Part shown: positions 1-64,000 of the stretch, in pieces
Position numbering within the stretch: position 1 is the first letter of the stretch
Layout: each line of letters opens with the position of its first letter
IMG/VR virus record: IMGVR_UViG_3300021442_000581
Location: 6,218 to 70,217 of that record
Length of the DNA: 64,000 nucleotides
Origin: a virus
Direction: 5' to 3' (one strand)
The notes under the pieces: generated by a model
What the model was told of the DNA's origin: nothing
The model's input: only the letters and a program-made list of their open reading frames with translations
The model's database searches: none
Made by a program: the position numbers and the translations under genes

Positions 1-152
1 CTTACGATAGTTTCCTATTTGATTTTGATATAAAAGAAGGATTAGATATTATTAAAGAGCTTAAAAAAATATCAGAAATAGATTCGTTTCCAGTTAGGGT
101 AAAAGCTGGATCAGACTACGATTCACTGAAAGATATAACAGCGAGGTTATAA
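1..152 (+). CDS. C-terminal fragment of family A DNA polymerase-like protein (truncated by window)
   Basis: Frame from nt 3 reads YDSFLFDFDIKEG...FPVRVKAGSDY...RL*, resembling PolA motif C plus the terminal 'P..vk.G..y' segment; the TAA overlaps the next ATG. Confidence 0.6.
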   Translation, partial: YDSFLFDFDIKEGLDIIKELKKISEIDSFPVRVKAGSDYDSLKDITARL

Positions 153-2860
153 TGGACATAAAACAAATAATAAGTAATGCAATAGACGAAGTATCATACA
201 AAACTTCAGACGGTATGGTTAATCTTCATGACACGTATCACATGTATATGGTTCAAGAAGAATTAAAAAAGCATATCGATCCAGATGTTGTTAATTTGAT
301 TTTAGAGAAGGATGAAGAAAAAAAGCCAGCCAAAGAACAAGATCCAGAAAAGTATCAATCTATTGGTGGATCAGGATATGCTCTTAAAGCAAAACTTGGT
401 AAGGATTGGAAAATAGGAGATGATGTTCCTGCTGGAATTCAAAGGTTTACTAAAGATGATAGCGGCAAATTCGTTCCTCAGGGTGAGAAAGAAGATCCTG
501 AAGCGGGTGCAGGTGGAGAAAAAATGGATTTTACTCCGTCCGATGAGAAGGAAGAGGAAGAAGCAGATTTACAAAATGCAGATTTCGATCCTAAAAATGC
601 TGATATAGAAACAAATCCAAGAACTAGAAATAGTTTAGCCGATAAACTAGATTCAGTTGTTACACAAATTCCGTTTGAAAGTGATGAAGATAAAGCTGCG
701 TTTCAAAGGGTTATAGATGCCATTAGAAGTGGAGAAGAACCTTCAGAAGAAGATTGGAAAATATTTAACAAGTATGCTCGTGTTAAGGAAACTAGCGGCC
801 AGTCAACCCCAGAATTTGCGATATACATTTGCAATACTACTCCAGGTGATTTTAGACAGGGTAGAAGAATTAAGGTTGAAATGCATACTAGTAAGAATGC
901 ACATGATCTACGAAGAAAGATGGAAGCTCAAGGTGCAAAGGCTGCTTCTGCAAGTACTACTGCTGGGAAGGCTCCACCAAAATTAGCGGGAAAATTAATA
1001 ACTATGACTAAGATGGCTAAGTCTAAACACGGTGGTGGAGTAAAAGAACATAAAGTTACCCGAAAACCAAAAACTGGTGGACCAGTACAGGAAGTTAGAT
1101 TTGGAAATAGAGTTTTAAAGAGAATTCCAGAACCGGATGAAGACAAGTTAATTGCTGAAGTATTGGATAGGTTTGTTGAAATAATGAAAGGACCGCCCAA
1201 ACGTAGTAAAAAGGATGCGACAAGATTAGCTAAGAAAAGAATCAAGACTATCAGACGAAATAACAAAAATATAGATCAGTACGAAAATATTGATGTAGTT
1301 GAAGAAGCTAGATTAGTTAAGTTCGACCCGGATGATCAGGATTCTAGTACTCCGGAAGGAAGAGCAAAAGTTGCTAAAGAAGGACCTAAAAATTTAGCCG
1401 CTATGATGAGAGAGGAAATGGAAAAACATGGTCCTCTTACTGAAGCTGAAGAAGCAATGTTGAAACGATTAGAGGCATTGGGTGATATAGACGATCCAGC
1501 AGAATACGAAAAAGAGGCTATGAAATTATTAGCAGATATGCAAAAAGTTGAAAGTATGAGAAAGGGTGTTCCGGATATAGCTGAAGGCGTTATTATGTGT
1601 GTTATGAATAAGAAAGGTTTAGACTGTATAGCACCAGCTGGAGAAACGTATAAGGTAGCTGATTTGATTGTGTTCCCACCAGCAGATGATCCTGAGAATC
1701 CAAATTCGGCAGAATACATAGTTTGGTTGGAAAGTACAGGTGGATTAAGTGTTAAGTGGAAAGGTGGAGCGGCTTCAGGAGCGAGAGCAAAAATTGAAGT
1801 AACGGCATTTCAACATGAAGAGACACAAGAACGGTGCACAAAGCTTTTAGATTTACATAATAATTTTATGGGAACTGCATCGCAACCATTAACACGAAAA
1901 AGAATTGATGATGGAAAAGCAGAATTAGACGAACAAGAAAAATGGGCTAGAGAAAATGATTTACTAAATGATGATGATTACGATGAAAACGGTGATTTAT
2001 TAATTCCACCCGCTAAAACTAAAACTTGTAAACAGTGGGCAAAGGATTCAATAGCGGATTGGCAAGCTAAAGGTAAATTACCGGCTGACTGTACACCAGC
2101 ATTAAAAGCAATGCGTCCGGAGGTAGAATGTTTAACTGCAGAGAATAAGAAATTACTTGAAGATGGATTAGAACAGTATTGTAGGGGTGGAGTAATGTTA
2201 TCTCACATACACAATAGGGATTTAGATTTTCAACCATACGGTAACGCAAATGGTACTGCTGATTCGTTAGAATTATCAAATGGAATAGACTGCGTAAATC
2301 ACATGCACTTTCAACCAAATCCAGGTTTTGGCTTTAAAAAGGACGACAATGGAAATCACATTGTTAGACCCAATGCAGTTTATGCTGGACATTTAGAGAA
2401 AGTTTGTGATGAAAAACCAACTGTTGAAACAAAACCATATTCAGAACAACAGGCTTTAGATGAAACAGGAGAATATTTTGAAAATGATGGAGCTTATAAC
2501 GCAATGCCTGGTTTAGCAGAGGATGAGGATGATTTAGCTCAACAAATTCAAAATGCTCCTGAAGAAATTCTGTCCGATGATGATTTAAGAAACTTGATTA
2601 ACAGCGATGCTGGAGATGTATTAGATGCGGATGATCCCATGGCACATGCTGAAAAGAAAGCTATAGAATATGAAAAGAGCTGGGATTATATAACAAAAAA
2701 TATTAAGAGTGGGAAACCACAAGAGGCACCAATAGTTGTAAGAGATAAGACAGGTCAAATGTGGTTATTAGCAGGAAATACTAGATTAATGGCTCAGACC
2801 GGCCATGGAAATAGAATACCAGTAAAAATAATTGATTATGATGGGGTGTTTAAAACATGA
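152..2860 (+). CDS. Large acidic hypothetical protein with C-terminal ParB/Srx-like domain
   Basis: 902-aa ORF; C-terminal EAPIVVRD..GQMWLLAGNTRL resembles the ParB N-terminal 'GxxR' motif. Confidence 0.5.
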   Translation: MDIKQIISNAIDEVSYKTSDGMVNLHDTYHMYMVQEELKKHIDPDVVNLILEKDEEKKPAKEQDPEKYQSIGGSGYALKAKLGKDWKIGDDVPAGIQRFTKDDSGKFVPQGEKEDPEAGAGGEKMDFTPSDEKEEEEADLQNADFDPKNADIETNPRTRNSLADKLDSVVTQIPFESDEDKAAFQRVIDAIRSGEEPSEEDWKIFNKYARVKETSGQSTPEFAIYICNTTPGDFRQGRRIKVEMHTSKNAHDLRRKMEAQGAKAASASTTAGKAPPKLAGKLITMTKMAKSKHGGGVKEHKVTRKPKTGGPVQEVRFGNRVLKRIPEPDEDKLIAEVLDRFVEIMKGPPKRSKKDATRLAKKRIKTIRRNNKNIDQYENIDVVEEARLVKFDPDDQDSSTPEGRAKVAKEGPKNLAAMMREEMEKHGPLTEAEEAMLKRLEALGDIDDPAEYEKEAMKLLADMQKVESMRKGVPDIAEGVIMCVMNKKGLDCIAPAGETYKVADLIVFPPADDPENPNSAEYIVWLESTGGLSVKWKGGAASGARAKIEVTAFQHEETQERCTKLLDLHNNFMGTASQPLTRKRIDDGKAELDEQEKWARENDLLNDDDYDENGDLLIPPAKTKTCKQWAKDSIADWQAKGKLPADCTPALKAMRPEVECLTAENKKLLEDGLEQYCRGGVMLSHIHNRDLDFQPYGNANGTADSLELSNGIDCVNHMHFQPNPGFGFKKDDNGNHIVRPNAVYAGHLEKVCDEKPTVETKPYSEQQALDETGEYFENDGAYNAMPGLAEDEDDLAQQIQNAPEEILSDDDLRNLINSDAGDVLDADDPMAHAEKKAIEYEKSWDYITKNIKSGKPQEAPIVVRDKTGQMWLLAGNTRLMAQTGHGNRIPVKIIDYDGVFKT

Positions 2861-3264
2861 TTAAGTTAAAGGATATACTTATGTTTGAACAAAAAGTTTC
2901 AGATACGGCCGGGATTATTTTAAAGAATGATACTGCCGGAATAGTTTTATGTAAAGAAGAAGAGTGGTGGGGAATTCCTAAGGGAAGAGTGGATCCTGGG
3001 GAAACACCGCTTGAAGCTGCAGTTCGGGAAGTTTTAGAGGAGGTTTCTATTTTGTTGTCTCCTCATGGTTCGCACGTTAATGAACCAATAAAATTGAAAA
3101 CAGTAGAAGAAAATAGTAGAGGTGGAAAATTTTATATTTTTAAATGCTATGTTAAACTTCCAATGGTACTAAAGAAAAGTGCTGAACATGAAGCAGTCGG
3201 ATGGTTTATGACCCATCGAAATATGCCAGATAATATCGATCCACGAATTAAGGGGCTAATATAA
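2857..3264 (+). CDS. NUDIX hydrolase
   Basis: Nudix box GRVDPGETPLEAAVREVLEEV. Confidence 0.9.
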   Translation: MIKLKDILMFEQKVSDTAGIILKNDTAGIVLCKEEEWWGIPKGRVDPGETPLEAAVREVLEEVSILLSPHGSHVNEPIKLKTVEENSRGGKFYIFKCYVKLPMVLKKSAEHEAVGWFMTHRNMPDNIDPRIKGLI

Positions 3265-3653
3265 TGAAAACTCAACTTCTTTGTACTTTTTGTAAGACGT
3301 ATGATTTTGATGATACAGTAGATCTTATTAAAATGGCTGCGAATGTTGTTTTTGAAAAGATTTACGTTTTTCAACATGTTGATGATCAAGAATCTTTGAT
3401 TTGTACGTATAATGTAGAAAAAACGGAAGATTTTGTTCAGAATAATAAGACTATGGCAATTCATAGAAAAAAGGAAACTAATACTTTGTATACTATCAAT
3501 GCGTTAAATGAAGCAATTCGAAAGGATAACGACGGAATATTAGATAAGAAATTTTCTTTGGAGTGGAGTCAATATCAAAATAGTTTATTGCTCACTAATG
3601 ATGCAGGACTTAACGTAGTTAGAACTAAACTGTATAAAATAGTAAATGTTTAA
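3264..3653 (+). CDS. Hypothetical phage protein
   Basis: 129-aa ORF coupled to the upstream stop. Confidence 0.7.
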   Translation: MKTQLLCTFCKTYDFDDTVDLIKMAANVVFEKIYVFQHVDDQESLICTYNVEKTEDFVQNNKTMAIHRKKETNTLYTINALNEAIRKDNDGILDKKFSLEWSQYQNSLLLTNDAGLNVVRTKLYKIVNV

Positions 3654-3695
3654 ATATTTATATTAAATTGAAACTGTGTTTAAGCGAGAATTGCA

Positions 3696-4166
3696 ATGAA
3701 TAAAAAACAAATACTTAGAAAAATAATTAGAGAAGAAATTAAGAAAGTTATTACTGAAGGAACTAGAGCACTAGTTGGTGTAGAGGCTCCTAATGGTAAA
3801 GTAACTGTTTTCTATACTCATTATGATGGTTACCCACAACATACTGGAAAAATGCTTAAGAAACATTATAGCAATTCTGGAATTGTTAAAAAACTCATGG
3901 CTCTCGGAAAACATGGTGTATCTTTCTTAGATAAGAGTATTAAAGGTGGTCCTGATCATAGCTTTAAAGATCCTAAAAAGGGTGAAACTATTTTCTACGG
4001 AAGAGATAGAGGCGAAAATGACAGAATGACATTCTCTTTTAGAGACAGGGAAAAAGCTGATTTTGATTGGGGTACTGAATATATGTATATTTGGAATATG
4101 AAAGAAAAGAAGTGGTACTATAAATCAGCCCATTCAAATCCACGAGATTGGACAGAGTTGAAATAA
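3696..4166 (+). CDS. Hypothetical phage protein (GTR...YxHYDGYP domain) with N-terminal LRKIIREEI leader
   Basis: 156-aa ORF preceded by TATTTATA. Confidence 0.7.
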   Translation: MNKKQILRKIIREEIKKVITEGTRALVGVEAPNGKVTVFYTHYDGYPQHTGKMLKKHYSNSGIVKKLMALGKHGVSFLDKSIKGGPDHSFKDPKKGETIFYGRDRGENDRMTFSFRDREKADFDWGTEYMYIWNMKEKKWYYKSAHSNPRDWTELK

Positions 4167-4445
4167 TTGGCTTCTACAACCCAAAACATTAACGTTACAC
4201 AAAACTCCATAATAAAATTTGCAATTGAATATTGTATGCAGTGAAGTTATGAACCAAGAGCTTTCAGTTTGAGAGATGAATTAAGTACAGCATATTCAGA
4301 ATCAGAAATAGAAATGATTGAAAGCAGCGGTGGAGTGTACAACGTATACGTTAACAATGATCAGATCTTCGATAAAATAGCATCAGATAGATTTCCAAAT
4401 GATGGAGAGATTTTAGCATTAGTCGAACGATTTAATTTTATTTAA
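4167..4445 (+). CDS. SelW/SelT/SelH (Rdx) family selenoprotein, CxxU motif (UGA at 4242-4244)
   Basis: TTG 4167 ...KFAIEYC-M-Q-(TGA)-SYEPRAFSLRDEL...IESSGGVYNVYVNNDQIFDK..SDRFPNDGEI...TAA 4445. Rdx motifs occur on both sides of the TGA; hairpin at 4261-4275. Confidence 0.88.
4261..4275 (+). promoter_or_regulatory. Candidate bacterial SECIS hairpin
   Basis: CUUUCA-GUU-UGAGAG; the apical loop G lies 23 nt after the UGA. Confidence 0.5.
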
Positions 4446-4526
4446 AAAAGTTATAAAAAAATCACATTTTGAGAATTTTACAGTATATATATTTTATAGA
4501 ATATATATTATTCTATATGTTTTTTG

Positions 4527-4979
4527 AAAATTTGGAAAATGAAAGTGTGTGAGTTGATCGCTTGCACATGGGATTGACAGAAAAAATCCTTTCCAGAAGA
4601 GGGGGTTATTGTTGAGTAAATTCACCCGTGGTGGGTTCCTAAAGGCCGAAGTGCTGGCTCAAATGTGAGTAATAGGAAAACGACAGTTTAGAATTGAAAG
4701 ATATGTCATGAACTATACGAAAAGAGCTACTTTTCTGCTTCATTCTGAGAGAGTGATAGAAATATCGAGATTCTCAGCCTAGTGTTACCTAAAAACCCGT
4801 GAGTGATGGGGAAGGTGTAATGACAGGAGTTGTGTCCACTCCAGCGAAGTTAACCACTTTAAGGAGTAACCGATCGTAACTGATTGGGTTGTTAGCATGA
4901 AGTCAAATAAAATCATTCATGACCCGTGACATTTGTAAGTGTATGCAAATCTTACATCCCCAATATATTTTCCAATTTT
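4527..4979 (+). ncRNA. Large structured noncoding RNA candidate (~450 nt)
   Basis: ORF-free; closing helix TTGGAAAAT(4532-40)/ATTTTCCAA(4967-75); long-range GTCATGAA(4705-12)/TTCATGAC(4916-23); many local hairpins; AT-rich promoter-like sequence just upstream. Confidence 0.7.
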
Positions 4980-4981
4980 AT

Positions 4982-5048
4982 AGAGATTGCCGTACTAGCG
5001 TTTTAGTCTCCACTATATAATGACTTAAAAACCTTTGCGGCAATCTTT
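4982..5048 (+). ncRNA. Long bulged hairpin (small RNA, processing signal or terminator)
   Basis: AGAGATTGCCGTA/TGCGGCAATCTTT outer stem and TTTTAGTC/GACTTAAAA inner stem. Confidence 0.55.
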
Positions 5049-5205
5049 TATACATGAAAAGCTATTATTTTCCATGAAAAACAGTTACAAGTCAACAACA
5101 AATATGAAAAAAATTATAAAAAAATTAACTTTTGAGATTGTTCAAGAATATATATTTATGTATTGAACATTAACTATTAACTAATAAAAAATAAGGAGAA
5201 ATGTT

Positions 5206-5982
5206 ATGGACATTGCCGCAATCAAAGCACGATTAGGCCAACTTCAACAATCAGCAAACAAGACTTCTTCCCTTTGGAAGCCAAGTCCTGGAAAATCTCA
5301 AATTCGAATCGTTCCGAATAAAGCAAATAAGGACAATCCGTTTATTGAGTTGTACTTTCATTATGATATGGGTGATAAATTTTATCTATCACCGATTTCG
5401 TTTGGAAGACCTGATCCAATTGAAGAGTTCGCAATTAAACTTAAAACATCCGGTAACGGGGATGATTACAAATTAGGAAGAAAAATCGAAGCCAAAATGC
5501 GTACATACGCCCCAGTAGTTGTACGTGGTGAAGAGAATGAAGGTGTAAGGTTTTGGGGTTTTGGTAAAATGGTTTACCAAGAACTTTTAAGCATCATTGC
5601 TGATCCTGATTATGGTGATATTACTGATCCCGTTAATGGTAGAGACGTTGTAGTAGAATTTAAAACCAGTGAAGAAACTGGTCGTTCTTTTCCAACGACA
5701 ACAATACGTGTTAAACCGAATCAAACACCGGTTACTGATAATCCAGATGTCATGAAGACAATTAAGGATACTCAGAAGAATATCACGGAAATCTACCAGG
5801 AGATGAGTTACGATGATCTACATAAAGTACTTTCTGAATGGTTGAATCAAGATGGAGAAGGCGAAGATGATTCAGTTAGCGCTAAAAAAGTAGCGATTCC
5901 AGCGAAGTCGACGAATGATAAGGTTAAAGAAGCTGCTACCACCGATGTGAGCAGTGCATTTGACGAATTATTCAATAACTAG
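5206..5982 (+). CDS. Single-stranded DNA-binding protein (T4 gp32-like)
   Basis: WKP..G...IRIVP, YGDITDPVNGRD, acidic tail ending AFDELFNN; strong AAGGAG RBS. Confidence 0.85.
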   Translation: MDIAAIKARLGQLQQSANKTSSLWKPSPGKSQIRIVPNKANKDNPFIELYFHYDMGDKFYLSPISFGRPDPIEEFAIKLKTSGNGDDYKLGRKIEAKMRTYAPVVVRGEENEGVRFWGFGKMVYQELLSIIADPDYGDITDPVNGRDVVVEFKTSEETGRSFPTTTIRVKPNQTPVTDNPDVMKTIKDTQKNITEIYQEMSYDDLHKVLSEWLNQDGEGEDDSVSAKKVAIPAKSTNDKVKEAATTDVSSAFDELFNN

Positions 5983-6003
5983 CACACGATAATACAACAA
6001 TAT

Positions 6004-6032
6004 AATGGGCCCGGTGGTCCGGGTCCATTTTT
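6004..6032 (+). terminator. Intrinsic terminator
   Basis: AATGGGCCCGG-TGGT-CCGGGTCCATT followed by a T run. Confidence 0.75.
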
Positions 6033-6047
6033 AGATAGGGGAAATTT

Positions 6048-7142
6048 ATGTCCAAAGACATACTGGCTTCAGAACTTGCTGATAGCCTAAATTCAAAATT
6101 CAAGGGCCAAAAGGTTGCATACTTTTTGGATGGTTCTCACGATTCACCAACAGATATTAAAGATTTTATTTCTACTGGTTCATCTATATTAGATTTAGCA
6201 ATATCAAATAAACCAAAGGGTGGAATTGCAGTTGGTAGGATTACAGAAATAAATGGATTAACTTCTACAGGTAAGTCACTCTTAGGTGCTCATATTTTAG
6301 CTGAGACGCAAAAGAGAGATGGAGTTGCAGTTTATATCGATACTGAAACATCAGTTAGTCGACAATTTTTAGAAGCAATTGGTTGTGATGTTGGAAATTT
6401 ATTATATCTTCATATTGAAACCGTAGAAGAAATATTTCAGGCGATTGAAGATATTATCTTAAAAATTAGAGAATCAAATAAAAACAAACATGTTACTATA
6501 CTTGTAGATAGTTTAGCCGCAGCTTCAACTAAAGTAGAAATGGAAGCTGATTATGAAAAAGATGGTTGGGCTACTTCTAAAGCAATTATTATTTCTAAAG
6601 CAATGCGTAAAATCACTCAAATGATAGGACGCAATAAAATTACATTGGTATTTACAAATCAACTTCGTCAAAAAATGGGAGTTATGTTTGGAGATCCTTA
6701 TACAACAAGTGGTGGTTTAGCACTGCCATTCCATTCGTCAACTAGAATTAGGTTGAAAAATATGGGACAGATAAAAGATAAGGACGGAAATACAATCGGT
6801 GTAAAGTGTAGAGCACAGGTTATAAAAAATAGAATCGGTCCTCCAATGAGAAATGCAGATTATGATATGTATTTTGATCGTGGAATTGATGATGAAGGTG
6901 GGTGGTTACAAGTTTTAAAAGATTTGGGTATAGCTACCAATAAAGGTGCTTGGTACACTATTGAGTTCAACGGTAAAGAAAAGAAATTCTTGTCTAAAGA
7001 TTTTGTAAGTCAACTTGAAGATAAAAAGTTTAAAGATTTTTTATATGAAAAGATATGTGAAAATAGCATTCTTGAATATGAAAATGAACGTGGAATTGAT
7101 GATGTTGAATTTACCGACGAAGTCATGAACGAAGATGCGTAG
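6048..7142 (+). CDS. recA: RecA/UvsX recombinase
   Basis: GRITEING.TSTGKS Walker A, YIDTE, LVDSLAA, FTNQLR, MFGDP.TTSGG. Confidence 0.93.
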   Translation: MSKDILASELADSLNSKFKGQKVAYFLDGSHDSPTDIKDFISTGSSILDLAISNKPKGGIAVGRITEINGLTSTGKSLLGAHILAETQKRDGVAVYIDTETSVSRQFLEAIGCDVGNLLYLHIETVEEIFQAIEDIILKIRESNKNKHVTILVDSLAAASTKVEMEADYEKDGWATSKAIIISKAMRKITQMIGRNKITLVFTNQLRQKMGVMFGDPYTTSGGLALPFHSSTRIRLKNMGQIKDKDGNTIGVKCRAQVIKNRIGPPMRNADYDMYFDRGIDDEGGWLQVLKDLGIATNKGAWYTIEFNGKEKKFLSKDFVSQLEDKKFKDFLYEKICENSILEYENERGIDDVEFTDEVMNEDA

Positions 7143-8151
7143 CAATTACGCACAAATTTTAGACCAACTCAAAGACAACGTATCAAAGCCACAAAGTGTT
7201 AATGATCATGTCTTAATTGTAGACGGTCTAAATAACTTCATTAGAGCTTGGTCTGCTTCCCCTGCGACTAATTCTGATGGAGTTCATATCGGTGGAATGA
7301 TAGGGTTTTTACAAAGCGTCGGCTTAGCAGTAAGAACCCTTCTTCCAACGAGAGTTATAATAGTATTTGATGGTGCAGGTGGTTCTCAAAGAAGACGTAA
7401 AATTTACAGTGAATATAAGGGAAATCGTAAACCACCAAAACGTCCTCATAGATTTCAGGGTATGGATGGAGAAAATGATGCTACAAGTATGCGCAGACAA
7501 ATTAATAGATTGGCTCAATATTTGTTATTGCTTCCAGTAAACACAATTTCAATTGAAAAGATAGAGGCTGATGATAGTATAGGTTATATTACTACTAAAT
7601 TATTACCGGATTCTAAGATTTCTATTATGTCTTCTGATAAGGATTTTTTACAACTGGTAAATGATAAGGTTTCAGTATGGTCTCCAACAAAAAAGATATT
7701 ATACGATAGAACAAGAGTAGAAGAAGAATTCGAAATGCCTCCAGAAAATATGATTTATTACAGAATAGTAGATGGTGATAAGTCAGATAATATACCAGGA
7801 ATTAGAGGATTTGCTCTTAAAACTATTTTGAAAAAAAATCCATTTTTGAAAAGTGAGAAGATAAGTAATATAGAAGAATATATACAAAGGTCAGGTTTTG
7901 ATAGTTATGAAGATTTACTACGTAGAAATTACACATTGATGCAATTGGATGATGTGAATATTTCTGGTAGTGCTAAATTAAAAATACTGGATGTAGTTAA
8001 TTTGCTCCCTCATAGGTTGATAAAATACAAGATTCATAGGTTGTTTTTAGAAGATAAAATAAATCAAGCTATTAGAAATCCTGATGTATGGTTACAAAAT
8101 ACGTTTAATAGGTTAGACATGGTTATTGAAAATGACTCCTCCAATAAGTGA
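7135..8151 (+). CDS. 5'-3' exonuclease / T4 RNase H-like flap nuclease
   Basis: LIVDGLN, VFDG, YKGNR, EADD, SSDKDFLQL, GDKSDNIPG. Confidence 0.92.
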   Translation: MRSNYAQILDQLKDNVSKPQSVNDHVLIVDGLNNFIRAWSASPATNSDGVHIGGMIGFLQSVGLAVRTLLPTRVIIVFDGAGGSQRRRKIYSEYKGNRKPPKRPHRFQGMDGENDATSMRRQINRLAQYLLLLPVNTISIEKIEADDSIGYITTKLLPDSKISIMSSDKDFLQLVNDKVSVWSPTKKILYDRTRVEEEFEMPPENMIYYRIVDGDKSDNIPGIRGFALKTILKKNPFLKSEKISNIEEYIQRSGFDSYEDLLRRNYTLMQLDDVNISGSAKLKILDVVNLLPHRLIKYKIHRLFLEDKINQAIRNPDVWLQNTFNRLDMVIENDSSNK

Positions 8152-9508
8152 TTCATTAACAAAATACGGAAGTAGTTTCCAAACTAAGATTATTACAAGT
8201 CTTTTAGTTAAGGAAGAATTTATTCAAACAATATATGATTTAATTCAACCTGAACAATTAGATACAGAAAGTAAGCAATGGTTAGTTAGAGAAATAAAGG
8301 CATATTTTTATGAGTATAAGGTTTTACCAACATTAGATTCTTTAAAGGTAAAGATTACTCCAATAACAAATGAAATATTAAAAGAATCAATTGTTGATGA
8401 ATTACGTGAGGTAATGAAATATGTTGAAGCTACTGATTTAGATTTTATTCAAAATGAAACTATACAATTCTGTAAAAATCAAGCATTAAAGAGTGCAATT
8501 GTACAGTCTGTAGACCTCCTTCAACGGGGAGAATATGACAACATCAAAAGAATTATAGACAATGCTATGAGAGCTGGTACCAGAAGGGATATAGGTTTAG
8601 AATATGTTAAGGATTTTGATACAATTATAGATCAAGTTGCTAGAGACACAGTTAGTACTGGTTTTATGGCAGTAGATGAAATAACCGATGGTGGATTGGC
8701 TGGTGGAGAACTTGGAATTGTTGTTGCTCCATCTGGTATTGGTAAGAGTTGGGTTTTACAGGCTTTAGGTGCCAATGCTTTAAGAGCTGGAATGAATGTA
8801 ATGCACTACACTTTAGAATTAAATCAAGCCTATGTTGGACTGAGATACGGTGCTATATTTTCTAAGATTGAAACTTCTATGATACCAGATAAGCGAGATA
8901 AAGTAAAGAAAATGATAGAGGACCAATGTAAGGGTGAACTATTAATAAAATATTATCCATCGAAAGCAGCTAGTGTACAGACTATTTATACACATTTAAA
9001 AACCGTTGAATTAATGGGTCATTCCCCAGATATAATTTTGTTAGATTATGCTGATTTGTTAACTGATACATCAGGAATTGGAGAGTTACGACATCAATTG
9101 GGAAACATATATGAAGAATTACGTGGACTAAGTGGTGAGTTTGGAATTCCAGTATGGACGGCATCTCAATCAAATAGGTCAAGTTTGGAAGAAAACGTTA
9201 TTGGTGCAGAAAAAATTGCAGAATCGTACAGTAAGGTCATGACGGCTGACTTTGTAATGAGTTTATCTCGAAAAATTGAAGATAAGGTTGCTAATACTGG
9301 ACGTATACACATAATTAAGAACAGGTTCGGACCGGATGGATTAACTTTTCCCACTACTATGAATACAGCCATCGGTCAAATAGAAGTGTATGAATCGGGA
9401 ACCTCCAGTGGAATGACCGTCCAAAACAGGATGGATAATGGAAACGAATATGTCAGAAAATTGCTTAAAAAGCGCTACGATGAATTTGAAACTCAGCAAT
9501 CGGATTAA
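8132..9508 (+). CDS. DnaB-like replicative helicase (gp41-like)
   Basis: APSGIGKS Walker A, YTLEL, LDYADL, WTASQSNR, KNRFG. Confidence 0.92.
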   Translation: MTPPISDSLTKYGSSFQTKIITSLLVKEEFIQTIYDLIQPEQLDTESKQWLVREIKAYFYEYKVLPTLDSLKVKITPITNEILKESIVDELREVMKYVEATDLDFIQNETIQFCKNQALKSAIVQSVDLLQRGEYDNIKRIIDNAMRAGTRRDIGLEYVKDFDTIIDQVARDTVSTGFMAVDEITDGGLAGGELGIVVAPSGIGKSWVLQALGANALRAGMNVMHYTLELNQAYVGLRYGAIFSKIETSMIPDKRDKVKKMIEDQCKGELLIKYYPSKAASVQTIYTHLKTVELMGHSPDIILLDYADLLTDTSGIGELRHQLGNIYEELRGLSGEFGIPVWTASQSNRSSLEENVIGAEKIAESYSKVMTADFVMSLSRKIEDKVANTGRIHIIKNRFGPDGLTFPTTMNTAIGQIEVYESGTSSGMTVQNRMDNGNEYVRKLLKKRYDEFETQQSD

Positions 9509-9523
9509 TTTATAGGAGTTATA

Positions 9524-11497
9524 ATGGCCGAGCCATTTGTTTTATCAGAAGGATTTATAAAGAAATATAAATTAAAAAAACCACCATTTGGGTTTAATGG
9601 TCTTGGGGAATTAGTTTATATGCGAACATATTCTAGAATTAAAAAAGACGGTAAAAATGAAATGTGGTGGGAAACTGTCCGAAGAGTTGTAGAAGGCACA
9701 TATACCATGCAAAAAAATCATATTGATAGTTATCAGCTTGGATGGAATCCATGGCAAGCGCAGAGATCAGCTCAAGAAATGTATGATAGAATGTTTAATA
9801 TGAAGTTCTTACCACCTGGTCGTGGATTGTGGGCGATGGGTACTTCTATTACATCTGAAAGAGGTTTATACGCTGCATTAAATAATTGTGCATTTGTTTC
9901 AACTGCTACTATAAAGGATGATTACGCAAAACCATTTACTTTTTTAATGGACGCAAGCATGTTGGGTGTAGGAGTTGGTTTTGATACAAAGGGTGCAGAT
10001 CAAATTTTAGTTAAAGGTCCAAATAAAGATAGGACCGATGATGAATACATAATACCAGATACTAGAGAGGGCTGGGTTGAATCATTAAGATTATTGATGG
10101 AGAGTTACTTTCATGCGACTGCTCCTATGGAATTTGATTATTCAAAAATTAGATCAGAAGGCGAACCAATAAGGGGTTTTGGTGGAGTTTCAAGCGGTCC
10201 TGAGCCGCTTATAGAATTACATGAAACAGTTAGAAAGGTTTTAGATTCACAATTAGGTGAACCAATTTCAGTTACAACAATCGTAGATGTAATGAATCTC
10301 ATTGGTAAATGCGTAGTAGCGGGAAATGTTCGTAGAACTGCTGAAATAGTTTTTGGTGACCCGAACTCAGATGAATATTTAGATTTAAAAAATTATGATG
10401 TCAATCCACACAGGGAACAATATGGTTGGACTTCAAATAATTCAGTATATGCAGAATTAGGTATGGATTATACGGAAACGTGTGCACGTATTATAAAAAA
10501 TGGAGAACCTGGATTTGCATGGTTAAAAAATATGAAAAAGTATTCTCGTATGAAAAATGGCGGAGATAACAAAGATCATAGAGCATCTGGTGGAAATCCA
10601 TGTTTAGAACAAACGTTAGAATCGTATGAGTTATGTTGTCTTGTAGAAACATTTCCAAACAATCATGATTCATTAGATGATTATAAACGGACATTAAAAT
10701 ATGCATATTTATATGCCAAAACAGTAACACTTGGTAAAACTCATTGGTCAGAAACAAATAGAGTTATGTTAAGAAATAGACGAATTGGATGTTCAGTAAG
10801 TGGTGTTGCACAATTTATTACCAACAGAGGATTAGATACACTAAAGAGGTGGCTAAATAAAGGATATGACGTAATACAGGAGTGGGATTGTATGTATTCA
10901 GATTGGTTTGCAATTCCTAAATCAATAAAAACTACTTCAGTAAAACCTTCAGGTACAGTTTCATTATTAGCAGGAGCGACTCCAGGATTACATTACCCTG
11001 AGAGTCGTTTTTATATTAGACGGGTACGGTTGGCTAAAAATTCAGATTTATTAGAACCATTGAAAAAAGCAAATTATAATATTGAACCAGCTTTTGGATC
11101 TGAAAGATCGACGGTTGTTGTTGAAGTACCCATAGATTGTGGAGATGGTATAAGAACGGCTCCAGAATTAACAGTATGGGAACAATTCAGTTTAGCCGCG
11201 TTTTTACAACGACATTGGGCAGATAACCAAGTAAGTTGTACTGTAACGTTTGATCCAGAAACAGAAGGAAATCAATTACCAGCTGTGTTAAATTATTTTC
11301 AATATCATTTAAAGGGTATAAGCATGCTTCCAAGGTTAGATACTGGAGCATATAAACAAATGCCTTATGAATCAATTGATGAAAAAACATATAAGAAAAT
11401 GTTATTAAAATTAAAAAAATTAAGTTTTCGAAAGGTTAAAGGAAACGAAGCCATTGTTGAACGATTTTGCGATGGTGATGTTTGCGAGGTCTTATAA
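9524..11497 (+). CDS. nrdJ: Class II adenosylcobalamin-dependent ribonucleotide reductase (monomeric RTPR type)
   Basis: PPGRGLW, LNNCAF, GNVRRTA, GGNPCLEQ, VKPSGTVS, C-terminal CDGDVC; no beta subunit nearby. Confidence 0.9.
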   Translation: MAEPFVLSEGFIKKYKLKKPPFGFNGLGELVYMRTYSRIKKDGKNEMWWETVRRVVEGTYTMQKNHIDSYQLGWNPWQAQRSAQEMYDRMFNMKFLPPGRGLWAMGTSITSERGLYAALNNCAFVSTATIKDDYAKPFTFLMDASMLGVGVGFDTKGADQILVKGPNKDRTDDEYIIPDTREGWVESLRLLMESYFHATAPMEFDYSKIRSEGEPIRGFGGVSSGPEPLIELHETVRKVLDSQLGEPISVTTIVDVMNLIGKCVVAGNVRRTAEIVFGDPNSDEYLDLKNYDVNPHREQYGWTSNNSVYAELGMDYTETCARIIKNGEPGFAWLKNMKKYSRMKNGGDNKDHRASGGNPCLEQTLESYELCCLVETFPNNHDSLDDYKRTLKYAYLYAKTVTLGKTHWSETNRVMLRNRRIGCSVSGVAQFITNRGLDTLKRWLNKGYDVIQEWDCMYSDWFAIPKSIKTTSVKPSGTVSLLAGATPGLHYPESRFYIRRVRLAKNSDLLEPLKKANYNIEPAFGSERSTVVVEVPIDCGDGIRTAPELTVWEQFSLAAFLQRHWADNQVSCTVTFDPETEGNQLPAVLNYFQYHLKGISMLPRLDTGAYKQMPYESIDEKTYKKMLLKLKKLSFRKVKGNEAIVERFCDGDVCEVL

Positions 11498-11518
11498 TAA
11501 AATTCACATACAAAGCGG

Positions 11519-11557
11519 ACAGGCAGTTGACGCACCTGTGGAAAAATGCGTCTTAAC
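11519..11557 (+). promoter_or_regulatory. H-type pseudoknot in the leader of the TonB-dependent receptor
   Basis: P1 ACAGG(11519-23)/CCTGT(11535-39); P2 GACGCA(11529-34)/TGCGTC(11547-52); A-rich loop GGAAAAA. Confidence 0.6.
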
Positions 11558-11591
11558 TTCGTTAACGAACGGAAAAAGAAGGAGAACGTTT

Positions 11592-14321
11592 ATGAAACGT
11601 AATCTAATAGTATCACTTATGATGATGACTGGATTGTTTGCTCAATCTGTTGTTGGAGTTGTAACTGATGCGAACTCAAATCCATTGGCTGGAGCAAACG
11701 TAGTAGTCGAGGGTACAGATAACGGTGGTGTAACCGATGTAGATGGAAAATACACCATTGATGTAGGTGCTTCTGGCGACTACGATTTAACTGCTTCATT
11801 CATTGGATATTCAACAGTAACTAATGCAGTTACCGTTGATGACATAGTTGGAACAGTTAATTTCCTGTTGGAAATTGACGCTGTTTCAATGTCAGCATTG
11901 GAAGTCTTGGCTTCTAGGGCTGACGAAAATACACCGGTTGCATATACTACCGTGGGTAAAGAGGAAATGGAAATGAGACTAGGTTCTCAAGACATTCCAA
12001 TGTCTCTTAATATGACACCTAGTGTCTATGCTACTCAACAAGGTGGTGGTGCGGGCGATGCTCGTATAAATGTGAGAGGTTTTAATCAGCGAAATGTTGC
12101 GGTTATGATCAACGGTGTTCCACAAAATGATATGGAAAATGGTTGGGTTTACTGGTCTAATTGGGATGGAGTTGCAGACGCAGCGCATTCAATTCAGATG
12201 CAAAGAGGTTTGTCTGCAGTAAATTTAGCTACCCCTTCCATTGGTGGAACTATGAACATCTTAACCGATCCTGCATCCCATGATAAGGGAGGCAAGTTCA
12301 AACAAGAAGCTGGTGAAGGTGGTTTTTTAAAGACTACCCTTAATTACAACTCTGGTCTTATTGATGATAAGTTAGCTATAAGCGGAACAATCGTACGTAA
12401 GACTGGTGATGGGATTGTTGATGGTACTTGGACAGATGCGTGGGCATATTACTTAGGTAGTAGCTACCAGATGAACGAAGATCATCGACTAGAACTGTAC
12501 GCGATAGGTGCACCACAACGACATGGTCACAACCTATACAAACAGAATATTGCTACTTATTCTCAAGAGTTAGCTGGAAGTATCGATGGATATGATGCTA
12601 CCGCTTTCGCAGAAGGTGAGAAATTCGAGCATGAAGCTGGTAGGTTGTTCAACCAAAACGTGGCACCAGTCGATGCATCATATAGTGGACAACAGTATTA
12701 CTATATGTACGGTGCAAAGACTGTTGATAGGCACGATCCAAATTCTCTAAATGAAAGAGAGAATTTTTTCCATAAGCCTTTAGTCAACTTAAACCATTTT
12801 TGGTCGATAAGTGATGACGCAAGGTTAAGTTCAGTAGCATATTGGAGCGGTGGTTCCGGTGGTGGTACAGGAACTTATGGTAGCGTAAGTAGATTCCCTG
12901 CGGTAGAAGACAATGCTTGGTACGCAAGCTCTCCGTGGACTTGGGACTGGAATGGCGAAATTGCTCAAAACTCAGCAAACGTTGATTCAGCTTGGTCTGA
13001 TACAGAGAACAGGTCAACAGGCATACTTCGTAACAGTATCAATCGTCAGAATACTTACGGCTTGATTTCTAAACTAAGTTACGATGTTAGTGACGAGTTA
13101 GAAATCCAAGTGGGTATTGACTGGAGAGCTGCCGGTATAGAACACGCACGTGAAGTCCGTGATCTACTCGGTGGTGATTACTATGTAGACTATGCTGATG
13201 ATAACTTTGAAGACGGTAAAGTTGTTAAGTTAGGTGATGAGATCGCCTATCATAATGAGACTACTGTTGATTGGTTTGGTACATTTGCACAGGGTAAGTA
13301 CACGACTGATAAGTTTAATGTATATGGTATGGGCGGTTTGTCCACAATCAAATACTCTTATCAGGATCACTTCACTGTTGCAGATGAGAAGATCGAAGCA
13401 GATGCTATTACAACTTTTCAATTGAAAGGTGGAGGGGTGTATAACCTCGACGATAGAATGTCAGCATTCGTAAATGCTGGATACGTTCAGAAACCGCCTA
13501 TCATGGATAATGTAATCTACTACGATGGAACAGTTTCATCAGATCCAGACAATGAGAAGTATCAAAGCTTCGAATTTGGTGGTAAGTACAATAGCGACAA
13601 AGTTAATGTCAAGCTAAGTTCATATAATACTAAGTGGATTGACAGAAACATTGTTAAAAATGTATCTACCGGACAAGGTGATAGTGGTGATACTGATCTT
13701 ATCTTCCTGCGTGGTGTTAAACAAGATCACAGCGGTTGGGAAGTTGAAGGTAAAGTAGCACTTCATGACATGGTTGATCTAGATCTTGTACTCAGTAAAG
13801 GCAAATGGGAATTTGTTGATGATGCAGAAGGTTCATACGAAGAGCAAGAGTTTAATGAAAACGGTGAAGTCATTGGTATGATGTCAACCGATTACGCATA
13901 CGCTCTTAAGGGACTTATGGTTGGTGATATGCCACAAACAGCTTATGCTGGTGGTTTAACAGTAAAGCCAATGGCAGGTCTAGAGATACAAGGACTATAC
14001 AGAATGTATGATGACAATTATGCAGATTGGAGTCCTGATTCACGTGAGATCGATGGTGATGCAGATAGAGATCAAGTTTGGAAAGCTCCAGGGTACGGAA
14101 GATTAGATCTTCATGCCTCATACAGGCTTCCAAAAATTGCTGGTCTTGATATGACAATATCAGCACATGTTTTCAATGCATTGGATGAAGTATATGTTCA
14201 GGATGCAGTTGATAACAGTCAGTACAATGGGTTTGGTGATAAAATGCACCTAGCTCATAACGCGGAAGTATTTCTTGGGACACCAAGATACGCTAACGTA
14301 GGAATTTCAGTTAACTTTTAG
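11592..14321 (+). CDS. TonB-dependent outer-membrane receptor with N-terminal carboxypeptidase-regulatory-like domain
   Basis: Likely start ATG 11592 after AAGGAG; signal peptide; GVVTD..PLAGANVVV.GT..G..TD.DG.Y; plug INVRGF..RN.AVMINGVP; ends in F. Confidence 0.92.
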   Translation: MKRNLIVSLMMMTGLFAQSVVGVVTDANSNPLAGANVVVEGTDNGGVTDVDGKYTIDVGASGDYDLTASFIGYSTVTNAVTVDDIVGTVNFLLEIDAVSMSALEVLASRADENTPVAYTTVGKEEMEMRLGSQDIPMSLNMTPSVYATQQGGGAGDARINVRGFNQRNVAVMINGVPQNDMENGWVYWSNWDGVADAAHSIQMQRGLSAVNLATPSIGGTMNILTDPASHDKGGKFKQEAGEGGFLKTTLNYNSGLIDDKLAISGTIVRKTGDGIVDGTWTDAWAYYLGSSYQMNEDHRLELYAIGAPQRHGHNLYKQNIATYSQELAGSIDGYDATAFAEGEKFEHEAGRLFNQNVAPVDASYSGQQYYYMYGAKTVDRHDPNSLNERENFFHKPLVNLNHFWSISDDARLSSVAYWSGGSGGGTGTYGSVSRFPAVEDNAWYASSPWTWDWNGEIAQNSANVDSAWSDTENRSTGILRNSINRQNTYGLISKLSYDVSDELEIQVGIDWRAAGIEHAREVRDLLGGDYYVDYADDNFEDGKVVKLGDEIAYHNETTVDWFGTFAQGKYTTDKFNVYGMGGLSTIKYSYQDHFTVADEKIEADAITTFQLKGGGVYNLDDRMSAFVNAGYVQKPPIMDNVIYYDGTVSSDPDNEKYQSFEFGGKYNSDKVNVKLSSYNTKWIDRNIVKNVSTGQGDSGDTDLIFLRGVKQDHSGWEVEGKVALHDMVDLDLVLSKGKWEFVDDAEGSYEEQEFNENGEVIGMMSTDYAYALKGLMVGDMPQTAYAGGLTVKPMAGLEIQGLYRMYDDNYADWSPDSREIDGDADRDQVWKAPGYGRLDLHASYRLPKIAGLDMTISAHVFNALDEVYVQDAVDNSQYNGFGDKMHLAHNAEVFLGTPRYANVGISVNF

Positions 14322-14330
14322 TTGAGATTA

Positions 14331-14403
14331 GGGGCTGTAGCTCATTTGGGAGAGCGCCGCACTTGCACTGCGGAGGTAGTAGGTTCGATCCCTATCAGCT
14401 CCA
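14331..14403 (+). tRNA. tRNA-Ala(UGC)
   Basis: GGGGCTG/CAGCTCC acceptor with G3:U70; anticodon arm CCGCA-CTTGCAC-TGCGG; GTTCGATCC. Confidence 0.95.
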
Positions 14404-14408
14404 CTATT

Positions 14409-14480
14409 GACCCCGTCGTCTAGTGGTTAGGACATCAGGTTTTCATCCTGGGAACAGCAGTTCGATTCTGCTCGGGGTTA
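14409..14480 (+). tRNA. tRNA-Glu(UUC)
   Basis: GACCCCG/CGGGGTT acceptor; TCAGG-TTTTCAT-CCTGG; GTTCGATTC. Confidence 0.93.
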
Positions 14481-14509
14481 CAAAAAAAGTTATAAAAAGT
14501 GAAAAAAAG

Positions 14510-14542
14510 CATGTACTTATATAGTAAAAAAGGTGTATATTC
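14510..14542 (+). promoter_or_regulatory. Phage promoter motif CATGTAC-N19-TATATTC (copy 1)
   Basis: Same motif and spacing at 5 intergenic sites; ATG 6 nt after the TATATT box. Confidence 0.75.
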
Positions 14543-14547
14543 TTAGT

Positions 14548-15027
14548 ATGGAAAAGATAGTTATATTTGATTTAGATGGAACTCTTGCAATTATCGATAG
14601 ACGAATGCAATTGGCTACCGGTGGTAAGAGTACCGAATCTGATTACAAGAAAATAAATTGGGATGTGTTACACGATCCAGCTAACGTTCAACTTGATGTA
14701 CCTAATGTACCAATTGTAAAAATTTGTCAGTTATTTGCAGAAAATGGTTACACTATTTACATTTTTTCTGGAAGATCTGATAGAACCGAAAGAACTACTA
14801 GATCTTGGTTAGCACATAATCGTATACCATTTCATAAATTGGTTATGAGACCGCATACTAAACAAGAGATGTATACCCCAGATGAGGTGTTAAAGAAGCG
14901 TATGTTAGATAAACATATAGCGGATAAAAATGATGTTTTATGTGTATATGATGACAGACAAAAGGTAGTAGATATGTGGAGAAGTGAAGGATTGCTTTGT
15001 TGTCAGGTTGCACCCGGTAATTTTTAG
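14548..15027 (+). CDS. HAD-family phosphatase (polynucleotide kinase 3'-phosphatase-like)
   Basis: IFDLDGTLA, FSGRS, LVMRP, YDDRQKVVDMWR..G..C.QV. Confidence 0.85.
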   Translation: MEKIVIFDLDGTLAIIDRRMQLATGGKSTESDYKKINWDVLHDPANVQLDVPNVPIVKICQLFAENGYTIYIFSGRSDRTERTTRSWLAHNRIPFHKLVMRPHTKQEMYTPDEVLKKRMLDKHIADKNDVLCVYDDRQKVVDMWRSEGLLCCQVAPGNF

Positions 15028-15035
15028 GAGAAGCT

Positions 15036-15902
15036 ATGAAAAATAGATATAAGAATCTCAATAATTCATTTTATTGGGTTGTTAGTGACGTACTAAAAAA
15101 AGGTATGACAGTAAATTCTAGAGGATCAGAACAGAAAGAATTATGTTTTTATAAAACGATAATTGAAGATCCTACTGATATATTAATAAATTATCCTAGT
15201 CGTAAGTTTAATCCAAATTATGCGTTTACTGAGTGGCTTTGGTATTTGTCACAAGTAAAAAATACTAATAATATTGGTAAGATGGCAAAAATATGGGATA
15301 TGATTAAAGACGAGAATGGTGAATGTGAATCAAATTATGGTTCGTATATGTTTCCAATTGAACAATGGTCTTGGGTTGCTAATGAGCTTATTAGTGACGT
15401 TGATTCTAGACGAGCAACAATTGCTATTAATCAACCATACCATAAAAATCAAAACTTAAAGGATATTCCATGTACACAATATGTACAATTTTTTATTCGT
15501 AATGGTTATCTTGATATGGGTGTGTATATGAGATCAAATGATGTTATCTTTGGTTTTTGTAATGATGTGTTTACATTTGGATTGTTTCATCAATTAATGT
15601 TTAATGATTTACTGGAACATTATCCAGATTTACAACTTGGTGAATATCATCATCATGCGGGTAGTATGCACATTTATGAACGTCACTATAAAATGGCAGA
15701 AAAGATTATGAAAGATGGGGCAGGTTGGTATAAAAAAGATTTGGAAAAGATAAAGTTGAGGGATAGAATTACTTCAACTTATATTTTGGGTAGAGAGTAT
15801 TATCTTCCAAGAAAGGAATTAACAAAAGAACAAATTCAATTAGCAACACAAAATTTAGCGGTTGCAATGTTGGATTTTGAAGGAGCGTGTCCAATTGGCT
15901 AA
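15036..15902 (+). CDS. Thymidylate synthase-family enzyme, dCMP hydroxymethylase/methylase-like
   Basis: SRRA, DIPCT, MRSNDVIFGFCND (Asp where ThyA has Asn), GSMHIYERH. Confidence 0.8.
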   Translation: MKNRYKNLNNSFYWVVSDVLKKGMTVNSRGSEQKELCFYKTIIEDPTDILINYPSRKFNPNYAFTEWLWYLSQVKNTNNIGKMAKIWDMIKDENGECESNYGSYMFPIEQWSWVANELISDVDSRRATIAINQPYHKNQNLKDIPCTQYVQFFIRNGYLDMGVYMRSNDVIFGFCNDVFTFGLFHQLMFNDLLEHYPDLQLGEYHHHAGSMHIYERHYKMAEKIMKDGAGWYKKDLEKIKLRDRITSTYILGREYYLPRKELTKEQIQLATQNLAVAMLDFEGACPIG

Positions 15903-16227
15903 AAAAGAATCAATATTAAACCGAGCAGAAAAAATTATTAATGATAGATCTGAAGAGAAAGAACGAATGTATGGTCCATTTTCTGAAGGTATGCGTAGAG
16001 CTGCGATGATTGCAACTGGTATGACTGGTAAAGAGTTTACTGGTTCAGATATTTACGCAGCAATGGTTGCATTAAAATTAAGTCGTCATTCTTATTCGTA
16101 TAGACAAGATAATTTACTAGATGCTTGTGCGTATTTGGGTGCATTAGAAAATTATGTAGAAGAGTTTGGTTATAAAGATACAGAAAAACCTGTTGAATTA
16201 GGAGAAAATTCAAATGAAAATAAGTAA
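15895..16227 (+). CDS. DUF6378-like all-alpha nucleotide-metabolism-associated protein
   Basis: TTG start after AGGAG; SIL..A..II..R....YG.F...MVALKLSR......DNLLD..AY. Confidence 0.65.
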   Translation: MAKKESILNRAEKIINDRSEEKERMYGPFSEGMRRAAMIATGMTGKEFTGSDIYAAMVALKLSRHSYSYRQDNLLDACAYLGALENYVEEFGYKDTEKPVELGENSNENK

Positions 16228-16657
16228 AGTTAGAAAGGTTCGTACTCCTCAAAGAGCGAATAAAAACGATGCTGGTATAGATTTCTTTATACCGGATGAT
16301 TTTAATGATGGTAAAATTCAGTATCTCAATCCTGGAGAAAGTGTTTTGATACCAAGTGGTATACATGTTAATGTTCCAGATAATCATGCTTTAATAGCAT
16401 TCAATAAATCTGGAATTGCAGTAAAAAAGACGTTACTAGCAGGAGCTGCGGTTGTAGATGAAGGTTATCAAGGAGAAATGCACATTCATATTATTAATGT
16501 GGGTGATAAGTCACATCCAATATCACCAGGAGATAAGATAATGCAGTTCATTTTAATTCCAATGTTTTATGATTCTGTAGAAGAAGTACCCTATGAAAAA
16601 TTATATGAAGAACAATCAAGCAGAGGAGATGGTGGATTTGGCTCAACCGGAGTTTAA
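16214..16657 (+). CDS. dut: Trimeric dUTPase
   Basis: DAGIDF, KSG, VVDEGYQGE, GDKIMQ, RGDGGFGSTG. Confidence 0.93.
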   Translation: MKISKVRKVRTPQRANKNDAGIDFFIPDDFNDGKIQYLNPGESVLIPSGIHVNVPDNHALIAFNKSGIAVKKTLLAGAAVVDEGYQGEMHIHIINVGDKSHPISPGDKIMQFILIPMFYDSVEEVPYEKLYEEQSSRGDGGFGSTGV

Positions 16658-19091
16658 GCTTTCTAGAGTCTGCTCTTCTTTTAATAGGGGACAGTGGAAA
16701 ATACATTTATTTGGTTATGATGGTGATAATAGACCACAAAAGAAGATTGCTATTTTTGATGATTATTTTTATTATTCTAAAAAACATATAGCCGATGTTA
16801 GTGGTATTAGAGGTTTTACCGTAGAAGATGGTAAATCGTATAAAAGTTTGTATGATGATGAAGTAGTTAAGGTAACTTACAGATCTATTAAAACTAAAAA
16901 CGAATTTGTTAAGAGTCATCCAGAAAGAATTCATGAAGCGGATGTTCTTCCAGAACAAAAGTATATTTTAGATAATAAAATTGAATGGTCTGAGTACAGA
17001 AATATCATGTATTTTGATATTGAAACGTGGTATGATGATGAAGATCCAAAGGGAAATATGCCAGATGCGGCAAGAATGCCAATCACAGCCATTGTTGGTT
17101 ACTCTACATTTGATCAAGAATATTTTGTATTCTCATGGAATCCAGAAAAAACCAAAGACTTTATAGAACCAAAACTTGTTACGAAGGATAACATAAATTA
17201 TAGTTTCTTTGCAAACGAAGAAGACATGTTATTTTCATTTATTGAATTTGTTAAGTTATCTCATGTTGATGTTTTAACTGGTTGGTATTCCGGACAATAC
17301 GATTTGCCTTATATTATTAATAGATCAAAAGCATTGGGTATGGATTCTAGAAAAATATCGCCAATTACTGAGTTGAAAATGTATAAGAAGGGAGATTATT
17401 TCAGAATTTATATGAAGGGCCTTGATCACGTTGATATGCAAGATGCACTTCAAGATTTAGGTTATAATTTACCAAATTGGAAATTAGCCACAGCTGCTGA
17501 AGTTATTCTAAAAGATCCAGATGTTGAGAAATTAAAGGTTGCAACATGGAAAAATTGGTTAGATGATTATACGGGATTTTTAGAATACGCAGTACGAGAT
17601 GTAGAGATATTGGTTGAGATAGAGAAAAAATTAAAAATATTTGAATTGTATAATACATTACAAGCCACAGCCGGCTTAGTTAATATGAGTTTGGTTATGA
17701 TGAAATCTGTAGTTGTAGATTCGTTTATCTTATCATCGTTTCATAATAAAATAATATTCCCAACTAGAGTAACAGCTCCAAGACAGAATTATACTGGAGC
17801 AGTAGTTTTAGATCCAATGGAACCAGGTGTACATCGTGACATGTGCATTTTAGATTATACATCACTGTATCCTACAACAATTATGACATTTAATATTTCT
17901 CCAGAAACGTATATCGTTAGTGCAGATGATTGTAAAAAGGTGGGTATGAAAATTGAAGATGTTATGAAGTCTCTAACCGATGATGGAATAGGCTATATTG
18001 ATACTGGTTATCACGAGGATCTGTTTGGTGGACGTTATTTATTTTATGATCATAAACATAAGCTTGGTCTTATGCCGTTTCTACTTAAAAAATTATTTCT
18101 TACTAGAGTTGAAGCAAACGAAAAGTTAAAGTTGAGTACTACTCCAGAAGAGGAAAGGTTATCACTAAATGTTAAACAACGTGCACTTAAATTGATATTG
18201 AATTCTGCTTATGGTGCTATGGGTTTTAATTACTTTAGATTGTATAAACCAGAGTGTGCAGACGCAATTACATTTTTTGCAAGAGAAGCATTAAAATATG
18301 CAGTTGTTAAATTTCACACTGAATTAAAGCATCCAGTAATTTATGGTGATACTGATTCTATTTTTGTTAAGCAGAATGGTTATACTATTAGTCAAATTAT
18401 GGATAAATTAGATGATTTTAGGGGAATGTTAAGGAATGATTTTGCTAAGAAATACATACAACGTGTAGATGATGATTATTTTTATATGGATCTTAAGTTC
18501 GAAATGGATTTAGATTACATGTATTTTAGTAATGCTAAAAAACGATATTATGCGATTGAAAGAAATAGTCAAAAATCATATATTAAAGGTTTAAACATTA
18601 TTAGAAAAGATGCACCGAAATATGCTAAACTTAAACTTGATGATTTAGCTGAAAAGGCAGTTAGACAAACATTGACAGTTGATGAGTTAGTTGATCTTAG
18701 AAAGGAAATAGAAATTACACCGTATACGGAATTGGGAATAACTAAATCTTTTACTAAAAAGTTTTTTGCGTATACTAAGAATAAACCCCAACATTTGACT
18801 GCGGCTTTATGGGTAAATGACATCCTAAATGCGGGAATAGATCACATGGATAAACCATTGTTATTTTATGTCATATCTAATTGCCAAAATGACTTAAAAC
18901 CTAGAGAAAGAAATACGGCTATATGTTTAAATGAGGAACAGTTAAATTTAATTGACGAAAATCCGGACAAGTTTAAATTGGATTATGATACATTTTTTCA
19001 AAAACAAATATTAGATCAGATAGAAGAGTTTGATCAAATACCGTCCGTTAAAAAAGTAGTTGAAGAATATAAGGAGATAATAAATGGCTAG
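16629..19091 (+). CDS. Family B DNA polymerase with 3'-5' exonuclease
   Basis: YFDIET, GWY...YDLPY, DYTSLYPT, KLILNSAYG, YGDTDS, KKRY; start codon approximate. Confidence 0.95.
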   Translation: MVDLAQPEFKLSRVCSSFNRGQWKIHLFGYDGDNRPQKKIAIFDDYFYYSKKHIADVSGIRGFTVEDGKSYKSLYDDEVVKVTYRSIKTKNEFVKSHPERIHEADVLPEQKYILDNKIEWSEYRNIMYFDIETWYDDEDPKGNMPDAARMPITAIVGYSTFDQEYFVFSWNPEKTKDFIEPKLVTKDNINYSFFANEEDMLFSFIEFVKLSHVDVLTGWYSGQYDLPYIINRSKALGMDSRKISPITELKMYKKGDYFRIYMKGLDHVDMQDALQDLGYNLPNWKLATAAEVILKDPDVEKLKVATWKNWLDDYTGFLEYAVRDVEILVEIEKKLKIFELYNTLQATAGLVNMSLVMMKSVVVDSFILSSFHNKIIFPTRVTAPRQNYTGAVVLDPMEPGVHRDMCILDYTSLYPTTIMTFNISPETYIVSADDCKKVGMKIEDVMKSLTDDGIGYIDTGYHEDLFGGRYLFYDHKHKLGLMPFLLKKLFLTRVEANEKLKLSTTPEEERLSLNVKQRALKLILNSAYGAMGFNYFRLYKPECADAITFFAREALKYAVVKFHTELKHPVIYGDTDSIFVKQNGYTISQIMDKLDDFRGMLRNDFAKKYIQRVDDDYFYMDLKFEMDLDYMYFSNAKKRYYAIERNSQKSYIKGLNIIRKDAPKYAKLKLDDLAEKAVRQTLTVDELVDLRKEIEITPYTELGITKSFTKKFFAYTKNKPQHLTAALWVNDILNAGIDHMDKPLLFYVISNCQNDLKPRERNTAICLNEEQLNLIDENPDKFKLDYDTFFQKQILDQIEEFDQIPSVKKVVEEYKEIING

Positions 19092-19473
19092 AGTAATAAA
19101 GGATACTCCGGGTTCACAAGAGAAGAAATACAATACTTCTACTTTTGTGGATTATTTAGAGGATCAGTATCCAGCAATGACATCAGAATTTAAGAGATTA
19201 CAAAAGCAACAGTATGAGTTGTTTTGTAGGAAACAGCATGATTACGGTCCAGGAAATATTGCAGTTGGAACTCAGTTGCAAACAGAAGATGAGATAAAAC
19301 TATCTCTTACTGGATTATGGTTTCGTATGAATGATAAAATTCAAAGATTAAAGAATATGCTTCTTAGTGGTAGAGAATCTGCAGTGGATGAACCATTAGA
19401 GGATGCATACTTGGATGTTTCTAATTATGGTATTATGGCAACTATAGTAAAAAACGGAAAATGGGGAAGATAA
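19084..19473 (+). CDS. Nucleotide modification-associated domain 1 (DUF1599-like)
   Basis: F..KQHDYG..NI, RMNDKIQRL, E.LED.YLD..NY. Confidence 0.75.
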   Translation: MARVIKDTPGSQEKKYNTSTFVDYLEDQYPAMTSEFKRLQKQQYELFCRKQHDYGPGNIAVGTQLQTEDEIKLSLTGLWFRMNDKIQRLKNMLLSGRESAVDEPLEDAYLDVSNYGIMATIVKNGKWGR

Positions 19474-19733
19474 TGGACGAACCGCTTGACCTAAATAAAA
19501 AAAGATCAGGTCCATGGGACGATTCAGAAAAAAACAATGTGTACAAGGCAGATGTTGAAGAAAATATCAGAGGTGAATTGTATGTTAATTTGCCAAAGAA
19601 ATTGATGGAAAATCTAAATTGGCATCCAGGAGATGTACTGATTTGGGAAGAAACTGAAGTATTGGGAGATTATTCTGATTACAGTGCGGCACTTATTAGC
19701 AAGAAAACACATTGGAGTGAAAATAAGAAATGA
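19473..19733 (+). CDS. AbrB/MazE-type DNA-binding protein
   Basis: ELYVNLPKKLMENLNWHPGDVLIW. Confidence 0.6.
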   Translation: MDEPLDLNKKRSGPWDDSEKNNVYKADVEENIRGELYVNLPKKLMENLNWHPGDVLIWEETEVLGDYSDYSAALISKKTHWSENKK

Positions 19734-20041
19734 ATAGATATACACCGACAATAGTATTTTTGGTATTGTGCTTAGTGATTTGTTTAATTAATTGGAACTG
19801 TAGTTCTACTAATCAACATGGTGTGGAGGAAACTCATTATCCATTAATAGATACTCGTCTTAAAGTGCACAAATATAAAGACAATATACAGTGGATGCTA
19901 TTTCCAAAGAACAATACAAAATTAACTCAATATTGTTCTGTGCATTTTGAGTGGGAAGATATAACCCCAGTATACAGACAAATAAATGAAGAGTATAAGT
20001 GGGTTTATCAAGTAAAGAAAAACAAGAAAAGTTTTAAATAA
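19730..20041 (+). CDS. Hypothetical exported protein or lipoprotein
   Basis: Hydrophobic N-terminus followed by Cys. Confidence 0.5.
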   Translation: MNRYTPTIVFLVLCLVICLINWNCSSTNQHGVEETHYPLIDTRLKVHKYKDNIQWMLFPKNNTKLTQYCSVHFEWEDITPVYRQINEEYKWVYQVKKNKKSFK

Positions 20042-20051
20042 GGAGACTACA

Positions 20052-20303
20052 ATGGCCGGAAGACCTAGAAAATATGTCAGACCAAAAATTAGAAGAAAAT
20101 GTCATCATTGCGGAAAAATGGCGAATCAACCGTATTCTAGAACTATAGTTCCAAGTTTTAGTCAGTTTGATGATATTAAACCATGGACTAGAGGTAGTAT
20201 AAAAACAGATAGAATAGATTTAAAGGGAAATAGAAAGGTTAAAATATCCCATTATTGTAACCAAGAGTGTTATCAAAGGGCAGAAGGATTATGGGAAGAA
20301 TAA
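20052..20303 (+). CDS. Small basic Cys-motif (Zn-finger-like) protein
   Basis: CHHC...YCNQEC; AGGAG RBS. Confidence 0.55.
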   Translation: MAGRPRKYVRPKIRRKCHHCGKMANQPYSRTIVPSFSQFDDIKPWTRGSIKTDRIDLKGNRKVKISHYCNQECYQRAEGLWEE

Positions 20304-21157
20304 GCTGGTCTCAAGTTACTTCATGGAAGAGTTGCCCGTATAAGTGGAAACTTGGATACATTGATGGCCTTCGTCAATTTAAAGATTCAATATACACAGT
20401 TTATGGTAAAGCTTTTCATGCAACTATGCAAACATATCTGGAAGAGATGTACAATGAATCAATAGTAAAGGCTGATACGTTAGATCTTCCAAACATGTTA
20501 CTAGATAGATTAAAATTTTATTATTCTGAAGGTGTGAAAGCAGCTGATGGTGTACATTTTTCAACTCAAAAGGAATTGACTGAATTTTGTGTACAGGGTG
20601 CAAAGGCATTAACGTGGTTTAAAAAGCATAGAGGAGATTATTTTCAAAAGAAAAATTGGGAGTTGGTTGGTGTAGAAGTTGAATTGAATGAAAAATACAA
20701 ATACGTTGATGTTTTAGGTTATATTGATGTATTAATGAGAAACACCAAGACAGGAAAGTATAAGGTTATTGATATAAAAACATCAACCAGAGGTTGGAAA
20801 TATGAGAAGAAGGATCCTATGAAACGGGGTCAACTTATATTTTATAAGAAGTTTGTTGCTGAAAAATATGGTGTAGATATTAATGATATTGATATTGAAT
20901 TTATAATTGTTAAAAGATTATTGTGGGAAAAATCTGATTTTGCTCAAAAGTATATTCAAAGATGGGAACCTCCTTCGGCTCAAGTATCAATTAATAAGAC
21001 TTTTAAAGATGTTGACGTATTTATAGATGAATGTTTCAATGAAGACGGAAGTTATAAGGTTGATGCTACATATAAGAAGCTTGGTTTACAAAACAAGTGT
21101 AAATGGTGCGAATTTATAGATAGACCAGACTTGTGTGATAAAAAGGAGGAAGTATGA
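20291..21157 (+). CDS. PD-(D/E)XK exonuclease (Cas4/RecB-like)
   Basis: SWS....W.SCP, G.AFH, GYIDV, IDIKTS, QL..Y, C-terminal CKWC...C. Confidence 0.85.
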   Translation: MGRISWSQVTSWKSCPYKWKLGYIDGLRQFKDSIYTVYGKAFHATMQTYLEEMYNESIVKADTLDLPNMLLDRLKFYYSEGVKAADGVHFSTQKELTEFCVQGAKALTWFKKHRGDYFQKKNWELVGVEVELNEKYKYVDVLGYIDVLMRNTKTGKYKVIDIKTSTRGWKYEKKDPMKRGQLIFYKKFVAEKYGVDINDIDIEFIIVKRLLWEKSDFAQKYIQRWEPPSAQVSINKTFKDVDVFIDECFNEDGSYKVDATYKKLGLQNKCKWCEFIDRPDLCDKKEEV

Positions 21158-21618
21158 TTCCTACAGTTAGAATTAATGCAGAGGATTTTATAGGTACAGA
21201 TTTTGAACCTGCAATATGGAAGGTTATTAAAAAAACGAAAACAGAAAATCGTCAAGAATTCAAATTAAGTTTTTATGTTAAAAAACATGTAGATATTCAA
21301 ACCGTTATGGATTCCATTGCTAGTCATGATGATGCATTACAGTTAAAAACAACAATAAAAACAGAAGAGAAAGCAGCAAAAGAGTGGGTGTTTTTAGATG
21401 TATGTAGTAAGGATCAGAAAGATTATGGTTCTTCTAGGTTTAAATTTGTTGCTGATCCTCCTGCAAATATTATTGGAGCTATGCAATTTTTAACTGATCA
21501 TTTCAATTTTGTTAAGGATATTGAAATTAAACGAGATACTTCTTCTCTTTCCTCTGCTTTTAGAAGTACTCAAAAAAGACAGAAGAGAAATGATTCTTCC
21601 TCATTCAACAAAAATTAA
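21154..21618 (+). CDS. Hypothetical protein
   Basis: 154-aa ORF coupled to the upstream gene. Confidence 0.65.
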   Translation: MIPTVRINAEDFIGTDFEPAIWKVIKKTKTENRQEFKLSFYVKKHVDIQTVMDSIASHDDALQLKTTIKTEEKAAKEWVFLDVCSKDQKDYGSSRFKFVADPPANIIGAMQFLTDHFNFVKDIEIKRDTSSLSSAFRSTQKRQKRNDSSSFNKN

Positions 21619-21677
21619 ATAGCATCTTTATTGATTTACACAATATATATGTATATATAAATATAAGGAATGTTATA

Positions 21678-21893
21678 ATGAAAAACACTACAAACAATCA
21701 ACCATGGCAACTGACTTCAATTAAGGTCTTATCCGAAATTTATGGTCAGTTTAAAGTTGAAGGCAGAAATGCAAATGTAACTCTACAAAAATTAGTAAAT
21801 AGAGCTATGTATTTGTATTCTACTAATGAAGAGTTTCGAAATAAGATAAAAGATATCGAAACGCTTAGTGAAAATTACAAAATTGGTTATTAA
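21678..21893 (+). CDS. Small putative DNA-binding protein (ribbon-helix-helix-like)
   Basis: LTSIKV....Y..FK.......TLQKLVNRAM; AAGGA RBS. Confidence 0.5.
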   Translation: MKNTTNNQPWQLTSIKVLSEIYGQFKVEGRNANVTLQKLVNRAMYLYSTNEEFRNKIKDIETLSENYKIGY

Positions 21894-21908
21894 ACAATAG
21901 GAGTTTTA

Positions 21909-23423
21909 ATGCTTAAAGTCGGTGATATTCGTAATGGATACGAGATTCTACCGCAAGATGAACGCAAAACTGTTCTTCTCCTAAGTGACGATTTAAGAAT
22001 GACATCAGGGGTTGGCAACGTTTCTCGCGACTTTGTCTTGGGTACTGTTCATAGATTTAATTGGATTCAGGTTGGTGGAGCTATTAATCATCCTGAAGAT
22101 GGTAAAAATGTAGACATGGGTGATGATGTTGCTAAAAGAACCGGTGTTCCGGATCCAATGGTAAAGGTTCATCCTACTAGTGGATATGGAAATCAGTTTA
22201 TAATTCGAAATATTATTAACCACTATAATCCTGATGCTCTTATGATCTATACAGATCCACGGTTTTGGGAATGGTTATTTCAAATGGAACAGGAAATTAG
22301 AGCGACGACTCCAATATTTTACTACAATATATGGGATTCATTACCCTATCCAATGTGGAATAGAAAATATTATGACTCCGTGGATGCGTTATTTAATATA
22401 ACGAAACAGACCACAAATCTAGTTAAACAGGTTAGGTCATCTTATGAAGATTGGCAAGTGACGTATATTCCTCATGGTATTAGTACAGAAGATTTTTATC
22501 CATTGCCAAAGAAGTATGATAAGCAAAAAGAGTATGACGAGTTTGCAAGTAAACTTCCTCAAAATAAGGATTTCATATTGTTTTATAATGCTAGAAATAT
22601 TAGGAGGAAATTGCCTGCTGATATGATTTTAGCATATAGAACTTTTTGTGATTCTATTCCAAAGGAAGATGCAGATAGATGTTTATTTTTAATGCACACT
22701 TCTCCTCAAGATCCAAATGGAACGGATCTTCCAATGGTAACTAAAGATTTATGTCCAGATTATGATGTAATTTTTTCTCAAGATAAAATCGATAGGGAAC
22801 AATTAAATTGGTTGTACAATATGGCAGATTGTTCGATTTTAATAAGCTCTAATGAGGGATTTGGATTAATGGGTGTTGAAACCCTGATGACCGGTACTCC
22901 ATTAATTGTTAATGTTTCAGGAGGAATGCAAGATTATTGTGGATTTAAAAAGAAAGTAGCTACAGATTGGGATTCCGATGGTAACACAACTAGAGAAAAA
23001 TTTGAATATTTAACAGTTGATGATTATACTGCAGAATGGGGATCAAATCATGATGGTCGATATAAAGATCATGGTGAATGGGTCTTTCCAGTTTATCCGT
23101 CTAATCGTTCTGTACAGGGTTCTTTACCTACTCCGTACATTTCGGATGATAGGCCAGATTTTCAAGATGTTGCTAAACAGATGAAAGCGGCCTGGTCAGA
23201 ACGTGGAGCTAAGCTTGAAAAACGGGGTAAAGCAGGTAGAAAATTCGTATTAGATCCAGTTAATGGATTTACAGGTGAAGAAATGTGTAGACGATTTACA
23301 CACGATATGGAACAAGCTTGGGATAATTTTAAACCTCGTGGAAGAATGACTATGGATAATGCTACTGTATGGGAAAGAGAAAAACCAAAGTTTAACGGTC
23401 TTACATTGAATAAGGAGATATAA
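21909..23423 (+). CDS. GT-B (GT4-like) glycosyltransferase
   Basis: LLLSDD....SGV, YIPHG, RNIRRK, SSNEGFGL..E. Confidence 0.85.
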   Translation: MLKVGDIRNGYEILPQDERKTVLLLSDDLRMTSGVGNVSRDFVLGTVHRFNWIQVGGAINHPEDGKNVDMGDDVAKRTGVPDPMVKVHPTSGYGNQFIIRNIINHYNPDALMIYTDPRFWEWLFQMEQEIRATTPIFYYNIWDSLPYPMWNRKYYDSVDALFNITKQTTNLVKQVRSSYEDWQVTYIPHGISTEDFYPLPKKYDKQKEYDEFASKLPQNKDFILFYNARNIRRKLPADMILAYRTFCDSIPKEDADRCLFLMHTSPQDPNGTDLPMVTKDLCPDYDVIFSQDKIDREQLNWLYNMADCSILISSNEGFGLMGVETLMTGTPLIVNVSGGMQDYCGFKKKVATDWDSDGNTTREKFEYLTVDDYTAEWGSNHDGRYKDHGEWVFPVYPSNRSVQGSLPTPYISDDRPDFQDVAKQMKAAWSERGAKLEKRGKAGRKFVLDPVNGFTGEEMCRRFTHDMEQAWDNFKPRGRMTMDNATVWEREKPKFNGLTLNKEI

Positions 23424-24715
23424 TGTCGTATAAGCCAACGTGTTTAATTACCGCTCCAGTAGCTACTAGATCTGGATATGGAGCTCGGTCTAGAGATATA
23501 GCTCGAGCAATAATCAATATGAATAGGTATAATGTACAAATCCAACCGGTAAGTTGGGGATCAACACCTCAAAATGCATTGGTAGAGGATGAGCCTAAGG
23601 ATATAATGATTATTGACAGACTGATTGATACTCCGGAAATTAAACCTGGAAGTATTGATTTGCATATTCATATTGTAACTCCTGCTGAATTTGTACCATT
23701 TGGAAAATATAATATCGGCATCACAGCCGGCTTAGAGTGTACAGTAGTTCCAATGAGTTGGATAGAAGGAATGAATAAAATGGATTTGGTACTAGCGAGC
23801 TCTAATTTCGGTGCTGAAGTTTTAAGAGCAACTCAATATACTAATAAAGAAACCGGCCAGGTTATAAGGACAGATACTCCAGTTGATGTAATATTTGAGG
23901 GAGCAGATCTTGATACGTATCATTTGACTAGGACGTGTTCTAAACCCCTAAATGATTGTATGATGCAAGTAAAGGAAGATTGGAATTTTTTGTTTTGTGG
24001 ACACTGGTTACAAGGACCGGTTGGACATGATAGAAAAGATGTAGGAATATTGATCAGAGAATTTTTGATAAATTATAAATCGTCTATGGGAATAGGTTTA
24101 ATACTTAAGACTAACGGAGCCAGTACATGCGTAATGGATAGGGATAACATTCTTCAAAAAATACATGATATAAAAACACAATGTCGTGCATTTAATGATG
24201 ATTTACCAAACGTTTATTTACTACATGCAGATTTACATGATTCTGAAGTCAATGACTTGTATAATCATCCAAAGGTTAAGGCTCATATAACGTATACACA
24301 TGGAGAAGGGTATGGTCGTCCATTACTTGAAGCAACTATGTCAGAAAAACCAGTAATTGCTCCAAACTGGAGTGGGCATACTGATTTTTTACATAAGAAT
24401 CACAGTGTTCTTCTTCCAGGTGGAATGATAGACGTACATCCAGATGCACTTCAAGAAGGAATTAAATGTGATGGACAACAGTGGTTTGCAGTTGATCACA
24501 GTAAAGCTAGAGGCATGATCTTTGATGTTAAGCGAAATTACAGAAAATATAAACTTAAAGCTAGGAAGCAAGCTAAACTTAATAGACAACGATTTTCATT
24601 TGTGGCTATGCAAAATAAGTTAAGTAAATTATTGGATACTAATGTACCACCATTTACTCAAACTGTTGAAGCCGCTATGCCAACATTGAAATTACCAAAA
24701 TTGGAAAAAGTATAA
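23423..24715 (+). CDS. GT-B (GT4-like) glycosyltransferase
   Basis: TRSGYG.RSRD, DRKD, THGEGYGRPLLEA, PNWSGH.DF. Confidence 0.85.
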   Translation: MSYKPTCLITAPVATRSGYGARSRDIARAIINMNRYNVQIQPVSWGSTPQNALVEDEPKDIMIIDRLIDTPEIKPGSIDLHIHIVTPAEFVPFGKYNIGITAGLECTVVPMSWIEGMNKMDLVLASSNFGAEVLRATQYTNKETGQVIRTDTPVDVIFEGADLDTYHLTRTCSKPLNDCMMQVKEDWNFLFCGHWLQGPVGHDRKDVGILIREFLINYKSSMGIGLILKTNGASTCVMDRDNILQKIHDIKTQCRAFNDDLPNVYLLHADLHDSEVNDLYNHPKVKAHITYTHGEGYGRPLLEATMSEKPVIAPNWSGHTDFLHKNHSVLLPGGMIDVHPDALQEGIKCDGQQWFAVDHSKARGMIFDVKRNYRKYKLKARKQAKLNRQRFSFVAMQNKLSKLLDTNVPPFTQTVEAAMPTLKLPKLEKV

Positions 24716-24927
24716 TGATGCAATTGGGATCAACATTGTTAAAAGCAATACGACAAAAAATAGAAGGTGAAATAGCCGTACACAAGGTAAACATTCAGGT
24801 TTTGTTAGAAAATCATGTAGGAGTTGCAGAACATCCTGATATAACAAAAACTATTGAAGATGAATTAGGAATTATTGCTAGCTGTGAAGATAAGTTAACA
24901 GTATTAAAACAACATTTTAGTGGGTAA
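24715..24927 (+). CDS. Hypothetical phage protein
   Basis: 70 aa; VGVAEHPDI motif. Confidence 0.7.
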   Translation: MMQLGSTLLKAIRQKIEGEIAVHKVNIQVLLENHVGVAEHPDITKTIEDELGIIASCEDKLTVLKQHFSG

Positions 24928-25031
24928 GATATGATTTCAGTAATACCGGTATTTATGCAAAATTTTGAATTGGTTTATTTTTGCCTGTTTTGTCTTTTTT
25001 TAATAGAAGTAACAGAGTGGATAGATAACAA

Positions 25032-25502
25032 ATGGAAAAAGTAGTACAGTGCTTCGTATGTGATGATAATAACATGTGCTTTGAAGAAGTTCAAGATGAG
25101 ACTAGCAGTTATATGTGTTTTTGTTGTGGATTTATGAGCGATTCTAGGTTTACAAAAGACAACGAAGGAAAGGTTAGACAAGATTCATCAATTTTAATAA
25201 ACAAATTAAAAACATTTGATAGTGATAGAGAAATATATTGGTACCCCTCAGTAGTTAATATGGGAAAATTGGGAATAATTTATCCAGAAGGAGATGAATC
25301 AAATTGGGTTTGGAAGTATGCAAAAACAGTTGAAATTCCTGAAGAAAAACGCGCAGCATTTGGAAATCATTCAATGAGATTGGATACAGATAATGCAGAA
25401 GAATTTCTTGCTACTGATTTTATTAGTGCATGCAAATCTATGGGTATAGCTAAAGATTTAAATACAGCAACCGGTTCTTTAGAAATTCCTTTAGAGAAAT
25501 AG
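25032..25502 (+). CDS. Hypothetical protein with N-terminal Cys pairs
   Basis: CFVC...C...CFCCG. Confidence 0.65.
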   Translation: MEKVVQCFVCDDNNMCFEEVQDETSSYMCFCCGFMSDSRFTKDNEGKVRQDSSILINKLKTFDSDREIYWYPSVVNMGKLGIIYPEGDESNWVWKYAKTVEIPEEKRAAFGNHSMRLDTDNAEEFLATDFISACKSMGIAKDLNTATGSLEIPLEK

Positions 25503-25503
25503 T

Positions 25504-26007
25504 ATGGCTAAATCACGAATTTCATGGGGTAAAATCAGAGCCGGAGATGTAGTTGAATTTCGTTATAAGGGTCAAAAACTAGGTGCTAAATCAAGATACA
25601 GAACTGCTTTAATTTTAAATGAACGACACATGTACAAAAGAGTAGATGGACATCGAGTAAGATTAGTTCATGCTATGGAATTCAGTGCTATACCAAGAAG
25701 GTCGGGATCTGTTATACTAAGAGAAGCTCACATAAAAAAGTTACTTAAAAAGGCCGGTAAAGTAGAATTAAGAGAAGGAGCTGACTCTGATTATTTTGCA
25801 ATTAAAGGTACCAGAATGACGGCTAAAAGACAGTACAACAAACTAAGAAATTTAGTAACACAGCATGCAAATTACAGAACTTACAGTTGGGCAAGATTAA
25901 AAACTAGAGCGTGTTTTATATCTGAGGACTTTCAATGGCCAGATGAACTTGTAAAGGATGTTCTAGAGAATGCTCGTGATCCAGAAATAGATGAGGCAGA
26001 ATTATAG
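25504..26007 (+). CDS. Hypothetical basic protein
   Basis: 167-aa ORF in the operon. Confidence 0.65.
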   Translation: MAKSRISWGKIRAGDVVEFRYKGQKLGAKSRYRTALILNERHMYKRVDGHRVRLVHAMEFSAIPRRSGSVILREAHIKKLLKKAGKVELREGADSDYFAIKGTRMTAKRQYNKLRNLVTQHANYRTYSWARLKTRACFISEDFQWPDELVKDVLENARDPEIDEAEL

Positions 26008-26008
26008 A

Positions 26009-26641
26009 ATGGTTGAAATAAGTTACGCGGTTACAACACACAATGAACATAAAGAGATAGAAAAGCTTATACCCTTTATACTCGAGCATAAAGATAAAGA
26101 AGATGAGCTTGTAATAATAGATGATTATTCAGATTATCAATGCTGGAGAATATTTGATGAATACATTCATGACTCTGAAAATAATATAAAATTTTGTGAG
26201 CATGCACTGAACAGTAATTTTTCTGTGCACAAGAATTTTATGAATGATCAGTGCTCTGGAGATTGGATATTCAATATTGATGCTGATGAGAAACCTCACG
26301 AAAATTTGATTGCTAATGTAAAACCTCTTATAGAGACAAACCCAGAAGTAGAATTATATTGGGTACCAAGAATTAATACGGTTGATGGAATGACACAAGA
26401 TCATGCGGCTCAATTTGGCTGGAGATTAAACGATAAGAATTGGGTAAATTATCCGGATCCTCAACAAAGAATTTATAAAAATGCATCACATATACGGTGG
26501 AATTTTGCAGTTCATGAGAGATTAGAAGGTGCGAAAGTGGATACTTTATTACCTAGAGAAGAAGAGTGGTCTATATATCATCATAAAACATTGGAAAAAC
26601 AAATAGAACAAAATAAAAAATATCAAGGAATTAAAAGATGA
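26009..26641 (+). CDS. GT2 glycosyltransferase
   Basis: ISYAVTTHNE, IIDDYS, WIFNIDADE, VPRIN, VHERL. Confidence 0.85.
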   Translation: MVEISYAVTTHNEHKEIEKLIPFILEHKDKEDELVIIDDYSDYQCWRIFDEYIHDSENNIKFCEHALNSNFSVHKNFMNDQCSGDWIFNIDADEKPHENLIANVKPLIETNPEVELYWVPRINTVDGMTQDHAAQFGWRLNDKNWVNYPDPQQRIYKNASHIRWNFAVHERLEGAKVDTLLPREEEWSIYHHKTLEKQIEQNKKYQGIKR

Positions 26642-27615
26642 AAGCATTGGTTACAGGAGGAGCAGGATTTGTAGGTACTAATTTGGTTAATCGATTATTA
26701 AGTGATGGACACGACGTAATATCAATGGATAATTATTCAACTGGATCTACTAAAAATCATCAAAAGGGATGTCGCTACCTGGATTTTGATTGCACTGATA
26801 CAGAATCATGGAAACAAGCTGATGAATTTTGGGAAGGAAATGTACCAGATGTTATATTTCACATGGCTGCGTTAGCTAGAATACAGCCTTCCATAAAAGA
26901 TCCCATTCCGGCTATTCGTAATAATTTTGATAGTACATTGAACATATTAGAATACGCTAGGATTAACGATATAAAAGTAGTTTTTGCAGGATCGAGTTCT
27001 TATCATCACGGCTTATACGAAAGCCCTTATGCATGGTCTAAACATTCTGGTGAACAACTTTGTAAGCTGTACAGTAATGTGTATGATGTTAGTACTGTAA
27101 TATGTAGATTTTATAATGTATATGGAAATCATCAGATTCTTACTGGAGAGTATGCTACTGTTATTGGAATATTTTGTGATCAGTATTTTAATGAGAAACC
27201 ATTAACAATAGTTGGAGATGGAGAACAGCGTAGAGATTTTACTCATGTTGATGATATAGTAGATGGTATAGTTAAGGCATCTAAAGGAACATGGAAAGCT
27301 GAAACGTTTGAACTGGGAACTGGCCATAATTATTCTATAAATGAAATAGCAAAGTATTACGGAAAAGATTATCCAGTTAAGTATATTCCAGCCCGTCCGG
27401 GTGAATATGATGTTACATTATGTGATTACTTTAAAGCCCATAATGAATTAGGGTATCAGCCAACTGGTAATATACAATTATGGATTAGGGAGTTTATACA
27501 AGAAGTTGAACATGTTGGTCCACTTGTAATTAGTGAAGGGAAATTTAACTATGATCATGTAGTTGATGATGCTGGTGTTGATATAAAAACTGGTAAGTAT
27601 GTAGGTGATGCATGA
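26638..27615 (+). CDS. NAD-dependent nucleotide-sugar epimerase/dehydratase
   Basis: TGGAGFVG, PYAWSK, RFYNVYG, GDGEQRRDFTHV. Confidence 0.92.
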   Translation: MKALVTGGAGFVGTNLVNRLLSDGHDVISMDNYSTGSTKNHQKGCRYLDFDCTDTESWKQADEFWEGNVPDVIFHMAALARIQPSIKDPIPAIRNNFDSTLNILEYARINDIKVVFAGSSSYHHGLYESPYAWSKHSGEQLCKLYSNVYDVSTVICRFYNVYGNHQILTGEYATVIGIFCDQYFNEKPLTIVGDGEQRRDFTHVDDIVDGIVKASKGTWKAETFELGTGHNYSINEIAKYYGKDYPVKYIPARPGEYDVTLCDYFKAHNELGYQPTGNIQLWIREFIQEVEHVGPLVISEGKFNYDHVVDDAGVDIKTGKYVGDA

Positions 27616-28454
27616 GAGAAATAAAATTGGTTACAAATTGTGAGAGACCTCCAAATTATCTTATGGATTATTGTTTAAAATACTGGTTAGATAGTGGATT
27701 TAAACCTGAAAATTTAATTTTTCTAGTTAATAACATTTCAAAATTTGATATGGTTAGATCTCTAAAGAATCGATATGGAATAGATGCAGTACGAGTAGAA
27801 TCAGAAGAAGACATTTATAGAAAAGATCAGTGTGTGGTATGGGATGATTTAGAAGAGTATGATTACGGTGCTTACCATGATAGAGAACGGGATATTATTA
27901 ATAGAGTACAACATCGGTTATTAGATAACGGAGTTGATGTAGTAATATTTTTAGATAGAGATGAAGTGCTCTATCATAATAATTTGATGGAAGTCTTACA
28001 AAATTTTGATGAAGAAGTTATACGACCAAGAGGGATAGAGGTTATTCAAGAAGGAAACGAATATGCTTTAGATGTTAGGAGACCAATTCATGAACAGAGA
28101 TCTTACGTACGTTATTATCCGTCTAAAAGTAAAGCTTGTATTACTACAATACCAATAAATTGGATGGTTGGAAGACACGGAACTTTAGATGGCAGATGGC
28201 CACATGCAGATGATAGACACTTTGAAGTCGGTGGAAATAGAGATGAGTATCCTGGGTTGTATTTGTTTCATATTGATAAGGTAGATATGAATTTAGTCTA
28301 TAGGTTACGAATAGAAAGTCAGAAAATTTTTACTAGTAATGATAGACATACTGGAGTCGTAGATCAAAATGAATTTACAGAATGGTTTACTGAAGCACAA
28401 AGAGACGGTGAACTTTACAAAGATAAAAAATTATTAAAAGAAATAGGAATGTAA
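27612..28454 (+). CDS. Putative GT-A fold glycosyltransferase
   Basis: VIFLDRDE, W..GRH; lies within the glycan island. Confidence 0.55.
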   Translation: MREIKLVTNCERPPNYLMDYCLKYWLDSGFKPENLIFLVNNISKFDMVRSLKNRYGIDAVRVESEEDIYRKDQCVVWDDLEEYDYGAYHDRERDIINRVQHRLLDNGVDVVIFLDRDEVLYHNNLMEVLQNFDEEVIRPRGIEVIQEGNEYALDVRRPIHEQRSYVRYYPSKSKACITTIPINWMVGRHGTLDGRWPHADDRHFEVGGNRDEYPGLYLFHIDKVDMNLVYRLRIESQKIFTSNDRHTGVVDQNEFTEWFTEAQRDGELYKDKKLLKEIGM

Positions 28455-28455
28455 T

Positions 28456-29001
28456 ATGCAAGTAAGAACAACTAAATTTGGATCGGTTAAAATGTTTGTA
28501 CCGGATGTACACGTTGATGAAAGAGGGTTTTTTATGGAATCTTTTAACAACGAAATACAGAGTAAACTAGGAGTGGATTTTAGACAGGATAACCATTCTA
28601 AATCATATAAAAATGTATTGCGTGGATTGCATTATCAGTGGGCTCCACCAATGGGAAAATTATTAAGAGTCGTTAAGGGATCCGGATTGGATTGTGTTGT
28701 CGATATAAGACAGGAATCTCGAACATTTGGTGAACATGAAATATTCTTGTTAACAGAAAATAATTATTATGAATTATGGGTACCACCGGGATTTGCACAG
28801 GGATTTTTAGCATTGGAGGATGACACTCATTTATGTTACAAAGCATCGGCTTTATACAATGGTGATGCTGAAGGAGCATTAAACCCGTTAGACATGCAAT
28901 TGGATATTAATTGGGGCATTGAACATGACCAGATTATCTTATCCGACAAAGATAAAGCTGCACAATCATTTGGAGATTATCTTGAAAACCCAAAGTTTTA
29001 A
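28456..29001 (+). CDS. rmlC: dTDP-4-dehydrorhamnose 3,5-epimerase
   Basis: DERGFFMESF, QDNHSKS..NVLRGLHYQ, WVPPGFA.GF, LSDKD. Confidence 0.93.
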   Translation: MQVRTTKFGSVKMFVPDVHVDERGFFMESFNNEIQSKLGVDFRQDNHSKSYKNVLRGLHYQWAPPMGKLLRVVKGSGLDCVVDIRQESRTFGEHEIFLLTENNYYELWVPPGFAQGFLALEDDTHLCYKASALYNGDAEGALNPLDMQLDINWGIEHDQIILSDKDKAAQSFGDYLENPKF

Positions 29002-29281
29002 CGAATACTACAAATATTATTTAACGTTACATAAAAACCCGCACACGAGGTTACTACATTTTATAGGTCAATTGGTTACGATTCTTTATGCCGCAATTGT
29101 TGTACTACATCAACACTGGTATTTAGCACCGTTTATTCCAGTTATTGTATATCCATTTGCATGGAGTGGACATTATTTCTTTGAACAGAATAAACCAGCG
29201 GCTTGGTCAAATCCAGTGTGGGCTAAAGCTTGTGATTGGGTTATGTTTTGGGACATAATTAGAGGACGAATAAAGCTATGA
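28982..29281 (+). CDS. DUF962 (Mpo1-like) membrane protein
   Basis: YL..H.NP.TRLLHFIG, FAWSGHYFFEQNKPA. Confidence 0.85.
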   Translation: MKTQSFNEYYKYYLTLHKNPHTRLLHFIGQLVTILYAAIVVLHQHWYLAPFIPVIVYPFAWSGHYFFEQNKPAAWSNPVWAKACDWVMFWDIIRGRIKL

Positions 29282-30237
29282 AAAAAATATTAATCGCAGG
29301 TGGAGCAGGTTATATAGGTACTAGGTTTTGTGAACAATACGATCGTCATTATGATATAACAGTTTTAGATCCATTTTGGTTTGGAGATAATATTAGGACC
29401 GATAATGTAAGAAAATGGAAAGGTGAAATACTAGATCTTGATGTAGACACCCTTAAGGAATACGATGCGGTGTTATTTATGGGAGGATTGTCAAACGATC
29501 CAATGGTTAATTTCAGACCAGATATGAATTTTACAGAGAATAGTGCTATACCAACTTATTTGGCATGGTTAACTAAAGAAGCTGGCATTAAGAAATTTAT
29601 AGGTGCCAGCTCATGCAGCGTATACGGATTTACCAGAAATAAGACGTTAACTGAAAATTCACCAATAAAGCCGTATTATCCGTATGGAATAGCTAAGCTT
29701 CAACTTGAAAAGGGTATTTCTATTTTAGAAGATGAAAATTTTAGACCTGTTTTATTTCGTAAAGGAACTGTTGGAGGTTGGAGTAATAGAATGCGGTATG
29801 ATTTGGTGGTTAATACTATGTTTATGACCGCAATTACTACTGGCAAAATTACTGTTAATAGCCCAATGTTGTGGAGGCCGCTGATTGATATTAGAGACGT
29901 TATTAATGGTTACCGATTAGCATTAGAAGTTGATGAAGAAGTTTCAGGAATTTATAATTTATCAGGAGTTAATATGACAATTGGTTCTCTTGGAAAATTA
30001 ATCAAAAAACAATTGAATGCGTATGTTGATGTTGAACTTAGTATTTTAGATGTTAAGGATGTAAGAAACTATAAAGTTAATTGCGATAAAGCTGCAGATG
30101 AATTAGAATTTAAAGCAAAGTATAAACCGGCAGATTCTATACGAGAAATTTTAGAAAATATCGAAGATTTTAACACTTACGACTTTTCAAAAGATATATA
30201 TTATAATATAAACGTATTTAAGGAAGTTACAAAATGA
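29278..30237 (+). CDS. NAD-dependent epimerase/dehydratase
   Basis: GGAGYIG, SNDP, ASSCSVYG, YGIAK, RMRYDLVVN. Confidence 0.9.
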   Translation: MKKILIAGGAGYIGTRFCEQYDRHYDITVLDPFWFGDNIRTDNVRKWKGEILDLDVDTLKEYDAVLFMGGLSNDPMVNFRPDMNFTENSAIPTYLAWLTKEAGIKKFIGASSCSVYGFTRNKTLTENSPIKPYYPYGIAKLQLEKGISILEDENFRPVLFRKGTVGGWSNRMRYDLVVNTMFMTAITTGKITVNSPMLWRPLIDIRDVINGYRLALEVDEEVSGIYNLSGVNMTIGSLGKLIKKQLNAYVDVELSILDVKDVRNYKVNCDKAADELEFKAKYKPADSIREILENIEDFNTYDFSKDIYYNINVFKEVTK

Positions 30238-30962
30238 AGGTTTTAATTACTGGTGGAAGTGGATTACTTGGCGGTTACATACAAGATGAGTTAGAAAATC
30301 ATGTGAACCCTCTAAGTTATGAGAGTGTAGAATATTACGCGCCCTCTTCTCATGAATGTAATGTTATGAGTAAAGAGTCTGTAAGTCGTTCATTTTATTC
30401 TTATAATCCTGATATTGTTATTCACTGTGCTGCGATTGCAAAATTTAAAGATGTAGATAAGAATCCACAAAAAGCTTTGATGGTGAATGTTACTGGAACA
30501 TGTAACATTATAGGTCAATGTGAAGCTGGTAGTTTGGGAAGAACGGATGATGGTGTTAAGTTAGTTTACATTTCTACCGATCATGTGTTTGATGGTATGG
30601 GAGGTTTGTATGATACACATGAAAAGATAAATCCAATATCAAGGTATGCTAAGATGAAGGCAGCCGGAGAATTGTCCGTATTAACATACAGAAATCCGTT
30701 AGTAATTAGAACATCGTTTTGTCCGGAAAAATTTCCATTTGATACTGCGTATGTTGATAAGTATACGTCTCAAGATTACGTTGATTTGGTGGCTCCTAAA
30801 ATTGTAGATGCCGCTCTGAGCGATCAAACTGGAATAATTAATATAGGTCATAAACGTAGATCATTTTATGAATTAGCAAAGGAAAGAAATCCAAACATTA
30901 AGAAAGGCAGTATTAGCGAAGTGATGGGTCCAGTTTTAATAGACACAAGTTTAAAGGTTTAG
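30234..30962 (+). CDS. RmlD-like dTDP-4-dehydrorhamnose reductase
   Basis: TGGSGLLG, IHCAA, YISTDHVFDG, YAKMK..GE. Confidence 0.85.
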   Translation: MKVLITGGSGLLGGYIQDELENHVNPLSYESVEYYAPSSHECNVMSKESVSRSFYSYNPDIVIHCAAIAKFKDVDKNPQKALMVNVTGTCNIIGQCEAGSLGRTDDGVKLVYISTDHVFDGMGGLYDTHEKINPISRYAKMKAAGELSVLTYRNPLVIRTSFCPEKFPFDTAYVDKYTSQDYVDLVAPKIVDAALSDQTGIINIGHKRRSFYELAKERNPNIKKGSISEVMGPVLIDTSLKV

Positions 30963-30963
30963 A

Positions 30964-32397
30964 ATGCTTAACATAGAAAACATAGACGAAAAATTTTATA
31001 AGACTTTTAACAGTGATCAATGGAAAGAATTTCAAGATAAGTTTAATGATTGCGATGATATTTTTATTCTTGGTCACGGTGGTAATTTAGCCGTAGCAGA
31101 TCATTCGGCAATAGACATAACACGATTGAGTAATGGAACAAAGAATGCTCAATGTCCAGGGAGTGCTACTGTTGTTACGTCTTTAATTAACGATACAAAT
31201 TTTGATCAGTGGATGGTTCAATGGTTGAAACATGTTACGTCAACAAAAACTGAAGCTCAAATGAAAAAATGTTTAATATACGGAATCTCTTCATCAGGTG
31301 AATCTAGAGATTTGATTAAGGCTTTTCAGTGGGGACATGCAAATGGTCTACAGCTTGGTTGTGTAACAGCTAAACCGTTAACGGAAAGAATACCGAAGTT
31401 AACAGAGGTAGTTTTAGATTGTGAATATTATCATACGGCTGAAGTGTTATCGTTGTTATTACAGTATGAATTAACACACGGATCTGGAAAGGTTTGTCCA
31501 CCAATTGGAGGTAATAAGCCAGAGGATATTGCACACTATTCCACACAGGAAATACGAGAGCATAGTTTTCCGGACGAAATTAAAAATATTTGTGTTGATT
31601 TTGATGGAGTAATTCATAAAAATAGTAAGGGTTATTACGATGGAACTGTGTATGATGAACCGGTTGAGGGTTCAAAAGAGGCTTTAGAAAAATTATCTAA
31701 AAAATATGATGTGGTTATATGTTCAGCTAAGGCTAAATCAGATAGGGGATTGGTGAACGGTAAGACTGGAACTCAATTGGTATGGGAATGGTTGAAAGAA
31801 CACAAGATGGATAAGTTTGTAACTAAGGTTACAGCTGAAAAACCAAGAGCAGTTTTATATGTTGATGATAAGGGATTAAAATTTGATAATTGGAATGAAG
31901 CATTAGGAGAAATATTACCCGGAGAAAAAATTGAAGATTCGGATAGTGCCTTATATGTGTATGATTCTAATGTTGTAAATGTTTTAAAGGATGATGGAGT
32001 TGAGGATACAAATTGGGAAATCCTACAAAAATACGAAAATCAAACAACAGTTAGTCTAGAACAATTGAGATCAGATTTGGGTTCTGGATCATGGGCTGTT
32101 AGATTAGCATACAATGATTTGTTTGGTGGAGTTGTTATTCAACAGCATCCAGGTGAGGGTAACAGAAAACACATGCATACTGAAGCGGATGAAAATTGGG
32201 TGATATTAGATGGTGTATGGGAATGGTGGATAGACGGAAAGGGTACAAGTACAGTTGAGACGGGTGATTTTGTTTATGTTCCGAAAAACACTTGGCACCA
32301 GATAACGTGCATTGAAGGTCCAGCAGTTAGATACGCAATAACTAAACCCGATGTAGAACACATTTATTTACCAGAGGATATGAATGGCGAGAGCTGA
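30964..32397 (+). CDS. SIS (phosphosugar isomerase) + HAD phosphatase + cupin triple fusion
   Basis: GHGGNLAVADH/GISSSG (SIS); CVDFDGVIH...YVDDK (HAD); HMH....E.W..L.G...VPKNTWH (cupin). Confidence 0.8.
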   Translation: MLNIENIDEKFYKTFNSDQWKEFQDKFNDCDDIFILGHGGNLAVADHSAIDITRLSNGTKNAQCPGSATVVTSLINDTNFDQWMVQWLKHVTSTKTEAQMKKCLIYGISSSGESRDLIKAFQWGHANGLQLGCVTAKPLTERIPKLTEVVLDCEYYHTAEVLSLLLQYELTHGSGKVCPPIGGNKPEDIAHYSTQEIREHSFPDEIKNICVDFDGVIHKNSKGYYDGTVYDEPVEGSKEALEKLSKKYDVVICSAKAKSDRGLVNGKTGTQLVWEWLKEHKMDKFVTKVTAEKPRAVLYVDDKGLKFDNWNEALGEILPGEKIEDSDSALYVYDSNVVNVLKDDGVEDTNWEILQKYENQTTVSLEQLRSDLGSGSWAVRLAYNDLFGGVVIQQHPGEGNRKHMHTEADENWVILDGVWEWWIDGKGTSTVETGDFVYVPKNTWHQITCIEGPAVRYAITKPDVEHIYLPEDMNGES

Positions 32398-33055
32398 AAT
32401 AAAGGGGTTTAATGCAGTAGTTACGGGTGGATCTAAAGGAATCGGTAAAGCTACAGTTGAATTATTGAAGGAATGTGGTTATAATGTATTAGCCGGTGAT
32501 AGCAAAATGGGAGATCTATCTAACGAAAATGGAATAAACCAATTCATTGATTTTATAGATTTCGATCAGATTGATGTGTTAGTTAATAACGCAGGTTATA
32601 CAAAGTATGTTGATTCTTCATCGTGGTATAATGTTGATGATACTTTATTTGATAAAATTATGAATGTTAATGTTAAAGCACCATTTAAATTGATTAAAAA
32701 GTTGAGAGATAGATTTGTTGATACATCGTGTATCATCAATGTAGCATCAGTTGCTGGAATAACTGGTAATGGTAGTAATGTTGCATATTGTGCGTCTAAA
32801 GCTGCAGTAATAAATATGACTAAAGCGTTGGCAAGAAATATGGCACCAATTAGGGTAAATTCTGTAAGTCCAGGATTAATTAAAACTGGGTTCGTTAAAT
32901 TTCCAGATGAATATTATGAAAAAACTGTTGATCAAACTCCAGTTGGTATAATGGGTCAACCTATTCATGTTGCAACAGCTATATTAAATTTAATAAACTG
33001 TGAGTATAGTAGCGGCATTGATGTTATAGTAGATGGTGGAAGGATTTTAAATTAA
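32384..33055 (+). CDS. Short-chain dehydrogenase/reductase
   Basis: TGGSKGIG, LVNNAG, YCASKAA, RVNSVSPG, VDGG. Confidence 0.92.
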   Translation: MARAEIKGFNAVVTGGSKGIGKATVELLKECGYNVLAGDSKMGDLSNENGINQFIDFIDFDQIDVLVNNAGYTKYVDSSSWYNVDDTLFDKIMNVNVKAPFKLIKKLRDRFVDTSCIINVASVAGITGNGSNVAYCASKAAVINMTKALARNMAPIRVNSVSPGLIKTGFVKFPDEYYEKTVDQTPVGIMGQPIHVATAILNLINCEYSSGIDVIVDGGRILN

Positions 33056-33723
33056 TGGATATTTGCGCACTTATAATGGCACGAGGTGGCTCCAAACGGG
33101 TACCAAATAAAAACATTAGACCGTTTGCATATTCATCGTTGTTGGAATTAAAAATAGATCAACTTACAGATGAAGAATTAACTGTATATGTGAATTCAGA
33201 TTCTGATGAAATACTAGAGATTGCGAATTTAGCCGGAGCAAAGTGTATTAAGAGAGAACCACAGTATGCTACAGATGATGTTTCAATAAATGATGTCTAT
33301 AAAAATTTAGCACAAAGTGTGGAGCATGAACATATTTTATTTGCTCATGCTACAAGTCCACTAGTTAGCAGAGAATCACTAATAGATTGTCTGTCTAGGT
33401 ACGGAGAAATTGCCGCATTAGATTTTCCAGAGTATGATTCATTGGCAACAGTTACATATTTGCATAAGTTTTTATGGTTTGAGGATATGGCAATAAACTA
33501 TGATCCTAGTGAAATGCCAAGATCTCAAGATTTACCAGATTATTACATATTAAATTTTGCATTTAATATATTACCTAGACAATTAATGATAGATAGCGAA
33601 AATATTGTTGGTAAGAATTTTTATCCGTATGAATTAAATGAACTTGAAGCGTATGATGTTGATACTGAAGTAGAATTTCGTATAGCAGAATCAATATACA
33701 CGGATTTTTATGGCAGAAATTAA
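33055..33723 (+). CDS. Acylneuraminate/CMP-ulosonate cytidylyltransferase (NeuA-like)
   Basis: ARGGSKRVPNKNI, TSPL, PRSQDL, DVDTE.EF. Confidence 0.88.
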   Translation: MDICALIMARGGSKRVPNKNIRPFAYSSLLELKIDQLTDEELTVYVNSDSDEILEIANLAGAKCIKREPQYATDDVSINDVYKNLAQSVEHEHILFAHATSPLVSRESLIDCLSRYGEIAALDFPEYDSLATVTYLHKFLWFEDMAINYDPSEMPRSQDLPDYYILNFAFNILPRQLMIDSENIVGKNFYPYELNELEAYDVDTEVEFRIAESIYTDFYGRN

Positions 33724-34609
33724 AGTATTAGTTACCGGTGGATCTGGTTTTATAGGTGGTAATTTAGTTAAACGATTAAATGAATTAGGTTATATTGTAA
33801 GGACTATGGATTTTCACAGCGAGGATTATCCGTGTGATATTTCGTATCTTGATAGTTTTGAACCAGTTTATGAGTGGGAACCAGATATTATTTATCATTT
33901 AGCTGGACAATCGTACGGTAGGGGTGGATTACTTGATCCGTATAAAGATTTAAATTGGAATGCTAAAGGTACTTTAAATGTATGTGAATTTACTAAAAAA
34001 TTAGGAACAGTTCACAGAATTATTTATACATCTACTATGGCAGTATACGGTGATGAAGAATTATCAGAAGAGATTGATCTTCCAAATCCACTATCAAATT
34101 ACGGTACAACAAAATTAACTGGAGAACACTACATAAAACAATTAGATCAGCACGGCATAGGGTATACAATTTTTAGGTTATTTAACACGTATGGTCCAGG
34201 TCAAGATCTTGCTCATACTATGAAGGGTTTAGTTTCAGCTATGTTATCTCAAGTTCTTAATGGGTTTACAATTAATGTTACCGGTCATCTATCTAGATTT
34301 AGAGATTTGACATACATTGATGATTGTGTAGATGCATTAATTATGGGAATGGAATATGATACTCATAATGAAACGTTTAATCTGTGTAGCGGGAGAAAAA
34401 CTACAGTTGATGATTTGATTAATATGCTAATTGATATTTCAGGAAAAGAGCATGAATTGTTTGATATAAAAAATACTGGAAGTCATTATGGAGATCAATA
34501 TGGAAATACAGGAAATAACACAAAATTGACAACAGTAGGATGGAAACCAAAGGTTACGTTAGAAGAAGGTCTTAAGAAATTTTATAAGTATGCAGAAGAG
34601 AATGTATGA
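33710..34609 (+). CDS. NAD-dependent epimerase/dehydratase
   Basis: TGGSGFIG, YGTTK, RLFNTYGPGQ, RDLTYIDD. Confidence 0.9.
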   Translation: MAEIKVLVTGGSGFIGGNLVKRLNELGYIVRTMDFHSEDYPCDISYLDSFEPVYEWEPDIIYHLAGQSYGRGGLLDPYKDLNWNAKGTLNVCEFTKKLGTVHRIIYTSTMAVYGDEELSEEIDLPNPLSNYGTTKLTGEHYIKQLDQHGIGYTIFRLFNTYGPGQDLAHTMKGLVSAMLSQVLNGFTINVTGHLSRFRDLTYIDDCVDALIMGMEYDTHNETFNLCSGRKTTVDDLINMLIDISGKEHELFDIKNTGSHYGDQYGNTGNNTKLTTVGWKPKVTLEEGLKKFYKYAEENV

Positions 34610-35307
34610 AGCCGATTGTAGTTTTAGCTAAGGGACCAAGTGCACGAGAAATAAAACCCGGTGATAAGTACGATGTAGCTACTGCGAACAATACTATCTG
34701 GTTATGTCCGAATCCAACGTATGCTTTTTTCAATGATGTTGATTTAATATGGTTGACAAGAAAGGAACACTTTAAAGAAGTTACACTAATGGTTATTCCA
34801 TCTTATTTGCATTCTCATTGGGGTAGAGTAGAGGGTACAGTTGATTGTTCTGAAGACGAAACACATTTTCATGAGTTAGCCAAAATATTTCCAGGATGGT
34901 TGGATCATGTGAATTTACGTGTATACGAATTACATGCTGGAGATAATGAAAGACCGGAAGAACAAGAAAGATCAGGTCTTCAAAATTCTGGTTGTCCAGC
35001 TTTGGATGAGTGGCCAATGTCAACCGGTGGTACAGCAATATCATGGTTATCAAAATTTGGAGGATATAGAGATTTCATACTTGCAGGGTTTGATGCAGGA
35101 GGAGGTTATCACCCAATGTTTGTAGGCGGAGGTCATCCAGATGGAGAGAAGGGGTTTAATGGACAAGGTACTGCTCCGCAGAGACCCGATCAGTATCAAA
35201 ACAATTGGGATGTATGTGCTAGGTTTGCAGGTAGATATGGTGGAACCATTAGACACATAGATGATATTGATGATGAAGAACTACGAGATCTTGGAATAGT
35301 CGAATGA
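34606..35307 (+). CDS. Putative sialyltransferase/Maf-like transferase
   Basis: VVLAKGPS...N...STG..A...ILAGFD pattern. Confidence 0.45.
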   Translation: MKPIVVLAKGPSAREIKPGDKYDVATANNTIWLCPNPTYAFFNDVDLIWLTRKEHFKEVTLMVIPSYLHSHWGRVEGTVDCSEDETHFHELAKIFPGWLDHVNLRVYELHAGDNERPEEQERSGLQNSGCPALDEWPMSTGGTAISWLSKFGGYRDFILAGFDAGGGYHPMFVGGGHPDGEKGFNGQGTAPQRPDQYQNNWDVCARFAGRYGGTIRHIDDIDDEELRDLGIVE

Positions 35308-35861
35308 TAGTTACGATACACCAACCCAATTTTATTCCATGGATGCCATTTTTTGAAAAGATAGATCAAGCCGATGTTTATGTATGCTTGACACATTGTC
35401 AGTTTGAAAAGAATGGATTTCAAAACAGATTTAATCATGATGGAAAGTGGTATACGATGAGTGTAAAAAAGGGAAATATCCCCATTCGGAAAAAGAAATA
35501 CATTGACGCAATCGAAAATTGGGAAAAGATAAAAAAAAGTCTCCCAGTTTATGAAGATTTCCTAAGCATGTTTGATCATAGAATTTCAAATAATTTAATG
35601 CTAACAAATTTAGGTATAATAAAGTCAGTTCTGTACTTGAGAAACATAAAGACCGAAGTAGTGCTAGATTGGAAAACGCATTTAAAATCAACAGAAAGAT
35701 TGGTAGACATTTGTATACAGTATGGAGCAACAAAATATTTGTCAGGTATAGGAGCAAAAAATTATTTAGATGAGTCTTTATTTGAAAAAGAAAATATAGA
35801 AGTGATATATCAAGAACCAAAAAATAAGGTAAGTTTATTAGATGAAATTTCTAGGATTTGA
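35304..35861 (+). CDS. WbqC-like protein
   Basis: IHQPNFIPW..FF.KI..AD, QF.K..FQNR, YLSG.GAKNYL. Confidence 0.88.
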   Translation: MIVTIHQPNFIPWMPFFEKIDQADVYVCLTHCQFEKNGFQNRFNHDGKWYTMSVKKGNIPIRKKKYIDAIENWEKIKKSLPVYEDFLSMFDHRISNNLMLTNLGIIKSVLYLRNIKTEVVLDWKTHLKSTERLVDICIQYGATKYLSGIGAKNYLDESLFEKENIEVIYQEPKNKVSLLDEISRI

Positions 35862-36465
35862 TAGGGTTTTGTGTATATCTCCCCATCCAGATGATGTGGA
35901 GTATAGTATGATGGGTACAATATTGAAATTCTTGGATACAAAGTTTGTTATATTGAATTTGTGTCAAGGTGGAGATTTGGATTCAACTACTGGGAAAACT
36001 AGATTAGAAGAAGTTCACAAGGTTTGGGGATCTCCTCCGAATGTACTACTAAGATTTACTGATCATGTGTATATGAGATCTTTAAGAGAAGAGCAGTGGA
36101 TTAATTTAATAGAGAAAGAAATGGAAGATGCGCTAATAGATGCAATTTGTTTACCAAATGAATGCGATTCTCATTTCGAACATAGACTTATAGCCGGATT
36201 TGGACAAGCTTTAGTACGTTCCCAATCGACAGCCCTTATACAGTATAAGACGCCCAGTACGGATAACACATGGATACCAAATTTATTTGTTGATATAACA
36301 GAAGAATACAACTTTAAAGTAAAATCTTTAGAGGAATTTAAAAGTCAACAGCACAGATACTATTTTAGACCTGATGTTTTACGTGCTTTTCATTCAGATT
36401 ATCAGAGTGCTAAGAAGGGGAAACATTTTATAGAACAATTTAAGGCGGTGGATTTATATGCATAA
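35842..36465 (+). CDS. PIG-L/LmbE family deacetylase
   Basis: SPHPDDVE, DSHFEH, PNLFVDIT, SQ..R.YF. Confidence 0.85.
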   Translation: MKFLGFDRVLCISPHPDDVEYSMMGTILKFLDTKFVILNLCQGGDLDSTTGKTRLEEVHKVWGSPPNVLLRFTDHVYMRSLREEQWINLIEKEMEDALIDAICLPNECDSHFEHRLIAGFGQALVRSQSTALIQYKTPSTDNTWIPNLFVDITEEYNFKVKSLEEFKSQQHRYYFRPDVLRAFHSDYQSAKKGKHFIEQFKAVDLYA

Positions 36466-37255
36466 GTTGGTATTATTTATAAAGTCGTATGCGGGGCATT
36501 TAGAGTATACAAAACAGTTAATAGAAACAATAAAGAAATTTAATGTAGATAATTTACCAACATATCTGTCAGTTCCTCGTGATCAAATTGGATTGTTTGA
36601 CGATAATGTTGATACTGATTATGCGACGTTAATGAATGATGATGAGATAGTCGGCAATCCAGTTATGTCAGATAATTGGTATGGTCAACAGCTTGTAAAA
36701 ATGTCATTTAGTCAAACTGAATTATGTGAGAATTATTTATGGATAGATGCAGATTCTTATTTTATACGGGAATTTGGTACTCATGATTTTATGGCGAATG
36801 AAGATACACCGTATACTAATATTACAGAGTGTAAAGATTTACTTACTTGGTGTGCAATTAGACCGGATAAGGCTCATGTATTTCAATCCTTTGCAAGTGA
36901 TAGATTAAAGGTTATGGAATTATTTCAAAGAACGGGTAAGTTATTTGATTCTGTTTGTCCAAATTTGTGGTCTTCTAAAGTATTGACTCACATGAAGAAG
37001 AATTACTTAGAGCCAAATAATATGCATTTTGAAACACTTTTACAGCAAGTACCGGGTGAATTGATTTGGTATACTGAATATTTATTGGCGACTAAGGTTA
37101 TTGATGTTGTACCATGTGAAGGATGGTTTAAAGCATTTCACTATTTAGATCAGATGAATGATTGTAAGGCACAAGGAAATACAGAGGAAACATTGGCATA
37201 CAACTATTTAGGTATTGTTATGCCAAGTAAAGAAACACAGGAATTAAGATTTTAA
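36458..37255 (+). CDS. Nucleotide-diphospho-sugar transferase-like protein (DUF6492-like)
   Basis: KSY, W..QQLVK, YLWIDADSYFIR. Confidence 0.6.
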   Translation: MHKLVLFIKSYAGHLEYTKQLIETIKKFNVDNLPTYLSVPRDQIGLFDDNVDTDYATLMNDDEIVGNPVMSDNWYGQQLVKMSFSQTELCENYLWIDADSYFIREFGTHDFMANEDTPYTNITECKDLLTWCAIRPDKAHVFQSFASDRLKVMELFQRTGKLFDSVCPNLWSSKVLTHMKKNYLEPNNMHFETLLQQVPGELIWYTEYLLATKVIDVVPCEGWFKAFHYLDQMNDCKAQGNTEETLAYNYLGIVMPSKETQELRF

Positions 37256-37256
37256 T

Positions 37257-37985
37257 ATGTTATTAAGCACACTCAATCACAATGTTCCGGATTTAACTGA
37301 TAATTTAATACATCAATTAAGAAAAGATCCAATAACAAATGATATGGAATTTATGGTAGTTGATAATGGTTCATCAGAACCACTAGCAAAACAGACTACT
37401 CATAAGTTAGAGACTAATGCTTATTTTGGCGGAGGATTTAATGTGATCCTAGAGTATTTCTTGAGCACGGGTCATGATTACCTTGCGATGTTGAATAATG
37501 ATCTGATATTCCACGGATATAGTTTTGTTAGTAATGTTTTGAGCGAAATGAAAGAGAATGATTCTGCAGTATATAGTCCATCGGTTATCAATGCAGAAAT
37601 ATCACAATGCAATTGGAAACAAATGTATAATTGGGGATCTAACACTGTTAGAGAAGTTAGGTGGATTGATTTTCAATGTCCTATTTTAAGAAGAGATATT
37701 TGTGAAATAATACATCAGTTTCCTGATAAGTTAGTATACGGATGGGGATTGGATTTTTATGCAGGTGTTATGGCTGAAACTCATGGATTGAAGACACACG
37801 TAAGTGATAAGCAAGCAGTGGCTCATTTAAATTCACAGACATTCCGTAGGGGTAAGATTAACATTGGAGTTGAAGAATTTTGTAGAAGAGCAGAATTTGG
37901 ATTACACGATTATTTTTCTAATTCTGATTATAATGAATTATACTATGACTTAAGAAATTGGGGAGAAGATTATGAATACAAGTAA
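37257..37985 (+). CDS. GT2 glycosyltransferase
   Basis: VVDNGS, N..FGGGFN, LNND, YGWGLD. Confidence 0.8.
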   Translation: MLLSTLNHNVPDLTDNLIHQLRKDPITNDMEFMVVDNGSSEPLAKQTTHKLETNAYFGGGFNVILEYFLSTGHDYLAMLNNDLIFHGYSFVSNVLSEMKENDSAVYSPSVINAEISQCNWKQMYNWGSNTVREVRWIDFQCPILRRDICEIIHQFPDKLVYGWGLDFYAGVMAETHGLKTHVSDKQAVAHLNSQTFRRGKINIGVEEFCRRAEFGLHDYFSNSDYNELYYDLRNWGEDYEYK

Positions 37986-38832
37986 TAACTCACCGATGAC
38001 GTTTTGTATTTCAACATACAATAATTTGAAGTATTTAAAAATTGCAGTAGATTCTGTTCGAACGAATTCATACTATGCTGAATCACCGTTTATAGTTCAT
38101 GCAGAGAATTGTGATGATGGTACGGATGAGTGGTTAATTAATAATAGCGAAAAATATGAGTTAGAATTTTATATAGATAAAAATAAACCGGCATTGGGTA
38201 TTGGTGGAGGAATGAATTTTTGTGCTGATAAGGTAAAAACTAAGTACATTAATTTTTTGCATTCTGATTTCTATGTAACTAAAAATTGGGATAAAGCTCT
38301 ATTAGATGTACATGAAAAATATCCAGATGAAAAATTATGGGTTAATTCTCATAGGGTTGAACCTAAAATGTTTGCAACAACTGAATCTAGACCTGGAACT
38401 GTTGTTGTACCACAAGAGGTATTCGGTGCATACTATGATGATTTTAATACAAAAACTTTTGATGCGTGGGCAGAGGAATTTGTAGATGGGAATGATTTTG
38501 AGATTGCTAAAGGCGAAGGGGTTAGTGGATTGATACGAAAGAGAGATTGGGACGAAATTGGTGGTAATGACCCGTTGTTTGCGCCGGCAAGCTGGGAGGA
38601 CATGGATTTATTTTTGCGAATGTTGCAGAATGGATTTAGATTTATACTACCAACTACTTCTTTAATATGGCATTTCGGAGCAAGAGGAAGTCATAGATTA
38701 GAAGAGAATGATGGAAAGACAGCGGAACGTCAGCTCAGAGCAGAACGAGATAATCAACAGAAGTGGGTTAAGAAATGGGGAAGATTACCTAAATTTGATG
38801 AGGTAGGATTTATATGCGGATTAATCGACTAA
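37972..38832 (+). CDS. GT2 glycosyltransferase
   Basis: CISTYNN, DDGT, FLHSD, GGND..F.P...ED.D. Confidence 0.85.
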   Translation: MNTSNNSPMTFCISTYNNLKYLKIAVDSVRTNSYYAESPFIVHAENCDDGTDEWLINNSEKYELEFYIDKNKPALGIGGGMNFCADKVKTKYINFLHSDFYVTKNWDKALLDVHEKYPDEKLWVNSHRVEPKMFATTESRPGTVVVPQEVFGAYYDDFNTKTFDAWAEEFVDGNDFEIAKGEGVSGLIRKRDWDEIGGNDPLFAPASWEDMDLFLRMLQNGFRFILPTTSLIWHFGARGSHRLEENDGKTAERQLRAERDNQQKWVKKWGRLPKFDEVGFICGLID

Positions 38833-39212
38833 AGGTTCTTGATTTTGGAACCATGAAGGGATGCGTAGCATCTGAAAATATTAAAACTAATGAAACAATA
38901 TACGAGTTTACAGGAAAAAAGATACCATTTCCAACACGAACGTCGATTGAATCAATATATGGTCATGTTGAAGATGAAATGGGTCAATACTTAAACCATA
39001 ATTGTAAGCCGAATTCAAATCTAGTTAATTTTATGTCAAAGGAATGGACAGGAATGAAGGTGGTTGCAATACAAAATATTGATAAGGGAACAGAAATTAC
39101 ATTTGATTATAATTGTACTGAAGGTGAATTATCTAATCCATTTGAATGTAACTGTTGTAATAAACTAATTAAAGGAAGAAACCATGTTATCGCTAGTCGT
39201 ACCAAGTTATAA
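38814..39212 (+). CDS. SET-domain protein (lysine methyltransferase fold) with post-SET cysteines
   Basis: YLNHNCKPN, I.KG.EITFDY, FECNCC. Confidence 0.85.
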   Translation: MRINRLKVLDFGTMKGCVASENIKTNETIYEFTGKKIPFPTRTSIESIYGHVEDEMGQYLNHNCKPNSNLVNFMSKEWTGMKVVAIQNIDKGTEITFDYNCTEGELSNPFECNCCNKLIKGRNHVIASRTKL

Positions 39213-40398
39213 TAATTTAAGACACTTAAAAAATTTATTTGCTTCATACGTGAACAATACAAAACCAGGTGAAGTAGAACTAATTATAATAGATGATTGT
39301 AGTACTGATGGCACTCAGGAATGGATGGAAAGTATATTTCATAGTCATCCACTTAGTTTTGAGTATAATCAGATACAGTGCATTTATAGCAAAAAACGAG
39401 TAGGACATACTGTATTGTATGATACAGGGTTTGAAAGAGCTACTAATGATTTTGTTGGAATATTACATGCAGATATGTACATTGCTCCAAATTATGTAGA
39501 AAATATGATGAAGCATGCAAAGAAGGGAACTGTCGTCTGTGCTACTAGGATTGAACCACCTCTACATCCACCTCAACCAATTGTAAAAATAATAAAGGAT
39601 TTTGGATTAGATTTTGATACGTTAGATATTGATGCGTATGAAAAATTTGCAATTGCGCAAGCTAAGATTGACAAGGACAAGACATCAACAGGTATGTTTG
39701 CTCCATGGATGTTGCATAAAGAAGATTATTTTAAATGTAATGGGCATGATCATAACTTTGCTCCATTTCCGTATGAAGATTCAGACATATTTCAAAGATG
39801 GATGTTAGGTGGTTTAGAACTGATGCAGAGTAGAGATGCATTTGTGTATCATCTTACATGTAGAGGTCATAAATGGACTAAAGAAATAGGAGTGTATGAT
39901 GATGAATTTGATGGATTTGAAGTAAAAGCTAGGCGGAATTGGCTTAGAAAATGGGGATCTTGGATAGAGAATGATCAAGAACAACGCCCTATAATTTATC
40001 CAAAATACGATATTGGGTTTGTAATTGATAATTGTGATAGTAAAAAAGTATATGAATTAGAACCATGGTGCAATGACATGTACGGAGATTTTGTTGGTCA
40101 TAAAGGATTTCATATTAACAAGTACATTAAAACTGAACAAAAAACTACGTTTTATGATCTGTCAAAGAAATTCCATACTAGATATATTGAGCCGACTAAT
40201 GATGTAGTAGTTGAATTTGACGTAGAAAAGTTACGTGAAGCTGATTTTAATATACTAATTAACCTAAATAAGATAATTCAAGACTCTGGACAGGTCGGAA
40301 AATTTCAAATTGGTATATTTAATATTACAATACATAGAATGGTTAATCAAATTCCGCACTTAAAGCACGCATTTAAACTTAGTGAGGAATATTTATAA
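39184..40398 (+). CDS. GT2 glycosyltransferase
   Basis: VVPSYNN, DDCSTDGT, ILHADM, EDSD, YHLTCRG. Confidence 0.85.
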   Translation: MLSLVVPSYNNLRHLKNLFASYVNNTKPGEVELIIIDDCSTDGTQEWMESIFHSHPLSFEYNQIQCIYSKKRVGHTVLYDTGFERATNDFVGILHADMYIAPNYVENMMKHAKKGTVVCATRIEPPLHPPQPIVKIIKDFGLDFDTLDIDAYEKFAIAQAKIDKDKTSTGMFAPWMLHKEDYFKCNGHDHNFAPFPYEDSDIFQRWMLGGLELMQSRDAFVYHLTCRGHKWTKEIGVYDDEFDGFEVKARRNWLRKWGSWIENDQEQRPIIYPKYDIGFVIDNCDSKKVYELEPWCNDMYGDFVGHKGFHINKYIKTEQKTTFYDLSKKFHTRYIEPTNDVVVEFDVEKLREADFNILINLNKIIQDSGQVGKFQIGIFNITIHRMVNQIPHLKHAFKLSEEYL

Positions 40399-40416
40399 AT
40401 GTAATGGAGAATTTAA

Positions 40417-40938
40417 ATGGCTAAGAAAGCAGCATCATTTGAGTATAATGGTACATTAATCAAAGTATTAGATGGTGATACAATTGATTGTTGGATCGAT
40501 TTAGGATTTGATCTAAAAATTAAAAAAAGAATTAGATATATGGGTATTGATACTTGGGAATCACGTACTAAAAACCTAGATGAAAAGAAATTGGGTCTAG
40601 CAGCGAAAGCACGAAACAAAGAGTTGTTAGAGGGTGGAGTTTTTAAGATAGTTTCTCATGGTACTGGAAAATTTGGCCGAGTTTTAGGAGAGATTTTCGT
40701 ACAGGAAGAAGCCGTAGGTGATTCAGTACCTGAGGGTGTAGACAGAAGCGCAGATGGATTAGTTAGTATTAATGACATATTAATGGCAGAAGGTCATGCT
40801 TACGAATATCATGGTGAAAAGAAGAAAGATTTTAAAGCAGAAGTACTAGCAGAGAAAAAAGCAGCGTTAAGTGCAGTGTACACTCCAGCAGTCGATCAAC
40901 CCGATTATGAGGATAAACAGGTATTGTATAAATCATAG
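40417..40938 (+). CDS. Thermonuclease (SNase-like) protein
   Basis: KVLDGDTID, RIR..GIDT.ESRT, GKFGRVLG, IND.L..EGHA. Confidence 0.85.
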   Translation: MAKKAASFEYNGTLIKVLDGDTIDCWIDLGFDLKIKKRIRYMGIDTWESRTKNLDEKKLGLAAKARNKELLEGGVFKIVSHGTGKFGRVLGEIFVQEEAVGDSVPEGVDRSADGLVSINDILMAEGHAYEYHGEKKKDFKAEVLAEKKAALSAVYTPAVDQPDYEDKQVLYKS

Positions 40939-40946
40939 AGGATTAA

Positions 40947-41918
40947 ATGTACAATTTAGGTTATTTACGTCAAATAGACGTTAACATTACAGACCTCTGT
41001 AATAAAACATGTAGTTTTTGTCCTAGACATAGCAAAGACGTATATCCAAACAACAACGAAAACATTTCTATTGAGCTTTTTACTAAAATAATAGACGAGT
41101 GTAACGAGCAAGGATTTGAAGGGGATATTATGTTATGTGGTAGAAGCGAACCAACTATGCATCCTCAATACGAAGAAATATTTGATCTTCTTACTCAAGA
41201 CGGAAAAACTTGGAATGCGTGTATAACAACAAATGGTTATAAACTAGAAAAATATTGGGATAGATACTACAATAAATTAGATGGTATGATTTTGAATACA
41301 TACACTACTAGACGGGATTACGAAGATAGAGTACAAAAATACGGTTATGATTTAAAAAGCAATCACAAGAGATTTGGAGTTGAACAGTATTTCAAACCCG
41401 ATGGTCAAACTGTTCAAGAAATAAATTCTAGTGCAAATAGGTTTCAAATTCCAGATGGACCAGGACGCTGGTATAAGCATGACTTTAATAGCAGATGTGG
41501 CATACAGGAACATTCAGAAAAGGCTGATACTAGATGGCGTAAATTGCCGTGTAGTCATACTTTAGACTTGTTATTTTTAAACTTTGATGGTAAAATTCAC
41601 ATGTGTTGCAATGATTGGGGTCCAGGTGGAGGTAAGGGTCAGACAGAAGTCGGAGAGTATGTTACAAAAAATATTTTTTATGCTTATAGAAAAAATAAAA
41701 AACGAGCTGAAATTACGCATCATCTTTTAAACGGAAGACGGAACATGATGGAAGCTTGTACTAACTGTACTATGACCACAGATTCTCAAGAACACTGTAA
41801 GAGTGCTAAAGAAGATTGGCAATTACAAAATTATATGGCTAAATTAATACAGTCGAAGGATGAATATTACCACGATGAGGATTCTCTAAAGGTGATACCA
41901 TGGGGTGATGAAAAATAA
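40947..41918 (+). CDS. Radical SAM / SPASM domain protein
   Basis: CNKTCSFC, EP.MHP, TTNG, C...DG....CCND...C..C. Confidence 0.88.
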   Translation: MYNLGYLRQIDVNITDLCNKTCSFCPRHSKDVYPNNNENISIELFTKIIDECNEQGFEGDIMLCGRSEPTMHPQYEEIFDLLTQDGKTWNACITTNGYKLEKYWDRYYNKLDGMILNTYTTRRDYEDRVQKYGYDLKSNHKRFGVEQYFKPDGQTVQEINSSANRFQIPDGPGRWYKHDFNSRCGIQEHSEKADTRWRKLPCSHTLDLLFLNFDGKIHMCCNDWGPGGGKGQTEVGEYVTKNIFYAYRKNKKRAEITHHLLNGRRNMMEACTNCTMTTDSQEHCKSAKEDWQLQNYMAKLIQSKDEYYHDEDSLKVIPWGDEK

Positions 41919-41928
41919 TGAAAAAAAG

Positions 41929-41961
41929 CATGTACATGTACCGGTTTTTTGTATTATATTC
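41929..41961 (+). promoter_or_regulatory. Phage promoter CATGTAC-N19-TATATTC (copy 2)
   Basis: CATGTACATGTACCGGTTTTTTGTATTATATTC; ATG 6 nt after the TATATT box. Confidence 0.75.
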
Positions 41962-41966
41962 AAGCT

Positions 41967-42212
41967 ATGAATACATATTATATATTATTAACTGATGATG
42001 GGCCGGATGAATTAATGTTTGATAGTAATATATTGGGTCAAGAGAGTTTTGGTACATTCTATGCAGAAAGAGGAATGAAATCACTGTATGATATATTGGA
42101 TAAGCATCCAGAATTGGTTTCTGAAGTTGAAATAGTTACAGATACAGGTGTACATTTTACTATTACAGAGTTTATGGATAAATTAAATGATTGGCGGTTA
42201 CTATTTAATTAG
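41967..42212 (+). CDS. Hypothetical protein (probably leaderless)
   Basis: ATG immediately after the promoter motif. Confidence 0.65.
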   Translation: MNTYYILLTDDGPDELMFDSNILGQESFGTFYAERGMKSLYDILDKHPELVSEVEIVTDTGVHFTITEFMDKLNDWRLLFN

Positions 42213-42221
42213 GAGAATGCA

Positions 42222-42392
42222 ATGAACCAACATTGGCAAAAATATGCAGAAGAATTTGAAGACTTAGAAGAACGTGAAATAAGAAAAGCGTATAAAAATA
42301 GGCCTGGTAAAAAATTAGATCATAAACAAGAAAAGAAACTAAAGGAGAGAAAGAAAAATGAAGTTCAATATCCTAAAAAATCTAAGCGTTAG
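42222..42392 (+). CDS. Small charged hypothetical protein (56 aa)
   Basis: AGGAG RBS; MNQHWQKYAEEFEDL...KSKR*; below the ORF-track cutoff. Confidence 0.55.
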   Translation: MNQHWQKYAEEFEDLEEREIRKAYKNRPGKKLDHKQEKKLKERKKNEVQYPKKSKR

Positions 42393-42873
42393 TGCGATAT
42401 TACTGCTTACAATCGGTTGTGAGAAAGAACAACCATACGAACCGGTTGATGATTTACATGGAACAGTATATGTTACAGTTGAATATGTAGATGAGATCGT
42501 ATTAAACACTAATTCGTGGCAGACTCTAAAAACTATTTGGGGAATATTAGAGTCTGACATGGATGTATCGTATGTAAGGGTTGAGTGGAGCTCTAACATG
42601 TTTTGGGTTATAGGTGATACTACTGGTTATTTTAAGACTGACTGTAGAACGTGCAATACCGGTACTTGGTATGATACTGATGGAACTACTGAGTACATGA
42701 GTTACGATTTTAATTCTATGTCACCAGTTACAAATCAAATATCTATTGCAGATAATTTGGGGCAATTCGGAAATGTATTGGCTCCAGTTCGATCGATGAA
42801 AGGGGATGTTATGACGCTTTGGTGGAACATTGGAACTTCATATATTGATTCAATGGAGGTAGCATTAAATTGA
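42358..42873 (+). CDS. Putative lipoprotein
   Basis: Signal peptide with lipobox-like LTIG-C. Confidence 0.65.
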   Translation: MKFNILKNLSVSAILLLTIGCEKEQPYEPVDDLHGTVYVTVEYVDEIVLNTNSWQTLKTIWGILESDMDVSYVRVEWSSNMFWVIGDTTGYFKTDCRTCNTGTWYDTDGTTEYMSYDFNSMSPVTNQISIADNLGQFGNVLAPVRSMKGDVMTLWWNIGTSYIDSMEVALN

Positions 42874-43133
42874 CATTTGTATTAATAGACAAGCAAGGTA
42901 ATATAGTTGATCGGTATAATACATCAACAAAAGATGAAGCTAAGCATTATTTTGTAGGAAGAAAACAATTAGAGGAAAAAGCATTTGACAAGCTTTGGAA
43001 TGTAATATCCGATGAAGAACACGAATCAAGAGTGAGAAGTGGATTATACAAAAAATTAAAAGGTGAACCCAACCGGTACAATAAACTTGGTGATGGGGAA
43101 TTTGGAGACTGGTTAGATATGGAGAAATCATAA
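42870..43133 (+). CDS. Hypothetical protein
   Basis: TTG start after GGAGG; coupled to neighbours. Confidence 0.6.
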   Translation: MTFVLIDKQGNIVDRYNTSTKDEAKHYFVGRKQLEEKAFDKLWNVISDEEHESRVRSGLYKKLKGEPNRYNKLGDGEFGDWLDMEKS

Positions 43134-43489
43134 TGTATAATGTGGCAGGTAAAGTGTGGGGTAAAACTGCAGAAATATTTTCAAATCATAATTTTGAAGT
43201 ACATAGAATAGAAGTCAATAAGGGTGGTTTTTGCTCTAAGCATAAACATGTTCATAAGTTTAATGCATTTTATATGGAGAAGGGTACTTTAGAAATTACT
43301 GTTTATAAGAATGATTATGATTTAGTTGATAAAACAGTTATTAATACGGGTCAAATAGCGATAGCAAAACCTGGAGAGTTTCACGAATTTAAAGCACTAA
43401 CAGATTGTATTTGTTATGAAATTTATTGGGTAGAATTAAATCATCAAGACATTGAACGTGAATCTGTTGGTGGCATACCTAAAAAATGA
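43133..43489 (+). CDS. Cupin (mannose-6-phosphate isomerase-like)
   Basis: KVWG, CSKHKH..K.N.F, PGEFHEF. Confidence 0.8.
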   Translation: MYNVAGKVWGKTAEIFSNHNFEVHRIEVNKGGFCSKHKHVHKFNAFYMEKGTLEITVYKNDYDLVDKTVINTGQIAIAKPGEFHEFKALTDCICYEIYWVELNHQDIERESVGGIPKK

Positions 43490-44163
43490 AAATTTTTATA
43501 GGGTTTGATTCCAACTACCCGCATGTTTATCAAGTATGTCGAAGATCTATTGAAAGATATTCTGCTGAACATGAAATAATTCCAATTAGTAGACAAAAAT
43601 TAATTGATGATGGATTATATTGGAGAGATCCGGTTTCTGGAGAGTCTACGGAATTTGCATTCACTAGATTTTTAGTACCATATTTATCAAATTACGAAGG
43701 TACGTCTTTATTTTGTGATCATGATTTTATGTGGAGATGTGATCCGGAGGAACTTACTAGATTTTGGCCTCGCAGACGAGATGTGGGTCAGCATGATGTA
43801 GATTTAATGATGGTTAAGCATCAATTATCAGATAAGGTTATTTACGAAGAAAAAATGAGTGGAATATCTAATAAGTCATATCCAAAAAAATGTTGGACTT
43901 CATTAATGTTTTTTAAGAATAAGAGATTTACGCACATGACACCCGAATATGTTAACACTACTTCACCGTCTGATTTACATGAGGTGGCTTGGTGCGATGA
44001 GGGTAAGATTGCGGATTTACCATTGAGTTACAATTATTTAGTTGGATATTATGAAATGAAAAATCCAAGAGCAGTGCATTATACCAATGGAGGTCCATGG
44101 TTGAATGAATATAAAACTGAGGAATTTGCAAAAGAATGGTTCGAGATTTCAAAAAGCTTATAA
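43486..44163 (+). CDS. GT8-like glycosyltransferase
   Basis: IFIGFD, STEFAFTRFLVP, FCDHDF, YPKKCW.S, YNYLVG, HYTNGGPW. Confidence 0.85.
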   Translation: MKIFIGFDSNYPHVYQVCRRSIERYSAEHEIIPISRQKLIDDGLYWRDPVSGESTEFAFTRFLVPYLSNYEGTSLFCDHDFMWRCDPEELTRFWPRRRDVGQHDVDLMMVKHQLSDKVIYEEKMSGISNKSYPKKCWTSLMFFKNKRFTHMTPEYVNTTSPSDLHEVAWCDEGKIADLPLSYNYLVGYYEMKNPRAVHYTNGGPWLNEYKTEEFAKEWFEISKSL

Positions 44164-44897
44164 AAAATAAGAAAATACTACTTGTTGGTAATTCTGTTGA
44201 AATGATGAAACATAGAAAGGGTGGAAACCTCGGAAGATGGATAGATGATTTTCCAGGACCGGTCCTCAGGTTTGGTATGGGTTTACCTGTGTCAGACACG
44301 GTGATCGATGCAACTGGTAGACGAACAGATATATGGGTTGCCGGTGCATTTAGACTTGGAATGTGGTATCAATATGGCAATACACTTTTAAAGGATACAT
44401 TTGTACTTTTTAATCGCAATCGTATTCATTTAGATAAGAGTGCTGATCGGGATTGGGAAAATGGTAGACGTGGTCCAGGAACCATACGTAATATACCGTA
44501 TATGGATACGTGGAGTGATGAAGAGTTGCTGGATATTTATAAGGAATTTGGATATACTCCAAATGTTGGTAATGCAGTAAGACCGTCTAGTGGATTTTTG
44601 ACAATACTGTGGTTTATACGGAAGATGAAAATTTATAAGCAGTTACATTTGATAGGTTTTGATGCGTTTGCTAAGGTTACTGAAAAAATAAGACATCCGA
44701 ATACTAAGTCTCCTCCATTCAGTTGGCATTTACCAATATCAACAGGAGAACATCCACATAATGCGCCATTAGAAAAGCATGTATTGACCAAGTTACGAGA
44801 TGATAATGAATTGAAGTGGCACATACTTTCAGATTTAAAGGACGAGAAAATAACATATTCTCAATGGCATCCATTAGACAAGAGGGCTAAAAAGTGA
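44136..44897 (+). CDS. GT29-like sialyltransferase-fold protein
   Basis: ILLVGNS...ID....VLRF......TG.RTD, RPSSG, LIGFD, H....E (sialylmotif-like). Confidence 0.65.
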   Translation: MVRDFKKLIKNKKILLVGNSVEMMKHRKGGNLGRWIDDFPGPVLRFGMGLPVSDTVIDATGRRTDIWVAGAFRLGMWYQYGNTLLKDTFVLFNRNRIHLDKSADRDWENGRRGPGTIRNIPYMDTWSDEELLDIYKEFGYTPNVGNAVRPSSGFLTILWFIRKMKIYKQLHLIGFDAFAKVTEKIRHPNTKSPPFSWHLPISTGEHPHNAPLEKHVLTKLRDDNELKWHILSDLKDEKITYSQWHPLDKRAKK

Positions 44898-45076
44898 AAA
44901 AAATAAGACATAGTAGATTACCAATTACATTAGAAAGCTCAGATAGATTAACAACCGATATGCTAGAGGCTATCGAATTTAATATCTCATTAGGGTGGGA
45001 TAAATGGGTTGATGAATATGGAGAATGGTTTAATCCGTATAAACTAGATCCAAATCAATTGGAGTTATTTAAATGA
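44894..45076 (+). CDS. Hypothetical protein
   Basis: 60 aa, coupled on both sides. Confidence 0.55.
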   Translation: MKKIRHSRLPITLESSDRLTTDMLEAIEFNISLGWDKWVDEYGEWFNPYKLDPNQLELFK

Positions 45077-45789
45077 AAATAATAGCAGGACCATGTGCAA
45101 TAGAAAGTAGTGATATGGCTCAGATTACAGCTGACTATATTTCACTAATAGCAGATGAATTTCCAGAACACGAATTCGTATACAAATCATCTTATGATAA
45201 AGCAAATCGTACGAGTATAGATTCTAAACGTGGTATAGGAATGGACGAAGGTCTTAGGATACTTGAAGATGTTGGAAATAAATTTGATCTTAAGTTGACC
45301 ACTGATGTTCATGAAACTGATCAAGTTGAAGCGGTTGCTCAAGTTGTAGATGAGATTCAAATTCCGGCTTTACTAAGTAGACAGACGGATTTGATTGTTA
45401 CATCAGCTAAAACTGGAAAGTGGGTTAATATTAAGAGATCACAATCTGCATCTGGAATGGACGCAGCAACAATGATAGAAAAATGTCATAGAGTAGACAA
45501 CGAAAATGTACAGATGATCGAAAGAGGAAGTTCAGTTTTAAACGATTTGGTTATAGATTGGAGAAATGTAATTGACATGCAATTATTAAAAAATTGTAAA
45601 GTTATTGTAGATATAACACATCCTCATGGTCCAATGTATGCATCGTATTATGCGAAAATGGCGAATGCTTTGGATGTAGACGGGTTATTTATGGAAGTTC
45701 ATCCGGATCCATTAAAGGGACATTCTGATGGTACAAAAATGATAGATTTTGATATGTTTAAAGATATTGTTCAAAGTGTTACAGTGTAA
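45073..45789 (+). CDS. kdsA: KDO 8-phosphate synthase
   Basis: IAGPCAIES, YKSSYDKANRTS, TTDVHE, QIPALLSRQTDL, FMEVHPDP....SDG. Confidence 0.88.
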   Translation: MKIIAGPCAIESSDMAQITADYISLIADEFPEHEFVYKSSYDKANRTSIDSKRGIGMDEGLRILEDVGNKFDLKLTTDVHETDQVEAVAQVVDEIQIPALLSRQTDLIVTSAKTGKWVNIKRSQSASGMDAATMIEKCHRVDNENVQMIERGSSVLNDLVIDWRNVIDMQLLKNCKVIVDITHPHGPMYASYYAKMANALDVDGLFMEVHPDPLKGHSDGTKMIDFDMFKDIVQSVTV

Positions 45790-45825
45790 CAAAACTTAAC
45801 ACTCAAGTGTAACAGTAATGTTACA
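45777..45825. promoter_or_regulatory. Paired TGTTACA/TGTAACA palindromes (candidate enhancer-binding sites)
   Basis: TGTTACA-G-TGTAACA (45777-91) and TGTAACA-GTAA-TGTTACA (45808-25), upstream of the sigma54 site. Confidence 0.5.
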
Positions 45826-45844
45826 GTCATAAAATGTTAAAATA

Positions 45845-45870
45845 ACGGAAGCTTAAAAACTTCCGTTTTT
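45845..45870 (+). terminator. Intrinsic terminator after kdsA
   Basis: ACGGAAG-loop-CTTCCGT followed by a T run. Confidence 0.65.
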
Positions 45871-45960
45871 GGTTTTTATTCGAAAATAAATCACTCCCTA
45901 AATCCAATATTATCAAACATATATAACTTCATAAAAAAATAATTCCCCCAGGAGTAGGCT

Positions 45961-45977
45961 TTGGCATACTTTTTGCA
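45961..45977 (+). promoter_or_regulatory. Sigma54 (-24/-12) promoter
   Basis: TTGGCATACTTTTTGCA: GG-N10-GC matching TGGCAC-N5-TTGCW. Confidence 0.75.
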
Positions 45978-46042
45978 TCCTATACTATAGGAAGAGACAA
46001 TTAAAGTCGCTTCAAATTAACAAAAGTCATAGGAGAACAAAA

Positions 46043-46681
46043 ATGTTCAAAAACCTACTTAAAAAAATAAAGAGTACCAGAGGTAATTCACTTGCTGAAT
46101 TTGCTGTTACTACCGCAATGATGGCTACATTAGCAACAACTGCAGCTCCAAAATTTGGTGGTGTGGGTGCTGGTGCTAAAGAGAAAAAATCAATGAATAA
46201 CATTGATAAGATCCTTACAGTGGCCAATAATTTTTATAACCAAACATTATCTGAAGAAGGAAAAGGTCGGTTTCCTGGTCAATCTAAGTACGATTCACCT
46301 GTAGGTGGAATTGAGCTAGAAGACGGACAATCAACTGATGAAGCTCTAGAAGCATATATTGAAACAATTCTTGAAGACAAAGTATCATATACATCTGAGC
46401 TTGGTGAATTCGTTTACGTATTCTCAACTGCAGCTGATGATGAAGATGCTTTACAAGGTGACTGGATGAACTTAGAAACATCTGTTGTTTATGATTCTGA
46501 CGGTGCTTTGGATATTAAAAAGAATTTTGGTAACTCAGGTATGAAATCACCATTTCAGGACGGTTCATACGCTTACTTAGTTATTCCAGGTTCTGGTTCA
46601 GGTACATCTGCACAATCACCAGCAATGGTAGTGATAGATACTGAAAATCCATCTTCATTAAAGAAAACATTAGTTCCTTAA
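46043..46681 (+). CDS. Type IV pilin-like protein
   Basis: Basic leader, G|NSLAEF (E5), hydrophobic helix ending APKF. Confidence 0.8.
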   Translation: MFKNLLKKIKSTRGNSLAEFAVTTAMMATLATTAAPKFGGVGAGAKEKKSMNNIDKILTVANNFYNQTLSEEGKGRFPGQSKYDSPVGGIELEDGQSTDEALEAYIETILEDKVSYTSELGEFVYVFSTAADDEDALQGDWMNLETSVVYDSDGALDIKKNFGNSGMKSPFQDGSYAYLVIPGSGSGTSAQSPAMVVIDTENPSSLKKTLVP

Positions 46682-46734
46682 GACATAAGATTTTTTTAAC
46701 CAACCAAATTGAACAATAGTTCAGGAAAGGAATC

Positions 46735-47175
46735 ATGAAGAACATATTAAAAAACACACAGAAGGGTTTCACATTGATTGAGCTCGTAATGGTCACGATC
46801 ATTCTTGGAATCTTAGCAGCTGTAGCGATACCACGGTATCAAAACACGGTTGATTCTGCAGAAGAAGCAACTGAAAAGGCATTTGTTGATCTGATATGGG
46901 CTGGTTTGGAACAAGAAGCAAGTAAGAGATTAATGGCAACAGGTGTAGAATCCTGGCCGTATAATCCATTATCTGTAATAGGAAGAAGTCGCAATGTTAT
47001 TGTAACGTTGTATGATGGAACCCCAGATGAAGATGATGAGTGGCAGTTTAGTGTTGACGCAGTAAGCGTTCCCTCACTATTTCATCACAGACGTAACGAT
47101 GAAATCTATTACTACACTTATGACTCAACCACGTTTGAATTGGCTGAATTGCCAGTTTTATACACTAACGAGTAA
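46735..47175 (+). CDS. Type IV pilin / pseudopilin
   Basis: QKG|FTLIELVMVTIILGILAAVAIPRY canonical prepilin motif. Confidence 0.92.
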   Translation: MKNILKNTQKGFTLIELVMVTIILGILAAVAIPRYQNTVDSAEEATEKAFVDLIWAGLEQEASKRLMATGVESWPYNPLSVIGRSRNVIVTLYDGTPDEDDEWQFSVDAVSVPSLFHHRRNDEIYYYTYDSTTFELAELPVLYTNE

Positions 47176-47177
47176 TT

Positions 47178-47214
47178 AATAGGGGATTTGGTCTCCCTTA
47201 TCCCCTATTTTTTT
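47178..47214 (+). terminator. Intrinsic terminator closing the pilin cassette
   Basis: AATAGGGGAT/ATCCCCTATT followed by a T run. Confidence 0.8.
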
Positions 47215-47274
47215 ATAGTTATTTATGTGAGACCAATGCACACATATAGAGCACGAAACGATAACGAAAGAAAA

Positions 47275-47742
47275 ATGAATACAAAATTAGGATATTTTCC
47301 GCAAAATAAACAAGAAGATAAAGAAGTCTTTATTGAAATAGGTTTAATAGCCGCAATCGTAATAGTACTAGGAATAACATTTTTAGGCGAAAAACATGAA
47401 GGTTCAGTAGGATTAGAACCTTCCATGGAAGAATTTTATGAACATCCACTGCAGGCTTGGCAGTCTACGGACAGTAAAGGTCAAGTTGTTAGAGTTCGGT
47501 ATGCTGTACAGAGAGAAAACACTAAATTGTACATGGTTAATACTGCTGGAAAAGTTGTTCACAAACAACCATTATCATTGAACCGATACAAAGATGGTAG
47601 AGATAGGATTGAAACGTATGTTTGGAGATTATACAGAACAGAGTGGACCGATAATATTAGTCCAGGATCATATCAAATAATAGTTGGTACTACATCTGAT
47701 GGTTATAGAAATGGTCTTAGGACTGAAATAAACATACAATGA
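47275..47742 (+). CDS. Membrane-anchored hypothetical protein
   Basis: Single N-terminal TM helix IGLIAAIVIVLGITFL; start approximate. Confidence 0.6.
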   Translation: MNTKLGYFPQNKQEDKEVFIEIGLIAAIVIVLGITFLGEKHEGSVGLEPSMEEFYEHPLQAWQSTDSKGQVVRVRYAVQRENTKLYMVNTAGKVVHKQPLSLNRYKDGRDRIETYVWRLYRTEWTDNISPGSYQIIVGTTSDGYRNGLRTEINIQ

Positions 47743-48329
47743 AATATTTAGCACTTATATTTCTAATAAGTGTTATGTTCCCACAAGAAAAATACAATGG
47801 GCATTTTAGAGGACGTCCATGTGATGATACAGAGGTCAGAGGATATTCAGGATTACCTGCTTGGAAAAACTATGGTGAATGGTTAAGTGAATGTGATTCG
47901 ATAGCATCGGCTTGGGAAGATTCTACATTTGCTATTATTCTTAAAGAACGGAACATAAAACGATTAGAAGAAGAAAAACGTCGCGAAGAAGAAATCGCAG
48001 CTATTGATCTTGATGCAGAATTAGATATGGATGCTATGTGGGATAATACTGTTTGGAACGAGATTACAGAGATTGGTGAAGAATATGTTGGTGAGGTAGA
48101 ACAGATAACAGCAGTCGCTGGTGTACGGGGAGCAGAAGCAGAAGATGAAGCGTTACATCATTTGTATTATCGGCGAAGTATGAGGGGAATTTCACAAGCA
48201 GACTATAGAAAGGCTTACGGTAAGTTACGAAACAAAAGAGATGTGTTATACGAAAAAAATCCAGAACATCCCAAATTGGAACGAATAGATTTATTACTTT
48301 TAGAGTTGAAAAATAAAATACAAGTGTAG
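47739..48329 (+). CDS. Secreted hypothetical protein
   Basis: Signal peptide MKYLALIFLISVMFPQ; TAVAGVRGAE motif. Confidence 0.6.
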   Translation: MKYLALIFLISVMFPQEKYNGHFRGRPCDDTEVRGYSGLPAWKNYGEWLSECDSIASAWEDSTFAIILKERNIKRLEEEKRREEEIAAIDLDAELDMDAMWDNTVWNEITEIGEEYVGEVEQITAVAGVRGAEAEDEALHHLYYRRSMRGISQADYRKAYGKLRNKRDVLYEKNPEHPKLERIDLLLLELKNKIQV

Positions 48330-48330
48330 A

Positions 48331-48519
48331 TTATTTAAGATACTTGTTTATTTTGTTTTCTATTTTATCTGCAAGGTCGTATTTGATGCAAATTAATATA
48401 ACCATAATGATAATGATTTCTTTTTTCCATGGATCCGGAGGTATGGCTACTTCTAATGCAATAATAGAAGCAGCGCAAATTTGAAATAATAGTAGTATGT
48501 ATTTCTTCATATCTTTCAT
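48331..48519 (-). CDS. Small two-TM membrane protein
   Basis: 62 aa; TATTTATA upstream on the minus strand. Confidence 0.55.
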   Translation of the reverse strand: MKDMKKYILLLFQICAASIIALEVAIPPDPWKKEIIIIMVILICIKYDLADKIENKINKYLK

Positions 48520-48639
48520 GCGTATAAATAGTATTATTTTTGCTTTCTAAGATAACTAAAGATCCATATACAAAAGATCATTAAAGTTATCATTACTATA
48601 GCATCCAATTGAGAATGTTGTACCATGATATGTGTAGTG

Positions 48640-48678
48640 GAAGGCGGTGCTACACTGTTAGATGGAGCACCGCTTTAG
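48640..48678 (-). terminator. Terminator-like hairpin
   Basis: AGGCGGTGCT/AGCACCGCTT inverted repeat downstream of the 48685 gene. Confidence 0.55.
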
Positions 48679-48684
48679 TCTTCC

Positions 48685-48906
48685 TTACTTCCGGAACAAA
48701 CCTACTAACAGCAATAAAGCGACTAATCCAACAAATCCGTTTTCGCCGAATTTTGAGAGAATCGCCATTAGGTTTGCGATAACATTTACGCCGAAAATAC
48801 CACTGCCAAAGAGGACTTCTGACATGGCTCCGACTGCCACAAAGGACATGAGTAGAGTGACTAAGTCATCTATCCAGCCTTTGACAGTTGTTATGATTTC
48901 CTTCAT
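48685..48906 (-). CDS. Small hydrophobic membrane protein
   Basis: Start MKEIITTVKGW after GGAG; ends GFVGLVALLLLVGLFRK. Confidence 0.75.
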   Translation of the reverse strand: MKEIITTVKGWIDDLVTLLMSFVAVGAMSEVLFGSGIFGVNVIANLMAILSKFGENGFVGLVALLLLVGLFRK

Positions 48907-49016
48907 TATTATCTCCATTGTTGTTCCAAATGAAAAAGACTTGTCACTATCTGAAACGAAGTAACAAGTCCTCATTATATAAGTATGTTTCCTCGATTCC
49001 AAAAGTATTTATTGAT

Positions 49017-49169
49017 ATGAATAGTGAACATTATAGAAAACTTCATGAAATGATCGCAACAGCTCTTGATGCGCACCAGTTAGCAGATTGGTCCAATAAA
49101 ACAGCTAGAGAAATGATTACCAAAATGATAATTAAGAAGTTTAAGGAGTATATGGATGTCTACGAATAA
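49017..49169 (+). CDS. Hypothetical protein
   Basis: ATG 49017 just after TATTTAT. Confidence 0.5.
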   Translation: MNSEHYRKLHEMIATALDAHQLADWSNKTAREMITKMIIKKFKEYMDVYE

Positions 49170-49413
49170 CAAATTTACTAGAGATAGAATCTACATGGTT
49201 GATGGTGAAACACTTAACAATTTACATAAAGTATGCGAATATCTAAAGGGATGTAGACCTGAACATAAGGATCTTATAAACAAATTAATTCAAGATTTAT
49301 TGCAGTGTTCTGTTTTTGATTTTGAAGATAGTGAATGGGATTCAATAGATGAATATGAATTTGTTAAAATGCTTCATCATATAGGAATAGTACCGTATAG
49401 CGAACGTAATTAA
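49156..49413 (+). CDS. Hypothetical protein
   Basis: 85-aa ORF with AAGGAG upstream. Confidence 0.6.
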   Translation: MSTNNKFTRDRIYMVDGETLNNLHKVCEYLKGCRPEHKDLINKLIQDLLQCSVFDFEDSEWDSIDEYEFVKMLHHIGIVPYSERN

Positions 49414-49532
49414 AATGATTCGAAAACTTATCACTTGGTTCAAATTGAAATTACCAAAAAGAAAAGTTTTTCATCATGCGATAAGTAAAATGCCATATTA
49501 TGGTGAATTTATCGGAGAATAGTGAAAATAAA

Positions 49533-49565
49533 CATGTACATTAACCGGTTTTTGTTTGTATATTC
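49533..49565 (+). promoter_or_regulatory. Phage promoter CATGTAC-N19-TATATTC (copy 3)
   Basis: CATGTACATTAACCGGTTTTTGTTTGTATATTC. Confidence 0.75.
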
Positions 49566-49607
49566 TACTATAACAATTAACTAATAAATAATAAACTTGA
49601 GGTTACT

Positions 49608-49700
49608 ATGACAACAATACTTTATATCTTAACAATCATCGCTTATCTGTGGATAGGCATAAAAGATCCTGCTGGATTAATGCCAAAGGCGGTAAAATAA
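49608..49700 (+). CDS. 30-aa single-TM micropeptide
   Basis: GAGG RBS; MTTILYILTIIAYLWIGIKDPAGLMPKAVK*; stop overlaps the next ATG. Confidence 0.55.
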   Translation: MTTILYILTIIAYLWIGIKDPAGLMPKAVK

Positions 49701-50041
49701 TGGCTAGAGAACATACATTTTTAAGCCCATGGGGAATTAAGTGGGAATTAACAGGTGATATTCTAGATAGAATTGACGTTTATGATCATGTTGAAACTGT
49801 AACTGGTTTCGATGAAAAGGGAAATGAATGGGAAGGTTCTGGATTGGTCAGCTGTGGGGATCTTGTAGAGGTTGATGATGCTGTTGAAATCAAACCAATG
49901 GCTACGGTTAATCCTGAATTTGTGAAGGAAGGTTTTGATTGGAACACTCCGATTAAGGATCAAAAATGGTATAATACTGAATTTGTTTCTACAGAAATAG
50001 ATCTTGATCGTGATGTTCCACATTCAAGCTTTGATGAATAA
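49700..50041 (+). CDS. Hypothetical acidic protein
   Basis: ATG 49700 coupled to the micropeptide stop. Confidence 0.6.
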   Translation: MAREHTFLSPWGIKWELTGDILDRIDVYDHVETVTGFDEKGNEWEGSGLVSCGDLVEVDDAVEIKPMATVNPEFVKEGFDWNTPIKDQKWYNTEFVSTEIDLDRDVPHSSFDE

Positions 50042-50044
50042 TAT

Positions 50045-50117
50045 GTACCGGTACCCGAGTGGCTAAGGGGACGGATTGCAACCCCGTTATTCGTCAGTTC
50101 GATTCTGACCCGGTACT
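50045..50117 (+). tRNA. tRNA-Cys(GCA)
   Basis: GTACCGG/CCGGTAC acceptor, U73 discriminator, loop TTGCAAC, GTTCGATTC. Confidence 0.9.
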
Positions 50118-50121
50118 CAAT

Positions 50122-50201
50122 GAGTGCGTAGCCCGATTTGGAAAGGGGGCGGACTGTAAATCCGTTTAACCATCAAGTAGGTTCGAATCCTACCGCACTC
50201 A
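50122..50201 (+). tRNA. tRNA-Tyr(GUA)
   Basis: GAGTGCG/CGCACTC acceptor; GCGGA-CTGTAAA-TCCGT; 11-nt variable region; GTTCGAATCC. Confidence 0.9.
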
Positions 50202-50202
50202 C

Positions 50203-50607
50203 ATGAAGAGAAAAATAATTAGACCACTGTTACAAGAAATTTACAAGGATGATCCATGGAAAATGCTTGTTTGTTGCATACTTCTAAATTTAACTCATAG
50301 AAGACAAGTAGATACGATACGTGAAGAACTATTCGATCGTTATCCAAGTCCTCTTCACATGGCTTTCGCTAATGAATCAGAATTATCACACAAACTTAAA
50401 CCATTAGGTTTTTATAATAAGAGAGCTAAAACTTTAAAGCGAATGAGCTTAGAGTATGTTAGGGGATTTAAGAAACCTAAAGAATTACATGGTATTGGAA
50501 AATACGGTAGTGATTCATGGGAAATATTTCAAAACGAAAATTTTAATATTAGTCCCGAAGATGAAGTATTGAAAGAATATTTAAATATAATTGGAGAGCG
50601 TAAATGA
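50203..50607 (+). CDS. MBD4-like HhH-GPD DNA glycosylase
   Basis: DPWKMLVCCILLNLT, LKPLGFYNKRAK.L..MS, LHGIGKYGSDSWEIF. Confidence 0.8.
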   Translation: MKRKIIRPLLQEIYKDDPWKMLVCCILLNLTHRRQVDTIREELFDRYPSPLHMAFANESELSHKLKPLGFYNKRAKTLKRMSLEYVRGFKKPKELHGIGKYGSDSWEIFQNENFNISPEDEVLKEYLNIIGERK

Positions 50608-50698
50608 TGTTCGCGATATGGCTCGTCCACTAATGTGGATAAAGGGGAGAAGAGCCTGATCCCCACCAAATTTTAACTCTAACTTTGAAAGAAAAATA

Positions 50699-50911
50699 AT
50701 GGACGAAAAGAAAAAACCAAAAAAGTCTTCGAAAATAGATAACTTAATAATAGATCTAATACTTGATCATTATAATGTACAATCTTTTTCAGGGTTAAGA
50801 GAAAATTTGAGTGGGGATCAATTTATGGAATTGGTTGAAAAAGCAGAAGAAATGTATTACAAAAAAATGATACAAAAATACGGTAGTTTAGATGAAGTAG
50901 CTGAAGCATGA
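50699..50911 (+). CDS. Hypothetical protein
   Basis: 70-aa ORF coupled to the next gene. Confidence 0.6.
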   Translation: MDEKKKPKKSSKIDNLIIDLILDHYNVQSFSGLRENLSGDQFMELVEKAEEMYYKKMIQKYGSLDEVAEA

Positions 50912-51723
50912 CATTACCAGGGGAATTTGATTTACACATAATTGATACGTGTAATTTGCATTGTACAGAATGTATTGTCTTGGATTATTTAGGAGATAAT
51001 AGGGTAACCAATCAAAAATACAATCTAAATGATGTCAAAGAGGTTGTGTCTAATTTTAAGAGACTGGATCTAAGAGTAGAAGAATTAAAGATTTTAGGTG
51101 GTGAACCAACTTTAAGTAACCATTTAGATGAAATTATAAATTATCTACTAGACGTAAAGATTCATGATAAGATAACATTAGTTACAAACGGATTAAATTT
51201 TACAGAGAAAGTTGTAGATTCATTAATAAAGTTAGATAAACTAATTATTTCTGTTTATCCATTTAAGACAGGCTTAGGAGTTTTAGGACTAGAATATCAA
51301 ATACGTACGTCAAAATTGTATGACAAATTAGACCAAAATTTAGAATTAGAATTTCTGTTTCAACTGCATTTTCAACGTTACGGTCATAAACAACCACATT
51401 TAGAGTATTCTCCAGAATTGAATTGGGAACGGTGTTGGCAAAAGGATACTTGTAGAACTATAACGAAGGACAATTTATATAGGTGTGCAAATACCTACAG
51501 TGAGGATAAAGATAAATGTACATGGGAAGATAGACAAAAAGTTATTGATTTCATTATGAGTGATGTTCCATTAAGTCATTGTAAAGATTGTCCATTCCCA
51601 CCAGCTGAGAAAGAATGGACTTCAAATGATTTGCCAATTGATATGAAAAATTATAAAAGAGGTTCGGAAATAATTAAAAGTTATGGAAAAAGAATACCAC
51701 ACATAAGAGAATTTAATGGTTGA
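50908..51723 (+). CDS. Radical SAM protein
   Basis: CNLHCTEC, ILGGEPTL, VTNG. Confidence 0.85.
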   Translation: MTLPGEFDLHIIDTCNLHCTECIVLDYLGDNRVTNQKYNLNDVKEVVSNFKRLDLRVEELKILGGEPTLSNHLDEIINYLLDVKIHDKITLVTNGLNFTEKVVDSLIKLDKLIISVYPFKTGLGVLGLEYQIRTSKLYDKLDQNLELEFLFQLHFQRYGHKQPHLEYSPELNWERCWQKDTCRTITKDNLYRCANTYSEDKDKCTWEDRQKVIDFIMSDVPLSHCKDCPFPPAEKEWTSNDLPIDMKNYKRGSEIIKSYGKRIPHIREFNG

Positions 51724-52345
51724 TGGTTACAAATTACTAGAAAATGTCATTTCTAAAGATGATATAGAATATTTGCAAGAGTATACATTATTGGTTAAAC
51801 GACGTGTTATTCCAAAGATCGGTTTAACTAGATCAGACGGTGGTGGACTGTACTGGAAAGGTATAGATATGGCTTCTAAATTTGAATTATCTTCAGAAAA
51901 AGAGAACAAAAAGTTGTATGATTTTTATACATCAGATTTCATGTATAATATAGCTTGTGATCACATAAAAGAACCATATCTATTTAACGATCAAATAGTT
52001 GTTAAATTACCGAATGAACGTTTTTGGTTTGAACCTCATTTTGATAACCAATATGGACCATATCCGGATGACAAAGAATTAGTTACTATTAATTGTATGT
52101 TAATTTTAGATGATTTTACAGAAGAAAATGGAGCCATAAGTCTTAAGAGTACAGTATCAAATACATGGAGAACAATCTATCCAAAGACTGGAGATATATT
52201 ACTTATCGACGGTAATACTATGCATTCGTCAAAACGCAATAAAACAGACAAAGTAAGACGAGCATACATTTGTGTTTATGCTAATAAACCCATCGGGAAG
52301 GACTTCAAAAGCGGATATTATTACAAAAAACTTAAAAAAAAGTGA
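51716..52345 (+). CDS. PhyH-like 2OG-Fe(II) dioxygenase
   Basis: PHFDNQY (HxD), LDDFTEENG, GNTMHSS..N.T...RRAY. Confidence 0.85.
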   Translation: MVDGYKLLENVISKDDIEYLQEYTLLVKRRVIPKIGLTRSDGGGLYWKGIDMASKFELSSEKENKKLYDFYTSDFMYNIACDHIKEPYLFNDQIVVKLPNERFWFEPHFDNQYGPYPDDKELVTINCMLILDDFTEENGAISLKSTVSNTWRTIYPKTGDILLIDGNTMHSSKRNKTDKVRRAYICVYANKPIGKDFKSGYYYKKLKKK

Positions 52346-52370
52346 AAAAAAGTGAAAAAAAGTGAAAATA
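52341..52370 (+). repeat. Three tandem 10-nt units AGTGAAAAAA (last unit AGTGAAAATA)
   Basis: Seen directly upstream of promoter copy 4. Confidence 0.8.
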
Positions 52371-52372
52371 AA

Positions 52373-52405
52373 CATGTACAAGTACCGGTTTTTTGTCGTA
52401 TATTC
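52373..52405 (+). promoter_or_regulatory. Phage promoter CATGTAC-N19-TATATTC (copy 4)
   Basis: CATGTACAAGTACCGGTTTTTTGTCGTATATTC. Confidence 0.78.
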
Positions 52406-52451
52406 TATTATAACAAATGATTAATAAATAAGCAATTCATAAAAGGTTAAA

Positions 52452-54515
52452 ATGTCAAGAATAAATAAAAACTCAAATTACTGGATCGGAAACCTCACAG
52501 GTTCTTCGGATATGTGGTGGAGAGAAGATGAAGTCAAATCTTCTGGTAAAGATCTAGTTGCTCTAGCTGGTTATCGTAGAGCTATTTCAAACTTTGTGAA
52601 TATCGTTACTAACAAAACAGATATTCCAGTAAAATTCAACACTCACGGTAATAGTCACACTGACGGCAAAACTGTTACTCTTAGCGCAAGCGTTAAGGAA
52701 AATAATTTTGATCCAACTGTCGGACTTGCTCTTCACGAAGGTAGTCACATTGTTCATAGCGATTTCGAACTATTAAAAGAGCTCAAATCGGTTATAGCTG
52801 AGAAAATGGGTGTGGATTTCGGTGGATTAGCTTATAATTCTCCAGAGTGGAAAGCATTTTACACTTCAGTTTCTCGTATTAAAGACCTTCTAAATTACGT
52901 TGAAGATCGTAGAATCGATTATCTAACTTTTAAATCAGCTCCAGGATACAAAAATTATTATCACTCAATGTATGATAAGTATTTTAATTTTGCAGTAGTT
53001 ACTAAAGCTTTAAAATCAGGTGAATATCGTGACGCTACAAGTTATGATTCTTATGAATTCCGCGTTATTAACTTTACTAACAATGCTACAGATTTAAATG
53101 CTCTTCCTGATCTTAGAAAGATTTACAGAGTATTAAATCTTAAGAATATCTCAAGACTTACATCAACAGAAGAGTGTTTAGATGTCGCGATTGAAATGTA
53201 TAAATTAATTATGAATAACGTAATCGATCCTACTCCAAGTAAAGACGGTGAAGAGACACCAGCTGAAGCTGAAGGTAGTAAAGGTGAAGAATTACTTGAC
53301 AGTAACCTAGAAGAGAATACACCAGGATCATCATCAGAAATGAGCGAAGGTTCAGACGATGATGAAACTGGTGATTCTGACGGTGAGTCAACAGAAGCTT
53401 CAAGCGGGCGTTCAGGTGAACCAGTTCCAGAGAATGAAGATTTACCAGAATTAACTGAAGCTCAGAAGAAATCTTTAGAGAATGCAATCGCAAAACAAAA
53501 GAAACTTATTGACGGTAGTATGACAAAGTCAAAGCTTTCTAAAAAAGATGCTGAAACACTTCAAGCAGTTGAGGAATCAGGTGCGTATACTACAGATGTT
53601 GGTACGGGTGAAGAATATTATAACAGAACAGATTGTATTGTAGTTCCAAGACTTGTTGAATCAATGATCCCATCCAGATACGAAAGAGGTCCTTACGATT
53701 TTCTAAGAAAAAGTTACTATCACTCTGATACTAATGAAAATGCTGTATTAGACGGTTTAAGACTTGGTACAGTTCTTGGTAAGAAATTACAAGTTAGAAA
53801 TGAAGAAAGAACACTTAAGTGGACTCGTCAAGATTCAGGTCGTATTGACAGAAGATTAATTGCTGAATTAGGTTTTGGTAATGAGAATGTTTTTCAGTCG
53901 ACATTTACAGAAAAATATGATGATGCTTTTCTTCATATTTCAATCGATGCATCAGGTTCTATGGGTGGAGAAAAATGGTCAAACTCAATGAAATCAGCGG
54001 CTGCAATGTGTAAAGCTGCTTCTATGGTTGGTAACATTCATGTTCAAGTTAGTATTCGTACAACACACGGTCGTAGAGAAACTAAACCTCTTATCGCTAT
54101 AATTTACGATTCTAAGGTTAACAAGATTGTACACATCAAGAAATTTTGGAAGCATTTAGATGCAACTGGTACTACACCCGAAGGTCTTTGTTTTGAAGCT
54201 ATCGAAAAGCAAATAGTTGCTGATTCAAATGGTAGAGACGCATACTTCTTAAATCTTTCAGACGGTATGCCTTACTACGGTGGTGGTGAAATGTATTACT
54301 CAGGTGAAAAAGCTCTTAAGCACACCGCAGATAAAGTTAAGTATTTCAAAAACAACATGATCAAAGTTCTTAGCTTCTTTATCACCGATGGATACGATAG
54401 AAGAGATACACTAAGAGATTTTAGAAAAATGTACGGTAAAGATGCGGTACAAATTGATCCAACAAGTGTAGTGTCACTAGCAAAAGTATTAAATGCAAAA
54501 TTTTTAGAGGCTTAA
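52452..54515 (+). CDS. vWA-domain protein with N-terminal HExxH metallopeptidase-like domain (CobT-like)
   Basis: LHEGSH, NYVEDRRID, acidic linker, MIDAS IDASGSM, TGTTPE, LSDG.P. Confidence 0.85.
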   Translation: MSRINKNSNYWIGNLTGSSDMWWREDEVKSSGKDLVALAGYRRAISNFVNIVTNKTDIPVKFNTHGNSHTDGKTVTLSASVKENNFDPTVGLALHEGSHIVHSDFELLKELKSVIAEKMGVDFGGLAYNSPEWKAFYTSVSRIKDLLNYVEDRRIDYLTFKSAPGYKNYYHSMYDKYFNFAVVTKALKSGEYRDATSYDSYEFRVINFTNNATDLNALPDLRKIYRVLNLKNISRLTSTEECLDVAIEMYKLIMNNVIDPTPSKDGEETPAEAEGSKGEELLDSNLEENTPGSSSEMSEGSDDDETGDSDGESTEASSGRSGEPVPENEDLPELTEAQKKSLENAIAKQKKLIDGSMTKSKLSKKDAETLQAVEESGAYTTDVGTGEEYYNRTDCIVVPRLVESMIPSRYERGPYDFLRKSYYHSDTNENAVLDGLRLGTVLGKKLQVRNEERTLKWTRQDSGRIDRRLIAELGFGNENVFQSTFTEKYDDAFLHISIDASGSMGGEKWSNSMKSAAAMCKAASMVGNIHVQVSIRTTHGRRETKPLIAIIYDSKVNKIVHIKKFWKHLDATGTTPEGLCFEAIEKQIVADSNGRDAYFLNLSDGMPYYGGGEMYYSGEKALKHTADKVKYFKNNMIKVLSFFITDGYDRRDTLRDFRKMYGKDAVQIDPTSVVSLAKVLNAKFLEA

Positions 54516-54613
54516 TAGTGATTGTCTAGATATTTATTATCGATACGTTTGGAGTATACATCGTTAATCGGAACGGGTTCAAATACTCTACAATCCAAAA
54601 TTGAGGTATATAC

Positions 54614-54898
54614 GTGAACGCTAAAGATAAACAAGATTTAGAACTAGTACATTATAGGTTAGATGAACTTGATAAGAGAATGCAAGATATGAAGGTTATT
54701 ATGAGAGACGATCATAAAGAAGTTATTACAGATTTCAAATTTATTAAAGAAAATTTATTTAATCCAAACGAAGGGTTATGGGCAGAAACAAAATTAAATA
54801 CAACATTCAGAATGAATTCACAGAAGTGGAGAGGTGTGGTAGGTACAGGTTTTGTAGCACTGATAATTGAAAGAGTTTGGGGAATATTCACGAGTTAA
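54614..54898 (+). CDS. Coiled-coil protein with C-terminal hydrophobic segment
   Basis: GTG start after GAGG; 94 aa. Confidence 0.6.
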   Translation: MNAKDKQDLELVHYRLDELDKRMQDMKVIMRDDHKEVITDFKFIKENLFNPNEGLWAETKLNTTFRMNSQKWRGVVGTGFVALIIERVWGIFTS

Positions 54899-54907
54899 GG
54901 AGTCACA

Positions 54908-55708
54908 ATGTACGGTGCAATTAGTTATACACCACCAAAGTGGACGGAGAAAGTTCATTTCGGTTATACGATGGCAAGATGTTCAGAAATTGCCTATTTA
55001 GATAATACAGAAGCAAAAAAAGAGTATAAACGATTAGGGTTTACTGCTCATAGATTTTTTGATGAGGATGGAGCACAGTGTCACTGTACGTGGAACGATG
55101 AATGGTTTGTTATCGCATTTAGAGGAACACAAGGTAAAGAGTGGAGTGATATTAAAGCAGATCTTAGTGTTGATTCAGTTGATGCTAAGGGATTTGTTGG
55201 TCGCGTGCAGACTGGATTTCAACATGAGTTGGATAAGCTAATACCAAAATTGTTTAAATTTATAATGAAGAAGTATGATCAGAACCGCAAGATCGTATAC
55301 ACCGGTCATTCTTTAGGTGCTGCGATGGCCACACTTGCGGCATCTAGAGCTGAGACACATGTTGATAGTTTATTTACGTACGGTTCACCACGAGTTGGTA
55401 ATGAAAAATTTGTAAGTAGTTTGTCTTATTTACCCCATTTTAGATTTGTAAACAATGCTGATACCGTTACAAAGGTACCATTCAGACATTGGGGATACCG
55501 TCACCATGGAGAGTTGAGATATATAGATGCTAAGGGTGATGTTGATGCTAAATCACATGTGTGGTCTAGATTTTGGGATAGAATTATTGGAAGATTGGAT
55601 GGAATATTAAATAGGAATTATTTTGATGGTGTTTCTGATCATTCATGTTCGAATTATTGTGAGCACTTACAAAAGTATGAGGAAGAGTATATTAAAGGAG
55701 AAGTATGA
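54908..55708 (+). CDS. Lipase class 3 (alpha/beta hydrolase)
   Basis: IAFRGT, TGHSLGAAMA, TYGSPRVG, RFVN..D.V..VP, DH. Confidence 0.9.
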   Translation: MYGAISYTPPKWTEKVHFGYTMARCSEIAYLDNTEAKKEYKRLGFTAHRFFDEDGAQCHCTWNDEWFVIAFRGTQGKEWSDIKADLSVDSVDAKGFVGRVQTGFQHELDKLIPKLFKFIMKKYDQNRKIVYTGHSLGAAMATLAASRAETHVDSLFTYGSPRVGNEKFVSSLSYLPHFRFVNNADTVTKVPFRHWGYRHHGELRYIDAKGDVDAKSHVWSRFWDRIIGRLDGILNRNYFDGVSDHSCSNYCEHLQKYEEEYIKGEV

Positions 55709-55893
55709 TGCCGAAAGCAAAGAAAAAAGCCGGATTTAAGGTTAACGAATCGGATATTAGAATTTCAGCGAAGAGAACATCTATAAGACGAGAGACTGCT
55801 GATAGAAGAAGGAATAGCAATCCTGGTGATGTCTTTTGGGCAAAGGTCATTAATGGTTTTGAGAATTTCTTAAAATCACCATGGAGCAAATGA
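55705..55893 (+). CDS. Hypothetical basic protein
   Basis: 62 aa, coupled. Confidence 0.55.
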   Translation: MMPKAKKKAGFKVNESDIRISAKRTSIRRETADRRRNSNPGDVFWAKVINGFENFLKSPWSK

Positions 55894-56159
55894 TGGCAAT
55901 TAAAATAGTAGCAGAGAGAGTACCACCTGGAGACAGATGGGTACTTACAGATGAAGTGATCCAACCGCATGATGAACAGGTTGTGTTAACGTCTCTAACT
56001 GATTGTCTGAACGAGATATTTAAGACTACGGGTGATAGAGTTTTTACAGTCGATGCAGGTAAAGGGAATGTTTCTGTTGAAGAGGAACGAACACGAGGAC
56101 CAAGAGTGTGGGACTTATACGGTGAAAAATCAGACGACAAAGAAATACTCAGCGGTTGA
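55881..56159 (+). CDS. Hypothetical phage protein
   Basis: IVAERVPPGDRW...SLTDCL motif. Confidence 0.65.
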   Translation: MEQMMAIKIVAERVPPGDRWVLTDEVIQPHDEQVVLTSLTDCLNEIFKTTGDRVFTVDAGKGNVSVEEERTRGPRVWDLYGEKSDDKEILSG

Positions 56160-56303
56160 TAAACCAATGTACGTGTTTTCTCTACCCGTATTTGAAGACA
56201 AAGAAGTTATTGAAGATAGAGATTGGAGAATCTTAGAAGAGTGGGTTATAATGATGTACGAAGATAGATTTGATTTAACAATGTTAATGTTAGCGAGGGC
56301 ATA

Positions 56304-56549
56304 ATGAAACATGAAGACTATAGGAAACTGATGAGGACACCTTTCGACGAGTTGTCAGCAGAAGACCAAGAGAAACGAACTAATGAATTTCTTAGACGAA
56401 TGGAATTAGCATCATCGTTTTTATCACAACTTAAAGATGGTAAAATCCATGATGAGTTTGTAGATTTGATAGAAGATGATGATCCGATGAAGGAAATGAT
56501 AGAAGTAGTAAAAATAAAAGCAAATGATAATATAGGAGCAGAAGCATGA
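56304..56549 (+). CDS. Hypothetical protein
   Basis: 81 aa, coupled. Confidence 0.55.
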   Translation: MKHEDYRKLMRTPFDELSAEDQEKRTNEFLRRMELASSFLSQLKDGKIHDEFVDLIEDDDPMKEMIEVVKIKANDNIGAEA

Positions 56550-56746
56550 ATTTGACTTGGTTTTATTTACATGTAGTATTAGCAACAATAATACTATATA
56601 AAGATTACGATGGTACTCTTGAAGAGTCATTAGATAAATTCGAACAGTCGATAGGGTTGTATACACCACCAGATACTATCGATGCAACACCACCGTATTA
56701 CATACCACCAATTAGTGAGGAAGATGAAAATGCAGAACGAAGTTAA
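56546..56746 (+). CDS. Small membrane-anchored protein
   Basis: N-terminal hydrophobic helix. Confidence 0.5.
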   Translation: MNLTWFYLHVVLATIILYKDYDGTLEESLDKFEQSIGLYTPPDTIDATPPYYIPPISEEDENAERS

Positions 56747-56951
56747 TGTGAATCAACAACAGTTAGATCCAAGTAAGATGTCTGTTGTTAAGTGCAAAGA
56801 ATGTGATCATGATTTGTGGGAACAAAAATTTGAGATACGTAGAGCATCACCTATTACATCACCTACTGGACAGGAAATGTTTGTACAGATTCCTATGATG
56901 GTGTGTAGCAGTTGTGATGTACGGTATCCAGTTAAAGGTGATTTATCGTGA
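56730..56951 (+). CDS. Zinc-ribbon protein
   Basis: CKEC...SPTGQE...CSSC. Confidence 0.65.
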   Translation: MQNEVNVNQQQLDPSKMSVVKCKECDHDLWEQKFEIRRASPITSPTGQEMFVQIPMMVCSSCDVRYPVKGDLS

Positions 56952-58144
56952 AATATTCTCCCGAGTACTATGAAAAAATAGAACAGTATAAACGTGCTCA
57001 TACGGAGGGCATGTACACTCGAGGTAGTAGGGACCCAGCCGATAAAATTCCACGAAGAGTAGTTGCACCCGATATAACGATGGAAGGTGTAGGAATAATG
57101 CGGAATGCTAGCTATTTTGCTAACACTACTGTTATTACTCGCATGTTAGGTGGTGAAAGATTTATTAACAGTGTACTAGATTACGGTAGTGGAAAGCCAG
57201 TTCCACTTACGTTTACACCAGGTAAAGCTGGAGAGTATGACCCTTCACGAGCAGCTTCTGAGGGTAAGAAGACTCGAGACGATAAACATGTACAAGATTT
57301 TTTATATCCACAAAACCAACAGGATTTTATAGAGTATATCGGTGTTGGTAATAATTTCTATCAGTGGGATCCAGCAATACCAGGAATAGATGATCCTCTT
57401 CCACCAGGTGCACAGTGGGATCAAGTGTGGTGTTCGGATGTTCTAGAACATATACCAGAACAAGATGTGGATGCAGTACTTGATGATTTATTTGCTCGAG
57501 CTCGTATATCATTAGTGATATTGATTAGTGCTAGTCCAGGAAAGCAGATGTTTAGGGATGATGATTACGAATTCGACTATCAGGGAATGAGGGAAGAAGG
57601 GGAAGATTTATACAATATTCAACACGTTCCTGAATCGGATAGACAATCACTAAAAGCTGGTGATGATCTTCATTGTACGGTACGGGATGCTAAATGGTGG
57701 ATAGATAAGATAAATAAACAAGCAAGGGCAAGGAATTGGCAAGATGCAGACGGAAAGTTTTTAAGATGTTCTATTAAAACTGGTCCTGATCAAAAGGGAA
57801 CGACTTCAGTTCGAGAGACTAGATGGTTTGGAAAGAATCCTAAAGGACTAACACCGGATACTATGCCAGTGATACAGCGGCAAGGTCAGTGGTGGGAAGA
57901 TTTTGATAGGATACTGATTGAAAAGAAAGTATATGAGATGGCACGGTTTCCAACGTATCGATATGAACAGTGGCCGAAAACTCCTCCGAAAAGGGGTCAC
58001 GGCAATATGATATACTGGAAAAAGACTGATATGAAAAATCATCAAGCTGGTAAGGCAGCACAGCATAAACCCGGTTCTTGGGAATCATCACGAATAGATA
58101 AACCATCGAATAGAAAGAGGAATGCAGACGGTACAATAAAATGA
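56948..58144 (+). CDS. Class I SAM-dependent methyltransferase-like protein
   Basis: VLDYGSGK, WDPAIP, CSDVLEHIPE.D. Confidence 0.75.
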   Translation: MKYSPEYYEKIEQYKRAHTEGMYTRGSRDPADKIPRRVVAPDITMEGVGIMRNASYFANTTVITRMLGGERFINSVLDYGSGKPVPLTFTPGKAGEYDPSRAASEGKKTRDDKHVQDFLYPQNQQDFIEYIGVGNNFYQWDPAIPGIDDPLPPGAQWDQVWCSDVLEHIPEQDVDAVLDDLFARARISLVILISASPGKQMFRDDDYEFDYQGMREEGEDLYNIQHVPESDRQSLKAGDDLHCTVRDAKWWIDKINKQARARNWQDADGKFLRCSIKTGPDQKGTTSVRETRWFGKNPKGLTPDTMPVIQRQGQWWEDFDRILIEKKVYEMARFPTYRYEQWPKTPPKRGHGNMIYWKKTDMKNHQAGKAAQHKPGSWESSRIDKPSNRKRNADGTIK

Positions 58145-59025
58145 GATTTGCATTGAAAATACTAAAGTACTTTTTAATATCATTCTTTGTTCTATCAGCA
58201 GTAAGAGGACAGTATGCGGTAGGAGATACGATAGATAATTTCAGTTTGGAGATTTGTGAGAATGGAGAAGGTACATGGGAGTATCATCAAGATGGTGTAG
58301 GTAATGTTGTATGGATGAATCTCTTCACGTCATGGTGACCAAGCTGTCAAGCGGAGGCTCCGTTGTCTGAAAATATGTGGCAAAATTATCAAGACCTACC
58401 GGTAGTAGTAATGGGTGTAGGTAGTGATTGGAGTACTTACTCTTGTGAAGGATGGGTTAATGCATTTGGAATAACATATCCAATGTTAGATGATTACGCT
58501 TCAACGGTTTATTGGTTATTCGGTGATGGGTATATTCCGCATAACGTTATACTAGATCATCAAGGTGTTGTACTGTATTCACAATCAGGATTTAATTCAA
58601 GTGCTATTATAAGTGTCATTAACAGTGCATTAGATAATATAGATGCCGATAATGATGGTGTTTATAATGGTAATGATAACTGTCCAGATGATTACAATCC
58701 AGAACAAGAAGACGAGGACGGTGATAGTATCGGTGATGCGTGTGATCCATGTAATAGTTTAGTATTTACCGGTGGAGATTTAAATACCAATCTAACACTT
58801 GATATAGCTGACGTCTTACTGTTGGTCAATATACTAATAGACGGTGAAGGACCACAGTGTCAAGTAGAATCAGCTGATATGAATGCTGATGGATTAATAA
58901 ATGTTTTAGACGTTATAACAATGGTTCAACTAATATTGAACGGTACTGAGGAACAAGCATTGAGATATTTGGAAGAGAATTTTGATTACATCCCAATGAC
59001 AACGATCGAGTACGAACAACGATGA
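58141..59025 (+). CDS. Exported thioredoxin-fold (AhpC/TlpA-like) selenoprotein, UxxC, with TSP3 repeats and dockerin-like domain (UGA at 58336-58338)
   Basis: ORFs 58141-58338 and 58363-59025 are in the same frame; reads WMNLFTSW-(TGA)-PSCQAEAP; then ITYPMLDD, YIPHNVILD..G; DADNDG...DNCP..YNPEQ.D.DGD.IGDACD; GDLN......IAD...ADMNADG.INVLDV. Confidence 0.9.
58348..58365 (+). promoter_or_regulatory. Candidate bacterial SECIS hairpin
   Basis: CAA(G)CGGA-GGC-UCCGUUG; the apical G lies 18 nt after the UGA. Confidence 0.6.
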
Positions 59026-59087
59026 ACGGTCGCGAAATTTTTAACGGTCCGCGTTTCTCGTATATATCACCCAGAGGAGGGTAAAGC

Positions 59088-59441
59088 ATGAACACACGCT
59101 CTCGTAAAGATAAGCCGAGATTCCCAAATCTCACAGAGCAGGAACAAGCCTCGATTCACGCATTCAGCGAGATAACCGATGGTATAGATAAAATGATGAA
59201 CGATATGAAGGACACACGAGAGGCTCGCAAGGTCTCGAAGTACAATCGATACATCTCATGGCTTTGGGAGGTACCTATTAGTATTTTAATAACAGCGTTA
59301 CTCACGTTTACAATAATCACGTTAGCAGTGGCTACTTTACTGGTCAGCTCCGTAATATTCGTGTGCACGCTTACGGTAACCATAACCGCGTACGCCCTCG
59401 ACGAGTGTACACACAGCGTAAGGAAGATATGGAAAACTTAA
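59088..59441 (+). CDS. Membrane hypothetical protein
   Basis: GAGGAGG RBS; long C-terminal hydrophobic stretch. Confidence 0.6.
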   Translation: MNTRSRKDKPRFPNLTEQEQASIHAFSEITDGIDKMMNDMKDTREARKVSKYNRYISWLWEVPISILITALLTFTIITLAVATLLVSSVIFVCTLTVTITAYALDECTHSVRKIWKT

Positions 59442-59742
59442 GAAGACCGCTACTCGAAGTACTCAAAGACGCTTGGACCGATGGACCCCAAGGTACCGAT
59501 TGGCTCGTCTACACGGTAGCCGGAATACTGCTATACAAGGCAGTAAGGTACGTTATACACATACTAACGAGTAACTAGTTACGATCACCGGAACTGCACC
59601 AAGAGTCCTGATATAGTCATGGTCGACGATGTTATTTAAAGTAATGTATACTTATGGGTAGCTATATCCTACGTCTGGTGGTTGATCTAGGTACTGTGCG
59701 CGCTGTTGTGGTAACTGTTTTCCCCACCCAAAGTATGTATAT

Positions 59743-60093
59743 ATGGCAAACAAGTATGACATTATGACACCAAAATACCTTACAAAAAAGCAAGTTGCCG
59801 AGCTCATGCACTGCTCGATAAAGACCGTGGACCGCTACCGCCGGGCCGGGATCCTACCGTACATAAAGATGGGTAACACGAGCAATGCGAAGGTGCTGTT
59901 CGAAGAGCAGGACGTGGCAGACTTCATGGCGCGGCGGAAGTATAACAGCGGGCTGCGTGTACACGGAGAGGGCTGGGACTACAACTCTGGCTTCAAGCCG
60001 GGAGGAGAGCTGGTATCTGGTAGTCGGGGAACCAGCGGATCCAGGGACTATATCGGCATGGAAGACTATACCGACGTACCGCCAGACTGGTAA
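59743..60093 (+). CDS. Excisionase-like helix-turn-helix DNA-binding protein (HTH_17/MerR-like)
   Basis: YLTKKQVAELMHCSIKTVDRYRRAGILPYIK.G....VLF. Confidence 0.8.
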   Translation: MANKYDIMTPKYLTKKQVAELMHCSIKTVDRYRRAGILPYIKMGNTSNAKVLFEEQDVADFMARRKYNSGLRVHGEGWDYNSGFKPGGELVSGSRGTSGSRDYIGMEDYTDVPPDW

Positions 60094-60119
60094 ATTATTT
60101 TCGCTTTTGTGAAAATAAA

Positions 60120-60152
60120 CATGTACTTATACCGGTTTTTACGTGTATATTC
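60120..60152 (+). promoter_or_regulatory. Phage promoter CATGTAC-N19-TATATTC (copy 5)
   Basis: CATGTACTTATACCGGTTTTTACGTGTATATTC. Confidence 0.78.
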
Positions 60153-60194
60153 TTATAGAACAAATGACTAAATAATAAGCAACTAGAGGTTACC

Positions 60195-61352
60195 ATGACA
60201 AACAACATTATAGTAAAAATTGAATCTGTTTCAGCTACTCGTACCAGGGCCGTAGCGGCCGATGGCACGGATTACTCAGCTGAGATGCCTTCATACAAGC
60301 GTAAACAGATCTTAGCCGAGACCGGTTATGCTGTTCGCAAGGAAGGTAGCACTGGAAGAGTCTTCTGGCGTCCAGTGTCTGAAGCTGACTACAACGCTAC
60401 AAGAGCTGTGGAGACTACGGTTGATGATACTCCCTCGGATCATAAGGAGATTACCAACTATATTCACACATCTTATAAACTTAAGCCTCGCGGCCTGATG
60501 ATGAACGAGATCAAGTGGAAGTATCTCGTCAGGTCTGCCGTAAGAGGTAAGAACATTATGATGACAGGTCCCGCCGGGTGTGGTAAGACTATGGCTGCTA
60601 AAGCTTTAGTCACGTCTCTCGACAGACCTGATTTCTACTTTAACATGGGTTCTACACAGGATCCTAGAGCTTCCCTCATCGGGAACACCCATTTCAATAA
60701 AGAGACGGGTACCTACTTCTCAGAGGCCCTCTTCGTGAAGGCTATCCAAACTGAGAATGCAGTGATACTTTTAGACGAGTTATCCAGAGCTCACCCAGAC
60801 GCATGGAATATTCTAATGACGGTCCTCGACGAAGGACAGCGTTACCTTAGACTGGATGAAGCAGAGGGTCAGTCTACGATCGAAGTGGCAAAGGGTGTCA
60901 CATTCATCGCAACAGCTAACATTGGTAACGAGTATACCGCAACTCGAGTAATGGATCGGGCGTTAGTTGACAGGTTCACCCAAATTGAAATGGATGTACT
61001 TAACCAGGATGATGAGACAACGCTCTTAACAATGATTTATCCAAACGTCAAGGAAGACCTTATTGGTAACGTTGCCGAGTTTGCGTGGGTAACCAGAGTA
61101 GAGGCTGGTAACGACGAAGGTAAGCTCAGCACCCATATATCCACTAGGTCAACCGTAGAGATTGCAGGGTTGCTGTACGACGGGTTCAGCCTAGCCGAGG
61201 CAGCAGAGGTAGCAGTACTACCCAAGTTCGACAACGCTGGTGGCCTCGAGTCAGAGAGAACCTTCGTAAAGCAGTTACTGCAGAAGTACACCGCAGACGG
61301 ATCTGCCGAAGAGCTGTTCGCGGACGCAGACGAAGAGGAGTTAGACAATTAA
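60195..61352 (+). CDS. MoxR/CbbQ/CobS-like AAA+ ATPase
   Basis: GPAGCGKT, ILLDELSRA, FIATAN, DRALVDRF, ISTR. Confidence 0.9.
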   Translation: MTNNIIVKIESVSATRTRAVAADGTDYSAEMPSYKRKQILAETGYAVRKEGSTGRVFWRPVSEADYNATRAVETTVDDTPSDHKEITNYIHTSYKLKPRGLMMNEIKWKYLVRSAVRGKNIMMTGPAGCGKTMAAKALVTSLDRPDFYFNMGSTQDPRASLIGNTHFNKETGTYFSEALFVKAIQTENAVILLDELSRAHPDAWNILMTVLDEGQRYLRLDEAEGQSTIEVAKGVTFIATANIGNEYTATRVMDRALVDRFTQIEMDVLNQDDETTLLTMIYPNVKEDLIGNVAEFAWVTRVEAGNDEGKLSTHISTRSTVEIAGLLYDGFSLAEAAEVAVLPKFDNAGGLESERTFVKQLLQKYTADGSAEELFADADEEELDN

Positions 61353-61420
61353 TGTGTGTAGCTGGTAACCTCACACTGGGAGCGACGGGTGGTAGCGATG
61401 CCACCCCAGCTCTGCACACA
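61353..61420 (+). ncRNA. Structured RNA candidate (multi-stem, GNRA loop)
   Basis: TGTGTGT-AGCTGG/CCAGCT-CT-GCACACA closing stem; GGGTGGTA-GCGA-TGCCACCC. Confidence 0.5.
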
Positions 61421-61536
61421 GACCGGGTGCCCGGCGGAAATCGGAAACGATTATCGTTTTTTTTCTGGCGCCCAATCAATATTACCACCACTAAGGTTTT
61501 GAACCCCAAAGGTAATATATACAACAACCATATAAT

Positions 61537-61637
61537 ATGGGGTGGCAGCAGAATGGTCGCTAAGAATTCAAGTCCCGGTCAGGAGGAGGGAGGAAGAGGA
61601 ATAACTGTCCCAGTTCCCTCCTCGCCGGGCAACCCAT
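61537..61637 (+). ncRNA. Structured rod-like RNA candidate
   Basis: GAGGAGGGA(61583-91)/TCCCTCCTC(61615-23); CCCGGT/GCCGGG; ATGGG/CCCAT; TATAAT at 61531-36. Confidence 0.5.
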
Positions 61638-61653
61638 TATTTTGTAACTCAAT

Positions 61654-61716
61654 TGGGAGTCCAGTCGACCGGTCAGATATGGAAGGTTCGAGTCCTTTGC
61701 AATTGTGTCCATCCCA
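61654..61716 (+). ncRNA. tRNA-like element with T-arm only
   Basis: AAGG-TTCGAGT-CCTT T-arm inside a TGGGA/TCCCA closing stem; no standard cloverleaf. Confidence 0.45.
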
Positions 61717-61828
61717 CAACGCTCGCCGCTTGGATGGCTCTGTTGAGTGCGGTGAGTGATATGACTGAGTTTGAATCGGTAGCTTGTAAGGTTTTGGGAA
61801 TCGTTATATTCCTGTTGTTAGTTATACT

Positions 61829-62350
61829 GTGGGTACAGCTCTGAAGGTAACTAATGTAGTAGGACCTGAGAGACGTAAGTCTAAGGCTAGGCTCAAGAGA
61901 GTTGCTCAGTTGACTAAACCTATGGCTAGACCCAAGTACATGACCAATAACGTAGCCGAAGTTACTAGACCGTATTGGAACCAGCCTATCAGTGGTATCT
62001 GTTACGATACTGTTTGGGAACTGGCCGAAGCTATTATACCTGGGGTGTACTGTCATGATAAGCTTAGTAAGCGGAATTTTTACAAGATGAGTAGGGAACA
62101 GAACTTTCATTTACGGAGCCTTGACAAGTTAGAGCTTAGGATGCTTGATTGGGCCAGACATGTGGATTATAACCAGGCGGATCCTGAGTTCCGTGAGTTT
62201 GCTGAGGACGTGGATTACGTACAGCACGGGCAGAAACTGCTCTTTAAGAGAGCTGTGCAAATCTTCTCTAAGGTGGACAAGCAGAAGTGTAACGAGCTGT
62301 ACAAGAAGTACTGGCTCCCAATAAAGGTACATCACAGTTATACTAAATGA
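61829..62350 (+). CDS. Hypothetical protein
   Basis: 173-aa ORF coupled to the next gene. Confidence 0.6.
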   Translation: MGTALKVTNVVGPERRKSKARLKRVAQLTKPMARPKYMTNNVAEVTRPYWNQPISGICYDTVWELAEAIIPGVYCHDKLSKRNFYKMSREQNFHLRSLDKLELRMLDWARHVDYNQADPEFREFAEDVDYVQHGQKLLFKRAVQIFSKVDKQKCNELYKKYWLPIKVHHSYTK

Positions 62351-62739
62351 AGCTATCAGAATACTGTATGCTCCCAGAGGAGGAGAGAATTAAGATGAGT
62401 CAACGCTTGGCGTTTCACGAGCTACTGGATGGTAACAAGTTTGAAGGTACTTCCCAAACTACCCAGCAAGGTGAGAAGACTAAGAAGCTTATCCTTAGGA
62501 TCATTAAGTGGGGTGAGGTCAATAGAGTTCGTAGAGCTCAGTTTGATTACCTACTATCTGACGCCTTCAAGGAAGATTTACATAGGGCCGTTGTCATAGA
62601 TGGACTGGCCAACACACAAGCTGGTATCTCCAGGGTTGAGAAGAAGGAAGCTAACGAGCTGTGGAACAAGTATGCTAGGAATAACAGACATACATGGCAA
62701 TCTAGTATAGATGCCGAGGGGATAACACGCAAATTTTAA
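62347..62739 (+). CDS. Hypothetical protein
   Basis: 130 aa; C-terminal KKEANELWNKY resembles the upstream protein's KQKCNELYKKY. Confidence 0.6.
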   Translation: MKLSEYCMLPEEERIKMSQRLAFHELLDGNKFEGTSQTTQQGEKTKKLILRIIKWGEVNRVRRAQFDYLLSDAFKEDLHRAVVIDGLANTQAGISRVEKKEANELWNKYARNNRHTWQSSIDAEGITRKF

Positions 62740-62799
62740 ACGAAGATATATCGCATTTTGAAACATTTACTTGATATATATTACTAACAAGAGGTTATT

Positions 62800-62997
62800 A
62801 TGAAAGAACGACTACTCTACTGGTTACATCGTTACGTGAAGCGATTACCATTTTTACCACCCCTTAGTTATGGTTTTTGGGCAAGCTTAGCCTGTCCAGG
62901 TAAGGAACCATTACATTTCCACCATGACGGCTGTCCACATTGTGATTGGTCAGACAGTCGAGGTGACTACGCTGGGAGGGTATCATGGCACGTGTAA
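62800..62997 (+). CDS. Small Cys/His-motif protein
   Basis: GAGG RBS; CP..EPLHFHHDGCPHC. Confidence 0.55.
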   Translation: MKERLLYWLHRYVKRLPFLPPLSYGFWASLACPGKEPLHFHHDGCPHCDWSDSRGDYAGRVSWHV

Positions 62998-64000
62998 TTA
63001 CAGGACCAGCAACAAACATTACAAAACATCCTAAGAGCCACGTCCGAGGGTGGTCCTTGGGCTGGGCTGAATTACTAGGTGCTGACATAGACGAGACGTG
63101 TTCGGCAGATATTTACGATTACGACGAGATATACCTAGACCATGGAGTTAATTGGGCAGGAAGCCTTAACTTATTTGCAGGTGCTACGGACTCGGTGTTC
63201 GAAAGGTTTGATAGACTTATGCAGTTTCACTACGAGTACGGTAAGATAGCGTCTCTCGACTGGGAGATGCCTGATTACGGGAACTTCCTTATGAAGAGAT
63301 TGAAGGCACCCACCACATCAGATCATATTACGCCAGCTTGGTGTTCTAGGTTATCGGAGGTGTGTAAGGCTATAAAGCATATTAAGCAAACCGATTTAGG
63401 AGTGGAATGGTTATCGTGGGGCGACAGTCATACACCCGCATTCGCACCGAAGGGGAGCGCTGTGTCTAAGTTGGACGGGCGAACCTTGTACGGTGTAATA
63501 AAGGATAACACGCTTGACAAGATTGAGGTTGACGATCGTATCAAGGGCATCACACTGTGCCTTGGTCACATCGACGTGAGACATCACCTGTGTCGGCCTG
63601 AAAGCATTTCGGTTAAGGAGTTATGTGAGGAGTACTTAATAGCGTGCCGTAAACTGCGTGACCGTTTGAATTATTCTCTCACGCGATCCGTTCATATTGA
63701 GGTGGTGGCGCCGGTTCCCATCGAGCACGAAGATAGAAAGATACCAAAGACAGGTTACTTTAAGAAGACACCGTTCTACGGGTCTAGGGAAGAGAGACAA
63801 GCGAAGACACTAGACATTATGAATTGCTTGATAGGGGGAGAATTTCCGGTTATATCACCACCGGGTTACAGGTACAGTATGGATGGAGAAGAGTATGCTA
63901 AAGAGTATATGGAACTAGGTGGTTCAGTACACATGGCTCCGCCTTACTACAGACGTTACGATAAGGAAGAGTGGAAGAATATTAATGTCAAAACCAGATA
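62985..64000 (+). CDS. SGNH/GDSL-like phage protein (truncated by window end)
   Basis: ATG 62985 after GGGAGG; open to the end; SHVRGW, DHGVN..GSLNLF, WGDSHT, LGHIDVRHH, SVHMAP; absent from the ORF track because it has no stop. Confidence 0.7.
   Translation, partial: MARVITGPATNITKHPKSHVRGWSLGWAELLGADIDETCSADIYDYDEIYLDHGVNWAGSLNLFAGATDSVFERFDRLMQFHYEYGKIASLDWEMPDYGNFLMKRLKAPTTSDHITPAWCSRLSEVCKAIKHIKQTDLGVEWLSWGDSHTPAFAPKGSAVSKLDGRTLYGVIKDNTLDKIEVDDRIKGITLCLGHIDVRHHLCRPESISVKELCEEYLIACRKLRDRLNYSLTRSVHIEVVAPVPIEHEDRKIPKTGYFKKTPFYGSREERQAKTLDIMNCLIGGEFPVISPPGYRYSMDGEEYAKEYMELGGSVHMAPPYYRRYDKEEWKNINVKTR

Follow-up and report, generated by a model that had tools for sequence, protein, structure and literature searches.

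Two genes of an uncultured marine virus, here called gene A and gene B, each carry an in-frame TGA at the catalytic position of a thioredoxin-fold protein, which raises the question of whether these codons are stops or are read as selenocysteine (Sec) and, if the latter, by whose machinery. The DNA analysed (the window) is a stretch of 64,000 nt corresponding to positions 6,218 to 70,217 of the IMG/VR record IMGVR_UViG_3300021442_000581. We consider it probable that a T4-like marine phage took two separate redox genes from the lineage of its host, likely Marinimicrobia, and that the host decodes both with Sec.

Source of the DNA

The window stems from a large, uncultured and distantly T4-like marine myovirus. 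It carries genes of the phage replication type (SSB, UvsX, exonuclease, DnaB, class II RNR and PolB), the large ORFs of the window all lie on the same strand, and the record G001, which overlaps the window, carries a baseplate wedge gene. The window also contains a gene for a SusC-type TonB-dependent receptor (11454–14321, + strand), a second host-like gene. Beyond about 59 kb of the window, the GC content increases from 0.33 to 0.45, and a second assembly matches the gene B region with 99.8% identity over 6882 nt.

Two thioredoxin-fold genes with an in-frame TGA

Gene A (4167–4445, + strand), as defined by reading of the ORF and by Pfam, would encode an Rdx/SelW-like selenoprotein of 92 aa with the motif C-x-x-U. 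Residues 19–87 match the Pfam Rdx family PF10262 with an E-value of 2.5e-18 and 66.5 bits (cut-off 22.6), and the nearest solved relatives in a profile search of the PDB are the bacterial SelW-related proteins 2fa8, 3dex and 2p0g (E-values of 1e-15 to 2e-10). The TGA (4242–4244, + strand) falls within the motif C-M-Q-U, which is kept in 8/8 loci, and U lines up with the second Cys of CxxC in these Cys-type relatives (C-M-Q-U against C-t-q-C of 2fa8), giving a Sec/Cys pair at this site. Gene A has no ATG start and a TTG start abuts the upstream TAA; because this TTG is the sole canonical start upstream of the motif, the start of the gene is uncertain. The product lacks a signal peptide and is predicted to be cytoplasmic.

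Gene B (58141–59025, + strand), as defined by reading of the ORF and by profiles, would encode a ResA/TlpA-like selenoprotein of 294 aa with the motif W-U-P-S-C; the start of the gene shares nucleotides with the stop of the preceding ORF (56948–58144). The thioredoxin-fold (AhpC-TSA/Redoxin) domain comprises residues 27–146 (58219–58578, + strand, Pfam), with 40.8 bits against AhpC-TSA PF00578 (cut-off 26) and 39.3 bits against Redoxin PF08534 (cut-off 26.6). The TGA (58336–58338, + strand) stands within F-T-S-W-U-P-S-C. In a profile search, the best solved relative is ResA 4nmu (E-value of 8.9e-15), with W-U-P-S-C aligned to W-C-K-P-C and U opposite the first Cys of CxxC. The thioredoxin-fold domain is followed by a TSP3 repeat region and a dockerin type I module (58642–58929, + strand, Pfam), in which Dockerin_1 scores over the cut-off (residues 212–263) and TSP_3 below it (residues 168–189). 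The product is predicted to be exported: the translation begins with a predicted signal peptide of 24 residues (58141–58212, + strand) that resembles a typical one, with a basic start, a hydrophobic core and the ending ...VRG/Q. The T9SS sorting tail that is present in cellular homologues is missing from gene B of the window, and the product is therefore probably periplasmic rather than located at the cell surface. Contigs from RNA libraries cover parts of gene B, possibly through carry-over of DNA.

Conservation of the TGA codons

In gene B, TGA occupies the identical codon in 12/12 loci and in 13/13 further copies from the Marinimicrobia phylum, and in gene A it does so in 8/8 loci and in one more copy in G410; some of these loci were retrieved with a pattern in which the Sec codon had to be TGN, and the other pattern used in each scan leaves this codon free. 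The loci that keep TGA span phage contigs and Marinimicrobia/Fidelibacterota genomes, and the codon is conserved even in phage copies that are just 43–70% identical in protein. In five of five lower-scoring, stop-free homologues of gene B from the same phylum, the Sec codon is replaced by the Cys codon TGT or TGC. For gene B, the dN/dS ratio is below 1 on both sides of the TGA in each of the eight comparisons that gave a dS for the side in question, and neither frameshifts nor extra stops were seen in the copies of genes A and B.

The first-pass annotation had described two unrelated thioredoxin-fold genes with UGA at the catalytic position and a downstream hairpin, and had judged chance nonsense mutation unlikely. 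The positions, the families and the hairpins were all confirmed, and chance nonsense mutation is excluded by the conservation of TGA at the same codon in the relatives of both genes. TAA, TAG or frameshifts in relatives had been named as counter-evidence; TGA was found in every relative whose DNA was read.

SECIS-like hairpins

In the consensus of bacterial SECIS elements, a hairpin closely follows the UGA and has a G early in its apical loop; the hairpins of both genes, with the loops GUU and GGC, fit this consensus. Single-sequence folding energies are no better than those of shuffles (z of 0.67 and 0.11 for the two hairpins), and the hairpins therefore count only through comparison. The hairpin of gene A (4261–4275, + strand), which as a single sequence is weak (−3.9 kcal/mol), has a 6-bp stem beginning 16 nt past the UGA and the loop GUU at 4267–4269. 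Across the alignment 94.4% of its cells are paired, compared with 25–56% in slid controls, three of the six pairs have changed on both sides in a compensatory manner, and the covariation score was reached by none of 500 shuffles.

The hairpin of gene B (58350–58364, + strand) likewise has a 6-bp stem, which begins 11 nt past the UGA, and the loop GGC at 58356–58358. Its core, CGGAGGCTCCG, is invariant in 9/9 aligned sequences and in 13/13 further copies. The core codons GAG-GCT-CCG are unchanged throughout these two sets, although they make up 25%, 40% and 17% of their codon families in the window, and where E-A-P is retained in Cys homologues (two of two), it is encoded by different codons that form no such hairpin. 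The weaker lower stem (58344–58369) is poorly paired, and the pairing of the whole helix, 80.8% versus 77.9% in shuffles (18/500), is a modest excess. Judged by this comparative evidence, each UGA very probably encodes Sec and is followed by a SECIS hairpin of the bacterial type.

Sec machinery and the predicted host

No tRNA-Sec was found in the window, and the selA, selB and selD families were found in none of the three records G000–G002, including the whole record of the window, which bears out the first-pass annotation on the lack of these four genes from the window and, for selA, selB and selD, extends it to the record. Its proposal to look for tRNA-Sec beyond the window gave the same result: the tRNA-Sec model scored over the cut-off in none of eight related viral records, which together comprise 532 kb, an aragorn search likewise gave none, and tblastn with SelA, SelB and SelD from metagenome-assembled genomes (MAGs) gave no match at E ≤ 1 in the eight records; these phage records are all fragments (CheckV completeness of 19–70%), and the remaining parts of the genome might yet contain a tRNA-Sec or selB.

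The host is most likely a member of Marinimicrobia (SAR406, Fidelibacterota), a prediction drawn from two host-like genes, gene B and the SusC-type receptor. The gene B profile reaches 233.6 bits at best in this phylum, and of the 15 matches that score at least 190 bits there, 14 contain one TGA, whereas in a control set of 201 Bacteroidota genomes the best score is 74.4 bits and no match has a TGA. The receptor shows up to 68% identity in the Marinimicrobia phylum, where 114/201 genomes have matches at E ≤ 1e-60, compared with 51% at best in Bacteroidota. The predicted lineage could supply the decoding, as the first-pass annotation had asked of any host: selB scores over the cut-off in 143/201 Marinimicrobia/Fidelibacterota genomes, and selA, selB and selD do so in both of the two MAGs that bear both gene families with TGA, of which one also has a tRNA-Sec over the cut-off and the other does not. 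Genes A and B appear to be host-derived auxiliary genes on a bona fide phage genome, closest to one cellular lineage. Few viruses are known for SAR406/Marinimicrobia (PMC4611503).

Alternative readings

That the record is cellular DNA, either a piece of Marinimicrobia DNA or an assembly chimera, might be suggested by its three host-like genes, by the rise in GC content and by its IMG/VR class of linear fragment, but we regard this as exceedingly improbable, since genes A and B flank phage replication genes, all large ORFs lie on one strand, the overlapping record has the baseplate wedge gene, the junction of the GC shift recurs at 99.8% identity in the independent assembly, and gene B and other genes of the window are common to eight viral records. 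Only slightly less improbable is that the TGAs are true stops in genes which the phage carries passively, as pseudogenes in decay or as split ORFs. The list of ORFs under translation table 11 does split gene B into 58141–58338 and 58363–59025, and the downstream part of gene A owns a TTG start; however, the stop falls on the exact catalytic codon in all of the more than 30 phage and cellular copies, dN/dS is below 1 on either side of it, the copies have acquired neither frameshifts nor additional stops, and the N-terminal stub alone would lack the fold. In public protein sets, genes A and B either end at the UGA or have Trp in its place, which is an annotation artefact; W is given at both sites because the contigs were called under a code in which TGA is Trp. 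This W, the incompleteness of the phage genome and the existence of recoded-stop phages (PMC9523058) could be taken to mean that UGA is read as Cys or Trp, through an unrecovered phage suppressor tRNA or a Cys-charged host Sec-like tRNA. We think this quite unlikely: TGA is an ordinary stop elsewhere, since among the 72 ORFs of 90 aa or longer on the + strand of the window it ends 25, including gene B itself, no UGA suppressor tRNA (UCA anticodon) was found in the 532 kb of the eight viral records, Trp as the nucleophile of the CxxC centre would kill the enzyme, and the conserved hairpin, common to cellular genes in selB-bearing genomes, suits decoding by SelB, whereas a plain suppressor needs none.

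Within the reading of both codons as Sec, the first-pass annotation had gone further and joined the genes into one selenium-redox system with selenium-conditional expression, in which truncation at the UGA acts as a regulatory switch. Both genes do occur together in three of seven distinct phage genome fragments (G000/G001, G410 and G412), in the same order and about 53–54 kb apart in G000 and G410, and any selenoprotein is truncated if Sec-tRNA is lacking. This last point fits every selenoprotein equally, however, and nothing sets the present case apart from ordinary selenoprotein behaviour; the truncated products would be stubs of 25 and 65 aa with no recognizable function. Furthermore, the genes are not adjacent, their products are predicted to lie in different compartments, and their neighbours differ between related phages. 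Profile scans of viral contigs, which leave out the record of the window and preceded the finding of the divergent gene A copy of G410, gave five contigs with gene A and eight with gene B, of which only G412 is on both lists. The description as a module or system is not borne out by this distance, by the differing neighbours or by co-occurrence in only 3/7 fragments, and a single switched system is unlikely; genes A and B are better described as two apparently separate, mobile host-derived genes.

Proposed mechanism and implications

Under the favoured reading of two host-decoded selenoprotein genes, both would have been acquired from the host lineage already as selenoprotein genes and would have stayed so. 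During infection, the host ribosome would arrive at the UGA, and host SelB carrying Sec-tRNA(Sec), charged via host SelA and SelD, would bind the hairpin 11–16 nt downstream, so that Sec is inserted. The phage would contribute only the signal in the mRNA, which matches that of the genes of the host lineage. Gene A would then yield a small cytoplasmic Rdx/SelW-like CxxU oxidoreductase and gene B an exported ResA/TlpA-like WUxxC thiol–disulfide oxidoreductase to which TSP3 and dockerin modules, both calcium-binding, are attached, and the phage may benefit by sustaining thiol redox chemistry in the cytoplasm and the envelope during infection. Sec insertion itself and recognition by host SelB are predictions from sequence, and the earlier proposal that the phage borrows Sec decoding from its host is well supported by comparison.

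If the phage genes are translated as selenoproteins, the host Sec pathway must stay active in infection and serve phage messages, and selenium would join the trace elements that are able to shape marine phage–host dynamics. Chances seem about even that a Marinimicrobia-infecting lineage of large marine T4-like phages keeps its own selenoproteome of two proteins, which recur together in several genomes and are decoded solely by the host machinery through hairpins of the host type. No earlier case of selenoproteins in a virus of bacteria would then precede them, and both the fitness of the phage and the redox remodelling that it drives in an abundant ocean bacterium would hinge on the selenium supply. 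The two codons also help to narrow down, from sequence, the bacteria that an uncultured phage group infects; these would be Sec users only, here most probably SAR406/Marinimicrobia.

Comparison with known systems

[quoted passage not shown] According to a 2019 review, the proven virus-encoded selenoproteins are two poxvirus proteins only (PMC6769590): the GPX1-like MC066L of molluscum contagiosum and a GPX4-like protein of fowlpox. In both, the virus took up a host gene along with the signal for Sec insertion and depends wholly on the Sec machinery of the host, as is proposed here. The poxviruses, however, have eukaryotic hosts, eukaryotic SECIS elements and glutathione peroxidases, whereas the present virus is one of bacteria, its two proteins belong to other families, and its hairpins are of the bacterial type and lie within the reading frame beside the UGA, with Sec assigned from sequence.

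Gene A belongs by profile to the same family (PF10262) as the SelW-like selenoproteins of marine bacteria, the most abundant selenoprotein family of ocean metagenomes at 11.3% (PMC9402790), and resembles them in its CxxU centre and in the type of hairpin that directly follows the UGA. It differs in lying on a phage genome, and the copy in the window has an 18-residue N-terminal extension and the TTG start, both of which are lacking from cellular and other phage copies. Gene B shares with ResA/TlpA/CcmG-type oxidoreductases the thioredoxin fold, the W-C/U-x-x-C centre and, by prediction, the signal peptide, and differs from them in having Sec for the nucleophilic Cys and an added C-terminal TSP3 and dockerin module. 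Its likeness extends to Trx-like and Prx-like selenoproteins that have been reported in metagenomes of the ocean, and cellular Sec-containing homologues, from which the copy in the window is set apart by the missing T9SS tail, are common in Marinimicrobia. As with the auxiliary metabolic genes of marine phages (thioredoxins, glutaredoxins and class II RNR), genes A and B are apparently host-derived, variable in position and, in gene B, under purifying selection, and the window that holds them also has a class II RNR and the SusC-type receptor. Unlike the usual auxiliary genes, genes A and B would need host SelA, SelB, SelD and tRNA-Sec for a full-length product.

Two redox genes with TGA at the catalytic position

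The first-pass annotation had pointed to two thioredoxin-fold genes with an in-frame UGA at the catalytic position, and profile alignments bear this out for both: gene A is of the CxxU type and gene B of the UxxC type. Gene A (4167–4445, + strand) contains one TGA (4242–4244) which, when read through, gives a product of 92 residues with the motif C-M-Q-U. This product matches the Rdx family (E = 2.5e-18), and a profile of gene A and its relatives recovers solved bacterial SelW-related proteins, with the TGA opposite the second Cys of CxxC. Relatives among viral contigs were likewise recovered with a profile, gene A alone as the query having found none. The gene is followed by 760 nt without long ORFs (4446–5205), within which the manA RNA motif (RF01745) is matched in part at 4787–4955 on the + strand, with 40.4 bits and E = 7.9e-09 (the gathering score, 55.2, is not reached).

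Gene B (58141–59025, + strand) likewise contains one TGA (58336–58338) and gives 294 residues upon readthrough. Its N-terminus looks like a signal peptide, its thioredoxin-fold domain (AhpC-TSA/Redoxin) contains the sequence F-T-S-W-U-P-S-C, and the redox domain is followed by a weak TSP3 match and then by a dockerin type I domain. Among solved structures ResA is nearest, with its first, nucleophilic Cys (in W-C-K-P-C) opposite the TGA. The stop codon of the preceding ORF (56948–58144, 398 aa) and the ATG of gene B share bases (ATGA), an arrangement suggestive of coupled translation; the preceding ORF matches no Pfam family at E ≤ 1e-4 and has class I SAM methyltransferase-like motifs, recognized by eye only.

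Conservation of TGA and of the downstream hairpins

TGA is found at the site in all relatives for which DNA is available. For gene B these are 12 of 12 loci (the window, L004, the MAG loci L005 and L006 and the viral loci L105–L112), among which L105 is the window's own phage, L106 is the same as L004 and L110 is the same as L109 over the hairpin, leaving nine distinct sequences in the 45-nt alignment. The 13 further copies, from 12 loci in genomes of the Marinimicrobia phylum (L122 being the same place as L006), all carry it as well. For gene A, TGA is present in eight of eight loci (L114 and L115 being identical there) and also in a divergent copy in the related viral record G410. The protein identity of the phage gene B copies to that of the window falls to as low as 43%. 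In the gene B comparisons dN/dS is far under 1, as under purifying selection, at 0.12–0.47 upstream of the TGA and 0.17–0.56 downstream, with dS not computable in one downstream comparison. In all five stop-free, lower-scoring gene B homologues from the same phylum the aligned codon is TGT or TGC, which is the classical Sec/Cys pair.

A hairpin follows the UGA in both genes. That of gene A (4261–4275; 6-bp stem, loop GUU or GUC) starts 16 nt past the UGA, and in six different sequences 94.4% of the cells are paired, compared with 25–56% with a slid partner. Both sides have changed in three of the six pairs, and none of 500 shuffles reached the observed pairing or covariation score. These compensatory changes are non-synonymous (codons for F/S/A paired with those for R/E/A), which protein constraint does not readily explain.

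The hairpin of gene B (58350–58364; loop GGC) starts 11 nt past the UGA and has two pairs with changes on both sides; the signal over the whole helix is modest, with pairing at 80.8% as compared with 77.9% for shuffles (18 of 500). A lower stem was considered as part of this hairpin and was rejected, its pairing being inconsistent across sequences. Synonymous codon choice carries more weight: all nine aligned sequences and all 13 further copies have GAG-GCT-CCG at the core, although these codons make up just 25, 40 and 17%, respectively, of their own codon families in the window of this AT-rich phage. Both Cys-type homologues that keep E-A-P use GAA-GCC-CCA and GAA-GCA-CCT and lack such a hairpin; the codon constraint thus tracks the TGA, as a SECIS element would. 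Single-sequence fold energies are not significant for either hairpin (z = 0.67 and 0.11), and the weight of the two comes from comparison and not from the folding of one sequence. Both agree with the bacterial SECIS consensus in their position past the UGA and in the G early in the loop.

TGA otherwise serves as a stop: of the 72 ORFs on the + strand with 90 aa or more, 25 end in it, gene B among them. In public protein sets both families start just past the TGA or show W there (P0006–P0015 and P0125–P0132), and the window's own entry starts M-Q-W; since short contigs are called there under a TGA = Trp code, this W is no evidence for Trp, and both families are mis-annotated in bulk in these sets.

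When 899 TGA sites flanked by open frames were compared all against all across the eight viral records, gene B emerged as the sole credible conserved Sec site; gene A was missed, its upstream flank being too short for the screen. The remaining hits were rejected, since they fall in conserved genes read in an alternative or antisense frame. A candidate third UGA gene, at 42756–43133, was likewise rejected: the portion before its TGA is the ORF at 42358–42873 read in an alternative frame, and a redox motif is absent.

Search for Sec machinery in the phages and in the probable host lineage

The first-pass annotation had seen neither tRNA-Sec nor selA, selB or selD in the window, and the wider search agrees. 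The four tRNAs of the window are arranged as an Ala(TGC)–Glu(TTC) pair (14331–14481) and a Cys(GCA)–Tyr(GTA) pair (50045–50202), the tRNA-Tyr, of 81 nt, giving a sub-threshold match to the tRNA-Sec model (38.6 bits). The phage side comprised eight viral records (G000, the window's own record, and its relatives G001, G002 and G408–G412), which are fragments of 19–70% CheckV completeness and 532 kb in all. Across them the tRNA-Sec model gave nothing over the cut-off, and aragorn called 11 ordinary tRNAs, with both tRNA-Sec and a UCA anticodon absent. The family models for selA, selB and selD matched in none of the three records G000–G002, and tblastn with SelA, SelB and SelD from a MAG as queries gave no match at E ≤ 1 in the eight records. 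The tmRNA that aragorn called in G001, beyond the window (G001:33478–33885, L131:13478–13885; tag peptide DTDSAPLVGAELAYQPTYAYA), may be a false call.

Two MAGs of the candidate host phylum, G003 (Candidatus Marinimicrobia) and G004 (Fidelibacterota), contain close homologues of genes A and B, each with TGA at the same codon. In both, selA adjoins selB and selD is present with one TGA of its own; tRNA-Sec is over the cut-off in G004 only (63.9 bits), and G003, where it is not, may be an incomplete MAG. The selD genes (L095 and L096) are themselves selenoprotein genes, with G-S-G-U-A-C-K and a strong hairpin (GGUCC-loop-GGACC) 3' of the UGA. Of 201 genomes sampled from the phylum, 143 have selB above its curated cut-off.

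The proposal that the phage borrows Sec decoding from its host accordingly has on its side the TGA conservation, the Sec/Cys pair, the hairpins and the selA, selB and selD genes of the candidate host phylum. Production of phage selenoproteins by way of host machinery is well supported by this comparative evidence and is, in our judgement, probable. The further idea that truncation at the UGA serves as a selenium switch finds no support.

The phage and its probable host

The window covers bases 6218–70217 of G000 (70,217 bases; linear fragment class; CheckV completeness 19%), and nearly all of its ORFs of at least 90 aa are on the + strand. It encodes a gp32-type SSB, a UvsX/RecA recombinase, a 5'–3' exonuclease, a DnaB helicase, a class II ribonucleotide reductase, a family B DNA polymerase and glycosyltransferases. 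The best matches of the polymerase among 50,697 phage records are T4-like cyanophage enzymes at only about 26% identity; the phage lacks close relatives in culture. G001 (53 kb, from another metagenome) is 99.8% identical across 55141–62022 and extends about 43 kb past the end of G000; it also encodes a baseplate wedge protein. Together the two records give about 113 kb, and the element they come from is a tailed phage larger than 110 kb. At about 59000–64000 the GC content climbs from about 0.33 to 0.42–0.48, and because the junction in G001 is 99.8% identical this is genuine sequence and not an assembly join. The high-GC stretch encodes a CobS/MoxR-like AAA ATPase (phrog_249). An element of about 75–90 nt occurs in three copies at about 82% identity (49522–49614, 52362–52435 and 60109–60201); the third lies directly 5' of the ORF at 60195–61352, and the copies may act as a common promoter or regulatory sequence.

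The gene B redox-domain profile matched 152 of 201 Marinimicrobia-phylum genomes at E ≤ 1e-10, and among the matches listed 14 of the 15 with at least 190 bits contain exactly one TGA. The same profile reached at most 74.4 bits in 201 Bacteroidota genomes, and none of the matches listed there has a TGA. Among 80 loci listed from GTDB species genomes only two are true full-length relatives; TSP3-pattern matches dominate there, so this count is no gauge of phylum spread.

A second host-like gene (11454–14321) encodes a SusC-type TonB-dependent receptor with CarboxypepD_reg and Plug domains. It has 36 full-length matches at 60–68% identity in the Marinimicrobia phylum, where 114 of 201 genomes match at E ≤ 1e-60; identity in Bacteroidota is at most 51%. 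In metagenomes 6678 proteins match at E ≤ 0.001, with 75–100% identity among the 120 matches listed. By homology, both host-like genes point to Marinimicrobia (SAR406) as the donor and the probable host.

At least 14 marine DNA runs, drawn from many studies, contain the gene B stretch, and RNA-library contigs from two studies match parts of the gene exactly, one of them (58189–58426) spanning the UGA. Such libraries may contain DNA and the contigs give no level, so they are at most a hint of expression, and stretches of the gene that they leave uncovered carry no meaning.

Probably two separate genes rather than one module

The suggestion that genes A and B form a selenium-redox module is not supported, as their neighbours differ between phages. 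Gene B with TGA is present in all eight viral records, which represent seven distinct phages (G000 overlaps G001), and gene A is found in three of the seven fragments (G000, G410 and G412) as well as on four more viral contigs, of which three measure 7–13 kb and the fourth, L117, 60 kb. Gene B adjoins an RNR gene at L109 and L110, and gene A adjoins a homologue of the window ORF at 40417–40938 at L113, L116 and L117. Of the seven phage gene B copies, four retain the T9SS sorting tail that cellular forms have; the other three, including that of the window, have a short unrelated end in its place. Given the differing neighbours and the variable tail, the two genes behave like independently acquired host genes and not like an operon-like module. 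The spacing of A and B is similar in G000 and G410, at about 53–54 kb; in fragments of 19–70% completeness, this and the pairing in three of seven are worth noting, being neither dismissible nor a basis to build on.

Comparison with known selenoproteins

In an ocean-metagenome survey (PMC9402790), SelW-like proteins are reported to be the most abundant marine selenoprotein family, and the families examined, save RNR II and two cuproproteins, include none or very few viral sequences. No description of a bacteriophage-encoded selenoprotein was found in the full-text literature outside subscription journals, and the phrase 'phage selenoprotein' was absent from it. Both protein families are already known as selenoprotein families, and phage capture of host genes is commonplace. 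The novelty lies in how these combine: with no Sec machinery found in the phages, bacterial-type Sec genes are retained as Sec across a phage lineage.

Follow-up and report, generated by a model that had tools for sequence, protein, structure and literature searches.

The window analysed here, a 64,000-nt stretch of a virus record (IMG/VR IMGVR_UViG_3300021442_000581, positions 6,218 to 70,217), contains a gap of 760 nt between an Rdx-like open reading frame (ORF) that ends at 4445 and a gene for a gp32-like single-strand DNA-binding protein that starts at 5206 (Table 1). The GC content of positions 4500-4999 is 0.37-0.42, as compared with 0.23-0.27 for the flanking spacers; no ORF of at least 40 aa is found on the + strand within 4446-5034, and none of at least 44 aa on either strand of the gap. 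A distant-mode blastn search of the gap against 50,697 phage records gave no match. The closest gp32 from a cultured phage is that of Microcystis phage Mel-JY01 (47.5%), and no paper on phage SelW/Rdx was among the titles found in the selenoprotein literature. An earlier note on this DNA, made from the sequence alone, had described a gap of ~760 nt that is richer in GC than the other spacers, which is correct on both counts, and had proposed that the gap encodes a highly structured noncoding RNA of ~450 nt, upstream of the gp32 and replication genes; covariation in 45 homologues bears this out, on the + strand.

The locus encodes a discrete and abundantly represented structured RNA of roughly 490-530 nt, at ~4519-5049 on the + strand. 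As regards identity and structure, the region 4527-4979 is very probably a relative of the manA RNA (Rfam RF01745), enlarged and internally duplicated.

Table 1. Features of the gap and its downstream neighbour (window coordinates)
Feature	Position	Strand	Basis or remark
Box 1, A/T-rich, 51 nt; first of two direct repeats bracketing the RNA cassette	4444..4494	+	82% identical to 5107-5157
Small A/U stem-loop before the RNA body	4496..4516	+	by eye, from the sequence and columns 1-26 of alignment A1
GUUUUUUGA, invariant or nearly so in 45 homologues	4519..4527	+	alignment A1, columns G15-A23
Estimated transcript	4519..5049	+	from the first base found in an RNA contig to the U-run behind the terminator hairpin; 3' end inferred from hairpin and U-run
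Outer stem S0, closes the element: 4532-4540/4967-4975 (9 bp) and 4527-4530/4976-4979	4527..4979	+	sequence
P1 hairpin, 4545-4553/4561-4569; manA P1 counterpart	4545..4569	+	7/8 pairs compensatory, 97.4% of cells pair
Closing helix C, GGGAU 4570-4574/AUCCC 4956-4960	4570..4960	+	100% paired, 2/5 pairs covary
Core A, manA-like P2-P3 module	4575..4700	+	helices 4-8: 22/23 pairs covary
P2A	4577-79/4610-12 and 4585-92/4600-07	+	
P3A	4619-23/4691-95	+	register in window set by hand
P3Aa, loop GUGGU	4624-27/4633-36	+	GUGGUG invariant or nearly so
P3Ab	4637-41/4673-77	+	register in window set by hand
P3Ac, loop GACA	4678-81/4686-89	+	
Long-range helix Y, 4703-4709/4926-4932	4703..4932	+	relatives: 6/8 pairs covary, 83-87% of cells pair
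Hairpin H, 4719-4724/4730-4735, between helices Y and X	4719..4735	+	own duplex -5.9, foreign -2.3 kcal/mol
Long-range helix X, CUUCAU 4738-4743/AUGAAG 4897-4902	4738..4902	+	5/6 pairs covary, 97.4% of cells pair
Alignment with the full-length manA model of Rfam (RF01745 positions 1-192)	4745..4960	+	40.9 bits at G000:C1:10962-11177
P1B hairpin, 4745-4750/4772-4777, with inner GAUA-GAAA-UAUC hairpin	4745..4777	+	helices 12-14: 3/5 pairs covary in relatives; window register by hand
Core B, canonical manA P2-P3 module	4784..4895	+	helices 15-21: 25/30 pairs covary; RF01745 alignment
P2B	4787-89/4814-16 and 4796-4800/4806-10	+	
P3B	4819-24/4888-93	+	
P3Ba, loop GUUGUG	4826-28/4835-37	+	GUUGUA/G
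P3Bb, loop UUAACCA	4838-42/4863-67	+	
P3Bc, loop GUAACU	4870-75/4882-87	+	
P5 hairpin, 4935-4939/4951-4955; manA P5 counterpart	4935..4955	+	100% paired, 3/4 pairs covary
Terminator-like extended hairpin	4985..5049	+	outer stem 4985-4992/5038-5045; inner stem 5001-5008/5022-5030; U-run 5046-5049
Box 2, second 51-nt copy, directly before the gp32 leader	5107..5157	+	direct repeat of box 1
gp32-like single-strand DNA-binding protein gene, downstream neighbour	5206..5982	+	Pfam PF08804, E 6.6e-14

The weight of evidence for the fold is comparative; single-sequence folding sets the + strand only slightly apart from chance (z = -2.0; one shuffle in 100 does equally well) and gives z = -0.15 for the - strand. 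From 127 copies (84 unique) we derived a set of 45 non-redundant homologues. Columns were counted in MAFFT alignments, and each helix was controlled separately by the energies of the duplexes that its strands form with their own and with foreign partners. RNAalifold predicts 76 pairs, and compensatory change is seen in 64 of these. In a 99-pair structure 95.0% of the cells are paired across the 45 homologues (78.2% in shuffled controls and 37-45% when the partners are slid by 1-3 columns), both sides change in 80 of the 99 pairs, and none of 500 shuffles reaches any of these measures. The column counts leave aside those parts that are not in MAFFT register, namely S0 beyond three pairs, H, P3Ab, the 5' stem-loop and the outer terminator stem. 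Own-partner duplexes are better than foreign ones for helices Y, H, X, P1 and P1B and for the outer terminator stem. Some G-U pairs are near-invariant (e.g. 45/45 and 43/45), and the assignment to the + strand rests on them.

Nearly all helices that the earlier note had listed recur in the homologues as conserved, covarying elements: GGGAT/ATCCC (closing helix C), TGTGTGAG/CTTGCACA (P1), CTGAGA/TCTCAG (P1B), CCCGT/ATGGG (P2B), GGAGT/ACTCC (P3Bb), CCGATC/GATTGG (P3Bc) and TGTAAG/CTTACA (P5). GAAAAG/CTTTTC (H) is conserved as well, its own duplex beating foreign ones. The 9-bp pairing 4532-40/4967-75 exists too, with conserved covarying positions, and is part of S0, which is the weakest conserved helix: it has three column-consistent pairs (90.7% paired), and its own duplex has -8.1 kcal/mol as compared with -6.3 for foreign ones, 31% of the foreign partners equalling it. 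The proposed 8-bp helix 4705-4712/4916-4923 can form in the window copy, but it competes there with the position-homologous register of helix Y (own duplex -8.1, foreign -3.3 kcal/mol); the register in the window is ambiguous because an 8-column insert is found at this place in the window and in one relative (L118). Helix X, the 5' core (P2A and P3A) and the terminator hairpin were absent from that list. At the place of the 4496-4516 stem-loop relatives have a hairpin of varying sequence, for which no column-consistent helix was found. Two further pairings were considered and dropped: one between the invariant U-run at 4520-4525 and an A-rich linker (~4905-4915), which would consist of A-U pairs throughout, and one joining the GUGGUG loop to the UCCAC motif in the loop of the terminator hairpin, which has only four contiguous pairs.

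At gathering thresholds, no Rfam family reaches its cut-off in the gap of the window. With permissive filters, manA matches positions 4787-4955 at 40.4 bits (E 1.1e-08) in a search of 4100-5300, below the curated gathering cut-off of RF01745 (55.2 bits; 40.4-40.9 bits for the window copy), and the only other Rfam match in the gap at E up to 10 is a chance-level CRISPR repeat (E 8.6); as the earlier note had supposed, the RNA is thus no tmRNA, RNase P RNA or intron. RF01745 matches all 11 orthologous loci (E at most 1.9e-07), six above its cut-off (61.2-67.9 bits) and five at 42-53.1 bits, and the three larger contigs bearing the RNA all pass it (60.9-73 bits). We count the window copy as a member of the manA family because it is orthologous to copies above the cut-off; being below the cut-off, diverged copies of this kind escape routine Rfam annotation, which leaves an annotation gap.

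The correspondence with the manA consensus holds helix by helix, for P1, the closing helix, P2, P3 with its three hairpins, and P5. The P1 hairpin adjoins the G-rich closing strand, whose C-rich partner lies at the end of the motif. The P2 stem with its conserved UGACUGAAUAA/UAAGGU internal loop is present and its stems covary (helices 4, 5, 15 and 16); the loop occurs twice in the consensus of the clade (TGACCGAATAA...TAAGGT and TGACTGAATAA...TAAGGT), and both loops are diverged in the window copy (TGACAGAAAAAAT...TTATTGT and GTTACCTAAAAAC...GAAGGTG). Both cores have the three-hairpin P3 junction with a first loop of the GUGGUG type, and 31 of the 33 pairs of the P3 helices (6-8 and 17-21) covary. 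P5, with its AAUC-containing loop before the closing strand, aligns to model positions 163-182. Between P3 and P5 we did not find the local P4 hairpin of manA with its conserved internal loops: the P4 columns of the model fall on gaps or non-standard pairs in two relatives (L036 and L053), and the strands at this place pair with distant upstream strands as helices X and Y. All six pairs of helix X form in the window, and this helix, at the place of the local P4, encloses P1B and core B. The changes in closing helix C are from GC to AU in nine sequences and from AU to GC in five.

A second, diverged manA P2-P3 core makes up the 5' half. RF01745 itself matches the 5' half in two relatives, L040 (28.4 bits, E 0.002) and L065, for which one search gave 19.7 bits and another 39.9 bits (E 2.3e-10). 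A model of core A (R1) has core B, at its exact coordinates, as the best non-self match in six of seven loci (E 0.0024-0.19); it missed core B in the window itself even at E up to 10, and its best match in the Prochlorococcus phage P-SSM2 is the P2-P3 part of manA, at only E 2.2. The lengths of the two cores match (107-126 and 110-114 nt). Two homologous P2-P3 cores lie within one closing helix, and helices Y and X replace the local P4.

The RNA is bracketed by boxes 1 and 2, whose 23-nt core pattern has no other occurrence in the 64 kb (0.11 expected by chance). We infer that box 1 is a promoter region and box 2 the promoter region of gp32; a simple sigma-70 scan flagged neither. Box and leader are also found before gp32 in relatives that lack the RNA (L008, L009, L011 and L012). 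A box-1-like sequence also precedes the RNA in relatives. In the terminator-like hairpin, the outer stem has an own duplex of -11.2 as compared with -4.4 kcal/mol for foreign ones (-7 or below in 37 of 45 sequences), 80.7% of the inner stem is paired and the inner loop carries a UCCAC motif that is kept in most relatives. A simple terminator scan did not flag this hairpin because the loop limit of the scan is 8. The U-run is short in the window (UCUUUU). From its end to the gp32 start there are 155 nt, with box 2 within them.

Matches to the RNA were found in 20 metatranscriptome runs from 14 studies (0.33-0.61 of the sampled words). For four marine metatranscriptomes from four studies there are perfect-match contigs, at 4533-5011, 4538-4991, 4519-4962 (contig X3, the earliest start) and 4552-4973; in each of these four runs one whole contig lies inside 4519-5011 with 0 mismatches, at a word depth of 10.9-30.7, as compared with 9.7 at most for neighbouring pieces in the same runs. 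The depth over 5021-5137 is 0 in all four and no RNA contig bridges this piece, and gp32 RNA contigs begin at 5175 and 5176, after box 2. These are Logan contigs, which are silent on starts, ends, strand and level, and RNA libraries can also hold DNA; the contig ends (4519-4552 and 4962-5011) are not taken as ends of the transcript. The RNA is probably an independent, terminated transcript. Among the checks that the earlier note had named, covariation in homologues is strong and the RNA is transcribed in marine metatranscriptomes; its placement upstream of the gp32 operon stands as a position but not as a leader, since the terminator-like hairpin of the RNA and a second box precede gp32.

Among 80 relatives of gp32 the RNA is present in 27 and clearly absent in 47, and the gp32 tree requires at least seven changes of state (gain or loss). 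In orientation the RNA always agrees with the next gene downstream, which is gp32 in 92 of 106 loci, within 90-800 nt; the other genes include Hsp20 (two relatives), SLT and others. The manA position in a 5' UTR, immediately before a protein-coding gene, is not seen in the window; it is seen in relatives such as L097, L118 and L179, where the RNA is without the terminator part and an ORF begins 34-43 nt downstream. Of 85 pattern matches in cellular genomes one is real, on a 16.4-kb phage-like contig with gp32 that was binned in a Pelagibacter MAG, which is a weak hint of the host at most and no host assignment.

An autonomous RNA with a sensing or binding role seems to us a better reading than a gp32 riboswitch. 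The RNA would be an autonomous accessory cassette (box, RNA and terminator) that phages of the clade have gained and lost; its product may fold into a sensor or binding RNA with two pockets, and would work as a free, stable molecule and not as a gp32 leader, its target being perhaps the ligand of manA or else a host or phage factor. For this explanation as a whole, a double-core manA variant serving as an autonomous sensor or binding RNA, with its function presumed, we estimate a probability of about 0.6; that the RNA acts in free form and not in cis is, taken by itself, a possibility that we put slightly below even odds. It is rather doubtful whether this extends to manA-class RNAs in general, or at least to the double-core branch, in the sense that they are not riboswitch leaders but highly abundant phage ncRNAs that are carried on a mobile cassette and act in trans during infection, e.g. 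by capturing a host protein or metabolite. Such a reading would explain why the family is found before unrelated genes (purL, hsp20, gp32 and a lytic transglycosylase), and also the lack, since 2010, of any report of a ligand in the literature found; for no manA RNA did we find a ligand, partner, phenotype or function in the manA literature.

The main competitor is a cis-acting riboswitch with tandem cores, in which the cores would sense a metabolite, the hairpin and U-run at 4985-5049 would be the expression platform, the state of the ligand would determine whether transcription from box 1 reads through into gp32 and the replication genes, and box 2 would provide a basal level. Weinberg 2010 (PMC2864571) put manA forward as a candidate riboswitch of 5' UTRs. 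The copy in P-SSM2 ends 15 nt before purL; the constant orientation, the predominance of gp32 downstream and the terminator-less relatives close to an ORF fit this as well, and the two homologous cores recall, by analogy, tandem aptamers. Yet no segment of the RNA covaries with either terminator strand, and a search for an antiterminator by own and foreign duplex energies of RNA segments against the strands of the terminator stem gave no signal (own -8.10 and foreign -8.14 for one strand, own -11.11 and foreign -11.00 for the other). With the coverage gap before gp32, the gp32 contigs that start past box 2, the many relatives that keep the gp32 leader without the RNA and the repeated gains or losses, we regard the riboswitch as unlikely. 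The contig of its own that the RNA has in the metatranscriptomes of four studies calls the assumption of a cis-riboswitch into question.

A structured leader that nucleates gp32 binding and represses gp32 translation would have a precedent, since in T4 gene 32 a leader structure nucleates gp32 binding and the protein represses its own translation, and the RNA stands immediately upstream of gp32 in most loci. We consider such an operator very unlikely here: the terminator-like hairpin and the second box separate the RNA from the gp32 leader, the same leader occurs without the RNA in 47 of 80 relatives, and the RNA (or, in P-SSM2, a family member) also precedes Hsp20, SLT, purL and other genes. 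The earlier note had thought of a large RNA of the ROOL/GOLLD type or of a wholly new class of large phage RNA, in view of size and phage context. The length of about 450-530 nt, the occurrence in phages and the wealth of nested helices fit this, as does the lack of any Rfam family at cut-off in the gap. The ROOL and GOLLD models, however, match nothing in the 64 kb at gathering thresholds, and a search of 4100-5300 against Rfam 15 with permissive filters did not yield them either, even at E up to 10; manA matches instead, orthologues pass its cut-off and the helices correspond to its consensus, which makes either idea highly improbable. Least credible of all is that there is no RNA and that the gap holds a DNA-level element, such as an origin of replication or a site of recombination, or the remnant of a protein-coding gene. 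The long gap and the flanking direct repeats, which are typical of recombination cassettes, would suit it, but the pairs are strand-specific with near-invariant G-U wobbles, the substitutions are helix-compensatory, only the + strand folds better than shuffles, contigs from RNA libraries match perfectly at a word depth above the flanks, and there is no ORF of the length given above; the origin or degraded ORF that the earlier note had weighed against its own proposal is contradicted by the covariation.

The 80 covarying pairs, with two cores in one fold, help to separate the nucleotides of a binding pocket from those of the scaffold, and large uncultured marine phages, with the RNA before a gene for a single-strand DNA-binding protein, are a new setting for manA. 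The textbook view is unchanged by the double-core RNA.

With ROOL, GOLLD and other large ncRNAs the RNA shares the size class, the association with phages and an autonomous noncoding transcription unit, but it differs in having the architecture of manA. In T4-type phages, cassettes of a promoter and a stem-loop shuffle genes. The repeated promoter-like box around an optional module, the stem-loop after box 1 and the patchy presence are similar here; however, the box is a putative promoter that the scan did not flag, and what is carried is a gene for an RNA instead of a protein. The glycine riboswitch and other tandem-aptamer riboswitches have two homologous sensors in one transcript. The likeness, two homologous sensor-like cores in one transcript that are joined by shared helices, is a functional analogy only: here the cores are nested in one closing helix and not side by side, and no expression platform that competes with a core was found. 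Riboswitches of this kind are cited in Weinberg 2010 (PMC2864571; its references 45 and 46).

The closest comparison is with manA itself, for which the copy of P-SSM2 (142837-143034) scores 181.6 bits, as compared with 40-73 bits for the RNAs described here. In common are the order of the elements, with the P1 hairpin followed by the G-rich/C-rich closing helix, P2 with its UGACYGAAUAA/UAAGGY internal loop, the three-hairpin junction of P3 with loops resembling GUGGUG and UAACCA, the terminal P5 hairpin with a loop of the AAUC type, and the setting in marine phages; Hsp20 is a gene class reported with manA before, in Weinberg 2010 (PMC2864571). A figure legend of that paper also notes a candidate pseudoknot in manA, which its authors marked with a question mark. 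The RNA differs from manA in that the stretch enclosed by the closing helix is ~2.3 times as long (about 390 versus about 170 nt), this helix (the counterpart of GGGAG/CUCCC in manA) here enclosing two cores. Inserted are a second P2-P3 core, hairpin H and another P1-like hairpin; the long-range helices X and Y stand in for the local P4, and there is an additional outer stem, S0. In addition, the phages are not of the T4-like cyanophage clade, and a terminator-like hairpin and a second box, not a start codon, lie downstream. Copies of manA with a related insert may already be among the supplementary alignments of Weinberg 2010. The double-core RNA is a new branch of the known manA family, not a new class.

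The structured RNA upstream of the gp32-like gene is a member of the known manA family (Rfam RF01745), in an enlarged form. At gathering thresholds, an Rfam search of the whole window gives four tRNAs and nothing else; under permissive filters manA is the one real match in the gap, at 40.4 bits (E 1.1e-08, 4787-4955; the cut-off is 55.2 bits), and in a whole-contig search the full model aligns to 4745-4960 with 40.9 bits. The model matches the 3' half of the element in all 11 orthologous loci, above the cut-off in six (61.2-67.9 bits) and below it in five (42-53.1 bits). Five larger contigs from relatives were also searched: three bear the element and all pass (60.9-73 bits), and in the other two, which lack it, manA is absent from the entire 55-66 kb. 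The earlier note had proposed a ROOL/GOLLD-type RNA or a new class; the match to manA contradicts both.

The window derives from an IMG/VR virus contig of 70,217 bases (19% complete by CheckV). The gap is indeed long, as first noticed (760 nt from the small Rdx-like ORF to gp32, which precedes RecA/UvsX-like, 5'-3' exonuclease and DnaB-like genes), and is GC-richer than spacers (0.37-0.42 over 4500-4999 vs 0.23-0.27 in adjoining spacers). The plus strand has no ORF of at least 40 aa between 4446 and 5034. The plus strand of 4520-4985 folds at -118.6 kcal/mol (z -2.0; 1 of 100 shuffles was equally good), and the minus strand of the element folds no better than shuffles (z -0.15); single-sequence folding alone is weak evidence for a structured RNA.

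It is the comparison of homologues that establishes the fold. A gp32 query in IMG/VR matched at least 597 stretches, from which 80 loci were taken; when these 80 listed loci were searched with an nhmmer profile of the gap, 27 proved to carry the element, each time directly upstream of gp32 (five of these copies are cut by contig ends). A gapped DNA pattern built on the conserved blocks gave at least 118 additional stretches, and the profile confirmed 106 of 117 new pattern loci among the matches listed. The 127 copies (84 distinct) were reduced to 45 by clustering at 92% identity and aligned; the window's copy is the most diverged, with ∼52% identity to most copies and 61% to L118. RNAalifold predicts 76 pairs on this alignment, 64 of them with compensatory changes. 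Helix Y, helix P1B, the inner terminator stem and three pairs from outer stem S0 were then included, for a structure of 99 pairs in 23 helices: 95.0% of its paired cells can pair, compared with 78.2 ± 0.4% for shuffled partners and 36.8-45.4% for partners slid by 1-3 columns. Covariation, the check proposed in the earlier note, is strong: 80 of the 99 pairs change on both sides (56.8 in shuffles), and none of five measures of this structure was reached in any of 500 shuffles (0/500). Nearly all helices listed in that note belong to the conserved set.

For helices out of register in the MAFFT columns, we compared the duplex energy of each strand with its own and with foreign partner strands: -8.1 vs -3.3 kcal/mol for the long-range helix Y, -5.9 vs -2.3 for hairpin H, -11.2 vs -4.4 for the outer terminator stem and -8.1 vs -6.3 for S0. 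S0 is therefore weakly supported, as is the 5' stem-loop. Near-invariant G-U pairs in the homologues identify the plus strand as the RNA strand. Most consensus pairs form in the window's copy; those that fail lie mostly where the window and L118 have inserts, and the majority can be re-registered by hand.

The 5' half of the element appears to hold a second core. The family's UGACYGAAUAA / UAAGGY loop and GUGGUG hairpin loop recur in the consensus of this core A, and RF01745 makes a second match, in the 5' half, to both L040 (28.4 bits, E 0.0021) and L065 (19.7 bits in one search, 39.9 bits with E 2.3e-10 in another). A covariance model of core A only finds the canonical core B as the best non-self match, at the expected coordinates, in six of seven loci (25.2-16.0 bits, E 0.0024-0.19); at the P-SSM2 locus its best match is the P2-P3 part of the manA there (10.8 bits, E 2.2), and the window's own core B was not found. 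The two cores are close in length (107-126 nt and 110-114 nt). With moderate confidence we read core A as a copy of the manA core that has diverged, because the positional agreement repeats; the single E-values are marginal.

Two direct repeats flank the element, with a core pattern found nowhere else in the 64 kb. Each looks like a promoter cassette that might mediate gain or loss of the module by recombination. At the 3' end, an extended hairpin precedes a U-run, and its outer stem reaches -7 kcal/mol or lower in 37 of the 45 homologues. Simple consensus scans recognise no promoter at the boxes and no terminator at the hairpin, so both roles are ones that we infer. In most relatives the inner hairpin (alignment columns 557-617) has a conserved sequence, its stem U-rich and its loop holding UUUCCAC (UCUCCAC in the window); a plain terminator would not usually show this, and among the 11 loci searched Rfam gave no match to the hairpin. 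Directly 5' of the outer stem, and after a hairpin whose sequence varies, GUUUUUUGA is invariant or nearly so in the 45 diverged homologues; it could be the RNA 5' end, a protein site or the partner of a conserved A-rich linker near 4905-4915.

RNA libraries contain the element. Of the words sampled from 4446-5205, a fraction of 0.33-0.61 occurs in 20 public runs drawn from 14 studies (16 of the runs are recorded as RNA). Contigs of four runs, each from a different study, were mapped onto 3500-7000, and each run has one whole contig with zero mismatches lying wholly within the element. None of the four runs covers the bin 5021-5137, and three leave the bins 3968-4435 empty; gp32 contigs begin at 5175 and 5176 (depth 8.4-9.2). 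Contigs show neither ends, strand nor level, and RNA libraries may contain DNA, so we limit the claim to presence as a separate piece, with word depth above its neighbours and no bridge to gp32.

Features of the window and RNA-library contigs mapped to it
Feature	Coordinates	Strand	Remarks
ORF of 902 aa	152-2860		no Pfam family
NUDIX hydrolase	2857-3264		follows the 902-aa ORF; PF00293, E 4.9e-16
Rdx/SelW-like small ORF	4167-4445	+	upstream neighbour; Pfam PF10262, E 4e-10
Box 1	4444-4494	+	A/T-rich, 51 nt, 82% identical to box 2
GUUUUUUGA	4519-4527		
Core A	4575-4700		
Helix X	4738-43/4897-4902	+	5/6 pairs covary
Helix Y			6/8 pairs covary (relatives)
Terminator-like hairpin, outer stem	4985-92/5038-45	+	then UCUUUU
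Terminator-like hairpin, inner stem	5001-08/5022-30	+	inner hairpin 5001-5030
Box 2	5107-5157	+	A/T-rich, 51 nt
gp32-like gene	start 5206	+	Pfam PF08804
Partial third box copy, weaker	11412-11441		
Adjacent tRNA genes Ala-tgc/Glu-ttc	14331-14481		one of two such pairs
Adjacent tRNA genes Cys-gca/Tyr-gta	50045-50202		one of two such pairs
Contig of run X1	4533-5011		word depth 30.7
Contig of run X2	4538-4991		word depth 30.4
Contig of run X3	4519-4962		word depth 24.1
Contig of run X5	4552-4973		word depth 10.9

The distribution is cassette-like. Gaps before gp32 measure ∼690-810 nt, where measurable, in the 27 of 80 listed relatives with the element and 84-471 nt in the 47 clearly without it (six had too little upstream sequence to be scored); relatives lacking the element still have the box and the leader ahead of gp32. 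In a quick gp32 tree (81 rows: 28 bearing the RNA, the window included, 47 without and six unscored), presence and absence need at least seven changes, four of them forced by well-supported branches, vs ∼22 for shuffled labels; the element is therefore clustered yet repeatedly gained or lost. Recombination between the flanking repeats would permit its loss. Among the 106 listed pattern-scan copies (loci overlapping in contigs and lineages, not independent events), gp32 lies 90-130 nt downstream in 75 and 131-800 nt in 17, six are cut, and eight precede other genes: Hsp20 (L099, L114), an SLT transglycosylase (L118, L191) or an ORF without a Pfam family (L097, L145, L156, L179). Some of these non-gp32 copies lack the terminator part, with the ORF 34-43 nt away.

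The nearest cultured gp32 is that of Microcystis phage Mel-JY01 (47.5%), followed by Flavobacterium phages (38.9%), so the clade is distinct from the T4-like cyanophages, where manA was described. Contigs of 55-120 kb (the window's own and five of relatives), which CheckV rates as 19-66% complete, imply genomes of ∼180-370 kb for this uncultured clade. In 185,579 species genomes (one per species) the pattern gave 85 stretches and one true copy, on a 16.4-kb phage-like contig (L226) binned with a Candidatus Pelagibacter MAG and also bearing a phage gp32 (70.7% identical). The contig probably comes from a phage and was binned together with a low-GC host; as a host hint it is weak and insufficient to name the host.

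The upstream Rdx/SelW-like ORF extends further upstream across an in-frame TGA (4242-4244), which if read as Sec gives a C-x-x-U redox motif. In the closest relative (L002:1226-1458) a 35% identical homologue has an ATG start and a TGA at the matching position, and both share a small conserved hairpin with a GUU loop, starting 16 nt (window) or 17 nt (L002) after the TGA, a position like that of a bacterial SECIS. The ORF is thus a candidate phage selenoprotein. Three results count against this reading: folding is no better than shuffles, no tRNA-Sec was found in the window, and the window's copy lacks an ATG 5' of the TGA.

As to function, box 1 would drive a transcript ending at the hairpin and U-run, and box 2 would drive gp32; the stable two-core RNA might bind a small molecule or protein. 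We put the probability that it acts as a free, autonomous RNA at roughly 0.45, and favour this reading because no RNA contigs bridge to gp32, a second box is present and most relatives lack the element. The main rival, a cis riboswitch or attenuator of gp32, is less likely; such a role would be in keeping with the 5' UTRs that the manA family occupies elsewhere and with those relatives of the RNA that lack a terminator and abut an ORF. A switch was sought by setting the variable terminator stem strands against own and foreign RNA (-8.10 vs -8.14 and -11.11 vs -11.00), and none was found. An operator through which gp32 would regulate itself is contradicted: the terminator-like hairpin and box 2 lie between the RNA and the gp32 leader, 47 of the 80 listed relatives do without the element, and some copies precede other genes. 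So is a DNA-level element or dead gene, the earlier note having allowed for a replication origin or degraded ORF: the helices covary and the element is in RNA libraries.

The manA family has been described (Weinberg 2010, PMC2864571) and is also annotated in cyanophage S-CREM1. The passages on manA that were covered contain no description of a two-core form, a place before gp32 or a terminator of its own; an insert of the two-core kind may already be present in supplementary alignments of the family. The canonical manA, in Prochlorococcus phage P-SSM2, is a single 198-nt domain (181.6 bits) between regA and purL, ending 15 nt upstream of purL. Of the manA consensus, the window's RNA retains P1 and the closing helix, P2 including the conserved internal loop, the three-hairpin P3 junction, and P5. 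It differs in its additional core A, hairpin H and second P1-like hairpin, all inserted after the closing helix's 5' strand and ahead of the canonical P2-P3; in lacking a local P4, as the strands at its place pair far upstream as X and Y; and in the outer stem S0, which encloses the whole element.

Follow-up and report, generated by a model that had tools for sequence, protein, structure and literature searches.

The analysis covered a window of DNA, that is, the whole stretch of 64,000 nucleotides, in which two ORFs (58141..58338 and 58363..59025) were found in the same frame on the plus strand, with a lone TGA (58336-58338) between them. Reading through this TGA gives a product of 294 residues that contains NLFTSW-U-PSCQAEAP. 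The joined gene begins with an ATG that shares bases with the TGA stop of its upstream neighbour (ATGA, 58141-58144). Across the 64 kb, this was the sole case on the plus strand in which two frames, each 50 codons or longer, are joined by one TGA. It was also observed that TGA ended 24 of the 69 long plus-strand frames in the window, including the predicted selenoprotein gene itself and its upstream neighbour, and the stop-codon counts of the window ruled out a global recoding of TGA. The window yielded no suppressor tRNA, and the anticodon of the phage tRNA-Cys is GCA. The possibility of two separate proteins was rejected, because the downstream ORF lacks its own signal peptide and its TTG start falls within a conserved stretch of coding sequence. 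The features of the locus are listed in Table 1.

Table 1. Features of the predicted selenoprotein gene, in window coordinates.
Feature	Coordinates	Strand	Basis or remark
Predicted selenoprotein gene	58141..59025	+	294 codons including the Sec codon, then a TGA stop
Predicted Sec-pathway signal peptide, residues 1-23, cleavage between VRG and Q	58141..58209	+	Read from sequence
ResA/TlpA-like thioredoxin-fold domain, residues 27-160	58219..58620	+	Pfam, ResA alignment, Foldseek
In-frame TGA, predicted Sec codon (U66)	58336..58338	+	Opposite the first Cys in the CxxC of ResA
TGT, resolving Cys69 of U-P-S-C	58345..58347	+	Sequence and ResA alignment
SECIS-like hairpin	58350..58364	+	Stem 58350-58355/58359-58364, loop GGC 58356-58358; RNAalifold consensus, covariation
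Thrombospondin type-3 (TSP3) repeat, residues 166-205, putatively calcium-binding	58636..58755	+	Thrombospondin-2 match
Dockerin type I-like domain, residues 212-263	58774..58929	+	Pfam Dockerin_1
True stop TGA	59023..59025	+	No T9SS sorting domain between dockerin and stop

The conservation of the TGA was examined in homologous loci. Among 26 close loci scanned, the motif was found in 20, and all 20 carried TGA; no match to the motif was obtained in L099-L104. The 20 loci comprised 17 distinct sequences with 39-66% protein identity and came from related phage contigs, Marinimicrobia/Fidelibacterota MAGs and metagenomes. In a scan of 30 MAG loci, TGA was present in 22 of the 25 true motif matches and TGT (Cys) in the other three (L199, L203 and L209), while the motif search gave no match in L207, L208, L210, L214 and L217. 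A hand count over 201 genomes of the phylum revealed an in-frame TGA in 48 of the 66 matches that spanned residue 66. Cys occupies the column of the predicted Sec both in the TGT copies and in the CxxC of ResA, which makes a Sec/Cys pair. The part upstream of the TGA was conserved at the protein level and in the same frame in 19 other loci, and the first two bases of the Cys69 codon were invariant in an alignment of 37 sequences. Among GenBank phages, the search for relatives of the protein gave only two weak matches to thioredoxin domains.

The TGA was then compared with independent sequencing data. Contigs from the independent DNA runs X4 and X10 covered the Sec codon without any difference. 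One 207-nt contig from the RNA-library run X16 also crossed the TGA without a difference, and it may derive from DNA in the library; RNA run X15 gave contigs on the flanks of the gene only and none over the TGA. Since TGA was present in 20 of 20 found homologue loci and in the contigs of X4, X10 and X16, a sequencing error at the TGA is excluded. A sequence-only reading of this DNA had proposed that the ORF track split a single gene at the TGA, and the same-frame ORFs and the homologues with TGA in the same column bore this out. The homologues were not pairs of proteins, as shown by the conservation on both sides of a shared TGA column, and the independent assemblies carried TGA, not TGC, TGT or TGG.

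A hairpin with a 6-bp stem starts 17 nt after the TGA. It was present in 36 of the 37 distinct TGA copies (the exception is L205) and absent in all three Cys copies, in which E-A-P is kept as protein with other codons. In phage copies L010 and L011, the stem has only 4 bp. The string GGAGGCTCC varies hardly at all among the 37 distinct TGA sequences, even at synonymous sites. The fraction of paired cells was 87.3% compared with 74.2% in shuffles (0 of 500 as high), and the covariation score was 0.366 compared with 0.131 in shuffles (0 of 500) and at most 0.098 with the partner slid, the relatedness among sequences being uncorrected in this shuffle control. Pair 26-36 was found as CG in 28 sequences, UA in 5, UG in 2 and AU in 1, and the loop was GGC, or GGU or GAU in a distant clade. 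According to the bSECIS model (PMC13188914, Fig. 2 legend), the loop has 3-9 nt with G in its first two positions, the upper stem has 4-16 bp, the distance from UGA to loop is 16-37 nt, and the MFE is -7.5 kcal/mol or lower. The hairpin of the window has a 3-nt loop beginning with GG, a 6-bp stem and a 17-nt spacing. Its 23-nt core folds at -5.9 kcal/mol, which is above the published limit of -7.5 (the folded length of the model may differ), and the core energies in relatives range from -3.3 to -12.3 kcal/mol. A single-sequence fold of 65 nt was no better than shuffles (z = 0.17), and the evidence for the hairpin is thus comparative only. An Rfam scan of 58000-59200 with E up to 10 gave three chance-level matches, to unrelated families only. 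Judged by this comparative evidence, the hairpin is real; the 17-nt distance, the covariation and the RNAalifold consensus agree with the earlier proposal of a hairpin at SECIS distance.

We considered whether the UGA could be read through without selenocysteine (Sec), either as Trp by near-cognate decoding, as Trp or Gly under code 4 or 25, or as Cys, with a hairpin that only stimulates the event. Most of the 120 database homologues among the matches listed are cut at the TGA or carry Trp there. Public protein databases contain 14 full-length homologues with W at the Sec column, and these would fit such decoding, as would the lack of an Rfam family for the hairpin. However, every homologue locus with fetched DNA had TGA or TGT at the Sec column and none had TGG; the W in the 14 proteins, whose DNA was not among that fetched, therefore suggests gene calling under code 4. 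The frequent use of TGA as a stop in the window (24 of 69 long frames), the lack of a suppressor tRNA there and the GCA anticodon of the phage tRNA-Cys also argue against non-Sec decoding. In addition, W-x-x-C would destroy the redox motif, and SelD of the same MAGs has an in-frame TGA too. We hold read-through without Sec to be highly improbable. The sequence data indicate that the active-site residue of the predicted exported redox enzyme is very probably selenocysteine.

The domains of the predicted protein were analysed by sequence and structure comparison. A putative signal peptide (MRFALKILKYFLISFFVLSAVRG followed by Q) was recognized at the N-terminus. In the AF2 model (pLDDT 84.4), residues 2-19 form an N-terminal helix of low pLDDT, and homologues share the Gln that follows the predicted cleavage site. 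The protein matched Pfam AhpC-TSA (40.8 bits against a cut-off of 26, E = 2.5e-10, residues 27-146) and Redoxin (39.3 bits against 26.6, E = 6.9e-10). ResA (4nmu) aligned with E = 2.2e-11, with the TGA opposite the first Cys of CxxC and the query IP opposite the LP of the ResA cis-Pro loop. The best structural matches in Foldseek were ResA, DsbE and CcmG, with a target TM-score of 0.83-0.87, and U66 was placed at the N-terminus of helix 67-81 in the AF2 model. Cys39 and Cys102 are additional invariant cysteines. Pfam, the ResA alignment and Foldseek agree on a UxxC motif in a TlpA/ResA-like fold, as the sequence-only reading had suggested. That reading had also considered peroxide detoxification, and a peroxiredoxin-type role was not favoured by our results. 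The peroxidatic motif PxxxTxxC, as cited in PMC13188914, lacks its Pro here (V-W-M-N-L-F-T-S-W-U has Thr at -3 and no Pro at -7), the best structures were ResA, DsbE and CcmG, and BCP structures appeared in the Foldseek list from place 39 downward only.

The TSP3 region, compared with the repeat pattern D-x-D-x-D-G-x-x-D-x-x-D-N-C-P, matched the type-3 repeats of the solved thrombospondin-2 chain 2rhp with E = 2.9e-15. Pfam TSP_3 stayed under its cut-off of 25 (16.2 bits in the window copy; 16.2-21.1 overall), and the D/N/C columns of the repeat were invariant in 72 homologues. Pfam Dockerin_1 (PF00404), the profile for a duplicated loop-helix segment that binds calcium, scored 25.9 bits against a cut-off of 22.9, and the dockerin structures 3ul4_B and 2y3n_B were matched. 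The calcium-binding repeats and the dockerin-like domain of the earlier proposal were thus retained, on the 2rhp match and on a Dockerin_1 score over the cut-off. Por_Secre_tail (PF18962), a T9SS sorting domain, was over its cut-off in 7 of 10 distinct phage copies and gave no match in the window copy, L004 and L010. Because the window copy has no C-terminal T9SS sorting domain, a periplasmic location is favoured; its predicted protein is more likely periplasmic than surface-tethered, and the surface tethering proposed earlier is unsupported for this copy.

We next weighed whether the gene is borne by a phage. The window contains genes for RNR, a T4-type PolB, a DnaB-like helicase and CobS/CobT, its long ORFs all lie on one strand, and it has four tRNAs. 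It was also possible that the gene belongs to host DNA or to a chimeric assembly misclassed as viral, since the record, for which CheckV estimates 19% completeness, is a contig assembled from a metagenome, the 10 large window ORFs examined included no identified virion structural gene, and the closest cellular homologues are in Marinimicrobia MAGs. Against this stand the gene content and strand arrangement of the window and eight distinct related viral loci, in which the selenoprotein gene adjoins homologues of other window genes; the shared neighbours include RNR (78% identity in L011/L012) and CobS (59% in L003). Moreover, contigs of independent runs span both ends of the gene, the upstream junction in X10 and the downstream one in X4 and X10. 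We therefore gave the misclassification of host or chimeric DNA hardly any credence, and the phage origin assumed in the sequence-only reading was confirmed by the gene content and by the eight viral loci with shared neighbours.

The phage-borne gene could nevertheless be one in which the TGA simply terminates, for example in a host unable to decode Sec; a host selenoprotein gene would then be decaying here, or a 65-residue peptide would be the only product. Such termination would be consistent with the window hairpin of only -5.9 kcal/mol and with the search for Sec machinery in the phage records. No selA, selB or selD was found in the phage record, a fragment, and the tRNA-Sec matches there were sub-threshold only, the better one being the phage tRNA-Tyr; tRNA-Sec and selD were likewise not found over cut-offs in five related phage records, also fragments. 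Since the phage records are all fragments, the missing machinery does not show absence. In bacteria, a Cys-type redoxin and DUF6029 are conserved neighbours of the gene and may pass electrons to the secreted enzyme; DUF6029 was not detected in five phage records, and control genomes likewise gave nothing. Termination is opposed by the 10 distinct phage copies. In these the frame stays open without any frameshift or second stop being seen, the TGA and the hairpin are retained, and none of the invariant residues for catalysis or calcium binding on either side of the TGA is lost. Copies from phages and from MAGs were also mixed within one clade (SH-aLRT 93). Furthermore, bacteria with the family have the Sec genes: among the MAGs carrying it, selA and selD were over their cut-offs in 4 of 4 examined, selB in 2 of 2 and tRNA-Sec in 1 of 2. 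Termination at the TGA is very unlikely on this evidence. Collectively, it is highly likely that this accessory gene came from a host, that its carrier is a large marine phage distantly resembling T4, and that the gene encodes an exported ResA/TlpA-like oxidoreductase with an attacking Sec (U66-P-S-C69).

From these data we infer how Sec would actually be inserted, together with the export, location and substrate of the enzyme and its benefit to the phage. The infected cell would possess SelA, SelB, SelD and tRNA-Sec and would most probably be a Marinimicrobia/Fidelibacterota bacterium. Host SelB with Sec-tRNA may bind the hairpin 17 nt downstream of UGA66 and bring Sec to the ribosome in place of termination. 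The signal peptide would then carry the product over the inner membrane, and the window-copy protein, having no T9SS sorting domain, would probably remain periplasmic. The TSP3 repeat, with its predicted calcium binding, and the dockerin may hold the enzyme to a partner, and the enzyme could reduce or reshuffle disulfides of envelope proteins, much as ResA, TlpA and the pneumococcal Etrx proteins do.

Known selenoproteins span the three domains of life and include those of a few animal viruses. Those of eukaryotic viruses, for example a glutathione peroxidase encoded by molluscum contagiosum virus, depend on the Sec machinery of the host. They have a SECIS in the 3'-UTR and a GPx fold, whereas the gene studied here has a bacterial in-frame SECIS-like hairpin, a TlpA-like fold and a bacteriophage carrier. 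ResA, TlpA and CcmG (DsbE) share with the predicted protein the fold, the export signal, the residues W-C-x-x-C-x-x-E-x-P one for one and the position of the cis-Pro; the latter differs in having Sec for the first Cys, the extra Cys39 and Cys102 and a putative calcium-binding C-terminal module. No cytochrome c maturation gene was seen near the selenoprotein gene. Etrx1 and Etrx2 of pneumococcus are linked to methionine sulfoxide reductase, and no Msr gene was seen near the selenoprotein gene. These surface-exposed proteins (PDB 4hqs, 4hqz, 2yp6) likewise have a TlpA-like fold outside the cytoplasm and may be functional analogues as cell-envelope reductases, but they are Cys enzymes with a lipoprotein anchor.

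UxxC selenoproteins in the AhpC-TSA/Redoxin fold are already known from marine bacteria (PMC2398784, PMC13188914). These Prx-like and TlpA-like proteins share the Pfam families, the UxxC, the marine origin and a bacterial-type SECIS right after the UGA with the present family, which differs in being carried by phages and in its fusion to TSP3 and dockerin domains and mostly also to a T9SS domain. The bacterial members of the present family may already be counted among the published GOS and Sargasso 'Prx-like' subfamilies. A 2026 review made no mention of dockerin, phage or virus. Huge phages with predicted tRNA-Sec genes have been reported, which suggests that phages may use selenocysteine (PMC10747093). 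As far as the available text of that report describes them, these phages have the tRNAs only and no selenoprotein gene, whereas a selenoprotein gene is predicted here and a phage tRNA-Sec was not found. In the literature searched, no bacteriophage selenoprotein was found, only phage tRNA-Sec genes, and as far as our searches reach, neither the carriage by a phage nor the fusion of these domains was previously known.

On balance, we lean towards the view that this is the first bacteriophage selenoprotein family, a Sec-dependent envelope oxidoreductase carried by a lineage of large marine phages whose genomes would measure about 190 kb by CheckV's completeness estimates. Its SECIS would be matched to the SelB of Marinimicrobia hosts, its use would be confined to hosts that decode Sec, and its copies with or without the T9SS domain would act at the surface or in the periplasm. 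The dependence of such a gene on host SelB would tie the fitness of the phage to an uncommon trait of its host and to the selenium supply of the ocean interior, and the infecting phage, if this is true, draws on the selenium economy of its host. A secreted Sec-containing TlpA-like enzyme with a predicted calcium-dependent anchoring module would be an unexplored type of extracytoplasmic redox catalyst. Since the gene requires Sec decoding and T9SS cargo signals, it may also offer a new marker for host prediction. Finally, because most of its listed database homologues are cut at the TGA or given Trp there, catalogues of viral and MAG genes hide the family.

On the + strand of the window, two ORFs (58141..58338 and 58363..59025) lie in the same frame with a single TGA (58336-58338) between them. 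Translation of this TGA as selenocysteine (U) yielded 294 residues including ...VVWMNLFTSW-U-PSCQAEAPLSE..., which confirmed the claim of the sequence-only reading that the two ORFs join through TGA into one W-U-P-S-C protein. The window has 69 long + strand frames, and TGA terminates 24 of them, among these the selenoprotein gene itself (59023-59025) and the upstream methyltransferase-like gene, whose stop is overlapped by the ATG of the selenoprotein gene. This gene was the sole + strand case in the window of frames of at least 50 codons each joined by one TGA, and ARAGORN detected four ordinary tRNAs (Ala, Glu, Cys-GCA and Tyr) and no suppressor tRNA there. The stop counts, the sole TGA-joined frame and the lack of a suppressor tRNA indicated that TGA is a normal stop in the phage genome and that codon 58336-58338 is special. 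The tRNAs lie in pairs, Ala(TGC)+Glu(TTC) at 14331-14481 and Cys(GCA)+Tyr(GTA) at 50045-50202.

The domains of the selenoprotein were identified by profile, structure and fold searches. AhpC-TSA, Redoxin and Dockerin_1 scored over their curated Pfam cut-offs (table), and the Pfam TSP_3 match was under its own; residues 166-204 matched the type-3 repeats of thrombospondin-2 in solved structures with E = 2.9e-15. The N-terminal domain was matched by the solved structures of ResA, TlpA, CcmG and DsbE, and the N-terminal 165 residues alone gave ResA 4nmu as the top match (E = 2.2e-11). The ResA segment ...NFWGTWCKPCEKEMP... aligned column for column with ...NLFTSW[U]PSCQAEAP..., and therefore the TGA occupies the position of the attacking Cys of CxxC. 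In the AlphaFold2 model (72 homologues; mean pLDDT 84.4), residue 66 lay at the N-terminus of helix 67-81. Foldseek placed ResA, DsbE and CcmG in the top ranks (target TM-score 0.83-0.87), followed by the surface-exposed pneumococcal Etrx proteins, with BCP peroxiredoxins from rank 39 on. These results supported both the proposed WCxxC motif of a TlpA/AhpC-like redoxin and the proposed TSP3 repeats with a dockerin-like domain. Judged from its residues, the N-terminus (MRFALKILKYFLISFFVLSAVRG, then Q) resembles a signal peptide of the Sec pathway. The Gln immediately past the predicted cleavage site was conserved among homologues, resembling the "Q-rule" of Bacteroidota signal peptides.

Coordinates of domains, hairpin, gene rows and selD copies (L, fetched homologue loci; G, MAGs)
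Feature	Sequence	Position	Strand	Score or remark
AhpC-TSA	selenoprotein	residues 27-146		40.8 bits, over curated cut-off (Pfam)
Redoxin	selenoprotein			39.3 bits, over curated cut-off (Pfam)
Dockerin_1	selenoprotein	residues 212-263		25.9 bits, over curated cut-off (Pfam)
SECIS-like hairpin	window	stem 58350-58355 with 58359-58364, loop GGC 58356-58358	+	17 nt past TGA
Conserved MAG row	L221	2855-9457		
Conserved MAG row	L222	7394-13999		
Conserved MAG row	L223	3572-8956		
Conserved MAG row	L224	6742-12142		
Conserved MAG row	L220	7508-11454		
selD with one in-frame TGA	G001:C103	11649-12575		
selD with one in-frame TGA	G002:C34	25008-25934		
selD with one in-frame TGA	G194:C15	11540-12463		
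selD with one in-frame TGA	G166:C10	39506-40429		

A protein search returned 142 relatives out of 885 candidates. Most database relatives had 200-300 residues, started just past the TGA column and covered 52-75% of the query, and all 14 aligned full-length ones carried W at the Sec column. We fetched the DNA of 12 viral-contig loci, of metagenome loci, and of two full-length MAG loci (one Marinimicrobia, one Fidelibacterota), the latter among 80 loci kept. When 26 loci were scanned, the motif was found in 20 and not in L099-L104; the codon was TGA in all 20, which comprised 17 distinct 72-nt segments with a protein identity of 39-66%. The segment 5' of the TGA showed same-frame protein conservation in 19 other loci. 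TGG was not found at the Sec column of any locus with fetched DNA, so that the W of the 14 database proteins, whose own DNA lies outside this comparison, is probably an artefact of gene calling with code 4. The family thus appears to be systematically misannotated in database entries P0003-P0121, code 4 having probably been applied to short contigs by gene callers. In a genome scan of the MAG's phylum, 55 of 201 genomes matched at E <= 1e-20; by hand count, the 66 listed matches spanning residue 66 comprised 48 with an in-frame TGA, 17 with no stop and one with TAA elsewhere. A motif search of the 30 returned MAG loci gave 22 TGA, three TGT (L199, L203 and L209) and two spurious off-frame hits; a looser motif recovered L193 as TGA, and the Sec-column codon of L207, L208, L210, L214 and L217 was not recovered by the motif searches. 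TGA and TGT copies in one family constitute a classical Sec/Cys pair. A distant clade (L212, L213, L215, L216, L218 and L219; ~285-336 residues), similar in the thioredoxin domain only, has the motif U-G-S-C-R-x-E-V-P and retains TGA with a perfect 6- or 7-bp hairpin (loop GGU or GAU).

A hairpin at SECIS distance had been proposed, and it was borne out by RNAalifold, covariation and its loss in Cys forms. In 37 distinct TGA sequences, the near-frozen string GGAGGCTCC, consisting of the third base of the pre-Glu codon followed by GAG, GCT and CC, was found 3' of the TGA. Alignment columns 28, 29, 33, 34 and 35 were invariant, columns 27, 30 and 31 were at least 90% conserved, and the remaining third positions varied freely. 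RNAalifold paired columns 24-29 with 33-38 around a 3-nt loop. Paired cells amounted to 87.3%, compared with 74.2 +/- 1.6 in shuffles (0/500 as high), and the covariation score was 0.366, compared with 0.131 +/- 0.022 (0/500) and with at most 0.098 when the partner was slid by 1-3 columns; since the shuffles are uncorrected for relatedness, the Cys forms carry more weight as a natural control. All three Cys forms lacked the hairpin and kept Glu-Ala-Pro through other codons (ACT GAG GCA CCT, GAT GAA GCC CCA and CAA GAA GCA CCT), and the hairpin was predicted in 36 of the 37 TGA sequences, with stems of only 4 bp in L010 and L011. Pair 26-36 (CG 28, UA 5, UG 2, AU 1, other 1) couples a non-synonymous site to the synonymous third base of a Pro codon: GCG, ACG and TCG occurred with CCG, GTG with CCG or CCA, and CAG with CCT. 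Six standard pair types were observed at pair 25-37 (8 cells unpaired) and four at pair 24-38 (6 unpaired). The hairpin fits the bSECIS model in loop, leading G, stem length and spacing as far as the Fig. 2 legend of PMC13188914 describes it; in the window copy, a 23-nt core reached -5.9 kcal/mol, short of the limit of -7.5 kcal/mol in that legend, and relatives ranged from -3.3 to -12.3. The 65-nt single-sequence fold was unremarkable, and Rfam held no family matching the hairpin. The exception, MAG copy L205:1762-1833 (-), has the TGA followed by GCC GAA GCT CCC without the family hairpin, and may be a decaying copy or use a different SECIS.

The stretch was found near word for word in 14 marine DNA runs, three of which may be its source. 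Contigs from independent runs X4 and X10 spanned the TGA codon with zero differences, as did a 207-nt contig (58170-58376) from metatranscriptomic library X16, in which DNA carry-over is possible; TGC, TGT or TGG, which the sequence-only reading had named as contrary evidence, was not seen in these contigs. Contig depth rose three- to six-fold over 58323-58373 alone, where short contigs of related genes with ~3 differences in 39 nt piled up. Among relatives, no other part of the gene was as strongly conserved at the nucleotide level as this TGA-hairpin segment, and the pile-up fits such conservation.

In the MAGs, selB was over its curated cut-off in 2/2 tested, selA and selD in 4/4, and tRNA-Sec in 1/2. 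Five selD matches passed the cut-off, and four had an in-frame TGA of their own, which makes them a selenoprotein form of SelD; a second selD copy in G166 lies without a stop inside a 736-residue open frame and is possibly a fusion. Searches for Sec machinery gave nothing in the phage record and in five related phage records (24-70% complete), so the phages appear host-dependent, with the reservation that each phage record searched is a fragment. The phage tRNA-Tyr scored 38.6 bits against the tRNA-Sec model (threshold 47), a match explained by the long variable arm of this tRNA.

The gene adjoined homologues of other window genes in eight distinct viral loci (L003-L006, L009-L011 and L013) at differing genome positions; in L011/L012 it lies between RNR (78% identical) and PolB. 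A Por_Secre_tail T9SS sorting domain ended 7 of 10 distinct phage copies. It was missing from L010, L004 and the window copy, the latter two having a short conserved C-terminal tail in its place; the window copy is therefore expected in the periplasm, not tethered at the surface as the sequence-only reading had claimed. A quick maximum-likelihood tree was built from 41 rows of the thioredoxin domain, with a distant TGA clade as root; 10 phage, 5 MAG and 5 metagenome copies were intermixed in one clade (SH-aLRT 93), with other MAG copies outside. We infer Marinimicrobia/Fidelibacterota hosts on the basis of the T9SS signal, this tree and the nearest homologues in cellular genomes.

In the proposed mechanism, host SelB would bind the hairpin, Sec would be inserted at U66, and the exported selenoprotein would serve in the envelope as a reductase or isomerase of thiol-disulfide pairs, much like ResA, TlpA or Etrx, with the TSP3 repeat and dockerin as a putative calcium-dependent anchoring module. 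A DUF6029 protein directly preceded the Sec gene in 5/6 MAG neighbourhoods, and in four of those five a Cys-type redoxin preceded the DUF6029 gene. The conserved row order in MAGs of the Marinimicrobia phylum was an unknown ~430-residue protein, the Cys-type redoxin (~165 residues), DUF6029 (580-700) and the Sec gene, with two tandem Sec copies in L220. This row hints at a possible redox relay that spans the host envelope. Phages carry the Sec gene alone; candidate benefits are that it maintains a host envelope function while infection proceeds, protects against oxidative stress, or remodels disulfides of receptors.

Marine metagenomes are known to contain UxxC selenoproteins of the AhpC-TSA or Redoxin fold (PMC2398784, Table 2; PMC13188914), under names such as "Prx-like 1/3" and "thiol-disulfide isomerase-like, cd02966". 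For the families of metalloproteins and selenoproteins that it covers, PMC9402790 reports no or very few GOS viral sequences, save RNR II and two copper proteins, and PMC10747093 describes tRNA-Sec genes in huge phages and no selenoprotein. Neither a selenoprotein from a phage nor a study of Marinimicrobia selenoproteins turned up in our literature search; family members may already figure in published tables. A phage selenoprotein is of real interest for recoding and phage ecology, its general kind being already known.

The window belongs to a 70,217-bp IMG/VR record with nearly all long ORFs on one strand. It encodes a DnaB-like helicase, ribonucleotide reductase, CobS- and CobT-like genes, glycosyltransferases and a PolB with 26% identity to cyanophage gp43; no virion genes were found among ten ORFs tested. 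CheckV rated the record (70 kb) as 19% complete (~370 kb implied), which disagrees with the ~185-200 kb implied by related records (131 kb/70%, 94 kb/51% and 83 kb/41%). A long same-strand run at 21909-41918 (four ORFs scanned), with two glycosyltransferases, a phosphoheptose-isomerase-domain protein and a GtrB-like protein, looks like a large island for cell-surface polysaccharide modification. The product of the gene just downstream of the selenoprotein gene (59088-59441) has 117 residues and is hydrophobic in its C-terminal half; its weak Bac_rhodopsin match (19.7 bits, threshold 24.6) most likely reflects just a transmembrane segment.
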